From assembly GCA_963772095.1 (NCBI GenBank), contig CAVYVU010000017.1, forward strand, positions 31,402 through 95,401: DNA of 64,000 bases, given 5' to 3'. The position numbers and the translations under genes are program-made. Source of the stretch: an uncultured Thermoleophilia bacterium (lineage in GTDB: Bacteria > Actinomycetota > Thermoleophilia > RBG-16-64-13). Below the pieces are notes generated by a model. That model ran no database searches. It worked only from the letters and a program-made list of their open reading frames with translations, and was not told the DNA's origin. Below are positions 1 through 64,000 of the stretch, in pieces. How positions within the stretch are numbered: the stretch's first letter is position 1; each line of letters starts with the position of its first letter.

Positions 1-1
1 C

Positions 2-580
2 ATGGTATGTGCCGACGTCCAGATCCCCGAGCCGGCCCGCAACCTGGCGCTGAACGGAGCCGAGATCATCCTGAAGCCTACCTGCCAGGGCTTCTTCATC
101 GGCGGGCTCCGCAACGGGGTTTCCATCACCCAGGCGCGGACGTTCGAGAACCAATGCTTCATGGTGAGCGTGAACCAGTGCGCGCCGGAGGGCATGGGGC
201 ATTCCCACGTCTGCGACCCGGAGGGCAGGGTCCTCGAGGAACTGGAGTCGACGGAGGCTTTCACCTGGGTGACGCTCAACCTCGATGAGGTCCTGCGCGC
301 CCGGCAGTACGGCGTGCTCGGATGCTATCCGTATCTGAAGATGCTGCGCGAGTGCCAGGAAGACACGCAGGCGCTCGGCGCGTGCTACGCCCGCGGGCTG
401 GCGAATGCCCCGGTCTTCGAGAATCTGCCGGGCGGTCCCCCGAAGACTCCCAGCGAGATAAGGCGCTTCGGCGACACGCGCCTCAGACCGGACAGGCGAT
501 GCGACCCTTCTAGCAAGGGACAAGGCCCGCTCGCCCCCTCGAGCGAAACGCGAGGTCCGACCCCGGAGGGGACCGGGTAG
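2..580 (+). CDS. carbon-nitrogen hydrolase (nitrilase/amidase superfamily) protein, 5'-truncated by window edge; C-terminal tail is low-complexity
   Basis: ORF translation VCADVQIPEPARNLALNGAEIILKPT...VTLNLDEVLRARQ matches C-N hydrolase C-terminal region; codon usage consistent with neighbours. Confidence 0.55.
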   Translation: MVCADVQIPEPARNLALNGAEIILKPTCQGFFIGGLRNGVSITQARTFENQCFMVSVNQCAPEGMGHSHVCDPEGRVLEELESTEAFTWVTLNLDEVLRARQYGVLGCYPYLKMLRECQEDTQALGACYARGLANAPVFENLPGGPPKTPSEIRRFGDTRLRPDRRCDPSSKGQGPLAPSSETRGPTPEGTG

Positions 581-599
581 ACCCAGACGAGGGGCGGCG

Positions 600-1292
600 C
601 TAGCCGATAAGGACCAGCCCCATGACCGCCCCGGAGGCCGCGCACTCCGGGCCCAGCGACCGGCCGATCGGATACATCGCCCACCCGAGTTTTTCGGCGA
701 TCAGAAACGCGTTGAGGCTGGCAGCTTCCATGGAAGGACGCGCTTTCAGCGGTTGGCGGCATTCCTCCAGCTTCAGCACTGCACAGTCCTGCTTTCCGCA
801 GAGGACCGTCTTGCAACTGCCGGCGCCGAACCCCACCGACAAGTAGTGCCCGTCGTAGAAGGCGGCCGCTTCAACGCCCCCCACGATCTCGAAGACCTTG
901 CGGTAGGCGCCGACGCGCTCTTTGTCGTCGCGGCCTCTGAGCAGCACCTCCGGCGCCACGTCGATCTTGAAGGCGATCGCCTGCTCGTATTGGCCCACCA
1001 GATGCCTCATCTCGTCGGGGCTCGGCGAGTTGGGCGGGCAGTTCGCGCAGATTCCGTACTCCCAGCATTTCGGTATGCGACATTTGAAAGAAACGCGGTC
1101 GTCGACGACCACCTCCGAGGCGGGGATGGCCCTGGCGGCAGTGGCGCCGAGGCTAACGGCGAGTTCCGCGTATCTCCCAGCATCGATGGCAAGCTTGGCC
1201 TCCGCCATCGGGTGGTCCACTTTGGCCACCTTTTCCGGGACGAACGATTCTGCGCACACTATTTGTCTCCTCTCAGGGCAGCGGTCAGTCAC
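600..1292 (-). CDS. Cys-rich predicted metal-binding protein (DUF2284-like)
   Basis: 230-aa ORF with CxxC/CPxC motifs (KCWEYGICANCPP, CGKQDC); family assignment from memory only. Confidence 0.4.
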   Translation of the reverse strand: MTDRCPERRQIVCAESFVPEKVAKVDHPMAEAKLAIDAGRYAELAVSLGATAARAIPASEVVVDDRVSFKCRIPKCWEYGICANCPPNSPSPDEMRHLVGQYEQAIAFKIDVAPEVLLRGRDDKERVGAYRKVFEIVGGVEAAAFYDGHYLSVGFGAGSCKTVLCGKQDCAVLKLEECRQPLKARPSMEAASLNAFLIAEKLGWAMYPIGRSLGPECAASGAVMGLVLIG

Positions 1293-1298
1293 ACCCGA

Positions 1299-3062
1299 TC
1301 ACAAGAACATATCCACCAGTTCCATCTTCCGGACGTCCGCCAAGCCCCGGTCGCATATCTTGAGCGTGGGGATGGAAACGGCTAAGCAGACGAAGGCGAC
1401 AGCCGTGTGAAGACCGGGGAAATCGGTGCCTAGCTCGTTTCTGATGGCTTGGTTGATGCCTCCCAGTCTCTCCACCACCTTTTCGGCAGGTTCTTCGGCG
1501 AAGAGCCCCAGCAGCGGCATGGGCAGTTCCCCCAGGATGTTGCCGTCGCGGGCCACGACGTAGCCGCCTCCCAACTCGGCGATCCGGTTGGCCACGAGAC
1601 TCATGTCGCGGTCGTCCGTACCGGCGACCATGAGGTTCATCTGCCCCGGGTTGAACGACGAGCCGATGGCGCCCGCCTGGATGCGGAACCCCTGGACGAA
1701 GGCCTTGCCGATGCGCCCGGAGGCTTCATGGCGGTCGAGCACGGCGATCTTGAGCACATCCTGTCCGGGATCGGCCAGGACCAGCCCGTCGCTCACCGGC
1801 AGCTCGAGACACCGGTCCTCCGTCACGAGGCTCCCCTGGTTCACCCCGATGACCCGGACCGCCACCCGGGCTCCCGAGCCCGCCGGCGCACGGACCGCGA
1901 AGTCCTCGGCGGTCGTCATCCTCTGGAGTTTGATGGTGTTGAAGAAGTAGTCCGGATACTCCGGCGCTCGCATCTCGCCGAGATAGATCCCGTCGCGAGC
2001 CACGAGCTTGCCGTCGGCGATGACCGCCGTCACTCGGAAGTCGGCAAGATCATCTACGAGCACTATGTCGGCGATCTTACCGGGAGCGATGCTCCCCATA
2101 TCGTCGCTCACCCGAAAGTACTCCGCCGCGTTTAGAGTCGCCATCTGGACGGCGACCAGAGGACTCACCCCACACCGGATGGCGCTGCGGACCTTGTGGT
2201 CCACATGGCCGTCGAGCGCAATGGAGTCGGCTTCCTGCTCGTCGGTCGAAAACGCAAAGTGTCGAGGATCGGCCCCCAGCTCGGTGATCGCCTTCACCAC
2301 CTGCTTGAGGTCTCTGCCGGCCGATCCCTCCCGGGCCTGAATGTGGACCCCTGCACGGATGCGCTCCATGGCTTCGGAGGCGGACACGGCCTCGTGTTCA
2401 GTGTATATGCCGAGGGCGGTCGTGGCGTTGGCAAGATTCGCGGGAATCTGGCCGAAGTGGCCGCCGATGAGCTTCCCCATCCGCCACGCGGCTTCCGTCA
2501 CCTTTCGCACTCCCTCGATGGGCAGATCCCAGAGAAACACGTTCCACTCGGCCAGACCGATGCATTCCGGCCAGGCAAGCATCTCGAGCATGTCCTCCGG
2601 CCCGATGGTGTCGGTATTGCCGAGCGGACCATGGCCAAGATAGTGATGCGGTGGGATGTTGAGGAGGACCTTCAGGGGAGTCGCCCTGATCTCATCGAGG
2701 GCAAAACGGATAGCTTTCCGCCCCGCGACTACCCCGATCTCGTAGAAATCGGTGGAGATGACGGTGGTGCCGTGAGGGATGACGGCTCGGGCGAATTCGG
2801 TCATAGAGAACTGGGAGCCCCCCACGTGGATGTGCCCGTCGATCAGACCCGGGCACAAATACCGGCCGCCGGCGTCGATGACCTGGGTCTCGGCGGCGAC
2901 GGCGTACGCTACATCGCCAACGGCGGCGACACGGCCACCCTTGATGGCGACGTCCGCCGCGTAGATCTCACCGCTGTTGACGTTCACCAGCCTTCCGTTC
3001 GCGATCACCGAGTCTGCCGGCGACTCACCTTTGGCGACTCGGACAAGCTCTTCCCTGTTCAT
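1299..3062 (-). CDS. ade: adenine deaminase
   Basis: 587-aa ORF; N-terminal GRLVNVNSGEIYAADVAIKGGRVAAVG and metal-binding LIDGHIHVGGSQF motif typical of adenine deaminase (amidohydrolase superfamily). Confidence 0.85.
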   Translation of the reverse strand: MNREELVRVAKGESPADSVIANGRLVNVNSGEIYAADVAIKGGRVAAVGDVAYAVAAETQVIDAGGRYLCPGLIDGHIHVGGSQFSMTEFARAVIPHGTTVISTDFYEIGVVAGRKAIRFALDEIRATPLKVLLNIPPHHYLGHGPLGNTDTIGPEDMLEMLAWPECIGLAEWNVFLWDLPIEGVRKVTEAAWRMGKLIGGHFGQIPANLANATTALGIYTEHEAVSASEAMERIRAGVHIQAREGSAGRDLKQVVKAITELGADPRHFAFSTDEQEADSIALDGHVDHKVRSAIRCGVSPLVAVQMATLNAAEYFRVSDDMGSIAPGKIADIVLVDDLADFRVTAVIADGKLVARDGIYLGEMRAPEYPDYFFNTIKLQRMTTAEDFAVRAPAGSGARVAVRVIGVNQGSLVTEDRCLELPVSDGLVLADPGQDVLKIAVLDRHEASGRIGKAFVQGFRIQAGAIGSSFNPGQMNLMVAGTDDRDMSLVANRIAELGGGYVVARDGNILGELPMPLLGLFAEEPAEKVVERLGGINQAIRNELGTDFPGLHTAVAFVCLAVSIPTLKICDRGLADVRKMELVDMFL

Positions 3063-3074
3063 GAAGGCGTCTCC

Positions 3075-3942
3075 TTATCCCTTTCTCGCCATGAACGCCA
3101 CGATAGCCTTCGCCATGTCGCTCGCCTCGAGGGCATAGAGCTCGCCCGTCTCCCGAGTCGCCACGGAAGGGTCGCCTATGTAACCAAGCGGAAAGAGCTC
3201 CCTCCACTTGCCCTTCTGGATGGCTTCGTCGAACTCTTCAGGAGACGGCAGCACCGGCAGCAGCGTGGCCGCTTCGACGCTCTTATCGAGCACGTCCGGA
3301 TACCAGCGCATTATCATGCTGGTCTCGAACTCCTCGGCGTGAACGTGCAGGTCCGACCGGACGAGCCGTTCTCGCGCCGCTTTGGTGGCCTCAGAATCGT
3401 CGGCCTGCAACAGGGCCTCGGGCGGCAAGGGCAGAGGCTTGTGGAAGGCGGAGGTATAGGCCTCCTCGATGAACTGACGGACAAAACCGCCCATCGTGTA
3501 GATCGCATCCACCCCTTGAGCCCGCACCGCGCGGATGGCTTCCATGATGGCGTCGTTGTGGGTGGGATCGCCGTGATGGTTGAGGATGAATTGCCGGGTG
3601 AATCCCCACTTGGCATACTCGGCCAACAGCTCGCTGAGCACCGCGACGAACGTCCCTCGACTGATGCCCAGAGACCCGGGGAACATACCGGTGGTGGGAT
3701 TCATGCCGAAGTAGTAAGGCGGTGCCATCACCGTTTCCACCCCGGACTCGATCGAGCTCCTTCCTCATCAGTGAACAGAGCAGATACGCCCCATACGTGT
3801 CCGTGGCCAGGGGCAGGTGAGGCCCGTGCTGCTCGATGACCGCGATGGGGACCAGCATCACGGCTTTCCTTGCCGCTGCCGCCTCCACGGCCGGCCAGCT
3901 CATGTCTGCGATCGTGCCCTGAAACACGGAATAGGATCCCAC
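3075..3942 (-). pseudogene. creatininase-family amidohydrolase split by a frameshift near 3740-3790
   Basis: N-terminal fragment ORF 3391..3942 (MSWPAVEAAAARKAVMLVPIAVIEQHGPHLPLATDTYGAY) and C-terminal fragment ORF 3075..3740 (ILNHHGDPTHNDAIMEAIRAVRAQGVDAIYTMGG) are in different frames. Confidence 0.7.
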
Positions 3943-4019
3943 CTGAAACCTCCTCCACTCCTTAGGCGTTGAAGCCGCTCAACGTGAATAGCATGCGTGG
4001 CGTCAAAAGCGCAAACTGG

Positions 4020-5414
4020 CTAGTCGCATCCTCCGGTCCGCTCAAAGGGGGAGCGCGCGGCGTCAGTAGCGACCGACGCCTCGATGCCATCGGGAGCCAG
4101 CAGGACAGTGCCGCTCTCGACGCCGGCCATCACCGCGGCTCCCTCTGCCGATGCGGCTCGAAGGACGTCATTTTCAGCGTCCAGCGCTACACGCGCCGCG
4201 GAACGCTGGGCGCGGGGATCGAGCCGAAGGATGATCACGATCCCAATGCAGGCGAAGCCACAGGCGATGAAGAACGGCACTTGGTAGCCCACGAAGTTGA
4301 GCACGATCCCGGCCAGTACAGGCACGACGATCGCGGTGGCGTGCAGGAAGGTCACCCCCATGGCGAGGCTCGGAGGTATGTCCTCAGGGACTGCGATCTT
4401 GCGCAGGTACGTGGCTGCCCCGATGGGCGACAGCGGTGTGATGAAGTAATAGATCACAAAGAAGATGCAGGCGAGGATGACGTTGTTCGCCAAAGCGTAC
4501 CCGCCCAAGGCCACGATATAGGCCACGTTGATGACGGACAACGTGCGGCGTTCGCCGTAGCGGTCGAGCATCCGGCCGGCCCATGACGACGAGACCATGC
4601 CCACCACCGCGGCCGCCAGCAGTACGATGCAGATCGAGGCCACGCTCAGATGGAAGTGATTGACGAGCACCCACAAGCCGAAAGAGAAGAACAACTGCTG
4701 TCGAGCTCCGTCCAGCGCATTGAGCCAGTAGTAGTAGCGATAGTCACGCCGCAGCACCAAGCGTCGTTGCGCCAGCACGGCCTTGGAGGGCTTCCCTTGG
4801 TGCAGATGAGGGAAGCCCACGATCGCGGCCGCGGCGATTAGGGATATCGCGCCAAGCGCGAGAAACACCGGATGGAACGAAGACAGCTTGAACAGGAAGA
4901 TGAAGAGGATGATCGCGGTACCGGCGAGTGCCCCGCCCTGGACGTACGCCGCCATCTTGCCCAGGATGCTGCCGCTCTCGGACTCCTCGGTGAGGGTCAT
5001 GCCGAGGGAGTACTGGGTCTGCAAGACCGTGTGGAAGCCTACGCTTGAGATGATCACCCACGGGATGACCGTCCAGAAGTTGGTTGCCAGGGCGAAGCCG
5101 CCAAGCCCGACACCGAGGGCCACGAGCGCGAAGGCTGTGAGCCGCTGCTGGGAGAGACGGTAGAAGAGGGCGGTCAGGAAGATGAGAAAGAAGCCCGGGA
5201 TCTCGCGGATTGCCGTGATGTAGCCGAACATCGGCCCGTTGAGATGCAAGACGCCCTGAAAATAGTTGGTGAGTATGGCCTGGTTGGCATAATAAGCCAG
5301 ACCGAATGCGGCCGACATCACGGCAAGCATGAGGTAGCCGCGTCCGACCGGAGTCCGCCACATGTCCAGCAGGCGCTTCATGCGGACGTCCCTATCGGCC
5401 GCGCTCGCCGGCAC
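4020..5414 (-). CDS. MFS transporter
   Basis: 464-aa ORF with about 12 predicted hydrophobic helices in the MFS layout. Confidence 0.75.
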   Translation of the reverse strand: MPASAADRDVRMKRLLDMWRTPVGRGYLMLAVMSAAFGLAYYANQAILTNYFQGVLHLNGPMFGYITAIREIPGFFLIFLTALFYRLSQQRLTAFALVALGVGLGGFALATNFWTVIPWVIISSVGFHTVLQTQYSLGMTLTEESESGSILGKMAAYVQGGALAGTAIILFIFLFKLSSFHPVFLALGAISLIAAAAIVGFPHLHQGKPSKAVLAQRRLVLRRDYRYYYWLNALDGARQQLFFSFGLWVLVNHFHLSVASICIVLLAAAVVGMVSSSWAGRMLDRYGERRTLSVINVAYIVALGGYALANNVILACIFFVIYYFITPLSPIGAATYLRKIAVPEDIPPSLAMGVTFLHATAIVVPVLAGIVLNFVGYQVPFFIACGFACIGIVIILRLDPRAQRSAARVALDAENDVLRAASAEGAAVMAGVESGTVLLAPDGIEASVATDAARSPFERTGGCD

Positions 5415-5451
5415 CCATCATTCCGAAGTTGGCGCAAACGTCTCCCGCGCA

Positions 5452-6093
5452 TCATGAGCAAAGTCTTGTCCCCAGCTCATAGGCCCGATCGCAATCCCGC
5501 GGGAACACATCCCTGCGCCGTGCGGCCTTGGCGTCCGGATCCCAGGCAGTGGACAAGTACTGGGAGTAGTCGTCGAACTGGTAGGTATCCGTGCTCAACA
5601 GGACCTCGCAGCTCCCGAAGATGCGGGTCATGATGGCCTGGGAAGCGGCGGCACTCGAGTCCTGGTGGAAGGCGGGGATGTGCTCCTCGGGGACGTTCAT
5701 CGTGTATATGAAGGCAGTCGGGATCTTTCGGGGAAAGATGGAGGCGTGGTCAGGGGTGTACGTCAGGTACGGGAACAGAAGACGCTCCATGAACGAACGC
5801 ATCTCCCCCGTCTCGGTGTGGAAATAAAAGGGCGATCCCAGTATCAACACATCGGCGTCGGACGCACGGTCCAGAAGAGGGCTGAGCTCGTCGCGCATGT
5901 TGCACCGGCCATAGCTCTTCCCACCCAGACGCTTACAGCCGAAGCAACTGGTGCAGCCCTGGTAGGTGTAGTCGTAAAGGTGCAGAAGTTCGGTCTCCGC
6001 GCCGGCATCCTCGCAACCGCGCAGAGCGCTCTCCAGCAGCGTCGCCGTGTTCCACTTCTTCCGCGGGCTGCCGTTGATGGCCATGGCTCTCAT
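5452..6093 (-). CDS. flavodoxin-fold NAD(P)H-dependent FMN reductase-like protein with N-terminal Cys cluster (iron-sulfur flavoprotein-like)
   Basis: 213-aa ORF MRAMAINGSPRKKWNTATLL; compact CTSCFGCKRLGGKSYGRC motif. Confidence 0.55.
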   Translation of the reverse strand: MRAMAINGSPRKKWNTATLLESALRGCEDAGAETELLHLYDYTYQGCTSCFGCKRLGGKSYGRCNMRDELSPLLDRASDADVLILGSPFYFHTETGEMRSFMERLLFPYLTYTPDHASIFPRKIPTAFIYTMNVPEEHIPAFHQDSSAAASQAIMTRIFGSCEVLLSTDTYQFDDYSQYLSTAWDPDAKAARRRDVFPRDCDRAYELGTRLCS

Positions 6094-6191
6094 CGGAAGC
6101 GCATCTCAATGCACTTGGCGCTCATCGCTTCTCCTTTCAGATGGCACCAGCTTACGCTTTGGTCGGCGAAGGAGCTCACCTTATGCCAACT

Positions 6192-7499
6192 CTACCTCGA
6201 CGTAATGGTCCCGACGATCGTCCACGAGCGGGATCGTGACACGCGTCCCTTCCTTGCCCAGGCCGACTCCGTCCAGTTTGCCTCGGACCGCGGGCTCCGG
6301 CATCTTCGCGACCCGCTCAGCCTCAGGCGTCTTCGCGACTCGCGTGATCGGTGATGTGGTAGAAGGTCTCGCGATACCGATAATGGATCTTGCACGACTC
6401 CCAGTGCTCCGGGATCAACGGCGTGAGTGCGCAGACTTGTCCACGTCCAGACTGGAGCACCGATAAGTGTCTCCACGACAGCCGGTACATCCAGCCCGCC
6501 GCCCCGGTGTACCAGGTCCAGCCGCCCCGTCCCGTATGCGGCGGCGCACCGTAGATGTCCGCGCTCATGACGTACGGCTCCACTTTGTAGAGTTCGCTCA
6601 GCTCCGGCCGGTCCGCCGTGGTGGACTGGATTGAGCATGGCGAACAGTTCCCACGCGCGCTCCGTGTCGCCCATCATGGCAAACGCCATGACGGCCCAGA
6701 TCGCGGCATGGGTATACTGGCCGCCGTTCTCCCGCACGCCGGGCACGTACCCCTTGATGTAGCCGGGCTCAAGAGTCGGATGTGTCGAACGGCGGCTCGA
6801 GCAGCTGGATCATGCCTGCGCTCGCGTCGCACCAGGAGCTTGTCCACCGCCGCCATGGCCTCGCGGGCTCGCCCTGGGTCTCCCGCCGCCCGATATCACC
6901 GCCCAGCTCTGGCTGATCGAATCGATGTGGCATTCGTCGTTCACCGACGAACCGAGGGGGGTGCCGTCGTCGAAGTATGCCCGCCGATACCAGCCGCCAT
7001 CCCACGCATGGGCCTCGATATTGGCCCAGCAGTTCCTCGGCCTGCCCGGCGCACACTTGGCCAGCCTCCGTCGTCTCCCCGATTCCGCGCCAGCTCCGCG
7101 AACAGCTGCAGGTTGTGGTAAAGGAACCAGGCCAGCCAGACGCTTTCTCCCCTGCCGTGCACGTCCGACAAGGTTCATGCCATCGTTCCAGTCGCCGGTC
7201 TTCATCAGCGGCAATCCATGGCGCCCAAATTGCAGGCCGTGCTTGAGGGCACGCACGCAATGCTCGTACAGCGTGGCGACGTCAGTCGACTGCTGCGGAA
7301 GATCGTAGTAGGCCTCCTCTTCGGGGCCCAATTCCCGGCCCTCGAGAAAAGCCACGGACTCGTCGAGGACACCGGTGTCGCCGGTCGAGGACACATAGCG
7401 ACACGTCGCGTATGGGCAGCCAGAGATAGTCGTCGGACGAATGGGTCCGTACCCCATGCCCCGCGGGAGGATGCCACCAGTGCTGCACGTCGCCCTCAC
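6192..7499 (-). pseudogene. cgs: C-terminal GH94 (glycoside-phosphorylase-like) domain of the cyclic glucan synthase, broken by at least 6 frameshifts
   Basis: GH94 motifs are spread across 5 reading frames: LWLP (main ORF), GDWNDGMNLVG and AWDGGWYRRAYFDDGTPLGSS (6810..7499), GESVWLAWFLYHNLQLFAELARNRGD (6941..7171), LLEPPFD (6769..7260), PGVRENGGQYTHAAIW (6192..6746), SADIYGAPPHTGRGGWTWYTGAAGWMYRL (6323..6583). Confidence 0.7.
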
Positions 7500-10400
7500 G
7501 GAACTGACGCCCGGCGCACCGCACGAGCTGCTCGCGGGCGAGCCAGGGAGAGGCGTGCATCAGGGCCATTGTGTCCTGCAGTTGATCGCGGAAACCGTAG
7601 GCACCGCCGGATTGGTAATAGCCGCTCCGACCCCAAATCCGCGAGGAGAGCGTCTGGTAGACCAGCCATCCGTTGGCCATGACGTTCAAAGCCTCGTCCG
7701 GAGTCTCAACGTACACCGCGCCCAGGGTACGGCTCCAGTGCGCCCACACAGCCTCCAGTGCCTGACGGGCGCCGGCAGGGCCACTGAACCGCTGCATCAA
7801 CCTTTGGGCTTCGTCCACATCGGCCGCCGACCCCAGCACGAACACGATGTCCTGCTCCTGCCCGTCGGCCAGGTCGACCTGGGTCTGGATCACCGCGCAT
7901 GGATCGAGTCCCGCACCTGTCCTGCCGGACAGGCGCGCTCGTCGCATAGCCGCGGGATCGGCCAGAGAACCGTTGCGACCGATGAACTCGGTGCGGCTCG
8001 CGGTGACGCTACGTCTCGCTCCGCTCGTTTGGGCGAAGACCACCCGGTCGGACCATTGGCGGGAATAGGGGTTACGGGCGAACAGCGCCCCTGTGTCGGC
8101 ATCCTTTTCGGTCACGATGTGCATGAGATTGGAGTGCCGCCACTCGCCCAGCACCAACTCCCAATACGCGGTGAGCGACAGCCGGCGATCACGCCCCGAG
8201 TGATTGCGCAGCTTCACCACCACGAACTTCACCGGGGCGTCCATGGCGACGTACGTGGTCATCTCCGAGAAGATCTTGGACTCGTCGTGTTCGAAGACGC
8301 TGTAACCGAAACCGTGTCTGCATTCGTAGCCCGACCGGCCGGGAACGGGAAGAGGAGCGGGCGACCAGAAGGTCCCGGTCTCCTCGTCGCGGATATACAT
8401 CGCCTCCCCGCTGCTGTCGCTCACCGGGTCGTTATGAAAGGTCGTCAAGCGAAATTCGTGAGCGTTCTCCACCCACGTATAGGCGCTACCGCTCTCGCTG
8501 ACGACCGTTCCGACGTAGGGACTTGCGATCACGTTCGCCCATGGGGCGGGTGTGCTCTCCCCCGGCTTCAGGCTGATGACGTATTCGCGGCCGTCCAACG
8601 TAAAGCCCCCGAGACCATTGTGGAAGAGGCTGTCTCGCCTTGCCGGAGGCGCGACTTTCTCGATGGCCGGTTGGCGAGAGGGCTCGAGAGCCCCGGGCAG
8701 GCGTTCGGCCGGGAGGCGGCGTTGCACCTGCTCGGCGAACGTCTCCGCCGTGTCGACAAGCACTACACGGGCAACAGTCTGGAACAGCACTCGGTCCTCT
8801 TCGGACAGCTCGTCCCCGCGCCTGAGGAATACGCCGCCAGGCTTGTCGAACACGGCGGCTTCGGGCCCTACGTTGATAAGGGCCATGATCTCGTCGTGCA
8901 GGACCGCCCGGTAGCCTGAGAAGTCCTCGATCAAGATCACCAGGTCCGCGGCCAAGCCCTTGATCCTCCAGTAGGCGTGGGCCTGCAGAGCCTGCCTGAC
9001 GAGGTCGATACGCGTCACTTCGGCGATGCGCACCAACACGATGGGCAGGTCGCCGGAGATCCCGAACCGCCAGAGTCCCGATTGACCGAGTTGATTACGG
9101 GCGATGATGCTGGCGGGGGCTCGCCTGGAAGCGTTCCCGTGGATGACGGAGGTGGCCAGGCGTCCGTAGAGCTGAGCATCCGCCTCAGTGACGTTGAGAA
9201 GGCGCAGCACCTCCTGACTTTGGAACCAGGCCATCTCGAATGCGCGCTCCACAAACCGGCGGTCGCCGTATTTTTCGACCAAAGCCAGGGCAGCTTCGCG
9301 AGTCTCGGCCACGCCGGAGATCACCTGCACGGTCACGGACTCGTCCAAAGGTACCGTCACCGAGCGGCGGATGGCCACGATGGGATCGAGGACCGGCCCC
9401 TCGGTGTTAGACAATGACGATCGTCTGTTGTCGTCGAATGCCAGCGGATTCGCCGCGGTCCTTCCCCGGCCTATGAACCGGGCCCGGTCGGTCTCGAACG
9501 AGGCATCCCCTCCGACTACGCCCGGGACAGCCAGCAGATGGAACATCCACGGGATCTCTTCCTCCGGAGTCCGGCGGCGCCGGCGGCAAAGGATGGCCCC
9601 ATGCCGGGGAAGGATCTCGGTCTGCACGAACAGGTTGCTGAAAGCACGGTGGGCGAGGTCGGCGTTCAATGGCGCCATGACCACTTCCGCGTAGCTCGTC
9701 ACCTCGATCTCGCGGGCCTCGGCGGACAGATTGGTGAGAGTGACACGACGGATCTCGACGTCGTCCTCGGGCGAAACACTGACCTCGGTGTGCGCTTCGA
9801 TGGCATCGTCGAGTCTGCGGTATTCGGCGCGAGCCTGCACGAAGACCGCCTCGTAGCGCTCGGCCTTTTTCCGCGTCGGTTGGTAGGCTGTCGACCAGTA
9901 GTCGCCTGTTCTGCGATCGCGCAGATAGATGAAGGTGCCGGAGCAATCGCAGGTGACGTCCTCGCGCCAGCGGGTCACAGCCAGGTCGCGCCAGTGGCTG
10001 TAGCCGCCGCCGGCGTTGGTAACCATCACGTGGTAACGGCCGTTGGAGAGCAGGTGAATCTCGGGCAGCGGCGTGTTCGGATCGGTGAGCACCCGGTGGA
10101 TGGCGCCGGTCTCCGCTGCTATCACGCGCCCGGCCTCAGCCGTCTCGCCCTCTCGTGGGTGCACGGTCACCGTGTGTTTCGGCACCCGTTCCTGAAGCAG
10201 CAGCTCAGTGGTGCGCACCAGCGGGTCCGAAAGAAACCGGCGCTGCATGGGTCCATCGAGCAACGCATGCCCCAGTGCCAGCAGGCTCATCCCCTGATGG
10301 TGGGCCATAAAGCAGCGCACGACAGCATGGTTCGTCCCCGGGAGTATGCGCGACGGCGTATAGTCGACGGCCTCGTACATCCCGTAGTCGCCAAGAAGAC

Positions 10401-20225: not shown

Positions 20226-21256
20226 GGGCCGGCCGCTTCCTCCACGTCGTCGGGGTCTCGCTTCGCAGCATACCGAGGAATGATCGCACGCACCGTCATC
20301 AGTATGAGAGCCCCTACGACAAGCGTCATCCCCACCGCCTCACTCGGCCCCGGCCGCTCCCCCAGTTGTATCCATGCAGCAAGTACGCCGATGACCGGCG
20401 CAGCGAGACTTCCTATCCCAGCCCGACCGGCGGGGAGCTTGTGCAAGAAGTAGAGCCATAGGACCCAACCCACCGCGTTCGCCAGAATGACGTTGAAGGC
20501 CAAAGCCCAGATGAAAGTCCCCGACCAGACCGGGCCTCTGTCGGCCGTCAGAGCAGCAATCAAGATGAGAGGTATAGAACCAAGAAGCATCTGCCATGCA
20601 GTGAGAGACAGAAGGTCCACCTCATGATGCCGCCGCAGTATCTTGGCAACGACCGCGCTGGCTGCCCAGCAGAAGCCACCAGCCACGGCGAGGAAGCTGC
20701 TAAGGCCCCCCTGCAGGTGCCACGGGGCCAGGATGAGGATCAGTCCACAGAAAGCCGCACCCACTGCCACCCACTGGAGATCGTGCAGCCTCTCGCCCAG
20801 GACGATCCAGGCCATGAGCAACAGCCAGAACGGCATGGTGTAGACGAGCACGGAAGTCTTGCCCGCGCCCCCACTCACGAGCGCCCACATCACCAGGCCC
20901 ACAAAGCCGGTGGTCTGGAGGAGGCCCAGCGCGAGGGTCAGACCGAGGGCCTTCGGCCTGAGCGGCTTCCGCAGGATAGGCAGCAACATGAACAGCGTCA
21001 CAGCGCCGAGAAAACTGCGCAGGGCTGCGAAGGTGAACGGCTGGGAGTAGCGCAACCCCTGCTTCATGACCACCCAGTTGTAACCCCAGATCAGGGCGAG
21101 CAAGGCCAGGGCCAGGAGCGGGAGGTGGCGGGTGAGACCACTTGCAACCTGCCTGGTAGGCGCCTTGACGGCGGGCGCCTTCAGGGGATCGCCGTCCGTG
21201 GCGCGGGTTGATCCCGGCAAGACCGGCCTGGCTTCTCGTTCTGCCTTCCTCGTCAC
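20222..21256 (-). CDS. DMT-superfamily (EamA-like) transporter
   Basis: 344-aa ORF, 10 predicted TM helices, duplicated EamA-type halves; ATGA overlap with the downstream LarA-like gene. Confidence 0.75.
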   Translation of the reverse strand: MTRKAEREARPVLPGSTRATDGDPLKAPAVKAPTRQVASGLTRHLPLLALALLALIWGYNWVVMKQGLRYSQPFTFAALRSFLGAVTLFMLLPILRKPLRPKALGLTLALGLLQTTGFVGLVMWALVSGGAGKTSVLVYTMPFWLLLMAWIVLGERLHDLQWVAVGAAFCGLILILAPWHLQGGLSSFLAVAGGFCWAASAVVAKILRRHHEVDLLSLTAWQMLLGSIPLILIAALTADRGPVWSGTFIWALAFNVILANAVGWVLWLYFLHKLPAGRAGIGSLAAPVIGVLAAWIQLGERPGPSEAVGMTLVVGALILMTVRAIIPRYAAKRDPDDVEEAAGP

Positions 21257-21499
21257 TCGGCTCCTCTCTCAGGGACCCCTCAGCCATGTTGCTCGTCTGA
21301 CGCGGTTCACGGGTCATAAGTCTCAGGGGGCAGCCCGATCCGATGAGTGGCCGCGAGCCCGGTCCCATGCGACTCTAGCAGTTGGTCATGGAGTCTAGAA
21401 ACATCTGCCGGAAATCGTCGGTGGCGGCGGGCCGCGGGGAAAGTTTCGTGACCTTGTGCTGAGGAAGGGCCCCTTCGACCAGGCAGACCGGAGTTCCTA

Positions 21500-21993
21500 C
21501 CCCACCAATTCCTCTTGCGACCTGGCCTCGTTCTCAACTCTCCCGGGCACGTCCGTCAGGCCAAGGGCGAGCATGGCTATATCGTCCGTGAGCGCCCCAG
21601 CCGAAAACGCCGGGACTTTGGCCGAGGACCGCCTCAGGGACTGATCCAGGTGAGAGATCGGGGCTGCGCTTGAGCGCCCGCGCGCGGCCCTCCTCACCGA
21701 AGAACTCGCCCTCGGCGCGCCTCGATGGCCCCGTCGGTGTACAGAAGGAGCAAGTCTTCCGTGGCCAACCAGAGCTCGCGGTCTAGCCAGGAGTGAGCCC
21801 AGAGCACGGGCTCGAGAGGTCCGAGCCACGAGGAGGTACGGCCCTTTGCCCAAAATGCCGGGTGTCGAGCGCGCGCACATTCTACCAGCCGTGCGCCGTC
21901 CGGCGCGGGCCAGACAGCGTCACTTCTCGGGAACGACTTCCCAGCCCGCCATATCGCGCACCTTCTCCAGGCAGGCTTCGATGCCCACCGCAC
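21500..21993 (-). pseudogene. remnant of a PP2C/SpoIIE-type phosphatase domain (C-terminal about 100 aa only, with an internal frameshift)
   Basis: LLLYTDGAIEARRG and DDIAMLALGL motifs in two frames; no N-terminal part of the domain; abuts the stop codon of the truncated XDH-family gene. Confidence 0.45.
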
Positions 21994-23242
21994 GAACCCT
22001 CTGACCGGTCCCAGCTCGGTCGCCGTCGCGCAGGATGTTTCTAAAACGGAACTCGAGAGGATCCATGCCTAGTTGCTCCGCGATGATGTCCATCATCAGC
22101 TCCACGCAGAATGTGGGCTGCGACATGCCAAAGCCTCGAAAAGGACCGCTCTGCACTTTATTGGTGTATACCACCCACGTCTCCGCGAGCTGGTTCGGTA
22201 TCCGGTAAGGGCCCGACCCGATCAACGTGGTCTTATTGCTGATAATGATGCCGTGAGAGGCGTAGGCGCCGCTATTGGTGATGTGCTTGCGATGGATGGC
22301 AAGAAGTGTCCCGTCCGCTTTCACGCCCATCTTGTAGGTGGAGTACACCGGCAGCTTGGTGGACGCGTAGCGGAAGTCTTCGGCCGTATTGAGAGCCCAA
22401 CGCACGGGCCGGCCTGCCTTCAGGGCCAAGACGGCGATGTTCGGCTCGATGGTAATGTTGTCCTTCTGGCCGAAGCCGCCGCCGAGAGGCGGCGCGATCA
22501 GGCGGACCCTGTTGAGCGGCAGTCCCAGAGCCTTGGCCAACGCCGGCTGGTGCCAGAACGGCATCTGCGTGCTGGAATAGACCGTGATCCGGTCGGGGCC
22601 TTCGGGCTTGGCCAAGCAGACATGTCCTTCCAGGGGCACATTGCGTTGCGGCGAAGTGCTGAAGGAATGCTCCACCACCAGGTCGGACTGAGCGAAGGCC
22701 GACTCCACGTCACCGTGCACCAAGCGCATGCACTCGTGCCCGTGGGCAAGCACTACGTTCCCCCTGCAGTATTTCCCCTCGCCCTCCTCGTGAATCAGGG
22801 GCGCGTCCGAGGACATGGCTGCTCTCGCATCGAAAACGGCCGGCAGCCGCTCGTACCTCACCTTGATGAGCTCGAGCGCCTGCAGCGCTATCTCCTCCGT
22901 ATCCGCGGCAACTACCGCAAGCGGTTCGCCTCGCGAGCGGACCTTCTCGTAGGCAAAGACCGGCTGATCCTGGACTATCAGCCCGGTGATATTGTCCGGA
23001 CAGTCCTTGGCGGTGGCGACTGCCCGCACCCCGGGCAGTCGCTCAGCCGCACTCGTGTCAAGCTCGAGGATGCGGGCATGGTCCTCCGTACTCAACAGGC
23101 CCTTGGCACACAGCATGCCGGGGAAATGGAGGTCGGCGGTATACTGCACTGCGCCCGTTACCTGCTGTCTCCCGTCCACGCGCGGGCGACGCCTTCCGAT
23201 CTCCGCGAACTTCATGCAAAACCTCCTGTCGTGGCCACGCAA
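21920..23242 (-). CDS. xanthine dehydrogenase/aldehyde oxidase-family molybdopterin-binding subunit, C-terminally truncated (440 aa of an expected roughly 750)
   Basis: a/b-hammerhead and Mo-binding domain motifs (GHVCLAKPEG, PPLGGGFGQK, SGPFRGFG); ORF stops at GWEVVPEK with no in-frame continuation; no FAD or 2Fe-2S subunit genes nearby. Confidence 0.65.
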   Translation of the reverse strand: MRGHDRRFCMKFAEIGRRRPRVDGRQQVTGAVQYTADLHFPGMLCAKGLLSTEDHARILELDTSAAERLPGVRAVATAKDCPDNITGLIVQDQPVFAYEKVRSRGEPLAVVAADTEEIALQALELIKVRYERLPAVFDARAAMSSDAPLIHEEGEGKYCRGNVVLAHGHECMRLVHGDVESAFAQSDLVVEHSFSTSPQRNVPLEGHVCLAKPEGPDRITVYSSTQMPFWHQPALAKALGLPLNRVRLIAPPLGGGFGQKDNITIEPNIAVLALKAGRPVRWALNTAEDFRYASTKLPVYSTYKMGVKADGTLLAIHRKHITNSGAYASHGIIISNKTTLIGSGPYRIPNQLAETWVVYTNKVQSGPFRGFGMSQPTFCVELMMDIIAEQLGMDPLEFRFRNILRDGDRAGTGQRVRAVGIEACLEKVRDMAGWEVVPEK

Positions 23243-23266
23243 GCTTCCCGATCCATGCCCGCGCCC

Positions 23267-24494
23267 TTACAGAAGGATGATCTCTTGTGGCGAATGGTGG
23301 ATCTTCTCGGCCCCATTCGGGTCGCCCACGATGTAGTTGTCGCAGCACATGATCCACAACCGGCCCGGCTTGACCAGCACAGGATGGACCGCGATATTCA
23401 TGCCCGCGAAAAGCTCCCAGGGTTCGTCAAGGCGGAGGCTGGGCCGCTCCACGAGAGAATAGCCTTGGCCGTGCGAGAAGGAACGGGTGGGCGGGACATA
23501 GCCTCTTTCCACCATGAAGTCTTTGGCCATGGTGTAGAGGTCCTTGCAGCTCGCACCGGGAACCATGTGCTTGGCGATCAGATGCTGGCACTCGACCGAG
23601 TTCGCCCAGCCCTCTTTCAGCTCCTGGTCGGGCTCACAGCCCACGCAGAACACCCGGAAGAGCTTCAGCATAGAGCCCACCCGGACCGTTGGTCTCATTA
23701 AGGACGGAGAGCTGGTCGCCCTCCTGGATCACGCGGCCCTGGAGATGGTAGACGTCGAACGGAGCAAACGTGCCCATCGGACCAGAGTTCACGAGAACGA
23801 GACCGCGGCCGCTGCCGTGCTTGCTCATGAAGTAGTGCGTCTCGGCGTAGACGTCGTAATCGCGCATACCGGGTTTGATGGTGGCCTTGAGATGTTCCAC
23901 GCACGCGTCGTGGATGGAGGCCGTGACCTTGGTCTGGGCGATCTCTTCTTCACTCTTGGCAGCACGGAGCAGATCCACCCACTCGGTGGCGTCCACGAAG
24001 GTGGCGTCCGGTAGGTTCTCCTGGAGATATCCGGCGAACGTCATGGGGATGAAGGACGGCTCCACCCAACCGATGGTGGCTTTGGGCTTTTCCTTGAGGA
24101 CATCCACGGCCAGCTTGCCGTCGTAGTACTTCGAGAAGCCGAAGGTGGGGAAGTACACGTCTCCCAGGTTGTTCTTGATGCCCCGGGCGCCCCATTTGGG
24201 AGGAAAGCCCTGGGGAAGCGGCGGCTCATTGCCGCAGTTGATGACGGTCATGTCCTCGTGCAGGGGGAAGATGACGGTCATGGGAAACTGATGGCGAGCG
24301 GTCCAGTCGGTGAACCAGCGCAGGGACCCGCCCATGAACTCCTCGTCGTTCTGCATGACGAGATAGTCGATCTTCTTCTCCCGCATCATGGAGCGCACTG
24401 CATCCCAGCGGCGTTGCATCTCTTGGTCGGAAGTGGGGTCGACGAACCTACCCATTGGGTTTTCCACAGCACAACCTCCTTGACGTCTCTTCAC
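23267..24494 (-). pseudogene. M24-family metallopeptidase (Xaa-Pro aminopeptidase/creatinase-like) split by a frameshift near 23640-23700
   Basis: N-terminal creatinase/prolidase domain in ORF 23634..24494; C-terminal pita-bread catalytic region (HGQGYSLVE ... IAVHP) in ORF 23267..23698. Confidence 0.7.
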
Positions 24495-24646
24495 AGTGGA
24501 ACGGCCTCGACTCCGAGCGTGTCTCCTCAGAAGTGGAAGCCCCGGGAACAGTCAGATCGAAACCAAGACAGTTCACAATGTGAACCGCGCGGTGCGATTG
24601 TTGGAGCGAACATACACCGACTGTTCCGCTCAGACAACAGGCGCGG

Positions 24647-26395
24647 TTACAGATCCAGGTCCCAGGTCTGACTGCTCAACGCCTTGTGACTCTCGAAGCG
24701 GTTCACATAGTCGCCCGCAAACAGGGTGACGGAGTTTGAAGTCACATCTATTCTCAGGTGGGAGTCGGGATGCCGTGCCCGCAGCACGTTGGCGAGTAGC
24801 AGCGCTTTCTCAGCGCCGTCGCCGCGGCCGAAGTTCCAGACCTCGTCGGGCTGAGCCAGGCGGCCGGGCTCGTCGTAGATCGATTCGTCCGCGAAGGACT
24901 CCACGCGCTGCACAAGCGCATCGTCCTCCAGGTCGAGGGAGCCGGCGATAGACACGGGGTTGCGCTCCAGGGCGGCCTTTAGGAAAGGAGTGGGGTCGAC
25001 GCGATTAAGGTCGCGGTACGCGTCGAAGGCCAGGTAGGCCAGCTCGTTGTCCGCGCGGATATCCTCGAGGCGGGCCAGAACTTGATCGCGAGACATGCCC
25101 GGGTCGAGACCTAGAGGCCGCTGTTGGCGGCTGAAGGTCTTGGTGGTCGCGTCCGGCAGGCGCGGTTCCACCAGCGCGAAACGGTGCAAGCCCTCTATCG
25201 CGTCGGCGGCAGCCGCGCAATTCGAGGCAAACTGCTCTTTGAGACGAGCGAATCCGTCCGGTGTGCGGATATCCACATGCTCCCGGCGGACGTATTCTTC
25301 CAGGTCGTCAAGCACCAGGCGGTTTGGCAAGGGATGCGGTTCAAAATCCTCTCCGGAGACCTCGGCCATGAGCTTCTCGCGGGTGTCGTCGTTGAAACGG
25401 TAGGGGCAGCCCTGCTCGTAGGCCAACAACTTGTCTGCCCCGATATAACGATCCACCCCGAAGTTGTGCCAACGCACCTGGAGGCAGGCCTGCAACTGGC
25501 AAGAGTGCCGGACGAAGTTCCCCAAGATCTCCGGTGAGAGCGGCGTGCGCAGGAAGTTGCGCAGTCTGGACGCAAAATGGCGATATGCGGATGGGTCGAT
25601 AGTGGCCTGCGGATAGAGCATGTGAATGCAGCCGCTTTCGTGCGCCACCACCGTGACCCGCTCGTTCTCCAGGGCGCGCCGGGCCTGGGCGGAAAGAGCG
25701 GTGCCGTTATACCACATGGTCTTCGTGACCAGACGCCGGTTGTTGGTGAGGATGCCCTCCCCCACGTCCACGAAATCCTGCGAATGCAGTGGCGTGGCCA
25801 TCAGGAAGATCTCCTTCAGCGAGATGCCGGCCACGACGAACAACGCCGCCGCGTACAACACCGCGAGCGAGACACACTCTCCAGCTCCAGTCCCGTAACC
25901 GGGCTTGAAGCGGAAGGCGTCCATCGCCTCCACGGTCTCGGTCTTCCAATAAGGGATGGTGTTGCCCTCATATTTGTCCAGGCCGAAGTGCGTGCGAATG
26001 TCGATATCGAAGTAGTACTTGTCGCCCTCGTAGCCAAAGAGCGCGTTCGACTGAGAGAGCGCCTCCGGGCTGACGTAATCCCGGAAGCGGGCCATCTCGC
26101 GTTCCTTGGTGGTGAGACCCCAGGTATCCAGGTCCAGGTTGAAGGCGTAGTGGTCCATGATGTATTGCTTGAGCCGCAGGATGCGCCGGTACGGCTTCAG
26201 CTTATCGAGGCCTGCGAACCAGGGGTCGTCGCGCCACCGCCAGAGCCGCGGCGACATGATATTTGCCAGCACCAGGCTGTACATCAGCTCCGGGAAGATG
26301 AACACTTCCATGTCCGACAACGTCACCGCCGACGAGCGGCGCTCCATGTCACGGCCAGAGATGGCAGGGGCATCGGTCACAGTTTCCGTCCGCAT
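24647..26395 (-). CDS. hypothetical 582-aa protein; possible transglutaminase-like (papain-fold) core
   Basis: long ORF with coding-like composition; GTGAGECVSLAVLYAAAL ... PLHSQDFVDVG resembles a TGase-like Cys/His/Asp segment (weak, from memory). Confidence 0.45.
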   Translation of the reverse strand: MRTETVTDAPAISGRDMERRSSAVTLSDMEVFIFPELMYSLVLANIMSPRLWRWRDDPWFAGLDKLKPYRRILRLKQYIMDHYAFNLDLDTWGLTTKEREMARFRDYVSPEALSQSNALFGYEGDKYYFDIDIRTHFGLDKYEGNTIPYWKTETVEAMDAFRFKPGYGTGAGECVSLAVLYAAALFVVAGISLKEIFLMATPLHSQDFVDVGEGILTNNRRLVTKTMWYNGTALSAQARRALENERVTVVAHESGCIHMLYPQATIDPSAYRHFASRLRNFLRTPLSPEILGNFVRHSCQLQACLQVRWHNFGVDRYIGADKLLAYEQGCPYRFNDDTREKLMAEVSGEDFEPHPLPNRLVLDDLEEYVRREHVDIRTPDGFARLKEQFASNCAAAADAIEGLHRFALVEPRLPDATTKTFSRQQRPLGLDPGMSRDQVLARLEDIRADNELAYLAFDAYRDLNRVDPTPFLKAALERNPVSIAGSLDLEDDALVQRVESFADESIYDEPGRLAQPDEVWNFGRGDGAEKALLLANVLRARHPDSHLRIDVTSNSVTLFAGDYVNRFESHKALSSQTWDLDL

Positions 26396-26465
26396 GTCTC
26401 GCGCCTCGCTTTTTGTTTGCCAATGCCACCTTACACCGTGCCGGCGACGACGAAGGGGGCAAATG

Positions 26466-28121
26466 CTATCGTGCCGCCGTCAACGCGTCGTTCACCACCG
26501 TCTGCGCTTCCTCCAAGATCCGATGCAAATGACCGGCCCCCCGAAAGCTCTCGGCGTAGATCTTGTAGATGTCCTCGGTCCCGGACGGACGCGCCGCAAA
26601 CCAGCCGCTGCCAGCTACCACCTTGATCCCACCGATCGAGGCGCCGTTACCCGGCGCGCGGGTGAGGACGGCCTGGATCGGCTCACCGGCCAGCTCCTTG
26701 CTTACAACCTGCTGCGGCGAAAGCCGCCCGAGCATCTGCTTCTGTTCCGGGCTCGCCGGAGCCTCCACGCGGTCGTACGCCGGCTCGCCGAACTCGCAGT
26801 GTCAGCTGCCGGTAGATGATCGCCCGGATCGTGGCCGGTGCGCGCGGTGATCTCCGCGGCCAGCAAGGCCGGGACGATGCCGTCTTTGTCGGTGGTCCAG
26901 ACACTACCGTCCAACCGCGCGAAGGTGGCACCGGCGCTCTCCTCTCCGGCAAAGCCGAGTGAGCCGTCGAGCAAACCTTCCACGAACCACTTGAACCCCA
27001 CGGGCACCTCGTAGAGCTGCCGGCCAAGCTTCGCTGTGACCAGGTCGATCATCCGGCTGCTCACCACCGTCTTGCCCACCGCCGCTGAATGGCCCCAACT
27101 CGGCCGGTTTTGGAAGAGGTAGTAGAGCGGCCGACGGCAAGGTAATGGTTGGGCGGGAGCAGGCCCGCACTGTGGGTCACGATCCCGTGCCGGTCCGCAT
27201 CGGTGTCACAGGCCAGAGCGATCTCGAAACGATCTTTGAGATCGATCAGCCTCTGCATGGCGTACGGCGAGGACGGGTCCATGCGGATCCGGCCGTCCCA
27301 ATCCACGGTCATGAACCGGAATGTGGGATCGACAGCGTCGTTGACCACCGTGAGGTCCAGCCCGTAGCTCTCCGCGATGAGCGGCCAGTAGTGGACAGAT
27401 GCTCCGCCCAGGGGATCCACCCCGATCCTGACCCCCGCGGCGCGGATGGCACCCATGTCGACCACCTTCACCAGATCGGCGACGTAGGCCTTGAGAAAGT
27501 CGTGCCGGTGCGTGGTCGGGGCGCGCAAGGCGTTTTCGAAGGAAATACGCTTCAGCCCCTTGAGGCCGCCCGCGAGGAATCGATTCGCCCTCTTGCTCTA
27601 TCCAGCCGGTCACCTCGGGTTCGGCGGGTCCGCCGTGTGGCGGGTCGTACTTGAAGCCACCCTCGGAGGGCGGGTTGTGCGAGGGGGTTATGACTATCCC
27701 ATCGGCGAATCCCGACCTTCTCCCTTGGTTGTAGTCGAGGATGGCGTGGGAGACCACAGGAGTCGGCGTGTACTCATCGCCGTCCGATATCATCACCTCC
27801 ACCCCGTTTGCCGCAAGGACTTCCAGCGCACTCGCGAACGCGGGCGCCGAGAGTGCATGCGTGTCGATGCCCACGAAGAGCGGCCCATCTATCTTCTGCT
27901 GCTTGCGGTATAGACAGATCGCTTGAGCTGATCGCCAGGATGTGCCATTCGTTGAAGGACCCTTCGAACGCGGAGCCGCGATGTCCCGAGGTGCCGAACA
28001 CCACCCGCTCTGCGGGGTCGGTCGGATCGGGCGTCTTCGTGTAGTACGCCGTGACCAGTCGCGACACGTCGACGAGAATCGACGGGTCGGCGGGCGTTCC
28101 GGCAAGAGGGCTGATCTTCAC
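26466..28121 (-). pseudogene. pgm: alpha-D-phosphohexomutase (phosphoglucomutase) broken by at least 4 frameshifts
   Basis: N-terminus [25 protein letters not shown] (27774..28121); active-site GIVITPSHNPPSEGGFKY (27206..28105); domain II (27061..27528); domain III (26702..27079); C-terminus PSGTEDIYKIYAESF (26466..26768); all different frames. Confidence 0.8.
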
Positions 28122-28133
28122 GCGTGTTTCGCC

Positions 28134-28958
28134 CTAGATCACCAATTCGTTGTACGTCTTCTCCACGAGTGCCTGGCCATACTTCTTCTCCAGACGCATC
28201 ACCACGAAATGTCCTCGAGCCATTTCCTGGAAATGATCCATGAACAAGTAATTGACGATGCCTCCCGAGACCGCTCCGATGATCGGTATCGCCATGGCCG
28301 CGGCTTCTTCGGTCACCACACTGCTGAACCGGGAAGCGATGGCCGCGATGAGCCTGGCCAGAGGCGGAGCGCCCCTCTCAGTAAGCCCCTTCTCGGCCAG
28401 ATGACTAGCGGCCTCCGACATGGACTTGGCGAGCGCTCCCCTGACGGTCCAGTACGCGGTTTCCACCGAGTCGTCTTGTGGGCTCGTCCCGCCAAGAGCC
28501 AGAACTTCGAGGCAGGCTAGCTTAGTCTGCACGAGCGAGATGTCGTGGCCCTCGCTCCGTGCGATGTCGGCGATGGAGCGCAACATGACGCATGTGGAGA
28601 AGGGAAGTTCGACGATCAGGGAGTAGAGTCCCACGGCGCCGGCCGCAACCCCGGAACTTGCTACGATCGCCTTATGCAGCCAATTGCGGGCGTCCCTCTT
28701 ATCCCGGCTGCCCATGGTCAGGATCGCGAAATCCAGACCCCTACGAAGAGCTGCTTCGGTCGCCACACCCACTTTCTGGTTCCAGTTCTTCGGCAGCAGC
28801 TTGAAGCCGGCCTCGATCGGTCGCCCCACCAGATCGGCCATCTTAGCCGTCAGGCTCGGGTGCTCGAGCTTGGTCTTCGCCGCCCTCAGGTCGTCCAGGT
28901 CGCACTCGCTGAACTTCAATGCACCCTCTTCGGTCATGTCTTCACCTCGCGCCTTCAT
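28134..28958 (-). CDS. EcsC-family protein
   Basis: start refined to ATG at 28958 (MKARGEDMTEEG), which overlaps the upstream PLD stop in an ATGA; the longer 381-aa ORF has an Arg-rich non-coding-like N-extension. Confidence 0.6.
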   Translation of the reverse strand: MKARGEDMTEEGALKFSECDLDDLRAAKTKLEHPSLTAKMADLVGRPIEAGFKLLPKNWNQKVGVATEAALRRGLDFAILTMGSRDKRDARNWLHKAIVASSGVAAGAVGLYSLIVELPFSTCVMLRSIADIARSEGHDISLVQTKLACLEVLALGGTSPQDDSVETAYWTVRGALAKSMSEAASHLAEKGLTERGAPPLARLIAAIASRFSSVVTEEAAAMAIPIIGAVSGGIVNYLFMDHFQEMARGHFVVMRLEKKYGQALVEKTYNELVI

Positions 28959-30463
28959 CACCCGTCGAGGACAAGGCCTTGCAGCGGGCCCAGCAGCCTC
29001 TCGGACCGCCGGGACACATGGGGCAGCTTCGTCAGCCGATGGGTCATGGGCTCGCCCGCGGTCCGCCGTAGATGCTGTTCTTCGGCCCGTGGCTTCCACA
29101 ACTCGTCTATCACGGTGGCCGGGTCGCCGGAGACGCTCGCCAGGGGCAACTCCATGTGCTCGGCCCATAGGCGCTCGCGGGTGGTCCTTGCAATCTCCGG
29201 GCCGTACACGGCCACGTTGAGCTCCGTGTCGTTGAAGAGACTGTGGTCGTTCAAGTTCGCGGACCCCACCGTGAGCCACCGGTCGTCGACGATGGCGAGC
29301 TTGGCGTGCACATACACAGCCCGCGACTGATCGCCGGCGTGGGAGTAGATGGTGGAGGCGGTCAGGCGGCCGTCATGGTCCGCCTCGATCAGCGCGCCGA
29401 GCTGACCCTTGGTGTCGTCCGTCCCAGTGGCAGCTTTGGCCGGGAGCAACAGGACCATGCGAAAATCGTCCGCGGGCGGCGTGATCAGCTTCTTTCGCAG
29501 CACCTCCACTATCTCTGGAGACCAGAGGAACTGGTTCTCGATGTAGATGAGATGCTTTGCCGACGAAAGGGCCCGCATGTAAGACTCGAGAATGCGGAAC
29601 ACCCCTCGCGGCACGGAAGGGTAGATGACCTCCGGAATGGTCGCCAGCACCTGCACGTCGTGCTTCCCGGCGCTGTCACCCGGCCTGATCGGCGGCAGAC
29701 TCTCTCCCGAGACCGCTTTCCAGCGAAGGCGAAAGTGCGCGGATACGTCCGCCGCTGCCGGCCCGTGCACCTCAGCGGCGAGGTCGTGCCACCCGATCCC
29801 CTTTCGCAGCGGGTGCTCGCTCGAATCGAACCGGTCGCCTCGAAGGTCCGTATGGTCGAGTCCGCCGACGAAGGCCACCTGGTCGTCGATGACCACGATC
29901 TTCTCGTGGTGCGTATGCAGCGGGCGCTCGTGGCTGTCGAGCAAGCAGCGGATGCGCGTCCCACGCGTGAGCTCGTCGCGAGTGCGCTTGATCTCGGGGC
30001 GTCCGACGAGCGACCAGGCGACGGGAGGACCGGACCAGAGCAACACCCGAACGTCGACTCGGCCGGCGAGCTCGGCCAGCAGCTCGCGGATGGTCGGGCC
30101 GTCGCGCGGGGAGTCGACTGGACCACCGCCGTCCAAGCGAAAGTCGGGCGTCACGAACCAGTTTGCGAGGTAGATGTGCGACCGCGCCTGCATCATGGCG
30201 CGGTGCATGGCGGGAAAGACTTCGGCTCCGTCGATGTGTATCTTGATGCTGTTGCCCTCGCGGAGTGCGGGATCCCCGCCCGCGCGGAGACCGGTCGCAT
30301 CCTCATCCAAGATCCTCTGCCAACCCACTCTGCGCAGGCGCCTCAGATGGTGACCTTCTACGGTCCTTTCCAGGACCTCCCCGGCGGCGCGATCCATCAT
30401 CGAGATGGCATTTTTGACTCCCATAGTGGGTCGATACCCAATGCCTGCCTTCGGGAATCGCAA
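28958..30463 (-). CDS. phospholipase D-superfamily protein with two HKD motifs (PLD/cardiolipin-synthase-like, cytoplasmic)
   Basis: HHEKIVVIDDQVAFVGGLD and HAKLAIVDDRWLTVGSANLNDHS HxKx4D motifs; no signal peptide or TM helix. Confidence 0.8.
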   Translation of the reverse strand: MRFPKAGIGYRPTMGVKNAISMMDRAAGEVLERTVEGHHLRRLRRVGWQRILDEDATGLRAGGDPALREGNSIKIHIDGAEVFPAMHRAMMQARSHIYLANWFVTPDFRLDGGGPVDSPRDGPTIRELLAELAGRVDVRVLLWSGPPVAWSLVGRPEIKRTRDELTRGTRIRCLLDSHERPLHTHHEKIVVIDDQVAFVGGLDHTDLRGDRFDSSEHPLRKGIGWHDLAAEVHGPAAADVSAHFRLRWKAVSGESLPPIRPGDSAGKHDVQVLATIPEVIYPSVPRGVFRILESYMRALSSAKHLIYIENQFLWSPEIVEVLRKKLITPPADDFRMVLLLPAKAATGTDDTKGQLGALIEADHDGRLTASTIYSHAGDQSRAVYVHAKLAIVDDRWLTVGSANLNDHSLFNDTELNVAVYGPEIARTTRERLWAEHMELPLASVSGDPATVIDELWKPRAEEQHLRRTAGEPMTHRLTKLPHVSRRSERLLGPLQGLVLDG

Positions 30464-30589
30464 GACTCGCCGGCCTTGACCGCACTTGCCTTCGCCGACG
30501 GGGGAAAAGACCTAGCGACGGCGCCCGGCGAGGGCGACCGAAGAATAGAAAGCGCGCTACGCGCAATGGCGCGGCGGGCCCAGCCTAGC

Positions 30590-31519
30590 TCACGCGCGCG
30601 GAAGGTCCGTGAGGTCCTCCGCGGAAAGACGCCAGGCCGCTCCGGCGCTGACGTTAGCCGCCACTTGCTGGGGCGTTGTCGCTCCTGCGATCACAGACGC
30701 CACTCCGCTTTGAGCCGCCAACCAGCCGATGGCGAGCTCCAGGAGCGAATGCCCCCGTTTCTCCGCAAACGCTCTCAGCTCGCTGAGATACGAGAAGGTC
30801 TCCTGCGTCGCGCGAGTAGCGAAACGCGGTGTAGCGGCGAGTCGGGAGCCGGCGGGGAACGGTTCCCCTTGCAGGTACTTGCCGGTGAGAATGCCCGATT
30901 CGAGCGGAAAGTAGGGCACGATACCCATCCCATGGCGGCGGATCGCCGGCACGATGTCCTTCTCGACCTCGCGAGCAAGAAGGTTCCAGTGGATCTGGCC
31001 GGCCACGAATGCGACCATCCCACGCTCGGCAGAGATCCGTGACGCCTCATCGATCTGTTCCGCGCCAAAGTTCGAGCAGCCTACGTGGCCGATCTTGCCC
31101 ACGGCGACCAGTTCATTGAACGCTTCCAGAGCCTCTTCGACAGGGGCCTGAGGATCGGGACGGTGCTGGTAGTAAAGATCTATGTGGTCCGTGCCCAGTC
31201 GGCGGAGACTGATCTCGCAGCCCTCGAGGATACGGCTGCGGAGAAGACCGGCACGGTAGGGCTCATCAGCCGGTCGCGGCGCGAACTTGGTCGCTACGAC
31301 GACGTTGCCGCGCCGATCACCCAAGGCCTTGCCGAGAAAGGTCTCGGACTGGCCTCCCCCATACACTTCGGCGGTGTCGAAATGCGTTATCCCGGCGTCG
31401 AGGGCAGCGTGCACCACGTTCCTGGTTTGGCGCTCGTCGAGCCTCAGCCCAAAGTTGTTGCACCCCAGCCCGACCAGCGACACTTCGGGTCCCGCGACGC
31501 CGAGACGTCTGCTCTCCAT
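30590..31519 (-). CDS. aldo/keto reductase
   Basis: 309-aa ORF LGCNNFG...FDTAEVYGGGQSETFLGKAL typical AKR. Confidence 0.85.
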   Translation of the reverse strand: MESRRLGVAGPEVSLVGLGCNNFGLRLDERQTRNVVHAALDAGITHFDTAEVYGGGQSETFLGKALGDRRGNVVVATKFAPRPADEPYRAGLLRSRILEGCEISLRRLGTDHIDLYYQHRPDPQAPVEEALEAFNELVAVGKIGHVGCSNFGAEQIDEASRISAERGMVAFVAGQIHWNLLAREVEKDIVPAIRRHGMGIVPYFPLESGILTGKYLQGEPFPAGSRLAATPRFATRATQETFSYLSELRAFAEKRGHSLLELAIGWLAAQSGVASVIAGATTPQQVAANVSAGAAWRLSAEDLTDLPRA

Positions 31520-31588
31520 TGACCGCCCTTCCTTACGCGCTATCGGGCCAACTTCTTGTTCCCGCGCGCCCGGCGGACTATGCGCCGG

Positions 31589-34369
31589 CTAAGGCAAGAC
31601 CGCGAAGTCCGCGGCCTTGGCCGTTTGCGGGTTCCGCTTGCTCGTGACAGCCGGGCCAAGACGCCGGGAAACGGCACGGGGGTCTTCCGGACGGCCAAGA
31701 TAATATCCCTGCCCATAATCGCAACCATAGGCGCGAAGGAGCCTGAGAGTGGCCTCGTTTTCGACCCCCTCGCCTACCACCGAGAGGCCCAGTTCGTGGG
31801 CAAGACCGATGGTGGAACGAACTATGGCCGCGTCCTGCTTGTCCACGGTCATGGTGAGGACGAACGACTTGTCGATCTTCACCGCGTCCGCTGGGAGGTT
31901 CTTGAGGTATGGAAGTCCCGATTGACCTGCCCCAAAATCGTCGATTGCCACCTGAACCCCCAGATCCCTGATGGCGGCCAGCACTTTGGTGCTGCGCTCG
32001 TGGTCGATCATGATGCTTCCCTCGGTGAGCTCCACTATCAGCCAGTCCGCGCAGCACTTGTGCCGCGCGAGCAGGCTGTTGATCATGTCGGGGAGATCCG
32101 GGTCGTCCAGATCGCGCGCAGACAGGTTGACCGAGACCCGCGTGTCAAGGCCCCGCGTCCTCCACCGGGCACATTGGGCAAGAGCTTTTCCAAGGGCCCA
32201 CTTCGCCAGACGACCTGCCAGTCCATCCTGTTCGAGGAGATCCAGAAACTCGCTGGGCAGGATGAGGCCGCGACGAGGATGATTCCATCTGACCAGGGCT
32301 TCCACCGAGGCTACCCCACCCCGGCGAAGGTCGATGAGAGGCTGGTAGTAAAGGGTGAGCTCCCCGTGCTCGAAGGCGGCATGTAGGTCGGCCTGGAGGG
32401 TGAGTCTTTCCGCAGAATGGTGGTCGTCCTCCAGTTCGTAGACCGCATAACGCGCTCCACCGGCGTGCTTGGCCGTGTACATCGCGATATCAGCAAACCG
32501 AAGAAGGCTGTCCACCGTGGAACCGTGGATCGGAAATAGGGCGATGCCCATGCTCGCCGAGAGGACCAGCTCGCGGCCCTCTACCTTGAACGAGCTTTTG
32601 AAGACCTCCAGGACCCTGAGGGCGACCCGACGGGCGTCTTCGGGATCGTGGACTGCGAGGACAATGGCGAATTCGTCTCCTCCCAGCCGGGAAAGGACAT
32701 CGACCCCGCGGATCGTCCGGCCCAGCCTACTGGCGACCAGCTCGAGGAGAACGTCTCCGGATTGGTGACCAAGGTTGTCGTTTATGTTCTTGAACTGGTC
32801 TAGATCAAGGACGCACAGCGCAAAAGGCTTGAGCTCGGACCCAGGAGAATCGATGAGCTCAGCCACTCGCTCACGGAAATGCATACGGTTCGGCAGGTTG
32901 GTCACACTGTCGTGGAGGGCCTGGAATCTGAGGGCCTCTTCCCATTGCCTGTTCTCGGTCACGTCCCTGGCGATGCATTCGTATCCAGAGAGCTCGCCGC
33001 CGCCAAAGACACCCCGCACGCTCGCCTCGAGCATTATCTCCCTTCCGTCCTTGCTCGTGAGACGAACCTCCTGCCTATCGCTGCTCTCCAGGAGGAACGG
33101 CAGGTCTCGGAAGGCAGAAGACGCCTCGCTGCCGAGGAGATCGGAGACACTCCTCTCCAGAAGCTCGCCTTTCGAATAGCCTGTCGCCCTCTCCACGGCC
33201 GTGTTCACGCTGGTGAAGCGACCGTTCTTGTCCAAGGTGAGGATGAGATCATGGGCGTTATCCACCAGGATGCGGTAGCGCCGTTCGCTCTCGAGCACGG
33301 CGTGCTCAGCCCGCCGTCTCTCCGTGATGTCCCGGAGAACGATCAGCCGTCCTGTCCTCTCACCCCCGGCCCCCAGAGGGGAAGCAAGCATGTCGAGAAA
33401 ACGCTCGCCCTCACCTTCGCCTAGGCACACCTCACAGTGGACTTCAGCCGCCGAGGTGCTATCTCCGCATTTCTCGCAATCCCCACAATCCCGAAGAACC
33501 TGTTCCATGCGTTCCCCAAGAAGCTGTGGGGTGGATGCCCCCAAGATCAGACGCGCGGCCGGGTTGGAGTCTATGACTCCGCCTTCGGGGTCGAGCACGA
33601 TAACCCCATCGAGCATCGTTTCGATGATCGCGCTTCTTGCTCGGGACATGAGACCAAAGGAGAGGTCGAGCAGCCGGAAGCGCGACAACGCAAGCGCAAG
33701 CATCCCGCCGGTCACGGCGAACGCGAACGGGGTGGGATCGAAGTCCCTGTCGGGAGCAAAGCCGGTCGCGTAAAGGAGGTTTGCTATCCAGGGCACCGCA
33801 ACGGCGATGATGATGAGAACTGCCTGCACCCGATAGTGGCGTGGGTACCGAAGGGCGGAGCGAACGAGGACCACCGCGCCCACCAGGATGAGGCTGTAGG
33901 AGTAGGCCAGGTGGACCCAGAAGAACGGCCCGTGGCTTATGGCGAGAGTGGAGAAAGGATCCGATCTGTCTGGTCCCACGGAACTCCACATAAGACCATG
34001 GAGCTGGTTCGTTGCAAGGACAAGCAGAGTGATAACCGGGACCACGAATAGGAGGGCGATCCTTTTCCTAGTGAGACCACCGTCGTGTCCCGTGTAGCAA
34101 AGTGCGAACAGCAGCCAGAAGACGGGCACGGAGACGATGCCCAGATACTCGGCACCCGCCATCGTGGTCTTCGCCGTGACGTTCGCCAACGCGCCCTCAA
34201 GGGCGTAAAGCAAGCACCAGAGGCCGACGCCGAGAAGCATGAGGGAGAAGTATCTTCGCCCTGGCGTGTTGCGGCGACGCCAGGCGGTGAAGGACAGAAT
34301 CCAGCTAAGTGCGGCGGCAGCCACAAGAGGGCCCACAAAAGGTAGGAGAGATGTCAGCCTTCCGTCCAC
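31589..34369 (-). CDS. membrane sensor protein: N-terminal multi-TM domain, two PAS domains, GGDEF diguanylate cyclase, EAL phosphodiesterase
   Basis: about 8 N-terminal TM helices; PAS (ETMLDGVIVLD, ILVDNAHDLILTLDKNG); GGDEF (RLGGDEFAIVL); EAL (ELTEGS, QVAIDDFGAGQSGL) motifs. Confidence 0.85.
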   Translation of the reverse strand: MDGRLTSLLPFVGPLVAAAALSWILSFTAWRRRNTPGRRYFSLMLLGVGLWCLLYALEGALANVTAKTTMAGAEYLGIVSVPVFWLLFALCYTGHDGGLTRKRIALLFVVPVITLLVLATNQLHGLMWSSVGPDRSDPFSTLAISHGPFFWVHLAYSYSLILVGAVVLVRSALRYPRHYRVQAVLIIIAVAVPWIANLLYATGFAPDRDFDPTPFAFAVTGGMLALALSRFRLLDLSFGLMSRARSAIIETMLDGVIVLDPEGGVIDSNPAARLILGASTPQLLGERMEQVLRDCGDCEKCGDSTSAAEVHCEVCLGEGEGERFLDMLASPLGAGGERTGRLIVLRDITERRRAEHAVLESERRYRILVDNAHDLILTLDKNGRFTSVNTAVERATGYSKGELLERSVSDLLGSEASSAFRDLPFLLESSDRQEVRLTSKDGREIMLEASVRGVFGGGELSGYECIARDVTENRQWEEALRFQALHDSVTNLPNRMHFRERVAELIDSPGSELKPFALCVLDLDQFKNINDNLGHQSGDVLLELVASRLGRTIRGVDVLSRLGGDEFAIVLAVHDPEDARRVALRVLEVFKSSFKVEGRELVLSASMGIALFPIHGSTVDSLLRFADIAMYTAKHAGGARYAVYELEDDHHSAERLTLQADLHAAFEHGELTLYYQPLIDLRRGGVASVEALVRWNHPRRGLILPSEFLDLLEQDGLAGRLAKWALGKALAQCARWRTRGLDTRVSVNLSARDLDDPDLPDMINSLLARHKCCADWLIVELTEGSIMIDHERSTKVLAAIRDLGVQVAIDDFGAGQSGLPYLKNLPADAVKIDKSFVLTMTVDKQDAAIVRSTIGLAHELGLSVVGEGVENEATLRLLRAYGCDYGQGYYLGRPEDPRAVSRRLGPAVTSKRNPQTAKAADFAVLP

Positions 34370-34537
34370 AAGATCGCGTCCTCAGTGTGCCCGAGCCCGT
34401 ATCGCCGCATCCTCGTTATCGGAGACCGCGGGCAAAAACTGAAGCGCGGGGAATGGCCGCTGTGGTCGCTGGCTGGTGGTTGTGCCTGGCGCAGAGGCGA
34501 CTCAGAACAAGTTCTCAGACGCCCCCCGAGATCCGCC

Positions 34538-35812
34538 TTACTTCTGAAGAGGCCAGACGATGTGTCCAGCCGTGTCGATGTATCCCACCTTGGCGCTCGG
34601 ATCGAAGGGCCCCGCGCCTGTCGTCACCTCGGCAAGCCCTTGGCTATAGTCGGAGACCCAGGCATAGCGAGTGGAGATGGCGACCTTCCCTGCCGGGTTG
34701 ATGTAGTCGGCCCCGATACTCGCCAACCCTCCCGAGAAGGAGAAGGCGTGAAAGAACTGAGGCGCGATGACCATTTCCCCCGTGGTGTCGATGTAGCCCC
34801 ATCTGCTGCCGACCTTGACGGCAGCCAGACCTTCCGAGAAAGGCAATACTTCGTCGAACCGGGCGGGGATCACCATCTGTCCGGTCTCGTCCAAGTACCC
34901 CCATTTGCCCTCCACCCTCACCCCTACCCGGGACTCTGAAAACGTGCCCGCGAGGTGATAGGCAAAATCGTCGCTGGGGTCGAACTGAGCGGGGATGACC
35001 ATGACTCCCTGGGCGTTTATGTAGCCCGTCTTGCCATCCATGCGGACCGCCGCGAGGCCCTCCGAGAAGGCGTGCGCAAGATCGAACTGAGCGGGGATGA
35101 CGATCGTTCCCGTCTCGCCGATGTAGCCCATCTTGTCACCGATGTTGCGCTGAACCGCCGCCAGTCCCCCGGAAAAAGATCCTGCGACGGCATACTGCGC
35201 GGCGATGACCATCTTGCCGTGCTGATCGACAAAGCCCGACCTGCCACCGGTCTCCACCAAGCCCAGACCCTCAGAGAAGGGGCAGGCAAAATCGAACTGC
35301 AAGGGGATGGCCACCTTCCCCTCCCCGTCAACGTATCCCCACTTGCCCCCAAGCTCAACGTCGGCAAGACCTTCGGAAAAGGGGTCGGCTACGTCGAACT
35401 GCGGAGCGATTACGATCTTTCCCGTCCGGTCGATGTAGCCCCACTTGTCTTTGACCTTGACGGCGAAGAGAACGGCCGGCGAAGACACCGGGACGGTCAC
35501 ACCCGTGGAGGAGGGCGAGTCCGACGTCCTTCCGCTGGTGCTGGCGGAATTCTTGCCCGTTTCCTCGTTCCCCGAGCCGGTAATGCCGGAGCAGGCGACC
35601 CCTGTGATCCCAATGGCTATCAATAGGAAGATGGTCAGTACGGCGACCAACGCTCGGGGACCAAGACTGACTTTTTCGCGACCGGAACGCCGGCTGTGGG
35701 CAGGGGCGCCGGGACGTTGACCGGCAGCGCCGTGGCCGGAGCGACGGGCGGGGCGCCGGCCGGGGGCGACGTGGCCGGGCCGCTGGCTGCGAGCGCTGCG
35801 AATCAGTCGCAT
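34538..35812 (-). CDS. WG-repeat-containing putative lipoprotein (about 10 tandem roughly 36-aa repeats)
   Basis: repeated KWGY(I/V)DxxGKxVIxPQFDxAxxFSEGLAxV units; N-terminal hydrophobic anchor with VACSG lipobox-like site; start codon uncertain. Confidence 0.7.
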   Translation of the reverse strand: MRLIRSARSQRPGHVAPGRRPARRSGHGAAGQRPGAPAHSRRSGREKVSLGPRALVAVLTIFLLIAIGITGVACSGITGSGNEETGKNSASTSGRTSDSPSSTGVTVPVSSPAVLFAVKVKDKWGYIDRTGKIVIAPQFDVADPFSEGLADVELGGKWGYVDGEGKVAIPLQFDFACPFSEGLGLVETGGRSGFVDQHGKMVIAAQYAVAGSFSGGLAAVQRNIGDKMGYIGETGTIVIPAQFDLAHAFSEGLAAVRMDGKTGYINAQGVMVIPAQFDPSDDFAYHLAGTFSESRVGVRVEGKWGYLDETGQMVIPARFDEVLPFSEGLAAVKVGSRWGYIDTTGEMVIAPQFFHAFSFSGGLASIGADYINPAGKVAISTRYAWVSDYSQGLAEVTTGAGPFDPSAKVGYIDTAGHIVWPLQK

Positions 35813-36699
35813 TAGACGCTCGCGGGCTTGGTGATGCGCTTGACCACTCGGATCACGAGGTCGGCCGGGAGTGTGATACCGGCCTTCTCCCCGGCGATCT
35901 CTGCCATGTTGATGCCTACCACCCGGCCTTCGGCGTCGATAAGCGGTCCTCCCGAATTGCCGTGGACGAGGGCGACCGAGCTCTCTATCACCTCGTGTAC
36001 CCCGGGAAGGCGGTCGTACTCCACGTTGCGCAGAAAGGCGGTGACGTGACCAGTCGTAACCGGACGCGCAAGCACTCCGTGGTTGCCCATCGCTACCACG
36101 AAATCACCCGGGGCAAGACCCGAGAGGTCGGTGCGGAACAGTGCCGGATGAAGCCCCGCGGCCCGCACCCGAAGTACAGCGATGTCTGTCGTGGGATCTC
36201 GTCCCACAAGCACAGCGGACACGGTGGTGCCGGATGGGAGAGTCACGCGGAAGCGTTGCGCGGGCTTGTCCGTCTCTCCCGTGACCACATGGTTGTTGGT
36301 GATGATCAACCCGGTCGCGCTATAGATGACGCCGGTCCCAATGGCGTCGACCTCCTCGGTGCGCGATCGGGAAAGGACGGCCGTGACGCCCACCACGCTA
36401 GATCCGAGTTTCCGCGCGATCAAGGCGGCGTCGCCCGAAGCGAGGTGCGCGGCGGTGGTGCTTGTCTGCGGCGGGCGCAGGGTAGTCGCCGGAGCCACGG
36501 CGGTAGTCGAGGTATGCACTAGCCTCGTGATCTGCGTGGAAGACTGCCCGGCACCAGTGGCTCGAGCCGTGGTACCAGGCCCGGCGGGTGAGTGGGCCAA
36601 GTCGGAAAGCGAGCACCCGGCCAGCAAAGAGGCTAGGGCCAAGCCGAGTAGGACCAGTGTGACAACAGAACCGAGGACCGGCCAAAAAGTGCGCTTCAT
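35812..36699 (-). CDS. trypsin-like (S1 family, HtrA-like without PDZ) serine protease lipoprotein
   Basis: signal/lipobox LLAGCS; His/Asp/Ser triad context (TNNHVV, DIAVLRV, GNSGGPL); start placed at Met-40 of the ORF, so the start is uncertain. Confidence 0.65.
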   Translation of the reverse strand: MKRTFWPVLGSVVTLVLLGLALASLLAGCSLSDLAHSPAGPGTTARATGAGQSSTQITRLVHTSTTAVAPATTLRPPQTSTTAAHLASGDAALIARKLGSSVVGVTAVLSRSRTEEVDAIGTGVIYSATGLIITNNHVVTGETDKPAQRFRVTLPSGTTVSAVLVGRDPTTDIAVLRVRAAGLHPALFRTDLSGLAPGDFVVAMGNHGVLARPVTTGHVTAFLRNVEYDRLPGVHEVIESSVALVHGNSGGPLIDAEGRVVGINMAEIAGEKAGITLPADLVIRVVKRITKPASV

Positions 36700-37078
36700 G
36701 AGAACTATTGTCCCACTAACGTCGCTCGCGGTCTTACGACCCCCGGCCGCCTTGCCTCCACGCGCACTCCGATGCCGGCCAGGATGTATCCGCGGCTGCT
36801 CTTTGATACCGTTCATCAGTCCTGGACGGTTGGCGTCCGTGCATCGTCACGGCCAGCGGTCGCTCACACAGCGAAGCTCGGAGAAATCCATGCACGCGGT
36901 CTTGTTTCGAACCATCTTTGCGCGGGTCCGGGGAAGTCGGCGGCGACAAGGCGCACCCGCGTGAGGCCCGGGCGGACGCGGTGCGCCGGGTGAAGGCCGC
37001 CCGGGCGAAGTTCGCGCGAACCACGTGCGCCCGGTTGGGGGCCGCCCAGGTTAGGTCAACGCGGCCGGATGTGCCGCT

Positions 37079-37846
37079 GTGACCGGTTCTCACGCCCTTC
37101 TGCTTGTGGTCGCTGGATTCGCCGCCGGGGTATCGAACGGCGTGGCGGGCGGGGGCACGTTGCTGTCTTTTCCTGCTCTTCTCGCCGTCGGTTATCCGGC
37201 CATCACCGCCAACGTGACCTCCACGATCGGCCTTTGGCCGAGCACACTCGGTGGCAGCGCAGGTTTTCGTCGCGAGCTGACCGCTCAAGGCAAGCGAGTG
37301 CGCGCCCTCGTCCCTGCCGCCTGTGCGGGAGGACTCATCGGGTCGGTCCTCTTGCTCACCACTCCCCCCAGCGCGTTCCGATCCGTCGTACCCTATCTGA
37401 TCCTTGCCGCCTGCGCGCTTTTTGCGAGCCAGCCGCTCATAGCCCGCACGCTGCGGCGGGTTCGGGGCGAAACGGAAGGCGACGTCGCGGTCCACACTCC
37501 CTGGACCGCGTACGCCGGGACCCTCCTGGCGTCGGTCTATGGCGGCTACTTCGGCGCTGGGCTGGGCATCATCCTTCTCGCCGTTCTCGGCACGGTCCTG
37601 CATGACGCAGTTCATCGCATCAACGGTCTGCGCGTCGTATTGGCCATGGCCGTCAACCTCGTGGCCCTTGTTGTGTTCGTCTTTGCCGCCCATGTGGCCT
37701 GGACTGCTGTGGGCCTGCTCGCAGTCACAAGCCTGGTGGGCGGCTACACTGGAGCCCGGCTATCCCGGCGGCTGCCGGCGTGGGTGCTGAGGATCGTGGT
37801 CGTCGCGTTCGGCCTGGCGGCCGCGGTACGACTGCTGGTGGCCTGA
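37079..37846 (+). CDS. TauE/SafE-family (DUF81) sulfite/anion exporter
   Basis: 255-aa ORF with about 8 TM helices and internally duplicated Gly-rich segments. Confidence 0.8.
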   Translation: MTGSHALLLVVAGFAAGVSNGVAGGGTLLSFPALLAVGYPAITANVTSTIGLWPSTLGGSAGFRRELTAQGKRVRALVPAACAGGLIGSVLLLTTPPSAFRSVVPYLILAACALFASQPLIARTLRRVRGETEGDVAVHTPWTAYAGTLLASVYGGYFGAGLGIILLAVLGTVLHDAVHRINGLRVVLAMAVNLVALVVFVFAAHVAWTAVGLLAVTSLVGGYTGARLSRRLPAWVLRIVVVAFGLAAAVRLLVA

Positions 37847-37965
37847 GAGCGCTGCTGCGCCGGCGCCGGCGGCTCGGACACGTCCGGATCTTAGGCGCTC
37901 TTGCCCTACGAATCGCCTCGAGTGGGTATAAGACCTGAATCAGCGAACCAACCGCGGAGGATGTC

Positions 37966-38838
37966 ATGGCGCGCGCACTCTGGAAGGGGGCGATCAGTTT
38001 CGGTCTGGTGACGATCCCCGTCTCGCTCTACCCCGCGAAGGACCGGTCGGGGGACATGGCGTTCCACATGTTGCACAAGTCCGATCTGAGCCGGGTTCAC
38101 AACATCCGGATGGACGACGAGGATCACGAAGTCCCCTACGAGGACGTGGTCAAAGGCTACGAGTACGAAAAAGGACAGTACGTAGTGATAGGGGAGTCGG
38201 ATCTCGAAGCGGCCAATGTGGAGGCGACGCAAACCATCGACATCATGCACTTTGTCGACGGTGGGGAGATCGACATCGCCTATTACGACACCCCTTACTA
38301 CACAGAGCCCGCGAAGGTAGGTCGGAAGGCATACGCGCTGCTGCGCGAGACACTCAAGCGCACGGGCAAGATCGGGGTGGCGAAGATCATCGTCCGGGAG
38401 CGGCAGCATCTCTGTGGTGTGATCGCAGACGGCCCCGCGCTCCTCGCGTACACGTTCCGATGGCCCTATCAGCTGCGGGACGCGTCAGAATTCGACCTTC
38501 CCGGCGAGGATCTGGATAAGCTTGGAGTCAGCCCGCAGGAATTGAAGATGGCCCAGCAATTGGTCGAGGCCATGGCCACAGAGTGGGAACCCGGACAGTA
38601 CCAAGACACTTACCGCGATGACCTACTCAAGCTGATCGAGGAGAAGGTCAAGAGCGGAAAGACGACGGAAGTCTCCGAGCCACCAAAACGGCGAGCGCCG
38701 GAGACCAACGTCGTCGACATCATGTCGCTCCTCAAGCGGAGTATGGAACAGAAGAAGTCCGGGACCACCGCGCCCGAGGAGGCTGACGCAGCCCCCAGGA
38801 AAGGTAGCCCACGGGGAAGGGCCAAGAAGGCGGGTTGA
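37966..38838 (+). CDS. ku: Ku protein (NHEJ DNA end-binding)
   Basis: MARALWKGAISFGLVTIPVSLY canonical bacterial Ku N-terminus; Lys-rich C-terminal tail; GGAGGA SD upstream. Confidence 0.9.
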   Translation: MARALWKGAISFGLVTIPVSLYPAKDRSGDMAFHMLHKSDLSRVHNIRMDDEDHEVPYEDVVKGYEYEKGQYVVIGESDLEAANVEATQTIDIMHFVDGGEIDIAYYDTPYYTEPAKVGRKAYALLRETLKRTGKIGVAKIIVRERQHLCGVIADGPALLAYTFRWPYQLRDASEFDLPGEDLDKLGVSPQELKMAQQLVEAMATEWEPGQYQDTYRDDLLKLIEEKVKSGKTTEVSEPPKRRAPETNVVDIMSLLKRSMEQKKSGTTAPEEADAAPRKGSPRGRAKKAG

Positions 38839-38848
38839 GAAGTCAGCC

Positions 38849-41686
38849 GTGGCACTTGAAACCTATCGCAAGAAGAGGCACTTCGAGAAGACGCCCGAAC
38901 CGTCCGGGGCGCGAGAGCCGGCCGGCGACAGCGAGCAGGAGCCCTCACCCTCAGAGAGCGCTCCGAGGCCGGGAGCCACGAAGGGCGGACTCCTCTATGT
39001 AGTCCAGAAACACGCCGCAAGCAGGCTGCACTACGACTTAAGACTCGAACTCGACGGCGTGCTCCTCTCATGGGCCGTCCCGAAGGGGCCCTCCCTCGAT
39101 CCCCACGACCGGCATCTGGCCGCCCGGGTGGAGGACCATCCTCTCGAGTACGGCGGTTTCGAGGGGATCATCCCAAAAGGGGAGTATGGGGCCGGGACCG
39201 TCGAGTTGTGGGATCGGGGCACCTGGGAGCCCGAGGGCGACGCCCATGTGGGGCTGGCGAAGGGCGATCTGAAGTTCACTTTGCACGGAGAGAAGCTGAA
39301 GGGCGGCTGGGTGCTCGCACGCATGAAGCCTCGCGCGGGTCAAGAGGAAAAGGAGGTCTGGCTGCTCATCAAGCACCGGGATGAGTATGCCGTGGACGGC
39401 GGCAGCGAAGCCGTCCTGCGAGACCAGCCCGGTTCCGTCGCGAGCGGCCGCACTCTGGAGGAGATCACCGCGGCGGCGGGCGCGAGCGTCTGGCACGGCG
39501 ACCAACCGGCGAACGGGCAGACCGAGGCGAGGCCCGGGGAGGATTTCCTGCTCGACCCGTCCCGGGTGACCGGCGCGCGGCACGTGGCGACTATGCCCCA
39601 TTTCGTTCCCCCGGAACTTGCGACCTTGGTCAAGCGGGCCCCGGAGGGCGGCCAGTGGCTGCACGAGGTCAAGTTCGACGGATATCGGGTGCTTTCGAGG
39701 ATCGAGAACGGTTCTGTGGAGATGTACTCGCGCAACGACAAGGATTGGACCGGGACGTATCGCGTGCTGGCGGACCAATTGGCCAAGTTGCCGGTGGAAG
39801 CCGCGATGTTGGACGGCGAAGTGGTGGTACAGCTGCCAAGCGGAAAGACCAGCTTCCAGGAGCTGCAGAACGTCCTCGGCACCGCCGAAAGCGACGGGGC
39901 CGGCCGACTTCTCTACTACGTCTTCGACCTGCTGTATCTAAATGGGTGGGATTTGCTCGACTCGACTATCAAAGAGCGCAAGGCGCTCCTCAAGAGCCTG
40001 CTGAGCAGAAGCGGCGAACATGGCCGGGTACTGTTTTCGGATCACATCTCGGGAGATGGCGGCACCTTCCTCGCTGAGGCCTGTCGGCTCGGGCTGGAAG
40101 GCGTGGTCAGCAAGAGGACCGGCAGTCGTTACCGACCCGGGGCTCGGACGGGAGAGTGGCTCAAGGCTAAGTGCCTGCAGGAGCAGGAGTTCGTAATCGG
40201 CGGGTTCACGGATCCCGCCGGCAGCCGGACGGGCTTTGGCGCCCTCCTTCTCGGGACGTACGACGGCGAAAAGCTGCGGTATGTGGGGAAAGTCGGCACG
40301 GGCTTCAATGAGAGGCTCCTTCGGCACCTGGGAGATCGGCTCCGACGCATCGAGATCGAGACGCCTCCGTTCGCCGAACATCTGGCGCGGACGCCCAAGC
40401 GCGCACACTGGGTGAAGCCCGAACTGGTCGCGGAAGTAGCCTTCTCCGAGTGGACCCAGGCGGGCGACCTACGGCACCCAAGTTTTAAAGGCCTGCGCGA
40501 GGACAAGCCTCCCAGAGAGGTCGTGCGGGAGGAAGAAACTTCGGTGAGCGATGCGCCGGCGCCGCTGGTGCCTACGGAGCCTCCGCTGTCGCGGCGGAGG
40601 CCGGCGTCACAGCAGCGCTCCACGGCACGGCAAAGGTCGGCGCGGGAGCAGAGGGCGGCGCCGCGGCACAGACCGGCCGGCGTAGCGGGGCCGGGAGCTG
40701 CCGGCGTAGCGGGGCCGGGAGCGGCAGCAGAGGGAAATAAGTCCCCGGCAGATAACAGGGTGCGCGGAGTCGCACTCACGCACCCGGAACGGATCCTCTG
40801 GCCGCTCGATCAGATCACCAAGCGCGAGTTGGTCGAGTATTACTTGACAATCGCCGATCGGATGTTGCCCTATGTACTCCGACGCCCGATCTCGTTGGTC
40901 CGCTGTCCTGACGGCATCAAGGGCAGTGCGGCCACAATCCGCCAGGGCCGCGGCCGGCGCGGGCCTTGTTTCTTCCACAAACACCCGGGCCCGGATTTTC
41001 CCGGACCCTTCGAGCGGGTGACCATTGAAGAGTCCGGCGGCCCGCAGACCTATCTCACCGTCACCGAGGTCGGCAGCCTGGTTGGTCTGGCTCAGATGGG
41101 GGTCCTGGAAATCCATGTCTGGGGATCTTCATGGCCGGATATCGAGCATCCCGACACGCTGGTCTTCGACCTGGACCCAGACCCCGCGGTGGAGTGGGCG
41201 GCCTTGGCGCAAGGTGCTCGCCTGATGAAAGAAGTCCTCAGCGCCCTCGGCCTCGAAAGCTTCGTAAAGACCACGGGCGGGAAGGGCCTGCACGTGGTTG
41301 CGCCCATTGTCCCTGAGGGCAACTGGGAGGTGGTCCGCGGCTTTTGCAAGTCGATCGCCGAAGCTCTGGTCGGTCACGCCCCAGACAGGTTCACCGCGAA
41401 CATGGCCAAGGAAAAGCGAGAAGGCAAGATATACGTCGACTATGTGAGGAACACGCGGGGAGCGACCTCGATCGCTCCCTACTCCACCCGCGCCCATGAC
41501 GACGCCACTGTCGCTGTGCCGCTCCGTTGGAGCGAACTGAGCGGTCGCGTGCGACCCGATGCCTATACCATCGGCAACATTCAGGACCGGTTGCGACGGC
41601 TGAGAGGTGACCCCTGGGACGGATACCTCGAGGCCCAACGGACTCAGGGTCTCACCGCCGCAATGAAGCGTGCCGGCGGCGCTTGA
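38849..41686 (+). CDS. ligD: multidomain ATP-dependent DNA ligase D, order phosphoesterase-ligase-polymerase
   Basis: PE domain (QKHAASRLHYDLRLE); ligase motif I KFDGYRV; polymerase domain (FDLDP, KTTGGKGLHVV); 11 bp downstream of ku. Confidence 0.9.
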   Translation: MALETYRKKRHFEKTPEPSGAREPAGDSEQEPSPSESAPRPGATKGGLLYVVQKHAASRLHYDLRLELDGVLLSWAVPKGPSLDPHDRHLAARVEDHPLEYGGFEGIIPKGEYGAGTVELWDRGTWEPEGDAHVGLAKGDLKFTLHGEKLKGGWVLARMKPRAGQEEKEVWLLIKHRDEYAVDGGSEAVLRDQPGSVASGRTLEEITAAAGASVWHGDQPANGQTEARPGEDFLLDPSRVTGARHVATMPHFVPPELATLVKRAPEGGQWLHEVKFDGYRVLSRIENGSVEMYSRNDKDWTGTYRVLADQLAKLPVEAAMLDGEVVVQLPSGKTSFQELQNVLGTAESDGAGRLLYYVFDLLYLNGWDLLDSTIKERKALLKSLLSRSGEHGRVLFSDHISGDGGTFLAEACRLGLEGVVSKRTGSRYRPGARTGEWLKAKCLQEQEFVIGGFTDPAGSRTGFGALLLGTYDGEKLRYVGKVGTGFNERLLRHLGDRLRRIEIETPPFAEHLARTPKRAHWVKPELVAEVAFSEWTQAGDLRHPSFKGLREDKPPREVVREEETSVSDAPAPLVPTEPPLSRRRPASQQRSTARQRSAREQRAAPRHRPAGVAGPGAAGVAGPGAAAEGNKSPADNRVRGVALTHPERILWPLDQITKRELVEYYLTIADRMLPYVLRRPISLVRCPDGIKGSAATIRQGRGRRGPCFFHKHPGPDFPGPFERVTIEESGGPQTYLTVTEVGSLVGLAQMGVLEIHVWGSSWPDIEHPDTLVFDLDPDPAVEWAALAQGARLMKEVLSALGLESFVKTTGGKGLHVVAPIVPEGNWEVVRGFCKSIAEALVGHAPDRFTANMAKEKREGKIYVDYVRNTRGATSIAPYSTRAHDDATVAVPLRWSELSGRVRPDAYTIGNIQDRLRRLRGDPWDGYLEAQRTQGLTAAMKRAGGA
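40686..40733 (+). repeat. perfect-to-near-perfect tandem duplication of a 24-bp unit inside the ligD interdomain linker
   Basis: gccggcgtagcggggccgggagct followed immediately by gccggcgtagcggggccgggagcg (23 of 24 identical); encodes AGVAGPGAAGVAGPGAA. Confidence 0.8.
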
Positions 41687-42248
41687 CCATTGCCACACGA
41701 CCACGAGCCTAAGCAGATCATCGTGGCTTGGTCGACGGGATTGGCGGCGGGAAGCGGCTGGTATGGTCTTTATAGGAATCGCAAGCAAGGCCGGATCATT
41801 ATTGATATCAAAGGCCCGTGCGAGGGGTACGATCCACACGTGGCCATGATCGTTGAGTCAGCACGGCTGTGCCCGGATTCGCCGGACTCCTCTCTCAGAT
41901 GCGGCGCACCCGGGGCAGGTCGTTTTCGGCCGGAGGGCCTGTACACTGAGTAGGCCGCTAGGTGGGCGACCCCCTGTCCATACACAGCGTCTTGGATGTT
42001 CCTTGATTTCTCAGACCAAAGCGGCAGATCCGCTGAGTCCCCCTTGATGGAGCAGCGCCCTCGCGATCATGAGCGGCGGCGCCGCTAAGGCCTGCCGAAA
42101 TGATTTCGCCCGCAATCTGCTATACTGCTGGCAAGCATCCGTTAGGAATCCTCTCCAGGCGCAGCGCCGAGCCTCTCAACCTCCCCGCCCAGTCTTCAGT
42201 CTTGCCCTCTCGCATGTCGCAATATAACTCCGTTTATGGAGGATCTAG

Positions 42249-42571
42249 TGAATTCAGCAAAACTGTACGTGGGCAATCTCAGTTATGAGACGTCCGAAGC
42301 GAGCCTGAGGACGGTTTTCGAACCGCACGGCGCAGTGGCCTCGGTTAATCTCATCACCGATCGCGATTCCGGGCGCCCCAAAGGCTTCGGTTTCGTGGAA
42401 ATGGGATCGGCCGAAGAGGCTCAAGCGGCTAAAGGCGCTCTCGACGGCTCACAGCTCGACGGTCGCGCCCTCAAAGTGGACGTTGCCAAGGAACAAGTGC
42501 CCAGAGCGCCTCGTTCGGGTGGCGGCTACGGCGGTGGCGGCGGCGGCTACGACAGTGGCAACCGCTGGTAA
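42249..42571 (+). CDS. RRM-domain glycine-rich RNA-binding protein
   Basis: KLYVGNLSYETSEASLRTVFEPHG (RNP2) and KGFGFVEM (RNP1) plus GGYGGGGGGY tail; GGAGGA SD 5 nt upstream of GTG at 42249 (the ATG at 42236 overlaps the SD). Confidence 0.8.
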
Positions 42572-42612
42572 GAATCGCTCACAAGCGATGTCGCCCAACA
42601 AGCGATACGTCG

Positions 42613-42650
42613 AAACGCCGGCCTTCGGGCCGGCGTTTCTGTTCTCATCT
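42613..42650 (+). terminator. rho-independent terminator after the RRM gene
   Basis: perfect 11-bp stem AAACGCCGGCC / GGCCGGCGTTT with TTCG loop, followed by CTGTTCTCATCT. Confidence 0.65.
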
Positions 42651-42705
42651 ACCACGCTGCCGTCGCTGAACGTGACCGGCTAGCAACCCCGAGGAGACGG
42701 CCGGG

Positions 42706-44017
42706 TCAGTCGCCGAGGCTGGAGCGCAGGTCGATGACGCGCTGCAGCGAAGCCTTGAACGCCGATCTACTCAGGGTGCCGTTAGCGTAGCCGGTCTCCA
42801 GCCCGTCCATCGCTTGCTCGCCTTGGGTGACGTCGCGCGACGCGCAGAGGATGAGATCCATGCCGGCCCCGGCCGCCAGCAGGGCACGATGTTGGAATGT
42901 CCCGAACGCCTGCAGAGCTCCTGCCCCGAGTGAATCGGTGATCGTCACACCCTGGAAGTCGAAGCTGCTCGCGCAGTTGACCCTGGACGACGGTGGACGA
43001 CAGCCCGGCGGGCCGAGCGGCATCGAGCGCCGGGTACACGGCCCAGGACACCATGACCAGCCGGACCCCGGCGGAAATCGCGGCCTTGTACGGGAATTCG
43101 TCGATGGCTGCTCAGCGACTGCGCCGACACGTTCAGGGTGACCGGCCGCAAGTCTGTGTCCTGCGAACTGGTGGCCGCACCCAGGCCTGGAAAGTGCTTG
43201 GCGGTGGCCGCAACGCCAACCTGCCTGCTGCGCCGTGATGAAGTTCGCACCCAGCTTGGAGACGACGGTCTGGTCGCATGCTGTAGGAGCGTTCGTTCTT
43301 GTCGTCGAAGCCGCCCGCCTGGCGGTAGACATCGAGCACCGGGGCCAGGTTGACGTTCATGCCGAGGCCGCGCAGGTTGAGCCCGGCACCGTTGCCCGCC
43401 TCGGTCGCCGCGGCCGCGGGGTCAGCCGACTGGCCGATCTGCTTCTCGGAGAGCAGTGGCGCGCCCGACAGGTGGCGGATCTTCCCGCCCTCCTGGTCGG
43501 TCATCAGGAGCAGCGGGGCCTGCACCGGGTTCTGAGCGCTGGCGTTGGCTCTGCTTCAGCGTCTGGATGACCGCGCGGATCTGCGCGTCTGCTGGAGATG
43601 TTGTCGGCGAAGAAGATGACCCCGGCCGCCTCGCCGTGACTGATCAGCGAGAGCAGCGACGGCAGGTGGGGTGAGCCCGGTGTAGCTGTAGATCACCCGC
43701 TGGCCCGCCATCTGCCGCGCCGACAGCACAGGAAGTGTAGCGGGCGTTGTCGTGGGAAGTGTGGTGGGCGTCGTCGTCGGCGCCGTGGTGGACGTCGACG
43801 TTGAAGTGCTGGTGGATGCCGAAGTGCTCGTCGTAGGTAGCGAGGTGGTCGACGTTGATGTCGAGGTGGCAGTCGACGTCGCCGTGGTGGAAGACGTGGA
43901 CGTCGAAGTGGTCGTCGATGTCTGGACACCCGGACCCTGGCGCCCGCAGCCTCCCGCCAAAAGAACGGCCGACAAGATCACGCAGGCAACCACCGAGAGA
44001 GCAAAGGCGCGCTTCAA
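42706..44017 (-). pseudogene. glycoside hydrolase family 3 (beta-hexosaminidase/beta-glucosidase-like) lipoprotein with at least 3 frameshifts
   Basis: signal plus lipobox (LLAGGCG) and Ser/Thr-rich linker in ORF 43556..44017; GH3 motifs DQEGG, KHFPGLGA and C-terminal domain are spread over ORFs 43133..43525, 42945..43250 and 42706..43332. Confidence 0.7.
43740..43935. repeat. low-complexity GTCGACGTCGA(A/G)GTGG-type DNA repeats encoding the Ser/Thr-rich linker of the GH3 lipoprotein
   Basis: visible periodic repeats; the minus-strand translation gives TSTSTS...; mirror-image ORFs appear on both strands. Confidence 0.5.
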
Positions 44018-44227
44018 GGAGAGCCTCCTGGTCGAGAGCTTCGCGGGCCGGTCGTACGAATCAGCGTCGCCACCCGTCGACGTGCACGATCAGAGCGTCG
44101 TGCCCCTTCTCAACCTTTACCCACCACATCGTCATCGCAATACTGGATCTCAGCGCTGGAATAGATCGCCACTTTGGCGCCATCCCCATGCCTCTCCCCT
44201 AGGACCCGTAGCACGTCGTCCCACTTG

Positions 44228-45370
44228 TCAAGCATGAGCAACTCTTTCGCTCGGGGCAAAGAATCCCGCGGCGGTGAGGTCCTTGTACTCATTGAAGACA
44301 ATAAGCCGCTCCACATGCGGCGGCAGTTGAATCATCAACCTGAACTCATCAGAGCTGATGCTGCCCCAGTTTCCAAAGAGGTAGTGAGCCACGTGGCCTT
44401 CCGGGGCATTGCAAATCAGCACCACGTCCCCACCGGTGCTCTTGACGGACGGGAAGCCGGTGATGACCCCGCCTTCTCCCTCGTTCGCTTTCGCGAAAGT
44501 ATTGGTGACCACCACATCGCAGTCCCTGGCTCGAGGGGTCAGGTAGTGCCATCGGGCTTCCACCAAACCCTCGTTGAACGCGGTCTCAGGCTCCCCTGCG
44601 TAGACAGAGACGGTCTCCCCCCAGGTGTTGACGATCGCATCTATCTTGAAGTCGAGACCGACCATGTGAGCCGCTTCCTCGATATTCTGCCGCATGGGGT
44701 TGCCCTGAATGCAGCCCATACCACCAAGGTCCACACTCTTGCTGGCACCATCCTGCAGCTTCATGCGATGCATGGCCCCGACAGTCTCGAACGATGCGAT
44801 CCCCGGCAGGATGATCTTGGCTCCTCCGCCAAAGCCGGCGAACCCGTGAGGCACGATCGAACCGATAGCTATCTTGTAATCGCAGTTGACAACCTCGGCA
44901 TTGATGTACAAATCCGTACCGAAGCTCGTTGTCCCAACCAAGCTGCAGTTGCCGACGATGTTGTGATTGAAGACGGGGAACCGCGAAACTACCTCTTCCC
45001 CTAGCTTCTTGACGAAGTCCCTTCGGGTCAGAGCACCGTGGCAACCCAATGCGCAGACGAAACGGATCTGGTCGTCCCCAACCCCCGCTTTCGCTAACTC
45101 CTCCAGCACGTATGGAATCATCGGGGCTGCCCGAGTGGGGCGAGACATATCGTCAAAAATGATGGCTATTTCTTTCTTTCCTCTGGCGCCCACGCTGATC
45201 GGCGAAGTGCCGATGGGGTGAAGGATCGCGTCTTCGATACGCGTAGCCTCCAAAGCCGGCCGATCGTGGCCGGCCATATGGCACAGTTCCACCTGCCAAC
45301 TTTCAGGAAAGGCGACGTCGAGAAGCCCGGTCTCATACCAAGCGAGCTGTGGGAGGCTGACTCTCTTCAT
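44228..45370 (-). CDS. LarA-like protein (lactate racemase family, DUF2088), paralog 2
   Basis: 380-aa ORF with LarA N-terminal domain layout; second LarA homolog in the window. Confidence 0.65.
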   Translation of the reverse strand: MKRVSLPQLAWYETGLLDVAFPESWQVELCHMAGHDRPALEATRIEDAILHPIGTSPISVGARGKKEIAIIFDDMSRPTRAAPMIPYVLEELAKAGVGDDQIRFVCALGCHGALTRRDFVKKLGEEVVSRFPVFNHNIVGNCSLVGTTSFGTDLYINAEVVNCDYKIAIGSIVPHGFAGFGGGAKIILPGIASFETVGAMHRMKLQDGASKSVDLGGMGCIQGNPMRQNIEEAAHMVGLDFKIDAIVNTWGETVSVYAGEPETAFNEGLVEARWHYLTPRARDCDVVVTNTFAKANEGEGGVITGFPSVKSTGGDVVLICNAPEGHVAHYLFGNWGSISSDEFRLMIQLPPHVERLIVFNEYKDLTAAGFFAPSERVAHA

Positions 45371-45383
45371 GAACGGCTCCCCC

Positions 45384-45662
45384 TCATCCGCCTAGAGCAA
45401 ATGTCAGTAGCACAATATGGTCGTCGCTGTTGACCTGGATGTCGTAATCATCCACACAGAAACGACCGTTCACGTTGAAGGTGTAGTGGCCGGTAAGTTT
45501 GTCCTCGCCGGGCCTGATGATGCTCCCCTCTAATGTGGGCATCTCTCGCCTGAGCGCGGCGACAACCTCCCGGAGGCTGACGTCCCCCTCTAACTCGAAC
45601 TCCACGTTCTGTCGGCCGGCGAACTGATTGGACATCCCGAACAATTCCACGCAGTACTTCAT
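45384..45662 (-). CDS. MoaD/ThiS-family ubiquitin-like sulfur-carrier protein (92 aa, C-terminal GG)
   Basis: MKYCVELFGM...HIVLLTFALGG; its ATG overlaps the AOR stop codon in an ATGA; in the ORF track it appears fused to the AOR ORF only because the AOR frameshift puts both in the same frame. Confidence 0.7.
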   Translation of the reverse strand: MKYCVELFGMSNQFAGRQNVEFELEGDVSLREVVAALRREMPTLEGSIIRPGEDKLTGHYTFNVNGRFCVDDYDIQVNSDDHIVLLTFALGG

Positions 45663-47513
45663 GATGGCCAGAATTCCCTCGCCACGTCGTCCAGACCAAG
45701 CTCCAGAAGTTTCTTCTTGCTGGGCTTTGTCGTCTTGAGGTCCCAATCCATGGCCTCGAGAAACTCCCGGTTGATGGCATCTTGATCGATGGTCACCCCG
45801 GCGAGCGGACCGGCCTCCAAGGGCGGTTTCCCCACCAGCCTCCCAGAGACGACGTAGTCCAAGCGGATTCAGCCCTTCGCGGACGTTGAACGCCTGACGC
45901 ATGTTGGCGATTCGCTCTCCGGTCGTCAGCACTTCCTCAAGGGTCGCGTCCCACCCAGTGAGCGCATTCAAGAACTCGATCAGGACATCCACGTGGGGAT
46001 ACGTAGCGATGACGAACACACAGACCCCGAGGCTCTCTAGGGCATGATTGAAGACGTAATTGACCTTCTGGGCTTCGCCTCTGCCGCTAAATGCGCCAGG
46101 TTCGTAGGCGGGCACTGGAACGCCCGGCGGCACGAACCCGCCATGCCAACGCATATGCCGGGCGGGAGTGGCGTCCATTCTGTAACACGAGGCAAAGCCG
46201 TACTCGAACTTGGGGTTATGAGCAGGGGGTTCCTGCCCATGGATATGAATGGCATATTGTTCGGCACCCCGGCCGATCTTTTCAGCGGCGACCCTGACCC
46301 CGTCGGCCAGGATGTCGCCAAAGCCTTCCCTCTTGCCCAAGTTTTCGAGCATGGCGACGATCGACTCGTGGTTGCCCCACGTCATTTCGATGCCGCCGGT
46401 GTCCTCCTTGGTGATGACCCCGTTCTCGTAGCATTCGATCGCAAAAGCCATGACCGCACCGGCGGAGATCGTGTCCACCCCATAGCGGTTGCACACGTCG
46501 TTTGCCTTGATGATCGACTCGATATTGTCGTTGAGGCAGTTCGTCCCGAACATGCTGACGGTTTCGTACTCGGGCTTGTGGACGCCGTGTGAGTATTCGT
46601 ACTCGCCTGTGCTTTCCTTCATCAGCCCGCCACAGGCCACCACGCACCGGTGGCAACCGTACTTCCTCTGCACCCTCTCCATCACCGCGTCCACGCCGAT
46701 CTTCTCGACCCCCGGGAAGTCGATCTCTGTGACCCCGGACCAGTTCTTTACCGGGGTATCTCCGATCTTCGCAAAGGGCACGATGACGGCAACGGTGCCG
46801 AAGTTCTTGAACTCATCGATCAGCCCCACGAGTTTCCTCGCGTAGGTCTTTCGCAGTTCGGCCGCCCCCTCAGCGTCGAAGACCGGGACCGGCGTGCTGC
46901 CTTTGGCCACGATAGCTTTGAGCTTCTTGGAGCCCATCACGGCGCCAAGTCCGGAGCGCGCAGCCGCCCTGCCTTTGTCGGTCATGATCCCGGAAATGAG
47001 CGAAAGCTTCTCGCCCGCAGGGCCTATGCAGGCGATCTCGGCATCCTTGCCGAACTCGGCCTTGAGGATGTCCTCCGTATCGTGAGAGTCCTTACCCCAC
47101 ACATGTGCGGCGTCCCGGATCTCAGCAACTCCATCGACGATCGAAAGGTATACCGGTTTCGCAGACGCCCCGGTGAAGAAGACGGCGTCATAGCCGGCAT
47201 ACCGCAGGATCGGGCCGAAGTTACCTCCGGCGTTGGAATCGCCCCAACCACCGGTGAGGGGAGATTTCCCCACGACTGCAAACCTAGAGCCGCCGAGCGC
47301 GCTGGTTCCCGTGAACGTACCGGAAAGAAAGCCTAGTATGTTTTCCGGACCCAACGGGTCGACACCGGCTTTTAGGCGATCAAAGAGTACCTTGACCCCT
47401 AGGCCGTACCCGCCAAAATATTGCCGGTATAGTGCCTCGTCCAGGATTTCTTCATGCAGCGCACCCGTGGACAGGTCCACCCAGAGGATCTTGCCGCAAT
47501 ATCCGTTTGCCAT
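45659..47513 (-). CDS. aor: tungsten-type aldehyde:ferredoxin oxidoreductase (AOR family) with a single frameshift near 45865
   Basis: N-terminus MANGYCGKILWVDLSTG; pterin/4Fe-4S domain motifs; authentic C-terminus (GPLAGVTIDQDAINREFLEAMDWDLKT...LGLDDV) lies in ORF 45659..45862, a different frame from the main ORF. Confidence 0.8.
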
Positions 47514-47547
47514 GTCGCTCTCCGTGCCTTGCTACCAGTGACTGGGG

Positions 47548-48491
47548 TCAGGAACAGTTCTTCTCCTCTTGTATCTTGACCAGCGTCACCATCACCTCGT
47601 TGACGGGAGTCGGCACGCCCAGCCTCTTTCCTTCGCGCACGATGCTGCCGTTGATGGCGTCGATCTCGGTCCTTCGTCCTCTTTCCAGGTCCTGAAGCAT
47701 CGAGCACTTGGGCTTCGTGCCGGAATCGTGGAATTTCTGGATGGTCTTCAGCAAGCCCTGGATGGGATCTCCCGCCTGCGTCCAGCGCGATGCCCGCCGC
47801 CTTGGTGACCGCCAGACATTCCTCGGCCATCTTGATGAGTAGCTCTTTGGCGTGCGGATACGCGGCGTACTCGTCGTTGGTGAGCCTCATGGCGGTCCCC
47901 AGCGCCAGGGGGACGTTCTGCAGCACCTTGCCCCAGATGAGCTGCTGGACATTCGTCGAGACGACCACGTCCAGACCCGCTGCTCTGGAACGCATCCGCG
48001 ATCTCGTCCACCTCGGGCGAGACGACGCCGTTAGCCGGTCCGATCTTCAGCCCGCCGGTGCCGACCACCCAGCTCAGCCGATTGAGCTCCAGAGGAGTGA
48101 CCACGCACCAGAACACCCCGCCGATCACGTGGGAATCGTCCCCCAGCACGTCCACGATGTCTTCCACGTTCCCGGCACCGTTCTGGACCGAGAGCACCCA
48201 GGTGTGCGCCCCGATGATGCCTTGGCGCCGGCGATCGCCGCCGCGCGTGGCGTTCGACTTGACCGCGAGCACGACCAGGTCGGCGACGCCGACGGTTGCG
48301 ACGTCGTCGGTGATCTTCACCGCGGCCTGAAGGGTCCGGCCGTCGGACATGTCGATCCGGACGCCGCCGGCTTGAATGGCGCCGACGATATCCTTCCGGA
48401 GTTCCACCAAGGTGACGTCCTGCCGCTCGTCGGCCAGCAGCGCTCCCAGAAGGCTGCCGATGTTGCCCGCACCGATGATGGCTATCTTCAC
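47548..48491 (-). pseudogene. 2-dehydropantoate 2-reductase (PanE/ApbA) family 2-oxoacid reductase with at least 2 frameshifts
   Basis: N-terminal MKIAIIGAGNIGSLLG Rossmann region (47748..48491); ApbA C-terminal domain in ORFs 47399..47995 and 47548..47754 (KPSMLQDLERGRRTEIDAINGSIV). Confidence 0.7.
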
Positions 48492-48560
48492 TGCCTCTCC
48501 CCTACGAACGTCTTCAAGTTAGTTCCTTGCCCGAATTCCGGGCGGATACGTGGCGAACAA

Positions 48561-50225
48561 TCAGAAGGACGGGTCGACCACCACGTCGACCAGATTGGGA
48601 ACGCCTGAGCCCAGGGCCTTCTTCAGCGCGTTCCGAGGTCGGCCGGGTCGGTCACCTTCCGGGCAGCGATGCCCAGGCCTTCCGCGATCTTGCAGAAGTC
48701 GATCTCCGGCGGGGACAGCACCGTGCCCAGGTTCCGGCCCTTGACCTCGTCCCCCATCAGCTTCGTCTTCATGATCCGCACCTGGCGGTAGCAGGCGTTG
48801 GACAGGACGATGAAGGTGACGGGAATGTCGTAGTGAGAGGCATTCCACAGACTCTGGATGGACCACATGGCGCTGCCGTCGCCCGCGACGCAGACTACGG
48901 GCCTATCCGGCGAAGCCGAGTTTGGCGCCCAGGGCGGTCGGCAACCCGCCGCCGATGCTGCCCCCGCCTCGTGCGCGCTGATAGCTACGGAGTTCCTTGA
49001 ACGGGATGGTCCTTCTCAGTATGGCCGAGTACGACCAGCAATCATCCACGATCCTCGTGCCCGGTTCGATGGCATCGCTTATCTCAGCCATCAACCTGGT
49101 CCCGGAGATCGGAGTGTTGTCGCGCTCCGACAGCGATTTCTTCTCGAAAGCGTCGACCATCGCTTGCTTTTCGAGAGATATGGCTTTCACTCTCTCGGCG
49201 ACGCTTGAACGTGTGCTGGACGTCAGCATCTCCGCGAGAGCTTCCGTCAGGTCGTTCACAGCCACCTTGATATCGCCCTCGATGCCGCACGCTATCGGCA
49301 GGTTCTTGGCTATCTGCCACGGATTGTTGTCTATCTGGATGACCTTCGTGGAGGGCGGCACGAGGGACTTCGGCAGGTATATGGCCTGCTGGAAGAACAT
49401 GGATCCGATGACCACCAAGACGTCAACCGCTTCCAGGATGTCCCGGGTGGCCAGACTGTTGGGGTCCATGTCGCCGATGTACTGCGGATGGTGGACGGGG
49501 AAGTTGACGTCGCTCATCCACGGCTGATACACGCGGGCGCCGATCTGCTCGGCGAATCGGACCACTTCGTCCAGCGCCTCGCACTTCGTCACGCCGTCTT
49601 CGACGATGATCGCCGGGTTCTTGGCTGCGGAAAGCAGCTCCACGGCGGCCTCGATGGAGCGGTCATCCGGATGAAGTCTCGTATAGGAGTGGCAGCTGGG
49701 CGGATACTCGAAATCGAAGGTGTTGGCCAGCACGTCCCCGGGCAGCGACACCATGACCGGGCCCGTGGGCGGATGCGTCGCCACTTTGAACGCGCGGCGC
49801 ATGACGGTGGGCAGGTCTTCCGGGCGAATGACCTCGGTGGCCCACTTGGTGAAGGGACTGGCTATCTTGACCAGGTTGTCCGACATGGCGGCTTCTTCGG
49901 CCAGCAAGCGAGTGTCCTGCTGCCCCACGGTGACCACCAGGGGGACGCCGCCCCAGTAGGCGTTGGACAGCATCGGAAGACCGGCGGCCAGACCCGTGCC
50001 GGTGTGCAGATTGAGGACTCCCACCTTCCCCGAGGTGCGCGCATACCCTTCGGCCATACCCACCGCCGCGACCTCGTGCAGGCAGAGTATGTACTTTATC
50101 TCCGGATGGTCTTCCATGGCGTCGACGAACTGCACCTCAGTCGCTCCCGGAATACCGAACACATATTCCACGCCTTCATTGCGCAGAATCTGCATCACTG
50201 CTTCTTTACCCGTTACTCTGGACAT
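48561..50225 (-). pseudogene. thiamine-pyrophosphate-dependent enzyme (acetolactate synthase / benzoylformate decarboxylase family) with 2 frameshifts in the C-terminal TPP-binding domain
   Basis: 440-aa N-terminal and central domains intact (48903..50225); TPP-binding domain (GDxxxxN-type region NACYRQVRIM) in ORFs 48623..48868 and 48561..48866. Confidence 0.7.
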
Positions 50226-50436
50226 GTGTCGCGTCTCCTGTGTGGGTCAGTACTGCTACCTTGCCGCGGGATCGTCGCGGCGCACCCCTATTGGTCGGTT
50301 GCGCCGCTGTCAAAGGTGTTTGCCTCTCCCAGAATACCAATCAGCCGCGGCCGGCACGGGGCGGGTGTCGGCTGCGGCGCGCGGTAAGTCTTCGCAATGG
50401 ACCTCTTACCTGTCACGGGCAACAGGTCACAAGACC

Positions 50437-50511
50437 GGATAGGATCTGCACCTCGACTGGTCGCTACCGCTCTTCGAGGAAGATGTCCACCCCGAGGTGC
50501 AGATCCTATCC
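50437..50511. promoter_or_regulatory. perfect 19-bp inverted repeat (GGATAGGATCTGCACCTCG ... CGAGGTGCAGATCCTATCC) with a 37-nt spacer containing a nested TCTTC-GAG-GAAGA palindrome
   Basis: read directly from the sequence; lies in the 330-bp gap between the SBP gene 3' end and the TPP-enzyme gene start. Confidence 0.5.
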
Positions 50512-50556
50512 CTTTCCTTACTTCAGCTACTCAAGACCGAGTCGCACAGATCGACT

Positions 50557-52074
50557 TTACTTGAACGTGGTATCCGGCAGTATGATCGGCTTGGCTTGGT
50601 TGGTGAGCATGGGCGCATCGGTGTTCTCGACGATGAGCAGGTCGTATTGCCAGACCTTGGTGCTCCAAGGATTCTGCTTGGTGCCCTTGACCCACTGGCC
50701 CATCCACAGCGGGCTGAACACCACGTTCGGGTAGCAGCGCTGGCCCACGGTGGTGCCGCCGGTGTTTACCGCGGAGGTGAAGTCGATGGGGCCGACGATG
50801 GTGTCCATCTTGGTGGCGGCCACGTTCTTGATGATCTCGTTCTTGTCGTCCACGTTGGTGGTGCGCTTAAGCACATCGACGGCCCATTCGAAGAGCATGT
50901 AGTGCTCCTGGGGCTGGGTCCACTGCTGGCCGGTCTTTTTCTCGTAGTCGAGGCACAGGTCCGCGCAGCTCTCACCGGTGAGGGAGGACTTGAAGGGGTT
51001 GGTGGGATGCCACCAGCTGGTGCCGCACAGCCCGAAGCCGGTGGTGCCCAGGGCTTCCTGGGTGGTCGGGAAGAGGGTCTGGATGCCGACGTCGACCACC
51101 TTGGGAACCCAACCTTGCTGGTAGCACTGCTTCCAGAAGTTGGCCCAGTCCGGCGGGATCATGAGGCCGGTGATGAGTTCGCAGCCCTGCTTCTTAAACA
51201 GGCTGATGACCGTGGTCCAGTTCTCCATGCCCAGCTGGAAGGGGCCGGCATCGACCACGGTGAAACCGGCGGCCTTCATGGGGGGTTGGTAGAAGCTGCG
51301 GCGGTCGTTACCCTCTACGTCGTTGGGCCACAGGCAGCCGACCATCTTGTTGGTGGGCAGCGCGGGGTCGCCCAAGAGGGCCATGCTGCAGTCGACCAGG
51401 CCTTGGTTGTCCCAGAACACGAAGTAGGACCACTTGAACTGGGTGGTCTTGTTGCCGCCGCTACCGTTGATCCAGGAGTCCGCCGGGCTGTCGGTGAGGA
51501 CGCAGGGGCAGCCGAAGGCTTCCGCCTGCTGGCCGGCCGGGATGGTGGTGTCGGTGGTGGAGGCGGCCATGAGGATGTCGACTTTGTTACTGGTGATGAG
51601 GTTGGCGGCCACGGTACCGGCATAGTTGATATCGGACTGCGTATCCACCACGGTGATAGTCATGGGATGGGCTTTGCCGTCGGCGGTGAGCAGAGAGCCG
51701 GCCTTGGCGTATTCCTGCCAGCGGGTCGCCGCCCAGTTATCGGCGGTGCCGAACCCGGCCAGTCCGCCGGTCTTCGGGGTCATGAACCCGAACTTGATCT
51801 CGCGCCCGGTCTCCGGGGCGGAGCTCACTGTGGTGGTGCTGCCCGCGACCGCGCTCGTGGTGGTCTCGCCGGCGGTGGTGGCGGTGGTTGGCGCCGTGGT
51901 CGTGGTGGTGGTGCCGCCGCAGGCGGCCACCAGGCCGCCCAGGCCGGCTCCTACCCCGACCGTGGCTCCGGCGATCCCGGCGATCTTGAGGAACTCGCGG
52001 CGGCTGACCGCCTTGCGTTCCAAAGGACCCGGTCCTTCCTGCAGATCAGAGGTGTTTGGTTCCTTCTCCGACAT
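50557..52074 (-). CDS. ABC-transporter periplasmic substrate-binding lipoprotein with Tat signal (LivJ/amide-type PBP1 fold)
   Basis: RREFLKIAGIAGATVG twin-arginine motif; AACGG lipobox; Thr-rich linker; PBP type-1 body. Confidence 0.75.
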   Translation of the reverse strand: MSEKEPNTSDLQEGPGPLERKAVSRREFLKIAGIAGATVGVGAGLGGLVAACGGTTTTTTAPTTATTAGETTTSAVAGSTTTVSSAPETGREIKFGFMTPKTGGLAGFGTADNWAATRWQEYAKAGSLLTADGKAHPMTITVVDTQSDINYAGTVAANLITSNKVDILMAASTTDTTIPAGQQAEAFGCPCVLTDSPADSWINGSGGNKTTQFKWSYFVFWDNQGLVDCSMALLGDPALPTNKMVGCLWPNDVEGNDRRSFYQPPMKAAGFTVVDAGPFQLGMENWTTVISLFKKQGCELITGLMIPPDWANFWKQCYQQGWVPKVVDVGIQTLFPTTQEALGTTGFGLCGTSWWHPTNPFKSSLTGESCADLCLDYEKKTGQQWTQPQEHYMLFEWAVDVLKRTTNVDDKNEIIKNVAATKMDTIVGPIDFTSAVNTGGTTVGQRCYPNVVFSPLWMGQWVKGTKQNPWSTKVWQYDLLIVENTDAPMLTNQAKPIILPDTTFK

Positions 52075-52240
52075 GTCCCCTCCCTTTTAGCTCCGAGAAT
52101 AACGTCGCGCCCGCGTCATACCGCGGACTGACTTCGTCTGGCGCCGCCTCCATGCGGTTCCGGCAAAGCCGCGTCGCGGCTCCGGCCGCCAGGGTCCCTA
52201 CTGGCCTTATACCATTCATTGGGCAACCGGTCAATGAGAA

Positions 52241-52260
52241 TCTGTAATGTCCATTACAGA
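52241..52260. promoter_or_regulatory. perfect palindrome TCTGTAATG-TC-CATTACAGA in the AT-richer divergent region between the SBP and iclR genes (candidate IclR operator)
   Basis: 9-bp arms, 2-bp spacer, read directly from the sequence. Confidence 0.5.
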
Positions 52261-52433
52261 AATGTGGTTAATTGTTGTGGGAATGTGAAATCGCGCTCGG
52301 ATGGAACAATGATCGTGGATGGCCATTCGCTCAAATACAGCGCGATGCTAGACTTTGGGCGATGATCGACGCGAAGGTCCGCCCAGAACCGGCCTCTGGG
52401 CCGTCTTGCGAGCTGGTGCAGAGAGGATTCACA

Positions 52434-53273
52434 GTGGCGGCCACTAAGAAGAGCAAGCCAATAGAGGAACGTTCCGATGACCCTTCGATAGTGCGTTCCC
52501 TGTCCAGGGGGCTGATGCTTCTCGGCCTCTTCGATTCGGAACATCAGGAATTGACTCTGGACGAGCTGACCGAGCAAACCGGATTTCCCAGGATGACGGT
52601 CTGGCGCATGCTGAGAACTCTGGAGGCAGCCGACTACGTTGTCCGCGACCCGATCACGAGTCGATACCACCTTGGGCCCGCCATGCTGGTATCCACGTAC
52701 TTGACCTGGGGTTACGCGGCCGTCTTGCAGGCTGCCCGCCCGTATTTGGAGGCGCTCGCGCGGGAGACCGAGGAGCCTGTCACCCTGGCTGTCGAGATCG
52801 ACGGGGTCGCGGTGAGCGTAGATCGGGTGGACAGCTCTCGTTTCTTCCACAGAGAGGTGGCTCTCGGCAGGATAATCGGGGATACCGCGAACGCACATGG
52901 AAAAGTGTTCGCTGCCTTCAAAGCCGAGACGGACAGGGAGTTGATAATCAGTCGGCCACGCCCGCAATTGACTCCCAATACGATCACGGACGCCAAAGCC
53001 CTTCGACTGGAGCTCGAGCGCGTGGTGCGTGAAGGAGTCGCCTTCGATATCGAGGAGCGAAACATCGGCACCTGCGCCGTGGCGGCACCCGTCTTCAACC
53101 AGGTGGGGGCTGTCATGGCCACTATCGCAGTTCTGGTTCCAACCGGCCGCTTTGGCCCCGAAGAACGCCGCAAATGTGCCGAGGCGGTCCGTGCCACCGC
53201 CGCCTCTCTCTCCGCCTTCCTCGGGTACGCCTCGTCCAAGCCGACGGAACTGCCCAAAGCGAGCTCATCATGA
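52434..53273 (+). CDS. IclR-family transcriptional regulator
   Basis: HTH LTLDELTEQTGFPRMTVWRMLRTLE plus IclR effector domain; start refined to the in-frame GTG at 52434, preceded by a GAGAGGA SD (ORF-finder start 52272). Confidence 0.8.
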   Translation: MAATKKSKPIEERSDDPSIVRSLSRGLMLLGLFDSEHQELTLDELTEQTGFPRMTVWRMLRTLEAADYVVRDPITSRYHLGPAMLVSTYLTWGYAAVLQAARPYLEALARETEEPVTLAVEIDGVAVSVDRVDSSRFFHREVALGRIIGDTANAHGKVFAAFKAETDRELIISRPRPQLTPNTITDAKALRLELERVVREGVAFDIEERNIGTCAVAAPVFNQVGAVMATIAVLVPTGRFGPEERRKCAEAVRATAASLSAFLGYASSKPTELPKASSS

Positions 53274-53377
53274 CTGAAGCGTGACCACAGACCGCTGAGG
53301 TCTTCGCTGGCACCCTGCCCGCGAAGACAACTCGTCAGTACGGCGCCAACCTCCTCACCCGTTCCGCTGATCGATCT

Positions 53378-54550
53378 CTACATAGACCGGCGGAGGATCT
53401 CAGCAGCATCCTCCTCATCAAGGTTTGCCAATGACGAGTCCATGCATGGCTTCATCGTGAGGAAAGCTTCTTGGGCTATGGTCTGGATCATGTCTTCGGT
53501 GACCCCGAGGCTGGATGCCGAGATGTCGAGGTCGACTTTCGCGAGAAAATCCTTGAGCGCCTCGGACGACTGCTCAGCCAGCTCGGTCTCTGTGAGGCCT
53601 TTTCCAGACCTCCCGAGCAACTGGGCGATCTTTGCGTAGCGAGCCGGATTGCTCGCGTATGTGTAACCAAGATACGCGGGTCCCAACGCCGCCATGGTCT
53701 TGCCGTGCACAGAGTCGGTGTGTCCCCCGATGCACTGGCCTATCGCGTGTATCGCGACGACGTTCGCGTTGTCGAATGCGAGCCCGGCAAGGGTGCTGGC
53801 CCACGCCATATTAGTTCTGGCTCCGAGGTTCGAGCCGTCGTGAAAGACGGCTTCAAGATTCGCGACCGTCAGCCGGATCGCTTCCTGACCCACTAAGTCG
53901 CTGAAGAGGTTGGCCCCCCTGGACAAGAACGCCTCCAGCGCGTGAAACAGCACATCGACCCCGGTTGTGGCGGTCACGTCTCCGGGCACCCCCAGCATTA
54001 AGTTGGGGTCGACGATGGACACAGTCGGATACAGACTCCTGTGGACGACGCCCGGCTTGTAGTGCCTCTGCGTGTCTGTGATGACCGCGATGCGCGTGAC
54101 TTCTGACCCTGTGCCGGCAGTGGTGGTGATGGTCACGATCGGGAGAGCGTCCCGAACCCCCACCGCCCACGGGTTCTTGCCGCCCGGCAGGTAGTCGAGG
54201 ACCGACGTGTCATTAGCAGCCGAGAAGGCGATCGCCTTCGCCGCGTCCATCGCGCTGCCGCCTCCCAGACCGACCACGAATGAGCAGTCTTCGTCACGGA
54301 CGACCTTGGCCAGTCGGTCGACATATTCCGCGCGGGGATTAGGCTCTACGCTTTCGTCGACCACCACTGCAACACCGGCTTTGCCCAGCAGATCCGTGAC
54401 CATGCCCAGGATGCCTGTTGCCCTCATGACGTCCGGATACGTTACAAGCAACGCTTTGGATCCGAGCCCGGAAACGGCTTCCGGCAGTCTCGCGACGGAA
54501 CCAGGGCCGAACACGACTCCGGTCGGCAGGCAGAAGTTGAACGGCTCCAT
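53378..54550 (-). CDS. iron-containing (group III) alcohol dehydrogenase
   Basis: GGGSAMDAAKAIA motif and Fe-ADH fold over 390 aa. Confidence 0.85.
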   Translation of the reverse strand: MEPFNFCLPTGVVFGPGSVARLPEAVSGLGSKALLVTYPDVMRATGILGMVTDLLGKAGVAVVVDESVEPNPRAEYVDRLAKVVRDEDCSFVVGLGGGSAMDAAKAIAFSAANDTSVLDYLPGGKNPWAVGVRDALPIVTITTTAGTGSEVTRIAVITDTQRHYKPGVVHRSLYPTVSIVDPNLMLGVPGDVTATTGVDVLFHALEAFLSRGANLFSDLVGQEAIRLTVANLEAVFHDGSNLGARTNMAWASTLAGLAFDNANVVAIHAIGQCIGGHTDSVHGKTMAALGPAYLGYTYASNPARYAKIAQLLGRSGKGLTETELAEQSSEALKDFLAKVDLDISASSLGVTEDMIQTIAQEAFLTMKPCMDSSLANLDEEDAAEILRRSM

Positions 54551-54667
54551 CTTGATCCTCCTGAGTTAGAGTGGGACGAACGCGGTCAGGGCCCGCTCGA
54601 TGCGGCCGGCTGCCAGATTTTCCCCTTTGCGATCAACGAGAGATTCTATCGCTCCGCAAGAAAGTAC

Positions 54668-56785
54668 TCACTCCGTACCCGGAAGCCCGGTGTGCGGTTG
54701 ATAGACGGCCGAGGCGCCTTCTAAGGCGTCGTCGAGTATTTCCGCGATATCTCGAACGTTTAGCTGCCCCTCAAGTCCCTCGTGTTTTACGCCGTCGTCG
54801 AGCATGATCTTGCAGAAAGGGCAGGCGGTTCCCACCACCTGCGCGCCGGTAGCTGCCATCTCCCGGATGCGCAAGAACTCGATAGGCTCTCCAATCTTCA
54901 TCTCACTCCACATGCGGCCCCCTCCCCCGCCGCAGCAGAAGCCGTCGCGGCCGTGGCGCTGAGGCTCCCTCAAAGACGCGCCTGTCTCGGCGATCAGGTC
55001 GCGGGGCTGCTGATAGATGTCGTTGTAGCGCCCCAGGTAGCAGGAGTCGTGATACGCCACCGTCAGACCGACGGTCGGGGTGACCGGCAGGCGACCGCTC
55101 GACACCAGCTCGAGCAGTAGTTCGGAGTGATGTACCACCTTCCAGTCGGCACCGATCTGAGGGTAGTCGTTGCGGAAGGTGTTGTAGCAATGGGGGCATT
55201 GCGTGAGAATCGCGCGGAAGCGGTACTTGTCGATGGTCTCCTTCAAGGATGCCGCCCCCACTTGGAAGAGCATTTCCTCCCCCATCCGGCGCGCGGCCTC
55301 ACAGCTGCACGTTTCTTCCTCTCCCAGCACGGCGTAGGACACCCCCGCCCGGTCGAGCAGGCGCACGATCGCCCTGGTCACGTTCTGAGAACGCGGATCG
55401 TAGCTGCCCGCGCAGCCGACGAAAAAGAGATAGTCGACGGGTTCGGGCTCGGCGCCCCCGGACGCCTCCGCGTTGTCGGATGGTTTGCCGTCAATTTGGA
55501 TCTCCGCAAGCACGGGTACGTCTAGGCCCAGCCCTTCGGTCCAAGCCATGCGGTCTTTCTGCTTCAACTGCCACGGGTTGCCCCGCATGCCCATGGACTC
55601 GAGGGCCTTGGCCGCGCTGCCGCTCAGGCGGCCTTCGTTGGTGAGGTGACGCCGGATCTCGAGCACCTTGTCGAGCTGGTTGATGGCCACCGGACAGTGC
55701 TCCACACAACTTCTGCAAGTGGTGCAACTCCAGATCTCGTCGTCTCCGATAACGTCCAGCAGGTCGGGGATATCACCCTGCGCGTGAAACCCAGGGAGCA
55801 GGCGGCGGGTTGCTTCGGCGGTCTTCTGCTGCAGGACTTGCCGGCTTTTCAGAACGATCGTCTTGGGATTCAAGGGCTTGCCGGAAGCTGTAGCCGGACA
55901 GACCTCTTCGCAACGGCCGCAGTGTGTGCAGGCATCGAGATCCTCGAGATCGGGCCAAGAGTAGGCGGTGATCGTCCCCACGCCCAGGCTCTCGACCTCC
56001 TCGATGTCCGGGACAAAGGTCATCGAACCCTTCAGGCGCCGGTCGCGCAGGAAGACATTGGCCGGAGCAGTGAAGACGTGCAAGAACTTCGTGAAGCCGA
56101 GCACTCCCACGAAGCCCAGAGTAACCAGCATGTGGAAGATCCAGAGGTACCGGTAGAACGTGCTGACGCCACCCACGCTGGCTATGTTCGCGAGGCCTTT
56201 GCCAAGTCCGTAGCCCACGAAGCTGGCGACCCTCTCATAATGGGGGAAACCAGCCACGTAGATCCGGGCGCCTTCGAGAAGGAAGCCCGTGATCCCGATC
56301 ACGAACAGCAGGATCAGGGGATAGTGGTCGTACCAGCTGCGCTCGAGCTTAGCCGGCCTGCTGATGTAGCGACGCACGGCGGCCAGGATGACACCGATAA
56401 GGAGCGCCAACCCGCCGATCTCCATGATGAAGCTGAACCCAAGATAGAAGCGGCCCATGAAGAAGTGCAGGCCAAAGTCGATGGCGAAGATGAGGATGAT
56501 GGTCCCGATGAGCAGGACCGTGAAGCCCCAGAAGATCGAAAGGTGCATGACCCCCGCGTAACGATCCTCAAGGATGGCCTTCTGCAGAAGACCGTTCATC
56601 ACGAAGTCCCACGCACGCCTCGCCATGTGATCCGTGCGTGTGGTCGGTGCCGGCTGCGCCTTCCTGTACATCCACACCCGGCGGGCAAGGTACCCTATGA
56701 GCGAGAGGACCGCGACCGCGGCTCCCGCGTACATGACGACCTCCGCCCACAGGGGCACGTTCCATAGGAGCTCTCGGGTCTCCAC
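54668..56785 (-). CDS. EtfD-like membrane-bound Fe-S oxidoreductase (DUF224/CCG-domain, HdrD/GlpC-like) predicted to couple Etf to the quinone pool
   Basis: N-terminal roughly 270-aa multi-TM domain; two ferredoxin motifs CTHCGRCEEVCP and CTTCRSCVEHCP; two CCG cysteine-rich domains (FVGCAGSYD, GFCCGGGGG); immediately downstream of etfBA. Confidence 0.75.
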   Translation of the reverse strand: METRELLWNVPLWAEVVMYAGAAVAVLSLIGYLARRVWMYRKAQPAPTTRTDHMARRAWDFVMNGLLQKAILEDRYAGVMHLSIFWGFTVLLIGTIILIFAIDFGLHFFMGRFYLGFSFIMEIGGLALLIGVILAAVRRYISRPAKLERSWYDHYPLILLFVIGITGFLLEGARIYVAGFPHYERVASFVGYGLGKGLANIASVGGVSTFYRYLWIFHMLVTLGFVGVLGFTKFLHVFTAPANVFLRDRRLKGSMTFVPDIEEVESLGVGTITAYSWPDLEDLDACTHCGRCEEVCPATASGKPLNPKTIVLKSRQVLQQKTAEATRRLLPGFHAQGDIPDLLDVIGDDEIWSCTTCRSCVEHCPVAINQLDKVLEIRRHLTNEGRLSGSAAKALESMGMRGNPWQLKQKDRMAWTEGLGLDVPVLAEIQIDGKPSDNAEASGGAEPEPVDYLFFVGCAGSYDPRSQNVTRAIVRLLDRAGVSYAVLGEEETCSCEAARRMGEEMLFQVGAASLKETIDKYRFRAILTQCPHCYNTFRNDYPQIGADWKVVHHSELLLELVSSGRLPVTPTVGLTVAYHDSCYLGRYNDIYQQPRDLIAETGASLREPQRHGRDGFCCGGGGGRMWSEMKIGEPIEFLRIREMAATGAQVVGTACPFCKIMLDDGVKHEGLEGQLNVRDIAEILDDALEGASAVYQPHTGLPGTE

Positions 56786-56794
56786 TCCGCCGTC

Positions 56795-57850
56795 CTAAGA
56801 TGAGGCCTTGCGCCGACGGATCTCCTCAGTGAGGGCGGGCACCACCGTATGCAGGTCCCCTACCAGGCCGAAGTCGGCGAAGGAGAAGATAGGGGCGTCC
56901 GGATCCTTGTTGATGGCCACGATGTAGTCCGAGGTCTGCATGCCTGCCCGGTGCTGGATGGACCCGGAGATGCCACAGGCGATGTAGAGCTTGGGCGAGA
57001 CGGTCTTGCCGGTCTGCCCCACCTGGAACTGATGGGGTCTCCATCCGGAGTCCACAGCCGCCCGGCTGGCCCCGACCGCCGCGCCGAGCTCGTCGGCAAG
57101 CGCCTGGATGATTCCGAAGCCCTCGGCACCGCCAAGGCCACGGCCGCCGGATACTATGATCGCAGCCTCCTCGAGACTGACGATGCCCGTGTTCTCGCAA
57201 ACCACGTCCACGACCGTCACAACCAGTCCACCGGGCCTGAAGTCGATCGGCAGCGGTATCACCTCAGGGCTTGCCGCTGCCTCCTCGCGGGCGAACATGT
57301 TCGACCGCACCGTCGCAAGCGCCGGCGTGGACACGGCTTCCTTCTCGACGATCACGCCTCCCCCAAAACAGGGATGGCTGGCTATCAGACGGCCGTCCGC
57401 AGCTTCCAGACCTGTGACATCCGCCAGAAGACCCACGCCCAAACGCGTGGCACAGGCGGAAGCCATGTCCCGGCCTTCCGTGGAGCCCGAGAAAAGGACC
57501 AACGCGGGAGCAGCGGCCGCGATAGCTGCCATCGCCCCGTCGGTGAAGGGACCGGGTCGAAAGACCGCGAGCTCCGGGCTCTCGACCACATAGACTCGCT
57601 CGGCACCGTAGCGGGCGGCCGCGGCCACAAATGGCCCAGCCTCAGTCGTCATGATCACCACGCTTACGGGGCCGCCTATCGTTCCGGCAAGGGCGCGAGC
57701 CCGCGTGATGCTCTCCAACGTGACATTGGCGAGTTTCCCTTGCCTGGGCTCGGCTACAACAAGGATGCCACTTTCATTACTCACGGATCTATCTCCCATA
57801 CCACGTCGGTCTCCAGTCGGGCACGAAACGGGCGTGTTGTGTTCGCTCAC
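56795..57850 (-). CDS. etfA: electron transfer flavoprotein alpha subunit
   Basis: ILVVAEP... FAD-binding C-terminal domain (YIACGISGSIQHRAGM); likely true start is the GTG near 57784 after a GGAGAT SD. Confidence 0.85.
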   Translation of the reverse strand: MSEHNTPVSCPTGDRRGMGDRSVSNESGILVVAEPRQGKLANVTLESITRARALAGTIGGPVSVVIMTTEAGPFVAAAARYGAERVYVVESPELAVFRPGPFTDGAMAAIAAAAPALVLFSGSTEGRDMASACATRLGVGLLADVTGLEAADGRLIASHPCFGGGVIVEKEAVSTPALATVRSNMFAREEAAASPEVIPLPIDFRPGGLVVTVVDVVCENTGIVSLEEAAIIVSGGRGLGGAEGFGIIQALADELGAAVGASRAAVDSGWRPHQFQVGQTGKTVSPKLYIACGISGSIQHRAGMQTSDYIVAINKDPDAPIFSFADFGLVGDLHTVVPALTEEIRRRKASS

Positions 57851-57856
57851 ACACCG

Positions 57857-58633
57857 CTAGATGAGCTTCTCGCTCGCCAAGAAATCGGCGATCCGCTGGG
57901 CGCCGTCACCGTCGTCCTCAACCTTCACTCCCGCCTTCCGCGGCTCGGGTGAACGGCCGGAGAGAACACGGGTCTTCGCACCAGTCAGTCCAACCTGCGC
58001 TGCGTCCAGTCCCAGAGCGGCTGCGTCTCTTACCTCTAGGGGCTTTTTCTTCGCGCTCATGATGCCTTTCATCGACGGGTAACGAGGCTCGTTAATGCCC
58101 TTCACGACGGAAAGAACGGCAGGCGCGGGGCACTCGTAGACGACGTAGCCCTCTTCTGTCTCGCGATGGACGGCAAGGATGGAGTCGCGGACTTCCACTT
58201 TCGACAAAGAGGAGAGCAAAGGCAGGCCAAGCCGGTCGGCCACAGCCGCGGGCACACAGCCCGTCTCACCGTCCGTGGACCGCATTCCAAAAAGTACGAG
58301 GTCATGGTCGAAAGTCTTGAGCGCCTCCGCCAGGACGTAGGCCGTACTCTGCAAATCCGAGCCGGCTAAAGCATCGTCGCTGACCATCAATGCGCGGTCG
58401 GCACCCATGGCCAGGGCTTTGAGCACAGCCTCGGTGGCCGTCTCCGGCCCCATGCACAGCACGGTGACCTCGCCACCATGAGACTCCCTCAGGCGCAACG
58501 CTTCCTCCACCGCGTACTCGTCGTACGGGTTGAGGATGCAGTCCACGCTACGATCCAGACGCCAAGACACGGGGTCGAGTCTCTTCTCGGCCTCTGTGTC
58601 AACCACCTGCTTCACGCATACCGCGATATTCAC
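57857..58633 (-). CDS. etfB: electron transfer flavoprotein beta subunit
   Basis: MNIAVCVKQVVDTEAEKRLD canonical EtfB N-terminus; GTG start with GGAAGGGAAGG SD. Confidence 0.9.
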   Translation of the reverse strand: MNIAVCVKQVVDTEAEKRLDPVSWRLDRSVDCILNPYDEYAVEEALRLRESHGGEVTVLCMGPETATEAVLKALAMGADRALMVSDDALAGSDLQSTAYVLAEALKTFDHDLVLFGMRSTDGETGCVPAAVADRLGLPLLSSLSKVEVRDSILAVHRETEEGYVVYECPAPAVLSVVKGINEPRYPSMKGIMSAKKKPLEVRDAAALGLDAAQVGLTGAKTRVLSGRSPEPRKAGVKVEDDGDGAQRIADFLASEKLI

Positions 58634-58690
58634 TGGCCTTCCCTTCCTTCACAAGGCGACCTCCGACCGTGCCGCACCTTGAGGCCGGCC

Positions 58691-58780
58691 GCTACATCAT
58701 AATCCGGCAGAGCCGTTGGGCCATCTCTTCTACGTAACTTTTCATGGCTGCGGCAAAGTATTACGATGACGTATAGATGG
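58691..58780. promoter_or_regulatory. left copy of a roughly 90-bp duplicated element in the divergent etfB/lysR promoter region; includes the dyad TACG-N4-CGTA (T-N11-A) and the lysR ATG
   Basis: reverse complement aligns to 59726..59815 with about 81 percent identity overall and about 91 percent over the first 58 bp. Confidence 0.6.
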
Positions 58781-59676
58781 AACTGGATCTCCTCAAATCT
58801 TTCTTGGCCGTGGCGGAGGCACGTAGCTTCAGCCGGGCCGCACGAACCATGCACTCCACTCAGCCTACGCTCAGCCGTCAGGTCGCCCGCCTCGAGACAG
58901 AGCTCGGCACCCCGCTGTTCGAGCGGTACGGAAGACACGTGGAGTGCACCGCCAGTGGGCAGCTGCTGCTCCCGCTGGCCCAGGCGATCGTCACCCGCAC
59001 CGACGAGGCCGTCAGTCTCATCCGTGAGCAGGCCAGAGCTGGTCCGAGTACCGTACGGTTCGGCGCTGTTGGAAACGTCTTTGCCCTCCTGCTGACTCCG
59101 ATCCTGGTCTCTTTCCTCGCGGCCAATCCGAGCGTGAGCGTCGAGCTCATCGAGAAGGACGACGCGCAGCTGGAAGAAGCCGTCATCTCCGGAGAACTGG
59201 ATTGCGCCGTCATGACGCCCTGGCGGTCGACTCGAACCGCCAGTCAATTCTTGGTCGCGGAGGAGATACTTCTGGTGGTCCCCCGCGATCACCCGCTGGC
59301 GAGCCATTCGGCGGTCGCCTTTCGCATGCTTGCGAACGAATCGATACTTCTTCCCCGAGCCACTATGAACGCGGGCAACATAGTGGCTGATGCCCTGCGC
59401 CGGGCCGGCTTCGAACCCAGGTTATCCTATCGAGCGAACTACCCAGAATTGACCAAAGCCTTTGTCAGAAAGGGTCTGGGCGTGGCGCCGATGCCAAAGA
59501 TGCTGGTCTCCCCCGAGACTCTCGAGGGGCTCGTGGCCATTCCTTTCCAGGAACCACTGACCCGCGATCTCGACCTCATCTATCCGCGAGACCGCCCGCT
59601 GCCGGCGGCGGCGCGAGCCCTTATGGTGCACGTCCGGGCCGGTGTTTCTAGTCGTGGGGGAAGCGACCAGGCTTAG
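58777..59676 (+). CDS. LysR-family transcriptional regulator
   Basis: MELDLLKSFLAVAEARSFSRAARTMHSTQPTLSRQVARLE HTH plus LysR substrate-binding domain; divergent from etfB. Confidence 0.85.
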   Translation: MELDLLKSFLAVAEARSFSRAARTMHSTQPTLSRQVARLETELGTPLFERYGRHVECTASGQLLLPLAQAIVTRTDEAVSLIREQARAGPSTVRFGAVGNVFALLLTPILVSFLAANPSVSVELIEKDDAQLEEAVISGELDCAVMTPWRSTRTASQFLVAEEILLVVPRDHPLASHSAVAFRMLANESILLPRATMNAGNIVADALRRAGFEPRLSYRANYPELTKAFVRKGLGVAPMPKMLVSPETLEGLVAIPFQEPLTRDLDLIYPRDRPLPAAARALMVHVRAGVSSRGGSDQA

Positions 59677-59725
59677 GACTTCAGCGCGGCCTGCCACGCT
59701 AGCTTGCTCGCCGATGCCTCCTTCT

Positions 59726-59815
59726 CATCTATACGTCGTCGTAATACTTTGCGCCCGCCATGAAAAGTTGCGTCGAATAGCGGGCCTCGCCTCTCTGTCG
59801 GATTATCATGTAGCG
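59726..59815. promoter_or_regulatory. right (inverted) copy of the roughly 90-bp element, 107 bp upstream of the acyl-CoA dehydrogenase gene
   Basis: CATCTATACGTCGTCGTAATACTTTGCGCCCGCCATGAAAAGTT... matches the reverse complement of 58691..58780; dyad preserved as TACG-TCGT-CGTA. Confidence 0.6.
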
Positions 59816-59921
59816 AACCCAAGCTCCGGGCACCGCGCGTGGCGTGAGAAAAGGGAGCCGGCGGCGGTTCCGGGGGTCGACATGAGCGGCATACGAATGG
59901 GCATGAGCAGGAGGTGCACCT

Positions 59922-61145
59922 TTGGACTTCAGATTGACTGACGAACAGGAAATGACGCGCGACATGGTTCGCGAGTTTGCGCAAGAAGAAGTGAAGACAG
60001 TCGCGATGGAACTCGACGCGAAGAAGGACCCGAAAGACTGCATCCCGTGGGATCTGATCAAGAAGGCCTCCAAGTTGGGCCTCAGAACGGCCGCGATCCC
60101 CGAGAAGTTCGGGGGCGAGGGAGCGGACTATCTCACGCTGGCGCTCATACTCGAGGAGCTCGGGGCTGCCGACCAGGGCTTCGCCAGCATCATCAGAGGC
60201 TGCTATACCGAGTCTCCCAGGCTGATAGCGGAACTGAGTGACGAACAACGGGACGAGTGGCTGCCGAAGTTCCTCGCGGACGACCTGTTCCTACTGGGAC
60301 TGGCCCGCACGGAGCCGGATGCAGGGACCGATTCTCACTACCTCTATGATGAGCCCGGGGCCTCGATACGCACGTTTGCCGAAAAACGGGGCGACGAGTA
60401 CGTCATCAACGGGAGCAAGCATTTCATATCGAGCGGCGGAGTAGCCAAGCTCTATTTCCTCTACGCGAGAACGGACAAGAAGGGACCGATTTCCACGAGT
60501 CTGAGCCTGTTCCTCATGCCTCACGACGCCCCCGGTTTCTCCATAGGCAGATTCCACAACAAGCTGGGAAGAAGGCTGCTTCCCAACGCCGAGTTGGTGT
60601 TCGAGGATGCCCGCATCCCAGCCCGAAATCTGATCGGGGAAGAGGGAGACGCCTGGGGATCCGAGGGTGAAGGTGGAGGAGGGCCACAGAAGGACTGGAC
60701 AAAGACGGGCGCCGGGGCGGCGCCGCCTTTCGGACTTCTCGGCGCCGCCGTGAATCTGGGAACCGTCCGTGCGTGTTACGAAGAGGCCCTGAATTATTCA
60801 CGGAACCGGTTCCAGGGCGGGAAGAAGATAATCGAGCACCAGCATGTCGCTATCAAGCTCGCCCAGATGAAGGTGCAGATCGAGGCAGCCAGGGCGCTCC
60901 TCTGGAAATCTGCCTGGTCCTGGGAAACCAAATACGACTACGATCCCAAGATGGGGATGTTGCTCAAAGCCTATATCGACGAGATGGGCTTGAGTGTGGC
61001 GAACCACGCGGTGGGCATCTTCGGCGGTCTCGGTACCGCGGACGACGACGTACTGATCCAGAAGCTGCTGAGGGACGTTTACACGTTCCTTCATGGATTT
61101 GCCACGACGGATGTTGCCCTGATGATAGGCGCGCCGAGTGCCTAG
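59922..61145 (+). CDS. acyl-CoA dehydrogenase family protein (atypical: Gly-rich insertion; no canonical YEGT catalytic-Glu motif)
   Basis: ACAD fold motifs (LGLRTAAIPEKFGG, RTFAEKRGDEYVINGSKHFISSG); TTG start 7 nt after AGGAGG; lower GC than the left half of the window. Confidence 0.8.
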   Translation: MDFRLTDEQEMTRDMVREFAQEEVKTVAMELDAKKDPKDCIPWDLIKKASKLGLRTAAIPEKFGGEGADYLTLALILEELGAADQGFASIIRGCYTESPRLIAELSDEQRDEWLPKFLADDLFLLGLARTEPDAGTDSHYLYDEPGASIRTFAEKRGDEYVINGSKHFISSGGVAKLYFLYARTDKKGPISTSLSLFLMPHDAPGFSIGRFHNKLGRRLLPNAELVFEDARIPARNLIGEEGDAWGSEGEGGGGPQKDWTKTGAGAAPPFGLLGAAVNLGTVRACYEEALNYSRNRFQGGKKIIEHQHVAIKLAQMKVQIEAARALLWKSAWSWETKYDYDPKMGMLLKAYIDEMGLSVANHAVGIFGGLGTADDDVLIQKLLRDVYTFLHGFATTDVALMIGAPSA

Positions 61146-63663
61146 CGGCGCCGAACAGATCTTTGTCAACTGCACGAACGGCGGCCCCATCCGCGTCCAC
61201 GTACAGGATGGACGGATCACCAGGGTGCGGCCCCTGGTCTTCGACGATACGGATGCCGCCTCCTGGAAACTCGAAGTGGATGGCGAGGAATACACCCCGC
61301 TCAGAAAAGCCTGTGTCGCCCCCTTCGCTTTGACCGAAAGAGCCCGGGTCTATTCGGAAGATAGGATCCTCTATCCCATGAAGCGGGTGGATTTCGATCC
61401 CAAGGGCGAGAGGAACCCCCAAAACAGAGGCAGATCCGGATACGTGAGGATCGGCTGGGACGAAGCGCTGGAGATCGTTTCCAGTGAAATGAAGCGGATC
61501 CGCGCCGACTACGGGCCCGAAGCCATCATGTCCCGGGCCGGTTCTCATCACAACTGGGGCAACCTGGGTTATCGCACGGGCGCGTGGTCACGATTCTTCA
61601 ATCTGATCGGATTCACCGATATCTTCGACAATCCGGACAGCTGGGAAGGCTGGCATTGGGGCGCCACCCACGCCTGGGGTTTCTATCTGGAGACTGGGCA
61701 ATCCCGAGCATTACGACATGCTCGAGGACGCCCTCAGGCACACCGAGTTGATCATCCACTGGGGCAACGATCCCGATTCCACCCACGGCATCTATGGCGG
61801 GAACGAGTCCGCCCTGTGGCGTCTCTGGCTCAAGAAGCAGGGCAAGAAGCAGATCATCATCGACCCCTTCTTACAACTACACGGGTGCCGCCGTGGGCGA
61901 CAAATGGATCGCCTACCGACCGGGCACGACCGCGGCGATGGCCATGGCCATCGCCTACGTGTGGCTGACAGGAAGGCACCTACGACAAGGAGTACGTGGC
62001 CGCCCGCACCGTCGGTTTCGAGGAGTTCAAGAAGCACGTCCTGGGCGAGGACGACGGCGTTCCGAAGACGCCCGGCTGGGCCGGCGGAGATAACCGGTGT
62101 TCCTCCACGAGGACGATCACGGCCCTGGCCCGGGAATGGGCGTCGAAAAGGACCGCCTTGGCCGGCGGGACCAAAGGCGGGGAAGGCGGCTATTGCAGGC
62201 AGGCATACGCCACAGAATCGGCCAGATTGCTGGTCTTGCTGCAGGCCATGCAGGGACTGGGCAAACCGGGCGTGAGCATCTGGGGAACCGCCAACGGACC
62301 GCCGTACAACGCCACGCTCGATTTCCCGGGCTACGCGTCCGGGCGGATTCAACCTGATAGCCGAGAAACCGGCCGTGAACCCCGTGAACCAGCGGGTGTA
62401 TCGGCTGACGGCTCCGGAAGCCATCCTCAGCCCTCCGCTCGAGCTGGATCGGCGAGGGCTTCTGCGGCAACTCACTGGAGCAGCAGTTCATCCCGCACAC
62501 CTATCCGCTTCCCGGCTGTTCCGAGGTGAAGATGTTCTACCGTTACGGCGGCGCTTTCCTGGCCACGATGACGGACACCAATCGATGGGTGAGGATGTAT
62601 CAGAGTCCCAAGCTGGAGTTCGTGGTCAACCAGGACTGCTGGTGGTGCACGGAGACCAGATTGGCGGACATCATCCTTCCGGCCTGCACCAACCTCGAGC
62701 GCAACGACATCAGCGAGTGGGCCAGTTCCGGCGGCTATTCCCTGCACGCTTCCGGCAGCTGCAACCATCGGGTCATCGTCTACCAGCAGAAATGCGTCGA
62801 GCCGGTGGGCGAATCGAAGCCCGACTACGACATCTTTTGCGAGCTGGCCGAGAGACTGGGAGTGGAGGAGGAGTTCACCGAAGGCAATACCTTCGAGCAG
62901 TGGATCGAGAAGATGTTCAACTGGCTCCGATCTGCCCAAGTACATCTCGTATCGAGGAGTTCAAGAAGAAGGGATACTTCGTGGTCCCGCAACTGGAGGA
63001 CTACAAATCGACGCCCGGCTTTGCGCTGGTTCTACGAAGGAAGGCCCTGCGACACTCCCGACACCTCTAATCCGAAGAGGGATACCGAAAAGAGCCGGGA
63101 GCTGGGGACGTACAGCGGGAAGATCGAGTTCGTCTCCCAGAGCTTACTCGCTCATACTGCCCGACGACGACGAGCGGCCGCCGTTGCCGCGCTACATCCC
63201 GAGCTGGGAAGGGCACACCTCGGAACTGGCCGGAGAAGTACCCCCTTCAGCTCATCTCGCCCCACCCCAGGTTCTCGTTCCACACTCAGCACGACAACCA
63301 CGTGCCGTGGCTGTCCGAGATCCCCGGTCACCGGGTGATCAAAGACGGCTACGCCTGGCAGGTCGTCCGCCTCCACCCCGTGGACGCGGAGGCGCGGGGC
63401 ATCAGGCACGGCGACATCGTCAAGCTTTACAACGACCGGGCCTCGGTGCTTGGGCATTGCGCAGATCACCGAGAGGGTGCGTCCCGGTGTGGTCCATTCA
63501 TGCGAGGGATCGTCCAGATACGATCCGCTGGAGCCCGGCAAGGCCGGCAGCACGGATAGGGGCGGCTGCGTAAACCTGCTGACGCCCTCGCGTATGCTGT
63601 CAAAGAATGTGCCGGGTATGGCGCCAAACTCGTGTCTGATAGAAATCGAAAAATGGGAAACAT
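61138..63663 (+). pseudogene. DMSO-reductase-family molybdopterin oxidoreductase catalytic subunit lacking an N-terminal Fe-S motif (pyrogallol-hydroxytransferase-like), broken by at least 6 frameshifts
   Basis: consecutive overlapping ORFs 61138..61968, 61718..62275, 61794..62093, 61996..62529, 62526..63338, 63302..63559 and 63450..63665 each carry contiguous pieces of one molybdoenzyme (IFVNCTNGGPIRVHVQDGRITRVRP N-terminus, IIHWGNDP, YNYTGAAVGDKWIAYRPGTTAAMAMAIAYVW, VVNQDCWWCTETRLADIILPACTNLER, IPGHRVIKDGYAWQVVRLHPVDAEARGIRHGDIVKLYNDRASVLG). Confidence 0.7.
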
Positions 63664-63691
63664 GATCCTAGCCGGTTGAGGTCTGGTTTAT

Positions 63692-64000
63692 ATGGCTCGA
63701 TATGGCCTAGTGGTGGACATAACTAAGTGCAATGGCTGCTACAACTGCTTCCTAGCCTGTAAGGATGAGTATTGCGGCAATGATCACCCTCCTTATTCCG
63801 CGGCCCAGCCCATGACCGGGCAGTTCTGGATGAGGATCGGGGAAAAGGAGAGAGGAAGGTATCCGAAGGTCAAGGTCGCCTATACGGCCGTTCCGTGCAT
63901 GCACTGCGAGAAGCCGCCCTGCGTCGATGCCGGGCGCGAGGATGGTGCTGTGTATCGGAGAGAGCGATGGCATCGTCCTGATCGACCCAGTAAAGGCCGC
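63692..64000 (+). CDS. 4Fe-4S ferredoxin-type electron-transfer (beta) subunit of the molybdoenzyme; partial (runs off the window) and frameshifted near 63950
   Basis: MARYGLVVDITKCNGCYNCFLACKDEYCGN ... VPCMHCEKPPCVDA; then ESDGIVLIDPVKA continues in another frame; absent from the ORF track because no stop lies within the window. Confidence 0.65.
   Translation, partial: MARYGLVVDITKCNGCYNCFLACKDEYCGNDHPPYSAAQPMTGQFWMRIGEKERGRYPKVKVAYTAVPCMHCEKPPCVDAGREDGAVYRRERWHRPDRPSKGR

Follow-up and report, generated by a model that had tools for sequence, protein, structure and literature searches.

We found that the many broken genes in a 64,000-nucleotide stretch of DNA (hereafter the window) from an uncultured soil actinobacterium are best explained by errors in the deposited contig. 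We put the probability that these frameshifts are artefacts of the contig, and not mutations of the organism, at about 0.9 to 0.95. Using DNA alignments against conspecific contigs of 95-97% identity and relatives of 85-86% identity, we identified 59 small indels in the window, 52 of which are coding and are spread over 13 genes. A preliminary description of the sequence had reported at least 25 frameshifts in about 12 genes, which is confirmed as a minimum but is an undercount. The genes that it listed are indeed broken, and the breaks could be placed to the base by alignment; a LarA-like gene (indel at 44239) and a CN-hydrolase gene (478) had been missed. The tail of the cyclic beta-1,2-glucan synthase gene (cgs) and the molybdoenzyme alpha subunit gene carry 13 coding indels each, followed by the GH3 gene (7), phosphoglucomutase (pgm, 5), the PanE-like gene (4), the TPP enzyme (2) and a HIBADH-like gene (2, one of them truly in the reference MAG). 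The creatininase, M24 peptidase, LarA-like, AOR, molybdoenzyme beta subunit and CN-hydrolase C-terminus sequences have one each.

The relatives were located via protein clusters and their DNA was then aligned base by base. Three contigs belong to one conspecific MAG (GCA_936418975.1), where L084 aligns to window positions 1-10600 at 97.0% identity, L085 to 15375-29327 at 95.5-96.8% and L086 to 59676-64000 at 95.1%. Moreover, the Logan contig L087 covers 42612-44659 at 97.0%, the JGI contig L082 covers 43910-48686 at 86%, and the ENA contig L083, 78.5 kb in length, is about 85% identical. The molybdoenzyme on another ENA contig (L081) was dropped as an indel reference, being only 30-50% identical and apparently a paralogue. 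In the conspecific MAG contigs and L087, the cgs tail, creatininase, pgm, M24 peptidase, GH3 and both molybdoenzyme subunits are single ORFs, and in L082 the PanE, AOR, MoaD and LarA genes are all intact. For all broken genes compared, the closest genomes, whose inspection had been proposed in the preliminary description, thus hold single ORFs with complete Pfam architectures, including a LarA protein of 417 aa and an AOR of 621 aa. A codon-usage Viterbi map also places frame switches within genes at every locus named earlier; the map served as a guide only, and heavily shifted stretches are mis-called in it as non-coding.

At the left end of the window, the ORF of the CN-hydrolase C-terminus (2..580, + strand) is longer than normal owing to a 1-nt deletion at about 478, and a 1-nt insertion at 498 lies just beyond the normal stop, both placed by alignment to L084. 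The creatininase-family gene (3075..3942, - strand) is split by an inserted G at 3753 (ctc[G]atc); L084 encodes an intact protein of 288 aa (PF02633). In cgs (6181..14955, - strand), the upstream 7.5 kb is clean and the last 1.24 kb (6181-7417) contains all 13 indels, namely eleven of +1, one of +2 and one of -1 between 6349 and 7417. This tail is uninterrupted in L084, which carries the C-terminal part of 1468 aa. Over cgs positions 7418-10600 there is no indel relative to the conspecific, and the ORF is unbroken to 14955, in agreement with the earlier statement that the long cgs ORF is intact.

The HIBADH-like dehydrogenase gene (15982..16910, - strand) has a 1-nt deletion at 16226. A -2 event at 16193 was rejected as a lesion of the window, as the reference MAG has a (CG)n +2 here; this, and a 14-bp deletion in an S15 peptidase gene, are small natural lesions of the conspecific MAG. 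One inserted base at 23665 splits the M24 peptidase gene (23267..24467, - strand), which in L085 encodes an intact 399-aa Peptidase_M24 protein. The pgm gene (26466..28121, - strand) contains five insertions (26797, 26817, 27133 (+2), 27592 and 27927). Its counterpart in L085 is an intact 549-aa PGM_PMM_I-IV protein, 80 intact homologues from other phyla were found, and the pieces of pgm were also recovered by tblastn.

The GH3 (NagZ-like) lipoprotein gene (42706..44017, - strand) carries seven single-base insertions, at 42960, 43105, 43222, 43273, 43554, 43588 and 43660; it is intact in L087 (97% identical) and in 120 further homologues. In the LarA-like (Lar_N) gene (44116..45370, - strand) an inserted G at 44239 puts the final ~40 codons out of frame, and L082, L083 and L087 read through at this site. 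The aldehyde:ferredoxin oxidoreductase gene (AOR; 45384..47513, - strand) has an inserted C at 45857, after which the shifted frame stays open and enters the MoaD/ThiS-like gene (45384-45662), giving an artificial fusion ORF of 709 aa where the relatives have an AOR of 613-621 aa followed by a separate 92-aa gene. The PanE/ApbA-like reductase gene (47551..48491, - strand) shows +1 events at 47779, 47991 and 48243 and a -1 at 48223; L082 encodes an intact 313-aa ApbA. In the gene of the TPP-dependent, benzoylformate-decarboxylase-like enzyme (48561..50225, - strand; 554 aa in relatives) a +1 is located at 48918 and a -1 at 48635. At the right end, the alpha subunit gene of the molybdopterin oxidoreductase (61138..63665, + strand) contains 13 insertions between 61686 and 63448, twelve of +1 and one of +2, and the Fe-S beta subunit gene (63692..64000, + strand, cut by the window end) has an inserted G at 63962; L086 encodes intact proteins of 837 and 283 aa, respectively. 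The motifs GDWNDG, PGVRENGGQYTHAA, TPSHNPP and KHFPGLG, described before as recognisable, are all present in the fragments.

The indels are strongly clustered, with an index of dispersion of 3.98 in 1-kb bins (p=3e-24) and a probability of 1e-11 for at least 13 indels within 1069 bp, which bears out the earlier impression that the errors are not uniform. They form patches of 0.7-2.3 kb which do not respect gene borders. One patch runs from GH3 into LarA (42960-44239) and another covers both molybdoenzyme subunits (61686-63962). A third (47779-48918) comprises PanE, the spacer and the C-terminus of the TPP enzyme; since a +1 at 48532 falls in the PanE/TPP spacer itself, this patch crosses gene borders. 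The cgs patch, on the other hand, ends abruptly within the gene. The products of the shifted frames have been deposited publicly, as both the 709-aa AOR read-through and a truncated cgs protein of 2557 aa are exact entries of the protein collection from a 295,327-bp NCBI/ENA contig. The breaks are therefore part of the deposited record.

With the indels taken out, each of the 25 genes or gene parts that we corrected is a continuous open frame free of stop codons. We found pN/pS values of 0.05-0.17 for the broken genes relative to the relatives and of 0.04-0.37 for the intact neighbours; inside the patches the values are 0.07-0.16. The dN/dS had been named as a way to recognise genuine pseudogenes, and the pN/pS of the broken genes is like that of the intact genes nearby. 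The patches nevertheless differ from their surroundings in synonymous divergence. In cgs, pS is 0.179 in the tail versus 0.034 upstream, with pN/pS of 0.16 and 0.11, respectively. The molybdoenzyme alpha patch has a pS of 0.27 (pN/pS 0.07) and the adjacent acyl-CoA dehydrogenase (ACAD) gene a pS of 0.028, and L087 shows 39 mismatches in 500 bp inside the GH3 patch versus 2 in ~800 bp outside. Synonymous changes make up the great majority of the substitutions in the patches, which are therefore real, selection-filtered variants of a strain and not noise.

The patches fall on those blocks in which synonymous divergence from the other strain is high. In 116 bins of 250 bp, the indel density increases from 0.3/kb in the least divergent bins to 5.6/kb in the most divergent ones (Spearman 0.45, p=5e-7). 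However, the MFS block (4.0-5.4 kb), EcsC and M24 are equally divergent and have few or no indels, so that divergence from the reference MAG alone is not sufficient to produce them.

Insertions clearly predominate, with 51 insertions versus 8 deletions (86% insertions, p=9e-9). Of 54 single-base events, 46 have no identical adjoining base (run length 1), and the 270 homopolymers of at least 4 bases that occur in the compared 29.1 kb contain none of the events. A link to homopolymers, which is the classical hallmark of nanopore or 454 errors and had been suggested as a check at each shift, is thus absent, and homopolymer-driven nanopore error was rejected as an explanation. We found that 36 of 42 insertions adjoin a third codon position (expected two thirds, p=0.005), and a synonymous reading of the inserted base as a second allele is possible in 24 of 37 insertions (null 16 +/- 3, p=0.008). 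The inserted base is therefore readable as the other allele of a SNP close by, the support for this being statistical. This codon-position signal is of moderate strength (p about 0.005-0.008), and part of it might stem from the error process preferring a certain sequence context. Within 3 nt of the indels, mismatches were not enriched (0.24 observed versus 0.35 expected), which is compatible with a SNP being converted into an insertion and adds no support for it.

Up to 13 frameshifts in a gene with no nonsense codon, no relaxed selection and almost exclusively non-repeat insertions do not fit natural decay. We consider it reasonably likely, though with clearly less assurance than for the artefact as such, that the specific cause is the collapse of alleles. 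Reads from at least two co-occurring strains would have been merged into a single sequence. These strains would be nearly identical along most of the contig and yield a clean consensus there, whereas in a few blocks of 0.7-2.3 kb they would differ by 5-8%. In the divergent blocks, consensus building or polishing may mis-register the alleles and emit both bases of a SNP in tandem, which would create a 1-nt insertion and break the frame. Insertions next to third codon positions and synonymous second-allele readings are what a consensus that retains the two alleles of strain SNPs would be predicted to show. We infer the two haplotypes in the reads from these patterns, and the assembly behind the artefact was probably a long-read one, presumably of the Flye/Medaka type.

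Artefacts of this kind have been described before. In a diploid eukaryote sequenced with PacBio reads, the merging of two alleles with nearby variants led to INDEL errors, apparent frameshifts and false pseudogenes confined to heterozygous blocks, and the frameshifts disappeared in an allele-specific assembly (Cosentino et al. 2021, PMC8445201). The window resembles this case, with the difference that its alleles would be those of co-occurring bacterial strains, for which the haplotypes are inferred. Similarities also exist to the frameshift errors of long-read sequences (nanopore or PacBio CLR) as revealed by the IDEEL test, where indels of only 1-2 nt occur and the orthologues are intact elsewhere (PMC9262707; 10.1101/2021.08.23.457338). 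As in long-read MAGs, some ORFs of the deposited proteome are truncated or fused, and the uncultured organism is represented by a long contig where the contigs of short-read relatives reach only 2-15 kb. It has been shown that microdiversity degrades MAG quality and that nanopore MAGs with less than ~40x coverage keep frameshifting indels (PMC9262707). Many MAGs of the same collections stem from a nanopore-only pipeline using Flye and one round of Medaka (PMC12313526), and the window may have the same origin. Long-read MAG errors are classically associated with homopolymers and often biased towards deletions, whereas 86% of the events in the window are insertions and homopolymers of at least 4 bases are free of them. 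This observation speaks against a consensus artefact, as the classical errors of nanopore consensus sequences are homopolymer deletions, unlike the indels found here.

The preliminary description had offered two technical origins, strain heterogeneity and a low-coverage long-read assembly. The first fits better, since the substitutions within the patches are real, selection-filtered variants and not random errors, and plain low coverage fits less well. We regard it as unlikely that the frameshifts are residual long-read errors that fell at random where coverage was very low, for example one to three reads, with no mixing of strains. In line with such errors, the indels are patchy, and low-coverage nanopore bins have been demonstrated to keep frameshifting indels (PMC9262707). 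Moreover, similar errors occur in the related contig L083 (ERZ25039512 contig_68617, a Flye-style name), which has three +1 insertions in LigD, intact in the window, and a split ApbA. However, patches that were generally noisy would not show substitutions that are overwhelmingly synonymous (pN/pS 0.07-0.16), a feature that argues against plain low coverage. Random errors would neither prefer junctions at third codon positions nor track strain divergence, and they should also strike homopolymers and include more deletions.

We consider it very unlikely that about 13 genes of one strain were genuinely inactivated very recently, for example under relaxed selection or by insertion-prone repair, a reading mentioned before as an extremely recent, simultaneous loss. 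The frameshifts do stand in the public record, the affected genes encode accessory metabolic functions that could be dispensable, and small natural lesions exist in the species, as described above for the HIBADH and S15 peptidase genes of the conspecific MAG. However, up to 13 independent +1 insertions per gene would be needed, and yet neither nonsense codons nor a rise in pN/pS is seen. Bacterial mutation spectra are characterised by deletion bias and slippage at runs, the opposite of an insertion bias with no homopolymer or repeat context. All conspecific and related genomes have the genes intact, and the patches extend over gene borders and, in cgs, break off abruptly within the gene, with the 7.5 kb upstream of 7417 untouched. 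A special form of real and recent +1 insertion would be error-prone end-joining by Ku and LigD, adding single nucleotides at repeated double-strand breaks in a few hypervariable blocks. Both proteins are encoded in the window (37966-41686), but we consider this reading still more improbable. If true, it would mean that a localized, insertion-biased mutational process inactivates accessory metabolism in one strain.

Old pseudogenes were rejected on the basis of intact orthologues, the absence of in-frame stops in the corrected genes and pN/pS values like those of intact neighbours. Pseudogene-rich reductive genomes, such as that of Mycobacterium leprae or those of recently host-restricted symbionts, do show broken genes beside intact ones, as in the window. 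Real pseudogenes display nonsense mutations, deletions, raised dN/dS and lesions that respect gene borders; the window, in contrast, has no nonsense codons and no raised pN/pS, and its lesions cross gene borders. The earlier conclusion that the indels are localized and technical is thus supported by the intact conspecific genes, the lack of nonsense codons, the unchanged pN/pS and the bias towards insertions. The only point in favour of a rescue of the genes by programmed ribosomal frameshifting or other recoding is that the downstream frames stay protein-like; such a rescue can be dismissed, as the same proteins are single-frame in the relatives, the shift sites have no common slippery motif, and up to 13 shifts would be needed in a single gene.

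If the record were taken at face value, this uncultured soil actinobacterium would have lost cyclic-glucan synthesis, phosphoglucomutase, a tungsten aldehyde oxidoreductase, a molybdoenzyme and further functions at once. The breaks almost certainly stem from extra bases introduced in consensus building, and gene loss should not be inferred from them. Furthermore, truncated and fused proteins enter the public databases through the record, the AOR-MoaD fusion and the shortened cgs protein among them, and the demonstration of an artefact prevents false metabolic and pseudogene inferences. The frameshift feature is not biological and its value is that of a quality-control example; its biological interest is therefore low apart from the quality-control signature. 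This signature, +1 insertions outside homopolymers, beside third codon positions and in strain-divergent blocks only, provides a practical diagnostic for strain-collapsed regions of MAGs, which quality control centred on homopolymers would miss.

Rfam and tRNA scans of the window gave no match, and a megablast search with 48 kb of the window revealed no close relative among plasmids. The window is densely coding, with a G+C content of 63%, and the protein clusters that it shares with named MAG proteins suggest an uncultured Thermoleophilia bacterium (Actinomycetota). When the stitched pgm sequence was compared with genome contigs, we found homologues of 64-75% identity across many phyla and nothing closer. 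The gene is widely exchanged, and its homologues, which have no synteny with the window, serve only as confirmation that a single ORF is the normal state of pgm.

Compared with the conspecific MAG (GCA_936418975.1), the block at window positions 4001-5000, at the gene for an MFS transporter (4020-5414), is very divergent, with 94 mismatches per kb and a synonymous divergence (pS) of 0.22, and yet it carries no coding indels. Divergence alone is therefore insufficient for the artefact, that is, for the consensus errors, mostly +1 insertions, as which we read the frameshifting indels of the window. Frameshifts were also found in L083, the 78.5-kb ENA contig of a relative (ERZ25039512 contig_68617; ~85% identity), where LigD (14118-16861) is in pieces owing to three +1 insertions and ApbA (9026-9966) is split by a 1-nt deletion. 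Hence, the error type of the window seems to recur in that assembly.

The short-read conspecific MAG has lesions as well. In its contig L085, the gene for the S15 peptidase (window 16907-18694) is missing 14 bp close to the 3' end (L085 ~12641; window ~17020), which alters the C-terminus of the MAG protein (574 aa versus 595 aa). This multi-base deletion looks natural, in contrast to the +1 insertions of the window. The HIBADH-like gene differs at its 3' end, where L085 is 400 bp longer than the window (L085 13622-14021; window ~16028), and the additional sequence resembles a partial duplicate of the C-terminal domain. A (CG)n +2 frameshift is present at the same locus of the MAG, so that the reference, too, is either variable or damaged here.

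A difference in gene content was found at 21136-23242. The window encodes here, on the minus strand, a xanthine-dehydrogenase-like gene (21920-23242) with the domains Ald_Xan_dh_C and MoCoBD_1, from which MoCoBD_2 is absent. After this gene come a short remnant that is SpoIIE/PP2C-like and ~0.6 kb in which no clear gene is seen. In the MAG, a 595-aa S15 peptidase (L085 6221-8357) takes the place of this content, reflecting either a strain-specific rearrangement that left gene remnants or an assembly mis-join.

The cluster at 44.1-50.2 kb, comprising genes for a LarA-like protein, a MoaD/ThiS-like protein (45384-45662, minus strand), a tungsten-type AOR, an ApbA-like reductase and a TPP decarboxylase, is conserved and syntenic in L083 and in the JGI contig L082 (86% identity), and may represent a 2-oxoacid/aldehyde pathway. 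The NHEJ pair Ku and LigD (37966-41686, plus strand) consists of an intact Ku and a full-length LigD of 945 aa with its ligase, polymerase and phosphoesterase parts; compared with L083, this LigD carries a 24-bp tandem duplication that repeats GVAGPGAA.

Follow-up and report, generated by a model that had tools for sequence, protein, structure and literature searches.

The window, by which we mean the whole stretch of 64,000 nucleotides analysed here from an uncultured Thermoleophilia bacterium (contig CAVYVU010000017.1), contains in its list of open reading frames a gene for a 926-amino-acid membrane protein (positions 31589 to 34369, minus strand, GTG start). Pfam placed its domains in the order HisKA_7TM, PAS, PAS, GGDEF and EAL. 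The HisKA_7TM membrane domain (PF16927, 237 bits, E = 2.3e-70) covers residues 15-236 (33662-34327; this and all features below lie on the minus strand). The domain that follows, PAS1 (residues 254-353, 33311-33610), was identified as PAS_4 by Pfam and supported by AlphaFold2 and Foldseek, and it holds the cysteines discussed here. PAS2 (residues 364-470, 32960-33280) matched Pfam PAS and PAS_9, and the E-value for PAS in the protein was 7.5e-22. The GGDEF domain (residues 484-638, 32456-32920, E = 6.2e-41) has its GGDEF motif at residue 563 and an RxxD I-site (RGVD) at 554; the EAL domain (residues 660-894, 31688-32392, E = 1.9e-74), delimited by Pfam and motif positions, has EAL at 690, DDFG at 810, KIDK at 831, EGVE at 867 and QGY at 887. 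The GGDEF, RxxD, EAL, DDFG and EGVE motifs are all intact, and judged by its motifs the protein belongs with the bifunctional GGDEF-EAL c-di-GMP enzymes. With the PF16927 domain directly before PAS, it also falls into the HisKA_7TM-PAS family, and 130 homologs share this 7TM-then-PAS layout. The domain architecture places PAS1 on the cytoplasmic side of the membrane. The exact 926-residue protein is absent from public assemblies, whether valine or methionine is set as residue 1. The sequence-only reading had described an anaerobic gene content for the window (AOR, rubredoxin and Etf), which held for AOR and EtfAB, encoded together with an Fe-S/CCG oxidoreductase. Among the gene's own neighbours, an aldo-keto reductase, a WG-repeat protein and a trypsin-like protease, no link to redox metabolism was found.

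In translation, residues 293-315 of the protein read RDCGDCEKCGDSTSAAEVHCEVC and contain five cysteines, C295-x2-C298-x2-C301-x10-C312-x2-C315 (33425-33487). Their codons are TGT for C295 (33485-33487), TGC for C298 (33476-33478), TGC for C301 (33467-33469), TGT for C312 (33434-33436) and TGC for C315 (33425-33427), the last of which, a fifth cysteine found only in this protein, probably lies outside the site. The spacing CxxCxxC-x10-CxxC, reported earlier for five cysteines in the first PAS domain after the 7TM region, is correct, and the interval given for it, 33420-33490, is right to within a few bases. When the 13 cysteines of the protein were shuffled over its 926 residues, a stretch of 21 residues contained at least five of them in 0.078% of 200,000 trials (P = 7.8e-4), and the clustering is therefore non-random. 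Across the window, two clusters of at least five cysteines were seen in 49 greedy non-overlapping open reading frames (1.39% Cys) against 0.25 expected, and the only other one is ferredoxin-like. A frameshift or assembly artefact was ruled out, as a codon-wise alignment of the DNA with that of two relatives, L002 and L003, shows in-frame indels only (6 and 9 nt). Foreign or recently inserted DNA found no support in the GC3 of the patch, 0.58 compared with 0.73 for the gene, a value equalled or undercut by 15% of the gene's 24-codon windows.

PAS1 has a PAS fold. At 66.6 bits, its PAS_4 match exceeds the cut-off of 23.1, the AlphaFold2 model (mean pLDDT 82.5) has a five-strand sheet (E16-20, E26-29, E71-77, E84-93 and E101-108), and Foldseek matched this model with probability 1.00 to many PAS structures, for example 3lyx, 4i5s and 2gj3. 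The patch falls within the stretch of the fold that runs from E/F-alpha to G-beta. In the model, C295, C298 and C301 lie in coil (pLDDT about 59-70), and C312 and C315 lie on the confidently predicted G-beta strand (pLDDT about 89). Being i and i+3 on a predicted beta-strand, the latter two would point their side chains to opposite faces, and the face of C312 is also that of positions 314 and 316, which are conserved as hydrophobic. The patch occupies the place where the family has a hydrophobic F-alpha helix (consensus WPDLVERYRD), whose anchors W295, L298, V299 and Y303 have given way to C, C, E and D. This suggests that the usual plug of the PAS pocket is gone. The cysteines had been described as inserted in the PAS domain, which was not borne out: the segment has the normal family length within about three residues and differs from relatives by substitutions and small in-frame indels.

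We then compared the patch among relatives. One relative is L002, a full-length ortholog of 926 amino acids, also from Thermoleophilia and 78% identical to the window protein, whose patch reads RECGECGGECAQSPEVHCEVR and has four cysteines (CxxCxxxC-x7-C). C295, C298 and C312 are in register between the two proteins, the third cysteine is shifted by one residue, and the residues between the cysteines differ. These two proteins are the only carriers of the patch in a close clade of six. Only C312 is kept in L003/P0001 and L016/P0271, and P0012 and P0150 have none of the patch cysteines. The position of C315 is arginine in all four closest relatives (L002, L003, L016 and P0012). The patch was found in 0 of 59 metagenomic PAS matches. 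In a scan of genome contigs, L002 and L003 were the sole matches above 40% identity; among the matches listed for a metagenome scan with generic patterns, none exceeded 50% (short segments) or about 39% (longer ones); and word-index protein searches added solely the fragments P0271 and P0150. When PAS1 by itself was the query against 1.84 billion representatives, other Cys-rich PAS types turned up; giant multi-PAS proteins filled most of the list, which therefore says little about orthologs.

Could such a patch be functionless? On this account, the cysteines would be tolerated variation in a relaxed, fast-evolving loop left after the loss of F-alpha, with PAS1 perhaps a mere relay for the 7TM domain. 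We consider this a real possibility, if a rather doubtful one. Homologs that lack the cysteines but conserve the remainder of PAS1, which the sequence-only reading had named as evidence against a cofactor site, are largely the rule: none of the about 120 distant 7TM-PAS homologs and only one of the five closest relatives has the patch. In relatives without it, the loop is Gly/Ala-rich and fast-evolving, and its length and sequence vary in every close relative, which fits relaxed constraint. The low confidence of the modelled loop and the restriction of C315 to the window protein point the same way, as does the incongruence between patch and flanks, L002 being, in its flanks, 84% identical to the patch-free L016 and 75% to the window protein. 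Against drift, columns of 55 family sequences contain no cysteine at the positions of C295 and C298 and one each at those of C301, C312 and C315, so that four or five together are far from family composition; with the shuffling result, this makes three to four cysteines within 10-20 residues very unlikely by chance. A CG[DE]C unit is moreover retained in the window protein and L002, two orthologs about 25% diverged. Finally, several thiols exposed on one cytoplasmic protein are normally metal-bound or selected against.

We tentatively favour the reading of the patch as a metal site of four cysteines, most likely Fe-S, in the pocket of PAS1, one that is young and confined to this lineage. Retention of four cysteines in one full-length ortholog makes a metal or redox site plausible, though not one of NreB type. 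Since C315 is unshared and on the opposite face, the shared and geometrically plausible set is C295, C298, C301 and C312 (33434-33487), the four cysteines common to L002 and the window protein. The sequence, the class of fold, the place of the patch within it, its conservation among relatives and the intact catalytic motifs are shown; that the four cysteines converge and bind metal, which metal this would be and in which direction it would regulate the enzyme is what we infer. In the proposed course of events, the pocket-closing F-alpha helix of PAS1 would have been replaced by a Gly/Ala-rich loop in a small Thermoleophilia clade, and in two members, the window protein and L002, this loop would have gained CxxCxx(x)C. 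Together with C312, an older, pocket-facing cysteine on G-beta, the loop cysteines would supply four thiolates. Oxidation or O2 could then cause loss or conversion of a cluster and change the conformation of PAS1, and this change, passed on via PAS2, would shift the balance between c-di-GMP synthesis by GGDEF and hydrolysis by EAL.

Within this favoured reading, the more specific claim of an Fe-S redox or O2 sensor caught shortly after arising, with a [4Fe-4S] or [2Fe-2S] cluster on the CxxCxxC loop and the pre-existing strand cysteine, is distinctly doubtful. A CxxCxxC motif with a distal cysteine is the classical [4Fe-4S] ligand pattern. The window protein has this ferredoxin-like pattern as CxxCxxC-x10-C, but L002 reads CxxCxxxC-x7-C, and the cysteines would have to converge on one cubane. 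The cytoplasmic location and the AOR, EtfAB and Fe-S/CCG proteins of the window also argue for the favoured reading, as does the existence of Fe-S PAS domains with cysteines in the same segment, NreB (PMC13478379) and OrpR (PMC8359166). The confinement of the patch to two proteins of the close clade, its absence from the distant homologs and the metagenomic PAS matches, the third cysteine out of register, the low pLDDT of the loop, its fast evolution in Cys-free relatives and the neighbouring genes with no link to redox metabolism argue against the favoured reading. Sequence by itself does not tell Fe-S from Zn.

Another candidate, which seems unlikely to us, is a Zn(Cys)4 site with a structural or regulatory role. 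It would act as a knuckle-like clamp stiffening the loop, and thiol oxidation could release Zn as the signal. In the bacterial cytoplasm, Zn(Cys)4 sites are most often built from CxxC pairs, and CxxCG knuckles are present in the window protein (C298-EK-C301-G) and in L002 (C295-GE-C298-G). A clamp would also make up for the lost hydrophobic anchors. Measured against the knuckles of Zn ribbons and rubredoxin, CEKCG of the window protein and CGECG of L002 fit, but C312 and C315 lie on a predicted strand and not on a turn. A CxxC...CxxC quartet would moreover need C315, which is not conserved and lies on the opposite strand face, and contiguous CxxCxxC ligands are more typical of a cubane Fe-S cluster than of mononuclear Zn. 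In favour of Zn, regulation of c-di-GMP enzymes by this metal exists, for example in the CZB-domain diguanylate cyclases (PMC8846402).

We regard as improbable a metal-free thiol or disulfide switch, in which the CxxC pairs would cycle with oxidants or with the redox state of the thiol buffer, in principle like PdeC with its disulfide control or the PAS domain of ArcB with its redox-active cysteines. The canonical motif of a redox-active dithiol is CxxC, and a flexible loop could accommodate disulfide formation. PdeC and HmsC/D are documented cases of c-di-GMP enzymes under disulfide control (PMC8846402); these known examples are periplasmic, however, while the site in the window protein is cytoplasmic. 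Two cysteines, not four or five, would suffice for such a switch, and the four cysteines kept in L002 better fit a tetrahedral or cluster site.

As it stands, the patch is a modestly interesting and unproven variant of a PAS sensor. Redox or O2 control of c-di-GMP is known via heme, flavin, hemerythrin and periplasmic disulfides, and if the four cysteines bind a cluster, c-di-GMP signalling would gain a cofactor class new to it and the protein would be the first diguanylate cyclase/phosphodiesterase under Fe-S control. Fe-S PAS domains would then have arisen independently a third time, after NreB and OrpR, with the Cys-free sisters as natural controls, in a rare natural series running from Cys-free proteins through those with C312 only to a four-Cys ortholog and a five-Cys protein. 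If the reading is false, the case serves as a caution that a motif resembling that of NreB can arise in a fast-evolving loop without homology.

The patch had been likened to the cluster motif of NreB, and this comparison did not hold up. NreB of Staphylococcus carnosus is an O2-sensing PAS histidine kinase with a [4Fe-4S] cluster bound by CX2CX11CX2C, and NreB of Bacillus licheniformis is a sulfide sensor with a three-cysteine [2Fe-2S] cluster bound by CX2CX11C (PDB 9WEX); the NreB cysteines are highly conserved across 116 homologs (PMC13478379). The last four cysteines of the window protein are spaced CX2CX10CX2C, and this quartet requires C315, which is not conserved and faces away from C312. 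A PDB sequence search matched 9WEX with E = 0.0062 and overlapping Cys-bearing regions, and hhalign of the family alignment A1 against the 9WEX sequence gave a probability of 95%, with low confidence in the patch region itself. In this alignment, C63 of 9WEX falls on E291, C66 on L294 and C78 just past C301, by one or two residues, so that no cysteine column coincides with the 9WEX PAS domain. Beyond the generic PAS fold there is no specific sequence kinship to S. carnosus NreB, and we ruled out membership of NreB on spacing, fold position, conservation and architecture.

In S. carnosus NreB, as here, a cytoplasmic PAS domain has closely spaced cysteines in the E/F-alpha segment with CxxC pairs about 10-11 residues apart, and the steering of an output domain by an O2- or redox-labile cluster is the same logic that we propose for PAS1. 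The output there is HisKA_3/HATPase, compared with GGDEF-EAL and a 7TM membrane anchor here, and unlike in S. carnosus NreB the second 'CxxC' is on the G-beta strand with its cysteines on opposite faces. NreB is a soluble PAS-histidine kinase acting with NreC, while no response regulator is adjacent to the gene studied here. In B. licheniformis NreB, the cluster ligands likewise lie in a loop-rich segment between B-beta and G-beta, although C63 and C66 correspond to the helix preceding the patch, and output domain and signal differ.

OrpR of Desulfovibrio vulgaris is a sigma54 activator with a redox-sensitive [4Fe-4S] PAS domain bound by C52, C61 and C65 (PMC8359166). It resembles the window protein in having cysteines around 50-65 residues into the PAS domain, but it is a soluble transcription activator with three fully conserved cysteines spaced C-x8-C-x3-C. 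The spacing of the patch, compared with the published motif only, does not match this conserved triad, and we rejected assignment to the OrpR type.

In the c-di-GMP enzymes DosP, AxPDEA1, RmcA, AxDGC2 and CdgF, a PAS-bound heme or flavin makes c-di-GMP turnover respond to O2 or redox state, and a 2022 census of c-di-GMP sensors has no Fe-S or Cys-cluster PAS entry (PMC8846402). These heme and flavin enzymes have the same PAS-GGDEF-EAL layout, with a cofactor bound by His, Trp or Asn, and DosP structures were among the Foldseek matches of the PAS1 model. By true homology, the N-terminal 363 residues belong with the HisKA_7TM-PAS sensors, at 30-45% identity over 7TM and PAS1. Most of these are histidine kinases, from Chloroflexota, Actinomycetota and archaea, and most have kinase outputs; unlike the window protein, they possess the F-alpha helix WPDLVERYRD and lack the Cys patch. 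The putative site in PAS1 belongs to neither the NreB nor the OrpR family, while being comparable in principle to the sensing domains of both.

The 926-aa protein is encoded by an ORF on the minus strand at 31589-34369. Pfam matches assign residues 15-236 to HisKA_7TM, 254-353 to PAS_4 (PAS1), 364-470 to a second PAS, 484-638 to a GGDEF domain and 660-894 to an EAL domain. The motifs of both output domains are intact (GGDEF at 563 and the RxxD I-site at 554; EAL 690, DDFG 810, KIDK 831, EGVE 867 and QGY 887), and judged by sequence the protein is plausibly a bifunctional or switchable DGC/PDE. Translation and coordinate mapping confirmed the cysteine sequence, its CxxCxxC-x10-CxxC spacing and its location as first reported: residues 293-315 read RDCGDCEKCGDSTSAAEVHCEVC, with the five cysteines C295, C298, C301, C312 and C315 encoded at 33425-33487. 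When the 13 cysteines of the whole protein were placed at random, at least five fell inside 21 residues in 0.078% of placements, and two such clusters were seen among 49 non-overlapping long ORFs of the window against 0.25 expected. This clustering is too strong to come from family composition. The second cluster is the ferredoxin-like CNGCYNCFLACKDEYC, in a partial ORF at the window end (63680-64000, plus strand).

We then compared the patch across homologues. The motif C..C-x(5-20)-C..C was absent at any position from all 120 homologues of the 7TM-PAS1 region, and none of the 59 PAS1-like segments listed from metagenome loci had more than two cysteines in the equivalent stretch. The close clade, defined by at least 55% identity, has six members including the window. 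Locus L002, a full-length 926-aa ortholog (78% identical) from the Thermoleophilia MAG Chersky_299, reads RECGECGGECAQSPEVHCEVR and has four cysteines, with Arg at C315. C312 is the only one present in L003/P0001 from an Actinomycetes MAG (QEAGVGAAGAQSAEIHCEVR) and in L016/P0271 from a frameshifted JGI contig (RKAGVDAKG..LEVHCEVR), while the JGI fragment P0012 (RMAGIGPLGNSADIQSEVR) and the ENA fragment P0150 (ARSDVSADDDAVGDGHSEIQ) have no cysteine. By sequence evidence, the feature is seen in two uncultured Thermoleophilia genomes only. DNA alignment of the window with L002, in which all indels are in frame, put C295 and C298 in register and shifted the third cysteine by one residue; from this register and the cysteine states of L002, the set common to both carriers is C295, C298, C301/302 and C312. 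C315 is found only in the window, yet the 'NreB-like' CxxC-x10-CxxC reading needs it.

Over the flanking 170 residues, L002 is nearest to L016, which is Cys-free apart from C312 (84%, versus 75% to the window). In the patch itself (33425-33493 compared), CG[DE]C is common to the window and L002, including a synonymous GGG Gly codon. This mismatch between patch and flanks suggests parallel gain, loss with reversion, or short-tract recombination. The closest database homologue, at 6001-8780 of L001 (the contig of L003), is split into ORFs of 424 aa (7TM-PAS-PAS), 261 aa (GGDEF) and 140 aa (truncated EAL) and adjoins rve and IS110 transposase genes; either the gene is decaying or its sequence contains long-read indel errors. 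Frameshifts occur in L016 too.

The patch had been described as an insertion into PAS1, which did not hold. Both in an alignment of 60-120 homologues of the N-terminal 363 residues and in A1, the family alignment of 56 PAS1 sequences, the cysteine segment is of normal family length; on these alignments the F-alpha segment is remodelled, not inserted into. Its family consensus, W-P-D-L-[VLI]-E-R-Y-R-D, is an amphipathic helix with conserved columns at Trp 295, Leu 298 (32/53 sequences), V/L/I 299 and Tyr/Leu/Phe 303, where C, C, E and D stand in the window. AlphaFold2 modelled PAS1 (mean pLDDT 82.5, pTM 0.73) as a standard PAS fold, which matched many PAS structures in Foldseek. The modelled helix spans residues 281-294 and is followed by mostly coil at 295-309, carrying C295, C298 and C301 (pLDDT averaging 70 and 59 over 10-residue blocks), and by the G-beta strand at 310-316, carrying C312 and C315 (block pLDDT 89). 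C312 and C315, at i and i+3 of a regular strand, are predicted to point to opposite faces. In the family hydrophobicity pattern, position 312 shares its face with the conserved core positions 314 (I/V) and 316 (L), and position 315 with polar position 311 and conserved E313. The cysteines common to the window and L002 would then be just those able to meet in the predicted geometry.

A functional cysteine site of some kind is probable, since the clustering goes beyond family composition and its core is kept in an ortholog about 22-25% diverged. Against these two points stands a serious if somewhat unlikely rival, in which the loop evolves fast under relaxed constraint and has no specific role: the patch is missing in four of the five close relatives, and the loop is different in each relative and is predicted with low confidence. 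The sequence-only reading had itself named homologues without the cysteines and a disordered loop as grounds against a site. Each was found in part: homologues are indeed without the cysteines, and C295, C298 and C301 lie in the poorly ordered loop. Neither excludes a lineage-specific site, because AlphaFold2 models no metals and its input alignment lacked the cysteines. The most likely single form of a functional site, which we put forward tentatively, is a four-Cys Fe-S site from C295, C298, C301 and C312. The classical pattern for cubanes is CxxCxxC with a distal cysteine, and the site would lie where the hydrophobic plug of the PAS pocket is missing. Binding of zinc as Zn(Cys)4 is unlikely, and a metal-free thiol switch quite improbable.

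AOR (45384-47513) and Etf (EtfA/EtfB, 56795-58633) are present in the window, as the sequence-only reading had it. The cluster at 53378-58633 (minus strand) encodes an Fe-dependent alcohol dehydrogenase, a Fer4/CCG Fe-S oxidoreductase (54668-56785, minus strand), EtfA and EtfB. With the nearby AOR it suggests anaerobic aldehyde/alcohol metabolism tied to Etf, possibly with electron bifurcation. The immediate neighbours (aldo-keto reductase, WG-repeat protein, trypsin-like protease, Ku/LigD) gave no functional link. Directly upstream of the GGDEF-EAL gene and on the same strand, genes for the WG-repeat protein (424 aa) and the protease (334 aa) at 34538-36816 may form an operon, as the stop of the first abuts the start of the second at 35812. 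At 37966-41686 (plus strand), Ku is followed by LigD in full length, comprising phosphoesterase, ligase and primase-polymerase domains; by their domains the two are a bacterial NHEJ pair. A 2557-aa ORF (7282-14955, minus strand) matches the GH94 supersandwich in two stretches and the GH94 catalytic domain in part, and has a glucoamylase-like domain; in sequence it resembles a cyclic beta-1,2-glucan synthase or phosphorylase. The 582-aa ORF at 24647-26395 (minus strand) had no Pfam match at E <= 1e-5.

Searching PDB sequences gave weak matches to generic PAS domains. Among these, 9wex_A (E = 0.0062) overlaps the patch with its Cys-bearing region in the search alignment. We take 9wex_A to be the Bacillus licheniformis NreB PAS because its cysteine positions fit C63, C66 and C78 with a 10-residue offset (PMC13478379). 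That domain binds [2Fe-2S] via these cysteines and a labile sulfur ligand; Staphylococcus carnosus NreB uses CX2CX11CX2C for a [4Fe-4S] cluster, and the two NreB types are evolutionarily unrelated in spite of similar motifs (PMC13478379). Aligning the A1 profile with the 9WEX sequence (probability 95%) placed C63 at E291 and C66 at L294, in the helix preceding the patch, and C78 1-2 residues past C301; no cysteine columns coincided, in a stretch aligned with low confidence. An NreB-type motif is ruled out by spacing, position, conservation and protein architecture; what stands of the NreB-like reading is that the cysteines are real and the general fold region is alike. In giant multi-PAS kinases, other PAS domains repeatedly show C-x10/11-C-x2-C-P (P0233 at residues ~325-350, GKKCYEAYHCRKERCELCPS; P0209 at residues ~490-512, CYRAYENRDDVCEDCPVALC). 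This motif falls within the E/F-alpha segment, where the patch also sits, and resembles the CX2CX11C of NreB; by sequence these domains look like an uncharacterised type of Cys-rich PAS. A census of c-di-GMP sensory inputs from 2022 names heme, flavin, hemerythrin, CZB-zinc and periplasmic disulfide mechanisms and makes no mention of Fe-S (PMC8846402), and our full-text literature searches turned up no c-di-GMP enzyme with an Fe-S PAS. The PAS of OrpR holds [4Fe-4S] through C52, C61 and C65 (PMC8359166), and the patch sits, broadly, in that part of the PAS fold where known Fe-S ligands are found. Should the site prove real, a c-di-GMP enzyme would here carry a Cys-cluster PAS sensor with an origin independent of NreB and OrpR.

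Follow-up and report, generated by a model that had tools for sequence, protein, structure and literature searches.

The minus strand of the DNA analysed here, a 64,000-nucleotide stretch of a contig from an uncultured Thermoleophilia bacterium (the window), carries a run of genes whose products resemble the parts of a 2-hydroxyacid-degrading pathway, several of them interrupted by frameshifts. This raises the question of whether the run is an operon that still works in the organism and, if so, what it converts.

Layout of the locus and its control region

The gene set and order claimed by an earlier note on this DNA were all found, on the minus strand and with the IclR gene divergent (Table 1). 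The locus was compared with related loci, designated by L numbers. The closest relative, L045 (Thermoleophilia MAG, ∼90% identity), contains, by comparison of gene content, all five enzyme and MoaD-like genes, the substrate-binding protein, the IclR gene, and an iron-containing alcohol dehydrogenase gene in synteny.

Table 1. Features of the locus, in window coordinates.
Feature	Position	Strand	Basis or property
IclR-family regulator	ORF 52272..53273	+	HTH_IclR, IclR_C domains
Candidate operator, 9-2-9 palindrome	52241..52260		sequence
Promoter-like site	52206..52234	-	hexamers in sequence
Peripla_BP_6/Liv-type substrate-binding lipoprotein	52074..50557	-	reading frame intact
ThDP enzyme, BFDC-like	50225..48564	-	TPP_enzyme_N, M, C domains; corrected 554 aa
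PanE/ApbA-family NAD(P) oxidoreductase	48491..47551	-	ApbA, ApbA_C domains; corrected 313 aa
Aldehyde:ferredoxin oxidoreductase (AOR)	47513..45659	-	AFOR_N, AFOR_C; corrected 617 aa
MoaD/ThiS-like protein	45662..45384	-	weak ThiS, MoaD, SAMP1 matches; 92 aa
LarA-superfamily (Lar_N) protein	45370..44110	-	Lar_N domain; corrected 419 aa
Iron-containing alcohol dehydrogenase	53378..54550	-	Fe-ADH, ADH_Fe_C domains
Dense single-base indel patch	42597..48917		comparison with intact relatives

The ORF of the IclR-family regulator opens at a TTG (52272), the ATG at 52362 likely being the true start. PcaR/PcaU/PobR was the top NCBIfam model for the protein, with a score under its cutoff, and a 91%-identical gene occupies the same position in L045. 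The perfect palindrome reported earlier upstream of the operon, TCTGTAATG-TC-CATTACAGA (9-2-9), is present as a single copy in the window, where 0 matches would be expected by chance, and L045 retains its core, TGTAAT-N4-ATTACA, in the corresponding position. Beginning 6 nt downstream of it, a promoter-like TTGACC-17 nt-TATAAG points into the binding-protein gene; L045 has identical hexamers and spacing. A stricter consensus promoter scan did not report this site, the cause being the G as last base of the −10 hexamer. The IclR protein probably acts at the palindrome adjoining the promoter.

The product of the first gene behind this promoter-like site matched Peripla_BP_6 with 98 bits and TAT_signal models weakly; its translation contains a twin-arginine motif (SRREFLK) and a lipobox (LVAAC). 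A copy with 79% identity precedes the ThDP gene in L045, as does a partial match of 40% in L088, and in L130, L131, and L147 a ThDP-AOR pair is followed by a Liv-type binding protein. No ABC permease or ATPase genes adjoin the binding-protein gene, nor were any seen in the scanned parts of the window, which likewise yielded no larB/C/E, ferredoxin, or tungstate transporter genes.

Origin of the frame breaks

Three frameshifted genes had been noted before; there are four, those for the ThDP, ApbA, AOR, and Lar proteins. The ThDP gene has a 1-nt insertion at ∼48917 and a 1-nt deletion at ∼48635, the AOR gene a 1-nt insertion at ∼45861, and the Lar gene one at ∼44244; in the ApbA gene, mapped relative to L004, 1-nt insertions lie at 47987 and 47779, together with a compensating insertion/deletion pair at 48243/48221. 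This amounts to eight single-base indels, of which six break the frame and two form the compensating pair. Because of the frameshift at ∼44244, the Lar gene does not end at 44228, as previously given, but runs on to ∼44110; Lar homologs comprise 412-435 aa, compared with 380 aa for the ORF in the window. When the eight indels were removed, all five reading frames were restored to full length without internal stops, and dN/dS of the corrected genes was 0.075-0.14.

Called base by base against the intact relatives L003, L004, and L002, the 6-kb patch listed in Table 1 contains ∼20 single-base indels, 16 of which are 1-nt insertions, at non-repeat sites. It spans a GH3 gene (42706-44017) as well as the Lar, AOR, ApbA, and ThDP genes. 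Other patches of the window hold further broken genes (M24 peptidase, PGM/PMM, AthL-like, and the C-terminus of GH94), and the ORFs of 2.8-7.7 kb between the broken patches are intact.

The earlier note had left two explanations side by side, an inactive pathway or mis-assembly. Were the frameshifts real mutations, the pathway would be dead, and six frame-breaking indels plus a compensating pair across four adjacent genes would suit such pseudogenisation, as would the truncated 380-aa Lar protein in the public protein record of the contig; moreover, genuine decay of the module is seen in L168, where deletion has removed ApbA along with AOR residues 1-476. However, the lesions in the window are indels only, leaving no internal stops once corrected and dN/dS at 0.08-0.14. 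Gene decay in bacteria is biased to deletions, whereas insertions predominate here; the patch also disrupts the GH3 gene, which has no relation to the operon, similar damage recurs elsewhere in the window between long intact ORFs, and the relatives L003 (a k-mer-named megahit contig) and L004 (a JGI contig) are intact. Pseudogenisation is therefore very unlikely, and it is the second explanation that stands: the frame breaks are most likely local consensus errors of the assembly, not gene decay, and thus the organism probably has a working copy of the operon.

Identity of the encoded enzymes

None of the operon enzymes reached an equivalog cutoff. The ThDP enzyme scored higher with benzoylformate decarboxylase (BFDC) than with acetolactate synthase (ALS), irrespective of whether PDB (239 versus 187 bits) or NCBIfam (369 versus 293 bits) was consulted, which speaks against the ALS membership that would have undermined the earlier assignment. 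The GDG...N motif, the activating Glu, and His70 are kept, and Trp397 and Gln481 are invariant and particular to its family. At the positions of BFDC Ser26 and His281, however, it has Ala and thus lacks two of the three residues that BFDC uses in catalysis. The protein is predicted to represent a BFDC-like, uncharacterised subfamily with the role of a 2-oxoacid decarboxylase; the replacement of Ser26 and His281 and a score under the BFDC cutoff count against decarboxylation as its activity.

The PanE/ApbA protein exceeded the cutoff of TIGR00745 (215 bits, cutoff 141) and stayed under every 2-dehydropantoate reductase equivalog cutoff. This family includes D-mandelate and D-2-hydroxyisocaproate dehydrogenases (bioRxiv 10.1101/2024.01.05.573888); its ApbA, ApbA_C, and above-cutoff TIGR00745 matches place the operon protein in one family with Enterococcus D-mandelate dehydrogenase and Lactococcus PanE, which use bulky 2-oxo/2-hydroxy acids (bioRxiv 10.1101/2024.01.05.573888). 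The solved structures nearest to it, however, are true ketopantoate reductases from archaea and bacteria, at 143 bits; 3wfi, a D-mandelate dehydrogenase, reached 68 bits. It is predicted to be a D-2-hydroxyacid dehydrogenase.

The AOR (AFOR_N, 253 bits; AFOR_C, 309 bits) aligned end to end with 9mqx and 1aor. Its [4Fe-4S] cysteines are kept, as are Glu313 and His448, and it is predicted to be a single-subunit tungsten enzyme of the AOR clade. As had been observed before, the ATG of the MoaD-like gene overlaps the AOR stop codon (ATGA). The MoaD-like protein ends in GG, its ThiS, MoaD, and SAMP1 scores were all under cutoff, and orthologs (L002, L003, L004, L045, and L168) occur only where an AOR or a remnant of one is present.

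The Lar protein matched Lar_N with 186 bits and keeps the equivalents of R75, H108, H174, K184, and H200. The structure model of a homolog sharing 91% identity with it adopts the LarA fold (TM 0.76-0.80 to 5HUQ chain B, 6C1W, and 9EIA). The operon protein shares this fold, two catalytic histidines, and the Lys/His/Arg residues that hold the nickel-pincer nucleotide (NPN) with the 2-hydroxyacid racemases/epimerases of the LarA superfamily (groups LAR, MAR, HGR, GntE, and HHR) (PMC11770544), but fits none of the characterised groups: it is under the cutoffs of all five matched LarAH equivalogs (LarA, two malate racemase [MAR] models, LarAH10, and LarAH14/15/16), and Glu and Gly replace the carboxylate-binding Gln295 and Lys298 of LarA. 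An invariant Lys lies four residues before these positions; the C-terminal domain as such is too divergent for sequence alignment. The protein is predicted to be an NPN-dependent 2-hydroxyacid racemase.

Conservation of the cluster and the proposed pathway

The cluster is kept in related genomes, as would not be expected of genes adjacent by chance. Besides L045, L002/L006 (Actinomycetota MAG, 72-81% identity) has the ThDP-ApbA-AOR-Lar-MoaD genes intact, and L003 and L004 are intact contigs with parts of the cluster. The complete five-gene form was found in two lineages only, and the cluster is absent from the Actinomycetota loci L001 and L005 despite 72-76%-identical Lar genes. Parts of it recur more widely. 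Of 81 metagenome loci, 18 have AOR directly downstream of a ThDP gene of the family and another has it behind ApbA, and a divergent AOR adjoins the operon's Lar subfamily in 12 of 77 loci, mostly of Dehalococcoidia. In L085 and L169, an ApbA-ThDP-Lar trio adjoins TRAP transporter genes, L169 having two NAD-type aldehyde dehydrogenases in the place of AOR. In L087, a D-isomer 2-hydroxyacid dehydrogenase (2-Hacid_dh) replaces ApbA next to the ThDP gene, and a Tct carboxylate transporter is present; in L103-L106, L125, and L128, the ThDP gene is followed by a second LarAH subfamily. Thus, the cluster is a real conserved operon of soil Actinomycetota, and the ThDP-AOR pairs, the trios, and the swaps of dehydrogenases support the chain from hydroxyacid via oxoacid and aldehyde to acid that had been suggested for it.

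From the gene identities, conserved residues, cluster conservation, and recurrent linkage, we infer every enzymatic step as well as flux direction and substrate. It is somewhat probable that the genes form a catabolic operon, inducible by its substrate, in a Thermoleophilia-like actinomycete that lives without oxygen or with little of it, and that the operon converts an imported 2-hydroxy acid, or the corresponding 2-oxo acid, to a carboxylate one carbon shorter. The Tat-exported lipoprotein would capture the acid outside the cell; a 2-hydroxy acid would be racemised by the LarA homolog, and its D form oxidised to the 2-oxo acid by the PanE/ApbA-family dehydrogenase. The BFDC-like ThDP enzyme would decarboxylate the 2-oxo acid to the aldehyde, which the tungsten AOR would oxidise to the acid, reducing ferredoxin, with the MoaD-like protein as a probable helper in maturation of the AOR pterin cofactor. 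A hydrophobic 2-hydroxy acid, aromatic or otherwise, is the probable substrate.

In the mandelate pathway of Pseudomonas putida, mandelate is handled by the racemase MdlA, the FMN-dependent dehydrogenase MdlB, benzoylformate decarboxylase (MdlC), and benzaldehyde dehydrogenase (MdlD). The operon would follow the same four-step logic (racemisation, oxidation, ThDP-dependent decarboxylation, and aldehyde oxidation), but its racemase would be of the LarA type instead of the enolase superfamily, its dehydrogenase a PanE-type NAD(P) enzyme instead of an FMN-dependent one, and its aldehyde-oxidising enzyme a tungsten AOR instead of an NAD(P) aldehyde dehydrogenase. The mandelate-like logic proposed before is supported insofar as the gene linkage fits the chain. 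MdlC is the best-scoring solved structure for the ThDP enzyme; yet, with Ser26 and His281 missing from the three catalytic residues of BFDC and a score under the equivalog cutoff, "mandelate-like" is to be taken as an analogy only.

A second parallel is the anaerobic phenylalanine route of Aromatoleum aromaticum EbN1, in which the aldehyde produced by phenylpyruvate decarboxylase is oxidised by a tungsten AOR or an NAD aldehyde dehydrogenase, and in which the aorABCDE operon contains the known MoaD-like genes aorD and aorE (PMC6365974), as the operon has a MoaD-like gene beside its AOR. The interchange of AOR and aldehyde dehydrogenase is mirrored by L169. Unlike that of EbN1, the AOR of the operon is of the single-subunit "archaeal type" without AorA/AorC, to judge by its best matches, and is encoded in one operon with a BFDC-like decarboxylase, a racemase homolog, and a hydroxyacid dehydrogenase homolog.

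Cyclohexane-1,2-dione hydrolase is a ThDP enzyme that cleaves cyclic 1,2-diones to aldehydes, and the ThDP enzyme of the operon might likewise cleave or ligate C-C bonds, for instance, in ring cleavage of a polyphenol-derived diketone or quinone, with AOR oxidising the ω-aldehyde and ApbA and Lar forming a side branch. Its missing BFDC residues and its family's own invariant Trp and Gln would accord with such a reaction. So would the recurrent operon of a ∼50%-identity clade, composed of genes for an AthL-like (pyrogallol-hydroxytransferase-like) Mo enzyme, a Fer4_11 subunit, Amidohydro_2, a 219-aa protein, ThDP, and AOR; ahead of its cluster, L002 carries genes of the AthL-like and Amidohydro_2 types, and the window itself contains a fragmented AthL-like gene (61138-63600). 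The latter, however, is 11 kb off, and L085, L087, and L169 have no AthL-like gene. In the clade of the window, L085, and L169, the partners that recur throughout are instead an enzyme of the 2-hydroxyacid dehydrogenase type, a homolog of 2-hydroxyacid racemases, and carboxylate transporters, in keeping with a 2-oxoacid substrate. Such C-C cleavage or ligation is accordingly an unlikely alternative.

Less probable again is that the genes serve a reductive, biosynthetic direction (AOR reducing an acid to the aldehyde, and the PanE-type enzyme a 2-oxo acid to the D-2-hydroxy acid, which Lar would racemise), or are unrelated housekeeping genes adjacent by chance. AORs are able to reduce acids (PMC6365974), and PanE-family enzymes are usually reductases (bioRxiv 10.1101/2024.01.05.573888). 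Yet uptake systems (binding protein, TRAP, and Tct) and an IclR/AsnC-type regulator are typical of catabolism, and chance adjacency is excluded by the linkage being repeated and re-shuffled across phyla. As non-oxidative ThDP decarboxylation is effectively irreversible, a reductive chain fails to connect through the ThDP step.

The iron-containing alcohol dehydrogenase gene is syntenic only in L045 and lies outside the recurrent module. It is a neighbour that only possibly has an accessory role, in an aldehyde/alcohol side reaction.

Gene content, candidate operator region, and frame breaks

Based on the ORF list and on Pfam, NCBIfam, and PDB searches, all genes that the earlier note had named were identified between 44.1 and 53.3 kb, in the order in which it had placed them, and the start codon of the MoaD-like gene overlaps the stop codon of the aldehyde:ferredoxin oxidoreductase (AOR) gene, also as described there.

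Features of the cluster and its divergent regulator
Feature	Coordinates	Strand	Remarks
Peripla_BP_6 binding protein	52074..50557	-	SRREFLK twin-arginine motif, LVAAC lipobox, Thr-rich linker
ThDP enzyme, three-domain	50225..48564	-	
ApbA/PanE oxidoreductase	48491..47551	-	
AOR (aldehyde:ferredoxin oxidoreductase)	47513..45659	-	
MoaD/ThiS-like protein	45662..45384	-	92 aa, C-terminal GG
Lar_N protein	45370..44110	-	
IclR regulator, divergent	52272/52362..53273	+	HTH_IclR and IclR_C domains

The perfect palindrome reported with the divergent regulator was found at 52241-52260, in the intergenic region between the IclR and binding-protein genes (TCTGTAATG-TC-CATTACAGA). It occurs only once in the window (G+C ∼63%), where chance predicts no occurrence. 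Six bases downstream of it, on the minus strand, TTGACC-17-TATAAG reads into the binding-protein gene; a stricter consensus promoter scan did not report this site. The closest relative, a Thermoleophilia MAG (locus L045), keeps the palindrome core (TGTAAT-N4-ATTACA) and both promoter-like hexamers. The top NCBIfam model for the regulator is PcaR/PcaU/PobR, with a score under the cutoff. For the binding protein, the PDB search yielded no useful structural homolog, the sole match having an E-value of 3e-5 across 110 residues.

According to the earlier note, three genes carry frameshifts, so that the pathway may be inactive or mis-assembled. Three-frame translation and tblastn with orthologs instead located breaks in four genes: two in the ThDP gene, two plus one compensating pair in the ApbA gene, and one each in the AOR and Lar genes. 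Because of its break, the Lar ORF of the window comprises 380 aa, compared with 412-435 aa in homologs. When the DNA was aligned to two intact close relatives at ∼87% DNA identity (contigs L003, carrying AOR'-MoaD-Lar-GH3-RRM-LigD, and L004, carrying ApbA-AOR-MoaD-Lar), ∼20 single-base indels became apparent at 42.6-48.9 kb, 16 of which are 1-nt insertions at non-repeat sites. The unrelated gene for a GH3 (NagZ-like) lipoprotein just downstream of the cluster (42706-44017, minus strand) is fragmented into about five ORFs, with at least seven single-base insertions, and is whole (332 aa) in L003. Taking out eight indels from the cluster resulted in proteins of 554, 313, 617, 92, and 419 aa with zero internal stops, for which comparison with orthologs gave dN/dS values of 0.075-0.14.

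Other genes are likewise split, namely those for an M24 peptidase/creatinase (23267-24551), a phosphoglucomutase (PGM/PMM; 26466-28800), and an AthL-like Mo enzyme (61138-63600, plus strand), as well as the C-terminus of a GH94 protein of 2557 aa (6192-7300), which indicates that the assembly contains several low-quality patches; the ORFs of 2.8-7.7 kb between the broken patches are intact. Related MAGs carry "MFD...bin" names, and their contigs are named "contig_". The simplest reading of the frame breaks in the cluster is patchy consensus error of the assembly rather than decay. True pseudogenisation of the cluster is improbable: the indel patches, the restored frames, and the low dN/dS values all speak for the mis-assembly that the earlier note had considered, and against the inactivity that it had offered as the alternative. 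There is a practical warning in this, as patches of insertion errors on the contig create false pseudogenes, one of which, the truncated 380-aa Lar protein (P0001), already stands in the public protein set.

Properties of the predicted enzymes

The Lar protein (Lar_N, 185.8 bits in Pfam) is predicted to have the two-domain LarA fold: the AlphaFold model of P0002, a protein 91% identical to it (pLDDT 84), matches the LarA structures 6c1w, 5huq, and 9eia with TM scores of 0.72-0.80. [quoted passage not shown] The catalytic pair aligns with His111 and His175 of Lar, invariant in 31 members of the subfamily, and the cofactor-binding residues align with Arg77, Lys185, and His201, also invariant in the subfamily. 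At the positions of LarA Gln295 and Lys298, Lar has Glu297 and Gly300; equivalents of the specificity residues Trp358 and Thr359 were not found in sequence and profile alignments, which end near residue 326-340. Five NCBIfam equivalog models of LarA homolog (LarAH) groups were matched (LarA, two malate racemase models, LarAH10, and LarAH14/15/16), and Lar scored under the cutoff of all five (MAR/LarAH6, 214 versus 500 bits; LarAH10, 191 versus 540; LarA, 180 versus 460; LarAH5, 173 versus 462), which places it outside the characterised groups LAR, MAR, HGR, GntE, and HHR. Among the window ORFs scanned, no larB, larC, or larE was seen. A second LarA homolog is encoded at 18825-20339 (minus strand); it contains both Lar_N and LarA_C, is nearest to true lactate racemase (254 bits versus a cutoff of 460), and adjoins the gene for an EamA-family transporter (20222-21268, minus strand), the two ORFs overlapping by ∼118 nt.

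The ApbA homolog was recognised on fragments by Pfam (ApbA, 78 bits; ApbA_C, 26 bits), and once corrected it qualified as a member of the family (TIGR00745, 215 bits versus a cutoff of 141). It does not qualify as a 2-dehydropantoate 2-reductase equivalog, the best models giving 184 versus 500 and 176 versus 252 bits. The motifs WGK..N and RRTEID are present, as read by eye rather than from a formal alignment to PanE of E. coli. The PanE/ApbA family also includes D-mandelate and D-2-hydroxyisocaproate dehydrogenases (bioRxiv 10.1101/2024.01.05.573888).

In the ThDP enzyme, the domains TPP_enzyme_N and M are clear, and the C domain was recovered once the frame had been corrected. The earlier note would have given up its reading if this protein grouped firmly with acetolactate synthases (ALS); benzoylformate decarboxylase (BFDC), however, outscores ALS both in the PDB (239 versus 187 bits) and in NCBIfam, where the best model, NF005485 (BFDC), gives 368.9 bits (cutoff 493) and ALS 293 bits. 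BbmA is the second-best relative in the PDB. The activating Glu51 is kept, as are Asp449 and Asn476 of the GDG...N Mg-ThDP motif. Of the catalytic triad of BFDC (Ser26/His70/His281), only His70 is retained, as His74; Ser26 is replaced by Ala28, invariant across the subfamily, and His281 by Ala281, a position occupied by Gly, Ala, or Pro family-wide. The family has an invariant Trp397 and Gln481 of its own, which, together with the alanines in place of Ser26 and His281 and the sub-cutoff BFDC score, indicates that the ThDP enzyme belongs to an uncharacterised BFDC-like family. Members are common in MAGs of Chloroflexota, Deltaproteobacteria, Methylomirabilis, and Acidobacteria.

The AOR comprises AFOR_N and AFOR_C and aligns over its full length with 9mqx and with the Pyrococcus AOR (1aor). 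The pterin-binding motifs are present, and, by comparison with 1aor, the four cysteines for the [4Fe-4S] cluster (CxxCxxxC plus a distal Cys), Glu313 (PEYE), and His448 are kept. Judged by its scores (9mqx, 371 bits; 1aor, 329) versus those for FOR (239), WOR5 (204), and BamB (195), it is nearer to AOR proper than to any of the latter three. AorA- and AorC-like genes are absent, which makes it an AOR of the single-subunit type; the cluster contains no ferredoxin gene. The scores of the MoaD-like protein were all under the cutoff (ThiS, 18.9 versus 22.5; moaD_arch, 27 versus 49.5; SAMP1, 29 versus 60). Its gene is present only together with an AOR gene or AOR remnant and not with Lar alone, which fits a role in maturation of the pterin cofactor, as proposed for aorD and aorE of Aromatoleum (PMC6365974). 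That the protein donates sulfur for the NPN cofactor of Lar was considered, because its gene follows that of Lar in two homologous loci (L002 and L168), and was rejected as the principal explanation: ApbA-ThDP-Lar clusters lacking AOR (L085 and L169) do not have the gene, which accompanies AOR, or what remains of AOR, in all cases.

Conservation and modularity

Scanning genomes for the Lar subfamily yielded 80 loci. The Thermoleophilia MAG locus L045 (∼90% identity) contains the full cluster, with the binding-protein, IclR, and Fe-ADH genes as neighbours, and another Actinomycetota MAG (L002/L006; 72-81% identity) has five genes in the order ThDP-ApbA-AOR-Lar-MoaD, preceded by genes for AthL-like, Amidohydro_2, Lactamase_B, and HGD-D proteins. 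The neighbourhood is thus kept in related genomes, the outcome on which the earlier note had made its reading depend. In two other Actinomycetota loci (L001 and L005), Lar is 72-76% identical and the cluster is absent. Among the remaining 77 loci, mostly from Dehalococcoidia, an AOR gene (36-39% identical) adjoins Lar in 12; EtfAB/FixCX-like genes, a gene for an OYE-like reductase, and IorA are also frequent beside Lar. This Lar subfamily abounds in Dehalococcoidia; in the loci L007-L084, most of which are theirs, PAS histidine kinase and HD-GYP response regulator genes are likewise often nearby, and some loci have two tandem Lar paralogs.

The metagenome scan for the ThDP family resulted in 81 distinct loci, only 45 of which extend at least 1.5 kb downstream. 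AOR directly follows the ThDP gene in 18 of the 81, and in one more it comes after ApbA; a LarA homolog lies beside the ThDP gene in nine (some belonging to a second subfamily, 32-43% identity), and ApbA is found in five. Genes for carboxylate uptake of the TRAP, Tct, or Liv type are frequent. One locus (L085) contains DctQ/DctM TRAP genes and an OYE-like gene, then ApbA-ThDP-Lar, and lacks AOR; in another (L169), the genes for two NAD-type aldehyde dehydrogenases and an AsnC regulator are followed by ThDP-ApbA-Lar and DctPQM; in a third (L087), TctCBA precedes ThDP and a D-isomer 2-hydroxyacid dehydrogenase gene. Such exchange of AOR for an aldehyde dehydrogenase, and of ApbA for a 2-hydroxyacid dehydrogenase, would be expected beside a ThDP enzyme that makes an aldehyde from a 2-oxo acid itself derived from a 2-hydroxy acid. 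In L168 (10723-12713), most of AOR and the whole of ApbA are deleted: downstream of the ThDP gene, only the C-terminal 140 residues of AOR remain, with Lar and MoaD coming next. This is real, natural decay of the module.

Predicted pathway and its alternatives

In the proposed route, which like its substrate and direction of flux is a prediction from sequence, the lipoprotein would bind the acid, Lar would interconvert its enantiomers (L and D), and the D form would be oxidised by the ApbA homolog; the ThDP enzyme would decarboxylate the 2-oxo acid, and AOR would oxidise the resulting aldehyde, reducing ferredoxin. IclR would act at the palindrome beside the putative promoter. In logic, the cluster matches the mandelate pathway, with a racemase, a dehydrogenase, and an aldehyde-oxidising enzyme drawn from other families; its decarboxylase-AOR step has a counterpart in anaerobic phenylalanine degradation. 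The mandelate-like logic with non-canonical parts that the earlier note had proposed is supported as an analogy; the ThDP enzyme does not pass as a true BFDC, as its score is under the cutoff and Ser26 and His281 are replaced. None of the cluster's enzymes is the equivalog of a characterised protein. As to the substrate, there are three weak hints at an acid that is aromatic or otherwise hydrophobic: the ThDP enzyme resembles BFDC, the regulator resembles PcaR/PobR, and AthL-like and Amidohydro_2 genes are neighbours both in L002 and in a clade of ThDP enzymes at ∼50% identity.

The ThDP enzyme may, instead of decarboxylating a 2-oxo acid, cleave a diketone or quinone. It is the ∼50%-identity clade that favours this alternative, with its recurrent order of AthL-like, Fer4_11, Amidohydro_2, a 219-aa protein, ThDP, and AOR; an AthL-like gene stands in such an operon with Amidohydro_2, ThDP, and AOR in L131, L132, L140, and L143. 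In 13 loci of this clade (L127-L153), the gene immediately upstream of ThDP codes for a conserved protein of 218-240 aa, for which, as for the 219-aa protein preceding ThDP-AOR pairs, Pfam gave no match. Decarboxylation of a 2-oxo acid is the activity to which the dehydrogenase exchanges in L169 and L087 point. That the module operates reductively, or that its genes are adjacent by chance, is unlikely.

To our knowledge, the physiological role of most LarA homologs and of most bacterial AORs is not known. Here, a LarA homolog and a BFDC-like ThDP enzyme, each from an uncharacterised group, share one operon with an AOR of the single-subunit type, a regulator, and a protein for uptake, and in other genomes parts of this operon are swapped for enzymes of known function (aldehyde dehydrogenase for AOR, 2-hydroxyacid dehydrogenase for ApbA), which offers a direct route to the substrates of all three enzyme families. 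In anoxic soils, the module may be a ferredoxin-yielding alternative to 2-oxoacid:ferredoxin oxidoreductases. Literature searches found no paper on this gene combination. It is a speculative and rather improbable proposition that two new groups, a LarA subfamily and a ThDP decarboxylase family, have in this cluster their first defined physiological context. The cluster would then represent a modular anaerobic route, widely distributed in Actinomycetota, Chloroflexota, and other phyla of soils and sediments, by which 2-hydroxy acids of aromatic character (of the mandelate or aryl-lactate type, possibly polyphenolic) are channelled via the aldehyde to (hydroxy)benzoate-type acids by means of a tungsten AOR. 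If true, Amidohydro_2 decarboxylases and AthL-like transhydroxylases (pyrogallol/phloroglucinol type) would process these acids further in some lineages.

The AthL-like gene of the window encodes a pyrogallol-hydroxytransferase-like molybdopterin enzyme; an AthL-like gene also lies upstream of the cluster in L002. Between 54668 and 61145, genes for a membrane FeS/CCG oxidoreductase (NarI-like, Fer4, CCG), EtfA, and EtfB (minus strand) and for LysR and an acyl-CoA dehydrogenase (plus strand) look like a separate Etf-linked unit for acyl-CoA oxidation. EtfAB and the FeS/CCG oxidoreductase (54668-58648) were rejected as the electron outlet of the module because they stand beside the acyl-CoA dehydrogenase and LysR and are not conserved with it. 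The 2557-aa ORF at 7282-14955 (minus strand) combines supersandwich and catalytic domains of GH94 with a glucoamylase-like domain and is similar to a cyclic beta-1,2-glucan synthase or phosphorylase. At 37966-41686 (plus strand), two intact ORFs, the first at 37966-38838 and the second of 945 aa, were read from their translations alone as Ku and LigD, a putative non-homologous end-joining pair.

What the first reader, a model, noticed from the sequence alone, without database searches (positions are those of the whole stretch)
58691..59815. lysR gene bracketed by a roughly 90-bp inverted pair of the same promoter/operator element, placing an identical cassette upstream of both etfBA-etfD and the acyl-CoA dehydrogenase gene
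Positions 58691-58780 and 59726-59815 are reverse complements of each other. Identity is about 81 percent overall, with a 58-bp core at about 91 percent. The left copy is the divergent etfB/lysR promoter region and includes the lysR ATG. The right copy sits 107 bp upstream of the acd TTG start. Because of the inversion, both target transcription units see the element in the same orientation, at 58 bp and 107 bp from their starts. Both copies keep an interrupted dyad TACG-N4-CGTA that fits the LysR T-N11-A rule, next to a TAATACT -10-like hexamer. This looks like a duplicated LysR operator/promoter that puts the Etf electron-transfer module and its partner dehydrogenase under one regulator. The ORF track shows the mirror as near-identical peptides HLYV(I/V)VILC on opposite strands.
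Basis: seen in the sequence. Interest (0 to 1): 0.75.

Follow-up and report, generated by a model that had tools for sequence, protein, structure and literature searches.

The report
Paired LysR operator-promoter modules flanking lysR
The inverted 90-bp pair around this lysR gene is real and is an ordinary but very well conserved thing: two copies of one regulatory DNA module that most likely lets a single LysR-type regulator control the electron-transfer-flavoprotein operon on one side, the acyl-CoA dehydrogenase/molybdenum-enzyme operon on the other, and its own gene.

Summary
The inverted repeat exists: 58690-58779 versus 59726-59815, 74/90 identical, BLAST E 2e-21, with no third copy in 64 kb. 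The 91% core is 44 nt, not 58.

The repeat is not a mobile or generic repeat. In about 30 related uncultured Thermoleophilia/Gaiellales-like Actinomycetota, the same block-structured module abuts every lysR start codon. It recurs, inverted, in front of acd (or etfB in paralogous loci). A pattern scan of 241 million metagenome records found only 50 matches. All lie beside lysR/etfB, acd, a paralogous Mo-oxidoreductase gene or a CMD-family gene.

Conserved blocks, read in the target direction: CTATAC-N6-GTAATACTT, then CATGAAAAGTT, then GAAGTG, then N23, then TANNNT. The nearest target start codon lies at least 31 nt beyond.

lysR-side copies additionally keep an invariant TACNAT ending 10 nt before the lysR ATG. 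Distal copies have lost it. No RNA structure is conserved.

Best reading: a LysR-type operator plus activator-dependent promoter, present twice, with autoregulation of a near-leaderless lysR. The full-length 82% similarity is peculiar to the window's clade (later homogenisation). Elsewhere only the blocks match.

This is a new member of a known kind. Protein binding and transcription start sites remain untested.

The parts
58690..58779 (-). Left (lysR-side, 'L') module. It is the divergent etfB/lysR control region. Read on the - strand it faces etfB, and its last three + strand bases are the lysR ATG.
   Evidence: nhmmer E 1.7e-17. Orthologous copy abuts every lysR start in the related loci.
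59726..59815 (+). Right (distal, 'R') module. It lies 50 nt after the lysR stop and 106 nt before the acd TTG, and faces acd.
   Evidence: E 9e-19. Orthologous copy lies in front of acd in every syntenic locus. It stays with acd in L022 despite a 2.7-kb insertion.
58762..58773 (.). Dyad TACG-N4-CGTA (generalised TAC-N6-GTA) inside the box AAGTATTAC-N5-CGTATAG (58756-58776). Candidate high-affinity LysR recognition site (RBS). It overlaps the putative lysR -10.
   Evidence: Per-column conservation: T58759-C58764 and G58771-A58775 are at or near 100% in both classes. Assignment as RBS is inference from LTTR architecture (PMC8407307, PMC4834489).
59732..59743 (.). The same dyad (TACGTCGTCGTA) in the right module, inside the box 59729-59749.
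58762..58767 (+). TACGAT, a TANNNT -10-like hexamer for lysR. It ends 10 nt before the ATG and there is no Shine-Dalgarno sequence, so the lysR mRNA would be near-leaderless.
   Evidence: A58766 and T58767 are 100% in 34 non-redundant L copies but 17% and 7% in 29 R copies. T58762 is 100% in L against 72% in R. The same TANNNT spacing to the ATG is kept in paralog subfamilies whose boxes differ. The transcription start site is not measured.
58736..58745 (.). Block AACTTTTCAT (target strand ATGAAAAGTT). Near-invariant. Candidate activation-site contact.
   Evidence: IC 1.6-2.0 bits per position in both classes
59760..59769 (.). Block ATGAAAAGTT in the right module.
58727..58730 (.). Block CTTC (target strand GAAG; family consensus GAAGTG), always 23 nt upstream of the target TANNNT. 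Candidate promoter-proximal activation-site contact near -40.
   Evidence: conservation is stronger in R copies (T 100%, T 97%, C 97%) than in L copies (85%, 82%, 65%).
59775..59778 (.). The same block in the right module (GAAT in this genome).
58696..58701 (-). TATGAT on the - strand, the putative -10 of the etfBA-etfD promoter. Predicted start near 58689, giving a 5' UTR of about 56 nt.
   Evidence: The T, A and final T are invariant in both classes while the interior varies (TATCAT, TACTAT, TAGTAT, TACCAT, TATGAT). The module's distal end is never closer than 32 nt to etfB.
59804..59809 (+). TATCAT, the putative -10 of the acd promoter. Predicted start near 59816, giving a 5' UTR of about 106 nt.
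   Evidence: minimum 31 nt, median 104 nt to acd
58777..59676 (+). lysR: a full-length LysR-type regulator of 299 aa, the presumed cognate binder.
   Evidence: Pfam HTH_1 + LysR_substrate. No NCBIfam equivalog reaches its cut-off. The closest solved relatives are an unnamed LysR-family regulator (7w06), BenM, CatM, CysB and OxyR. 791 homologues at E<=1e-20, the best 120 listed being 73-95% identical, with an invariant recognition helix.
54668..58633 (-). Target operon 1: etfB (57857-58633), etfA (56795-57850) and an EtfD-like membrane FeS/CCG oxidoreductase (54668-56785). The Fe-alcohol dehydrogenase gene 53378-54550 follows on the same strand.
   Evidence: Synteny.
59922..63961 (+). Target operon 2: acd (59922-61145), the alpha subunit of a pyrogallol-transhydroxylase-like Mo enzyme (about 61150-63659, broken by several frame changes in this window), and its FeS beta subunit (from 63692, running off the window).
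   Evidence: Synteny.

Best explanation
Each arm is one copy of a conserved cis-regulatory module of about 85 bp: a LysR-type (LTTR) operator fused to an activator-dependent promoter.

Read toward the regulated operon, the module has these parts:
- a dyad-containing box, CTATAC-N6-GTAATACTT, the candidate recognition site, centred about 78 nt upstream of the predicted start;
- two further conserved contacts, CATGAAAAGTT (about -52) and GAAGTG (about -40), which together span about 52 bp, the size of an LTTR tetramer footprint;
- after a fixed 23-nt spacer, an actinobacterial TANNNT -10 hexamer.

The LysR encoded between the two copies binds both. On sensing an unknown co-inducer it activates etfBA-etfD to the left and acd plus the Mo-enzyme genes to the right. 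This couples a dehydrogenase pathway to the electron-transfer chain that reoxidises it.

In the left copy the recognition box also overlaps a lysR-specific -10 (TACGAT) and the near-leaderless lysR start, so occupancy should repress lysR (autoregulation).

The two copies descend from an old duplication that is maintained by selection on the blocks. In the window's clade they were later homogenised over their whole length, which is why they look like a 90-bp inverted repeat here.

Shown: the repeat, block-wise conservation at both sites across species, restriction to this regulon, class-specific differences between the copies, and absence of a conserved RNA structure.
Inferred: that this LysR is the binder, activation versus repression, the transcription start sites and the inducer.
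For: 1. The repeat is real and unique in the window.
2. The gene order etfA-etfB <- lysR -> acd-Mo is conserved in about 28 genome loci. 34 loci carry an L copy plus an inverted R copy, and the nhmmer profile finds nothing else in 1.45 Mb.
3. Conservation is block-wise with fixed spacing, and the spacers vary. In 27 genomes outside the window's clade, L-R identity at variable columns is 0.31, which is background (permutation p = 0.19). What is retained is therefore retained by selection, not by recency.
4. A scan of 241 million metagenome records with ACTTTTCAT-N10-12-AGTATKAC-N6-GYATA found 44 stretches with 50 matches. All lie next to lysR/etfB, acd, a paralogous Mo-oxidoreductase gene or a CMD-family gene.
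5. The R copy follows its target. In L022 a 2.7-kb insertion (DUF5131 plus a SocA/MqsA-like antitoxin) separates it from lysR but not from acd. In L010, L011, L019 and L025 the R copy precedes etfBA.
6. Class-specific conservation: TACNAT is 100% in 34 L copies and lost in R copies. The TANNNT on the target strand is invariant in both classes, with a variable interior.
7. lysR has no upstream in-frame start and no Shine-Dalgarno sequence. The module abuts its ATG in nearly all loci.
8. The LysR recognition helix is invariant among orthologues. Paralog subfamilies with altered helices carry altered boxes at the same position and keep the TANNNT-to-ATG spacing.
9. The layout matches textbook LTTR systems: a divergent regulator gene, a primary site with dyad symmetry overlapping the regulator's own promoter, and 50-60 bp of contacts reaching the -35 region (PMC8407307, PMC4834489). 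The primary site of ThnR at its PC promoter is centred at -76, and ThnR serves several promoters (PMC4834489).
Against: - No binding, footprint or transcription start data exist for these uncultured organisms. All positions relative to the start are predictions.
- The generic sigma-70 scan finds no TTGACA/TATAAT-type promoter in the region. That is expected for an activator-dependent actinobacterial promoter, but it gives no positive support.
- The dyad is short (TAC-N6-GTA). The T-N11-A rule is met only loosely.
- The near-invariance of AACTTTTCAT and AAGTATTAC is higher than for many LTTR activation sites. Another factor (a second regulator or a sigma-factor contact) could share the module.
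- The predicted recognition-site centre (about -78) is one helical turn further upstream than the usual -65.
Confidence: 0.8

Rival explanations
1. The module is a binding site and promoter for a different factor, such as a global regulator or an alternative sigma factor. The adjacent LysR would be incidental, or only one of two proteins acting there.
For: AACTTTTCAT and AAGTATTAC are almost invariant across species, more so than typical LTTR activation sites. GAACTT-N17-GTA loosely resembles ECF-type -35/-10 spacing on the lysR strand (my reading, with no tool support).
Against: - Every match in 1.45 Mb of related DNA and in the metagenome scan is tied to this LysR family or its neighbouring gene classes.
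- The box abuts the lysR ATG in all orthologues, and it changes when the LysR recognition helix changes.
- The blocks are equally conserved in R copies, where no lysR-direction promoter is needed, and the L-specific TACNAT is lost there.
Confidence: 0.1
2. The conserved blocks act at the RNA level, as a 5'-leader, riboswitch or attenuator shared by the etfB and acd mRNAs.
For: CATGAAAAGT and ACTATCATG are partly complementary and could pair in a transcript. No terminator is predicted between lysR and acd, so read-through RNA would contain the right module.
Against: - Rfam finds nothing in the region at E<=1 except a chance snoRNA hit inside lysR.
- RNAalifold on 29 target-strand modules predicts 0 base pairs and no covariation.
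- Conservation is at the level of sequence, with TANNNT-type variation typical of a -10 hexamer.
- The module can end only 31-32 nt before a start codon.
Confidence: 0.04
3. The arms are recombination substrates. On this view lysR is an invertible or convertible cassette, and the repeat exists because of, or for, DNA rearrangement rather than regulation.
For: - In the window's clade the two copies are 58-67% identical at columns that are otherwise at a background of about 31%, which indicates homogenisation between inverted copies.
- In L093 lysR is deleted down to a remnant of about 100 nt, leaving the two modules back to back.
- L109 and L010-type loci keep a vestigial lysR 5' end beside the etfB module.
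Against: - lysR orientation is fixed. It is divergent from etfB in 57/57 loci and co-directional with acd in 48/49.
- Outside one clade the copies share only the functional blocks, too little for homologous exchange.
- Block-wise purifying selection and class-specific hexamers are not explained by a recombination role.
Confidence: 0.03
4. The arms belong to a generic dispersed repeat (MITE/REP-like) or are a recent neutral duplication with no function.
For: Inverted arms bracket a single gene. The arms are AT-richer than the surrounding sequence.
Against: - There are only two copies in 64 kb.
- There are exactly two per syntenic locus in about 30 species, at orthologous positions.
- There are only 50 matches in 241 million metagenome records, all in the same gene contexts.
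- Similarity does not extend beyond the arms.
- The pattern of conserved blocks and variable spacers shows long-term selection.
Confidence: 0.02

Closest known systems
Canonical LTTR divergent-promoter systems (e.g. BenM/CatM at benA/catB in Acinetobacter; general model in PMC8407307 and PMC4834489)
   Same: - The regulator gene is transcribed divergently from a target operon.
- A dyad-containing primary site overlaps the regulator's own promoter, which implies autoregulation.
- Conserved contacts span about 50 bp toward the target -35 region.
- The protein has HTH_1 + LysR_substrate domains, and BenM/CatM are among its closest solved relatives.
- The box ATAC-N6-GTAA resembles the BenM/CatM ATAC-N7-GTAT site (from my own knowledge, not tested here).
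   Different: - The half-site spacing is N6, and T-N11-A is met only loosely.
- The predicted site centre is about -78, not -65.
- The host is an uncultured anaerobic actinobacterial lineage.
- lysR appears to be near-leaderless.
- The second copy of the whole operator-promoter lies immediately downstream of the regulator gene, in inverted orientation.
- Nothing has been shown biochemically.
ThnR of Sphingopyxis granuli (tetralin degradation), PMC4834489
   Same: - One LTTR serves several promoters, each with its own conserved primary binding site.
- One primary site is centred at -76.
- Neighbouring promoters are coordinated through a DNA loop, which offers a precedent for two sites acting together.
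   Different: - The ThnR promoters PB and PC are adjacent and divergent, not separated by the regulator gene.
- ThnR needs the co-activator ThnY and activates rather than represses its own gene.
- ThnR controls aromatic ring-cleavage genes, not etf or acd genes.
GcdR-gcdH of Pseudomonas putida / Azoarcus (LysR regulator of glutaryl-CoA dehydrogenase), PMC6667623
   Same: - A LysR-family activator sits next to an acyl-CoA dehydrogenase operon.
- The protein is a tetramer.
- Footprinting gives two protected regions, one with a T-N11-A interrupted inverted repeat.
   Different: - There is a single target promoter.
- The box is different (AGTGA-N7-TCACT).
- The etf genes are not part of that cluster.
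- The window's LysR does not reach any NCBIfam equivalog cut-off, so orthology to GcdR is not established.

Membership tests
LTTR-regulated operator/promoter | The adjacent regulator is a full-length LysR-type protein (N-terminal winged HTH plus LysR substrate-binding domain). | tested here: met
   Pfam HTH_1 (2.4e-22) and LysR_substrate (7.8e-41). Aligns with solved LTTRs over residues 1-274.
LTTR-regulated operator/promoter | The regulator gene is divergently transcribed from a target operon and shares the control region with it. | tested here: met
   The lysR ATG at 58777 and the etfB GTG at 58633 are 143 nt apart on opposite strands. The arrangement is divergent in 57/57 loci.
LTTR-regulated operator/promoter | A primary (recognition) site with dyad symmetry containing T-N11-A, centred near -65 (up to about -76) from the target start. 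| tested here: inconclusive
   A conserved dyad TAC(G)-N4-(C)GTA is present at 58762-73 and 59732-43. Strictly it is T-N10-A. T-N11-A is available from T58761 to A58773. The centre is about -78 only if the start lies 7 nt past TANNNT, and the start has not been measured.
LTTR-regulated operator/promoter | Contacts extend over 50-60 bp to an activation site at or near the -35 region. | tested here: inconclusive
   Conserved blocks span about 52 bp, from CTATAC to GAAGTG, with fixed spacing and 23 nt to the -10. Conservation is a proxy for contact, not a footprint.
LTTR-regulated operator/promoter | The primary site overlaps the regulator's own promoter (negative autoregulation). | tested here: inconclusive
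   The L-specific invariant TACNAT lies inside the dyad, 10 nt before the ATG, with no Shine-Dalgarno sequence. Promoter function is inferred.
LTTR-regulated operator/promoter | Specific binding of the regulator to the site, and inducer-dependent activation. | not testable with these tools
   Needs EMSA, DNase I footprinting and reporter assays. The only indirect support is that the box and the recognition helix co-vary among paralog subfamilies.
MITE / REP-like dispersed repeat | Many copies scattered through the genome in unrelated contexts. | tested here: not met
   Two copies in 64 kb. Two per locus in 34 related loci. 50 matches in 241 million metagenome records, all in the same gene contexts.
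MITE / REP-like dispersed repeat | The unit has its own terminal inverted repeats and target-site duplications. | tested here: not met
   Each arm is a single asymmetric module. Similarity does not extend beyond the arm ends, and there are no flanking direct repeats.
Invertible DNA switch | Both orientations of the bracketed segment are found among strains or reads. | tested here: not met
   Orientation is fixed in 57/57 (etfB) and 48/49 (acd) loci. The exception, L034, is a paralogous locus without etfB.
Invertible DNA switch | An adjacent site-specific recombinase/invertase. | not tested
   The neighbouring genes identified are metabolic. I made no dedicated recombinase search of the whole window.
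Riboswitch / cis-regulatory leader RNA | A conserved secondary structure with covariation, or a match to a known RNA family. | tested here: not met
   Rfam finds nothing relevant at E<=1. RNAalifold on 29 sequences gives 0 pairs.

The most novel reading that the evidence does not exclude
The two inverted modules might not act independently. LysR tetramers bound at both could bridge them and loop out the 946-bp lysR gene, as ThnR loops between its sites. One nucleoprotein complex would then co-ordinate etfBA-etfD, acd-Mo and lysR expression. Physical pairing of the inverted copies would also explain their episodic homogenisation (window clade) and the clean loss of lysR between them (L093).
Probability: 0.1. 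Interest if true: 0.5.

Novelty: new member of a known kind. Interest (0 to 1): 0.33.

Why it matters
The result gives a precise, comparatively validated cis-element and a small predicted regulon for a LysR family that is widespread (hundreds of homologues, often 2-3 paralogs per genome) in uncultured anaerobic Thermoleophilia/Gaiellales-like Actinomycetota, where no genetics exists. The predicted regulon comprises etfBA-etfD, acd with a transhydroxylase-like Mo enzyme, a second Mo-oxidoreductase and a CMD-family gene.

It links a dedicated Etf/EtfD electron-transfer route to a specific acyl-CoA dehydrogenase/Mo-enzyme pathway whose substrate is unknown. It also supplies testable -10 elements, a probable near-leaderless regulator gene and a defined operator for heterologous assays or biosensor design.

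Mechanistically it is what a specialist would expect of an LTTR, so it is useful annotation rather than a surprise.

Tried and rejected
- An exact-sequence look-up of the window's LysR found no record. I therefore worked from homologues.
- The generic sigma-70/terminator scan found no promoter or terminator in 58550-59980. It is uninformative for activator-dependent actinobacterial promoters.
- The Rfam scan and the consensus RNA folding were negative, so I rejected the RNA-element idea.
- I looked for sigma-54 (GG-N10-GC) and ECF-like (GGAAC-N16-17-GTT) patterns by eye in the conserved blocks. No convincing, conserved match turned up, so I did not pursue it.
I rejected it because the final position is not T on the target strand, and because a strictly conserved TANNNT exists 55 nt further downstream.
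- I considered a remnant second lysR beside the right arm. The 50 nt between the lysR stop and the arm, and the sequence after the arm's ATG (a 9-codon ORF), show nothing coding.
- I considered inversion switching and rejected it on fixed orientation.
- A literature search for this cluster or regulator (LysR + Etf + acyl-CoA dehydrogenase + transhydroxylase) returned nothing specific.
- NCBIfam gives no equivalog for the LysR or the ACD, so the inducer and substrate cannot be named.
Full report
OBSERVATION

The inverted pair is in the sequence. The repeat finder reports arms 58690-58779 and 59726-59815, 90 nt, 82% complementary, 946 nt apart. The ungapped identity is 74/90. Each arm finds the other with blastn E = 2e-21 against the whole 64-kb window, and no third copy scores better than E = 0.07. 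The best 58-nt stretch is 49/58 (84%). The '91%' figure applies to the 44 nt next to lysR, 58736-58779. The mirrored peptides HLYVIVILC and HLYVVVILC are reproduced and are a by-product of the repeat.

- Fe-alcohol dehydrogenase, 53378-54550 (-)
- an EtfD-like membrane FeS/CCG oxidoreductase, 54668-56785 (-)
- etfA, 56795-57850 (-)
- etfB, 57857-58633 (-)
- lysR, 58777-59676 (+)
- acd, 59922-61145 (+)

Downstream of acd lie the alpha and beta subunits of a Mo enzyme. They have the domain architecture of pyrogallol-phloroglucinol transhydroxylase-type enzymes: an AthL-like first domain in alpha, and 4Fe-4S plus a CarboxypepD_reg-like domain in beta.

WHERE IT COMES FROM, AND SYNTENY

The LysR has 791 homologues at E <= 1e-20. 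The best 120 are 73-95% identical, and nearly all come from metagenome-assembled genomes labelled Thermoleophilia, Gaiellales or Actinomycetota. A scan of one genome per species returned 79 loci, of which L001-L052 belong to this clade. Several genomes hold two or three paralogs. The order etfA-etfB <- lysR -> acd-Mo is conserved in about 28 of these loci.

THE PAIR IS CONSERVED, AS BLOCKS

The etfB-lysR spacer and the reverse complement of the lysR-acd spacer match each other in most of these loci. The match runs over about 90 nt in the closest relatives and over a 30-40-nt core in more distant ones. Laying the sequences out shows a fixed architecture. Read toward lysR it is:

ACATGATAGTCC - N23 - CACTTC - N5/6 - AACTTTTCATG - N10/11 - AAGTATTAC(G/C)AT..CGTATAG - ATG.

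A fuzzy pattern finds 71 instances in the window plus 79 loci. Each one either abuts a lysR start codon or lies inverted in front of acd, or in front of etfB in loci L010, L011, L019 and L025. The single exception is a third copy in L002. A profile HMM run with all filters off finds:
- exactly two copies in the window (E 1e-17 and 1e-19);
- an L copy plus an inverted R copy in 34 loci;
- the extra L002 copy;
- nothing else in 1.45 Mb.

IT IS NOT A DISPERSED REPEAT

The degenerate pattern ACTTTTCAT-N10-12-AGTATKAC-N6-GYATA occurs in only 44 stretches (50 matches) of the 241-million-record metagenome collection. Every match lies beside one of four things:
- a lysR start together with etfB;
- acd;
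- a paralogous Mo-oxidoreductase gene (L086, L104, L120, L121);
- a CMD-family gene (L123, and likewise the L002 third copy).

The distal copy belongs to its target gene, not to the 3' end of lysR. In L022 a 2.7-kb insertion carrying DUF5131 and a SocA/MqsA-type antitoxin lies between lysR and the module, and the module remains in front of acd.

WHAT SELECTION KEEPS, AND WHAT DIFFERS BETWEEN THE TWO COPIES

Column statistics come from 34 non-redundant lysR-side (L) copies and 29 distal (R) copies.

Near-invariant in both classes:
- A58696, T58700 and A58701, which read T-A-N-N-N-T on the target strand;
- AACTTTTCAT (58736-45);
- AAGTAT.AC (58756-64);
- CGTATA (58770-75).

Class-specific differences:
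- In L copies 58762-58767 always reads TACNAT (A58766 and T58767 at 100%). In R copies the same two columns are A 17% and T 7%. T58762 is 100% in L and 72% in R.
- R copies are stricter at CACTTC (T 100%, T 97%, C 97%, against 85%, 82% and 65% in L) and at C58770 (100% against 50%).

The target-strand hexamer varies as TATCAT, TACTAT, TAGTAT, TACCAT and TATGAT. It is always TANNNT with a free interior, which is the pattern expected of an actinobacterial -10 element (established knowledge). The distal end of the module is never closer than 31-32 nt to the etfB or acd start codon. The medians are 63 nt and 104 nt. That leaves room for a start site and a leader carrying a Shine-Dalgarno sequence. 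Such a sequence is visible before etfB and before acd (AGGAGG at 59909-14), but not before lysR.

lysR has no earlier in-frame start, and its ATG follows GTATAG directly. With TACNAT ending 10 nt upstream, the simplest reading is a lysR mRNA with a leader of 0-4 nt.

IS THE FLANKED LysR THE BINDER?

This is inference, with three supports.
1. Location: the box touches the lysR start codon in every orthologue.
2. Protein conservation: the recognition-helix region of the protein is invariant among orthologues, matching the invariance of the box.
3. Co-variation among paralogs: paralog subfamilies with a changed helix (for example STQSTVSRQ, LTQPAISRQ and VTQPALSRQ in place of STQPTLSRQ) carry changed boxes at the same position (for example GACCTAAGATAG, CATTACAAT..GCATAG and GCATTACCAT..GTTATC). 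They keep the TANNNT-to-ATG spacing.

The architecture fits the general LTTR model: a divergent regulator gene, a dyad primary site overlapping the regulator's own promoter, and 50-60 bp of contacts running to the -35 region (PMC8407307, PMC4834489). Here the conserved blocks span about 52 bp. If transcription starts about 7 nt past TANNNT, the dyad TAC-N6-GTA is centred near -78, CATGAAAAGTT near -52 and GAAGTG near -40. A primary site at -76, and one LTTR serving several promoters, are both documented for ThnR (PMC4834489).

The protein is a typical full-length LTTR. Its nearest solved relatives are an unnamed LysR-family regulator (7w06), BenM, CatM, CysB and OxyR. It reaches no NCBIfam equivalog cut-off.

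ALTERNATIVES

- RNA element. Rfam finds nothing relevant, and RNAalifold on 29 target-strand modules predicts no pairs at all.
- Invertible cassette. lysR is divergent from etfB in 57/57 loci and co-directional with acd in 48/49.
- Neutral recent duplication. In 27 genomes outside the window's clade the two copies are no more alike at variable columns than copies from different genomes (0.31, background; p = 0.19). The shared blocks are therefore old and maintained.
- Another factor using the site. This cannot be excluded. I rate it at about 0.1.

WHY IT LOOKS LIKE A 90-bp REPEAT HERE

At the 36 variable columns the window's L and R copies are 67% identical. L001 gives 58%, L002 58% and L003 47%, against a background of about 31%. 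Cross-comparisons within this clade (window L against L002 R, 0.56; window R against L002 L, 0.64) are as high as the orthologous comparisons. The homogenisation, by gene conversion or re-duplication, therefore predates the split of these lineages. The R copies of this clade also carry the L-type GATG/GATA end. The third copy in L002 retains similarity to the first codons of lysR. So in this clade L-type modules have been copied to new places.

COMPARISON AND NOVELTY

Functionally this is a textbook LTTR arrangement extended to a second, inverted operator-promoter just downstream of the regulator gene. The closest analogues are the BenM/CatM-type divergent promoters, the multi-promoter ThnR system, and GcdR-gcdH as a LysR/acyl-CoA-dehydrogenase pair (PMC6667623). 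I found no paper describing this regulator, its box or this etf/acd/Mo cluster. I file it as a new member of a known kind. The cis-element and regulon are new and well defined; the mechanism is expected. Interest: 0.33.

STATUS OF THE CLAIMS

Shown:
- the repeat itself;
- its conservation and block structure;
- its restriction to this regulon;
- the class-specific hexamers;
- the fixed orientation of lysR;
- the absence of a conserved RNA structure.

Inferred:
- LysR binding;
- activation of both operons;
- autorepression of lysR;
- the positions of the transcription start sites;
- the leaderless lysR mRNA;
- the existence of an inducer.

Noticed in passing
window 61150-63659 (+): The alpha-subunit gene of the Mo enzyme, downstream of acd, is broken into at least 6 pieces in different reading frames relative to the intact 841-aa orthologue of L004. 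The 95%-related locus L001 shows only one frame change. The neighbouring lysR, acd and etfAB genes are intact. This is either local assembly indel errors (the closest relative, L001, comes from an 'MFD' MAG; the long-read origin is my assumption) or a decaying pseudogene.
   Followed up: partly
L093 1041-1459 (Ga0209253_10027597): Between etfB and acd, lysR is reduced to a remnant of about 100 nt (ATGGGACTCGAC...TGA). The L and R modules therefore sit back to back about 70 nt apart. This looks like a natural lysR deletion between the inverted modules.
   Followed up: partly
L002 1662-1746 (+) and L123 1328-1366 (+): Extra stand-alone copies of the module lie in target orientation in front of a carboxymuconolactone-decarboxylase (CMD/AhpD-like) family gene, with no lysR beside it. 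The L002 copy keeps similarity to the first lysR codons (GTATAGACGGCTCTGG). In L002 an aldehyde:ferredoxin oxidoreductase gene follows etfD.
   Followed up: partly
L086, L104, L120, L121 (metagenome loci): The module also lies 150-270 nt upstream of a paralogous Mo-oxidoreductase gene, 38-48% identical to the window's alpha subunit. A paralog of that kind is found 4-5 kb downstream of acd in many genome loci, without a detectable module there.
   Followed up: no
L022 8900-11640: An insertion of about 2.7 kb lies between lysR and the acd-side module. It carries DUF5131 (phage Gp37/Gp68-like) and a SocA/Panacea + MqsA-like antitoxin gene, and looks like a small mobile or defence islet.
   Followed up: partly
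L010, L011, L019, L025, L109: A paralogous arrangement. lysR is divergent from a xanthine-dehydrogenase-family Mo operon (L010 4840-7913). It is followed by a 150-aa ORF with no Pfam match, and then by an inverted module in front of its own etfBA(-etfD). In L109 that module is followed by a vestigial lysR 5' end (ATGGGATCGGATCTC).
   Followed up: partly
L035-L045, L052 (paralog loci): More distant LysR paralogs (56-66% identity), up to three per genome, carry subfamily-specific box variants abutting their start codons. They are often next to other Mo-oxidoreductase genes. This suggests a family of parallel LysR/Mo-enzyme regulons in these Actinomycetota.
   Followed up: partly
L018 and L020 7982-8001; L024 and L033: In a few lineages the conserved TATAGATG is not the lysR start. 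In L018 and L020 it opens a 5-codon mini-ORF (ATG AAG TAT GGG GTG TGA) that overlaps the real ATG 18 nt downstream, and that ATG is preceded by a G-rich Shine-Dalgarno-like run. lysR would therefore be leadered there rather than leaderless.
   Followed up: no
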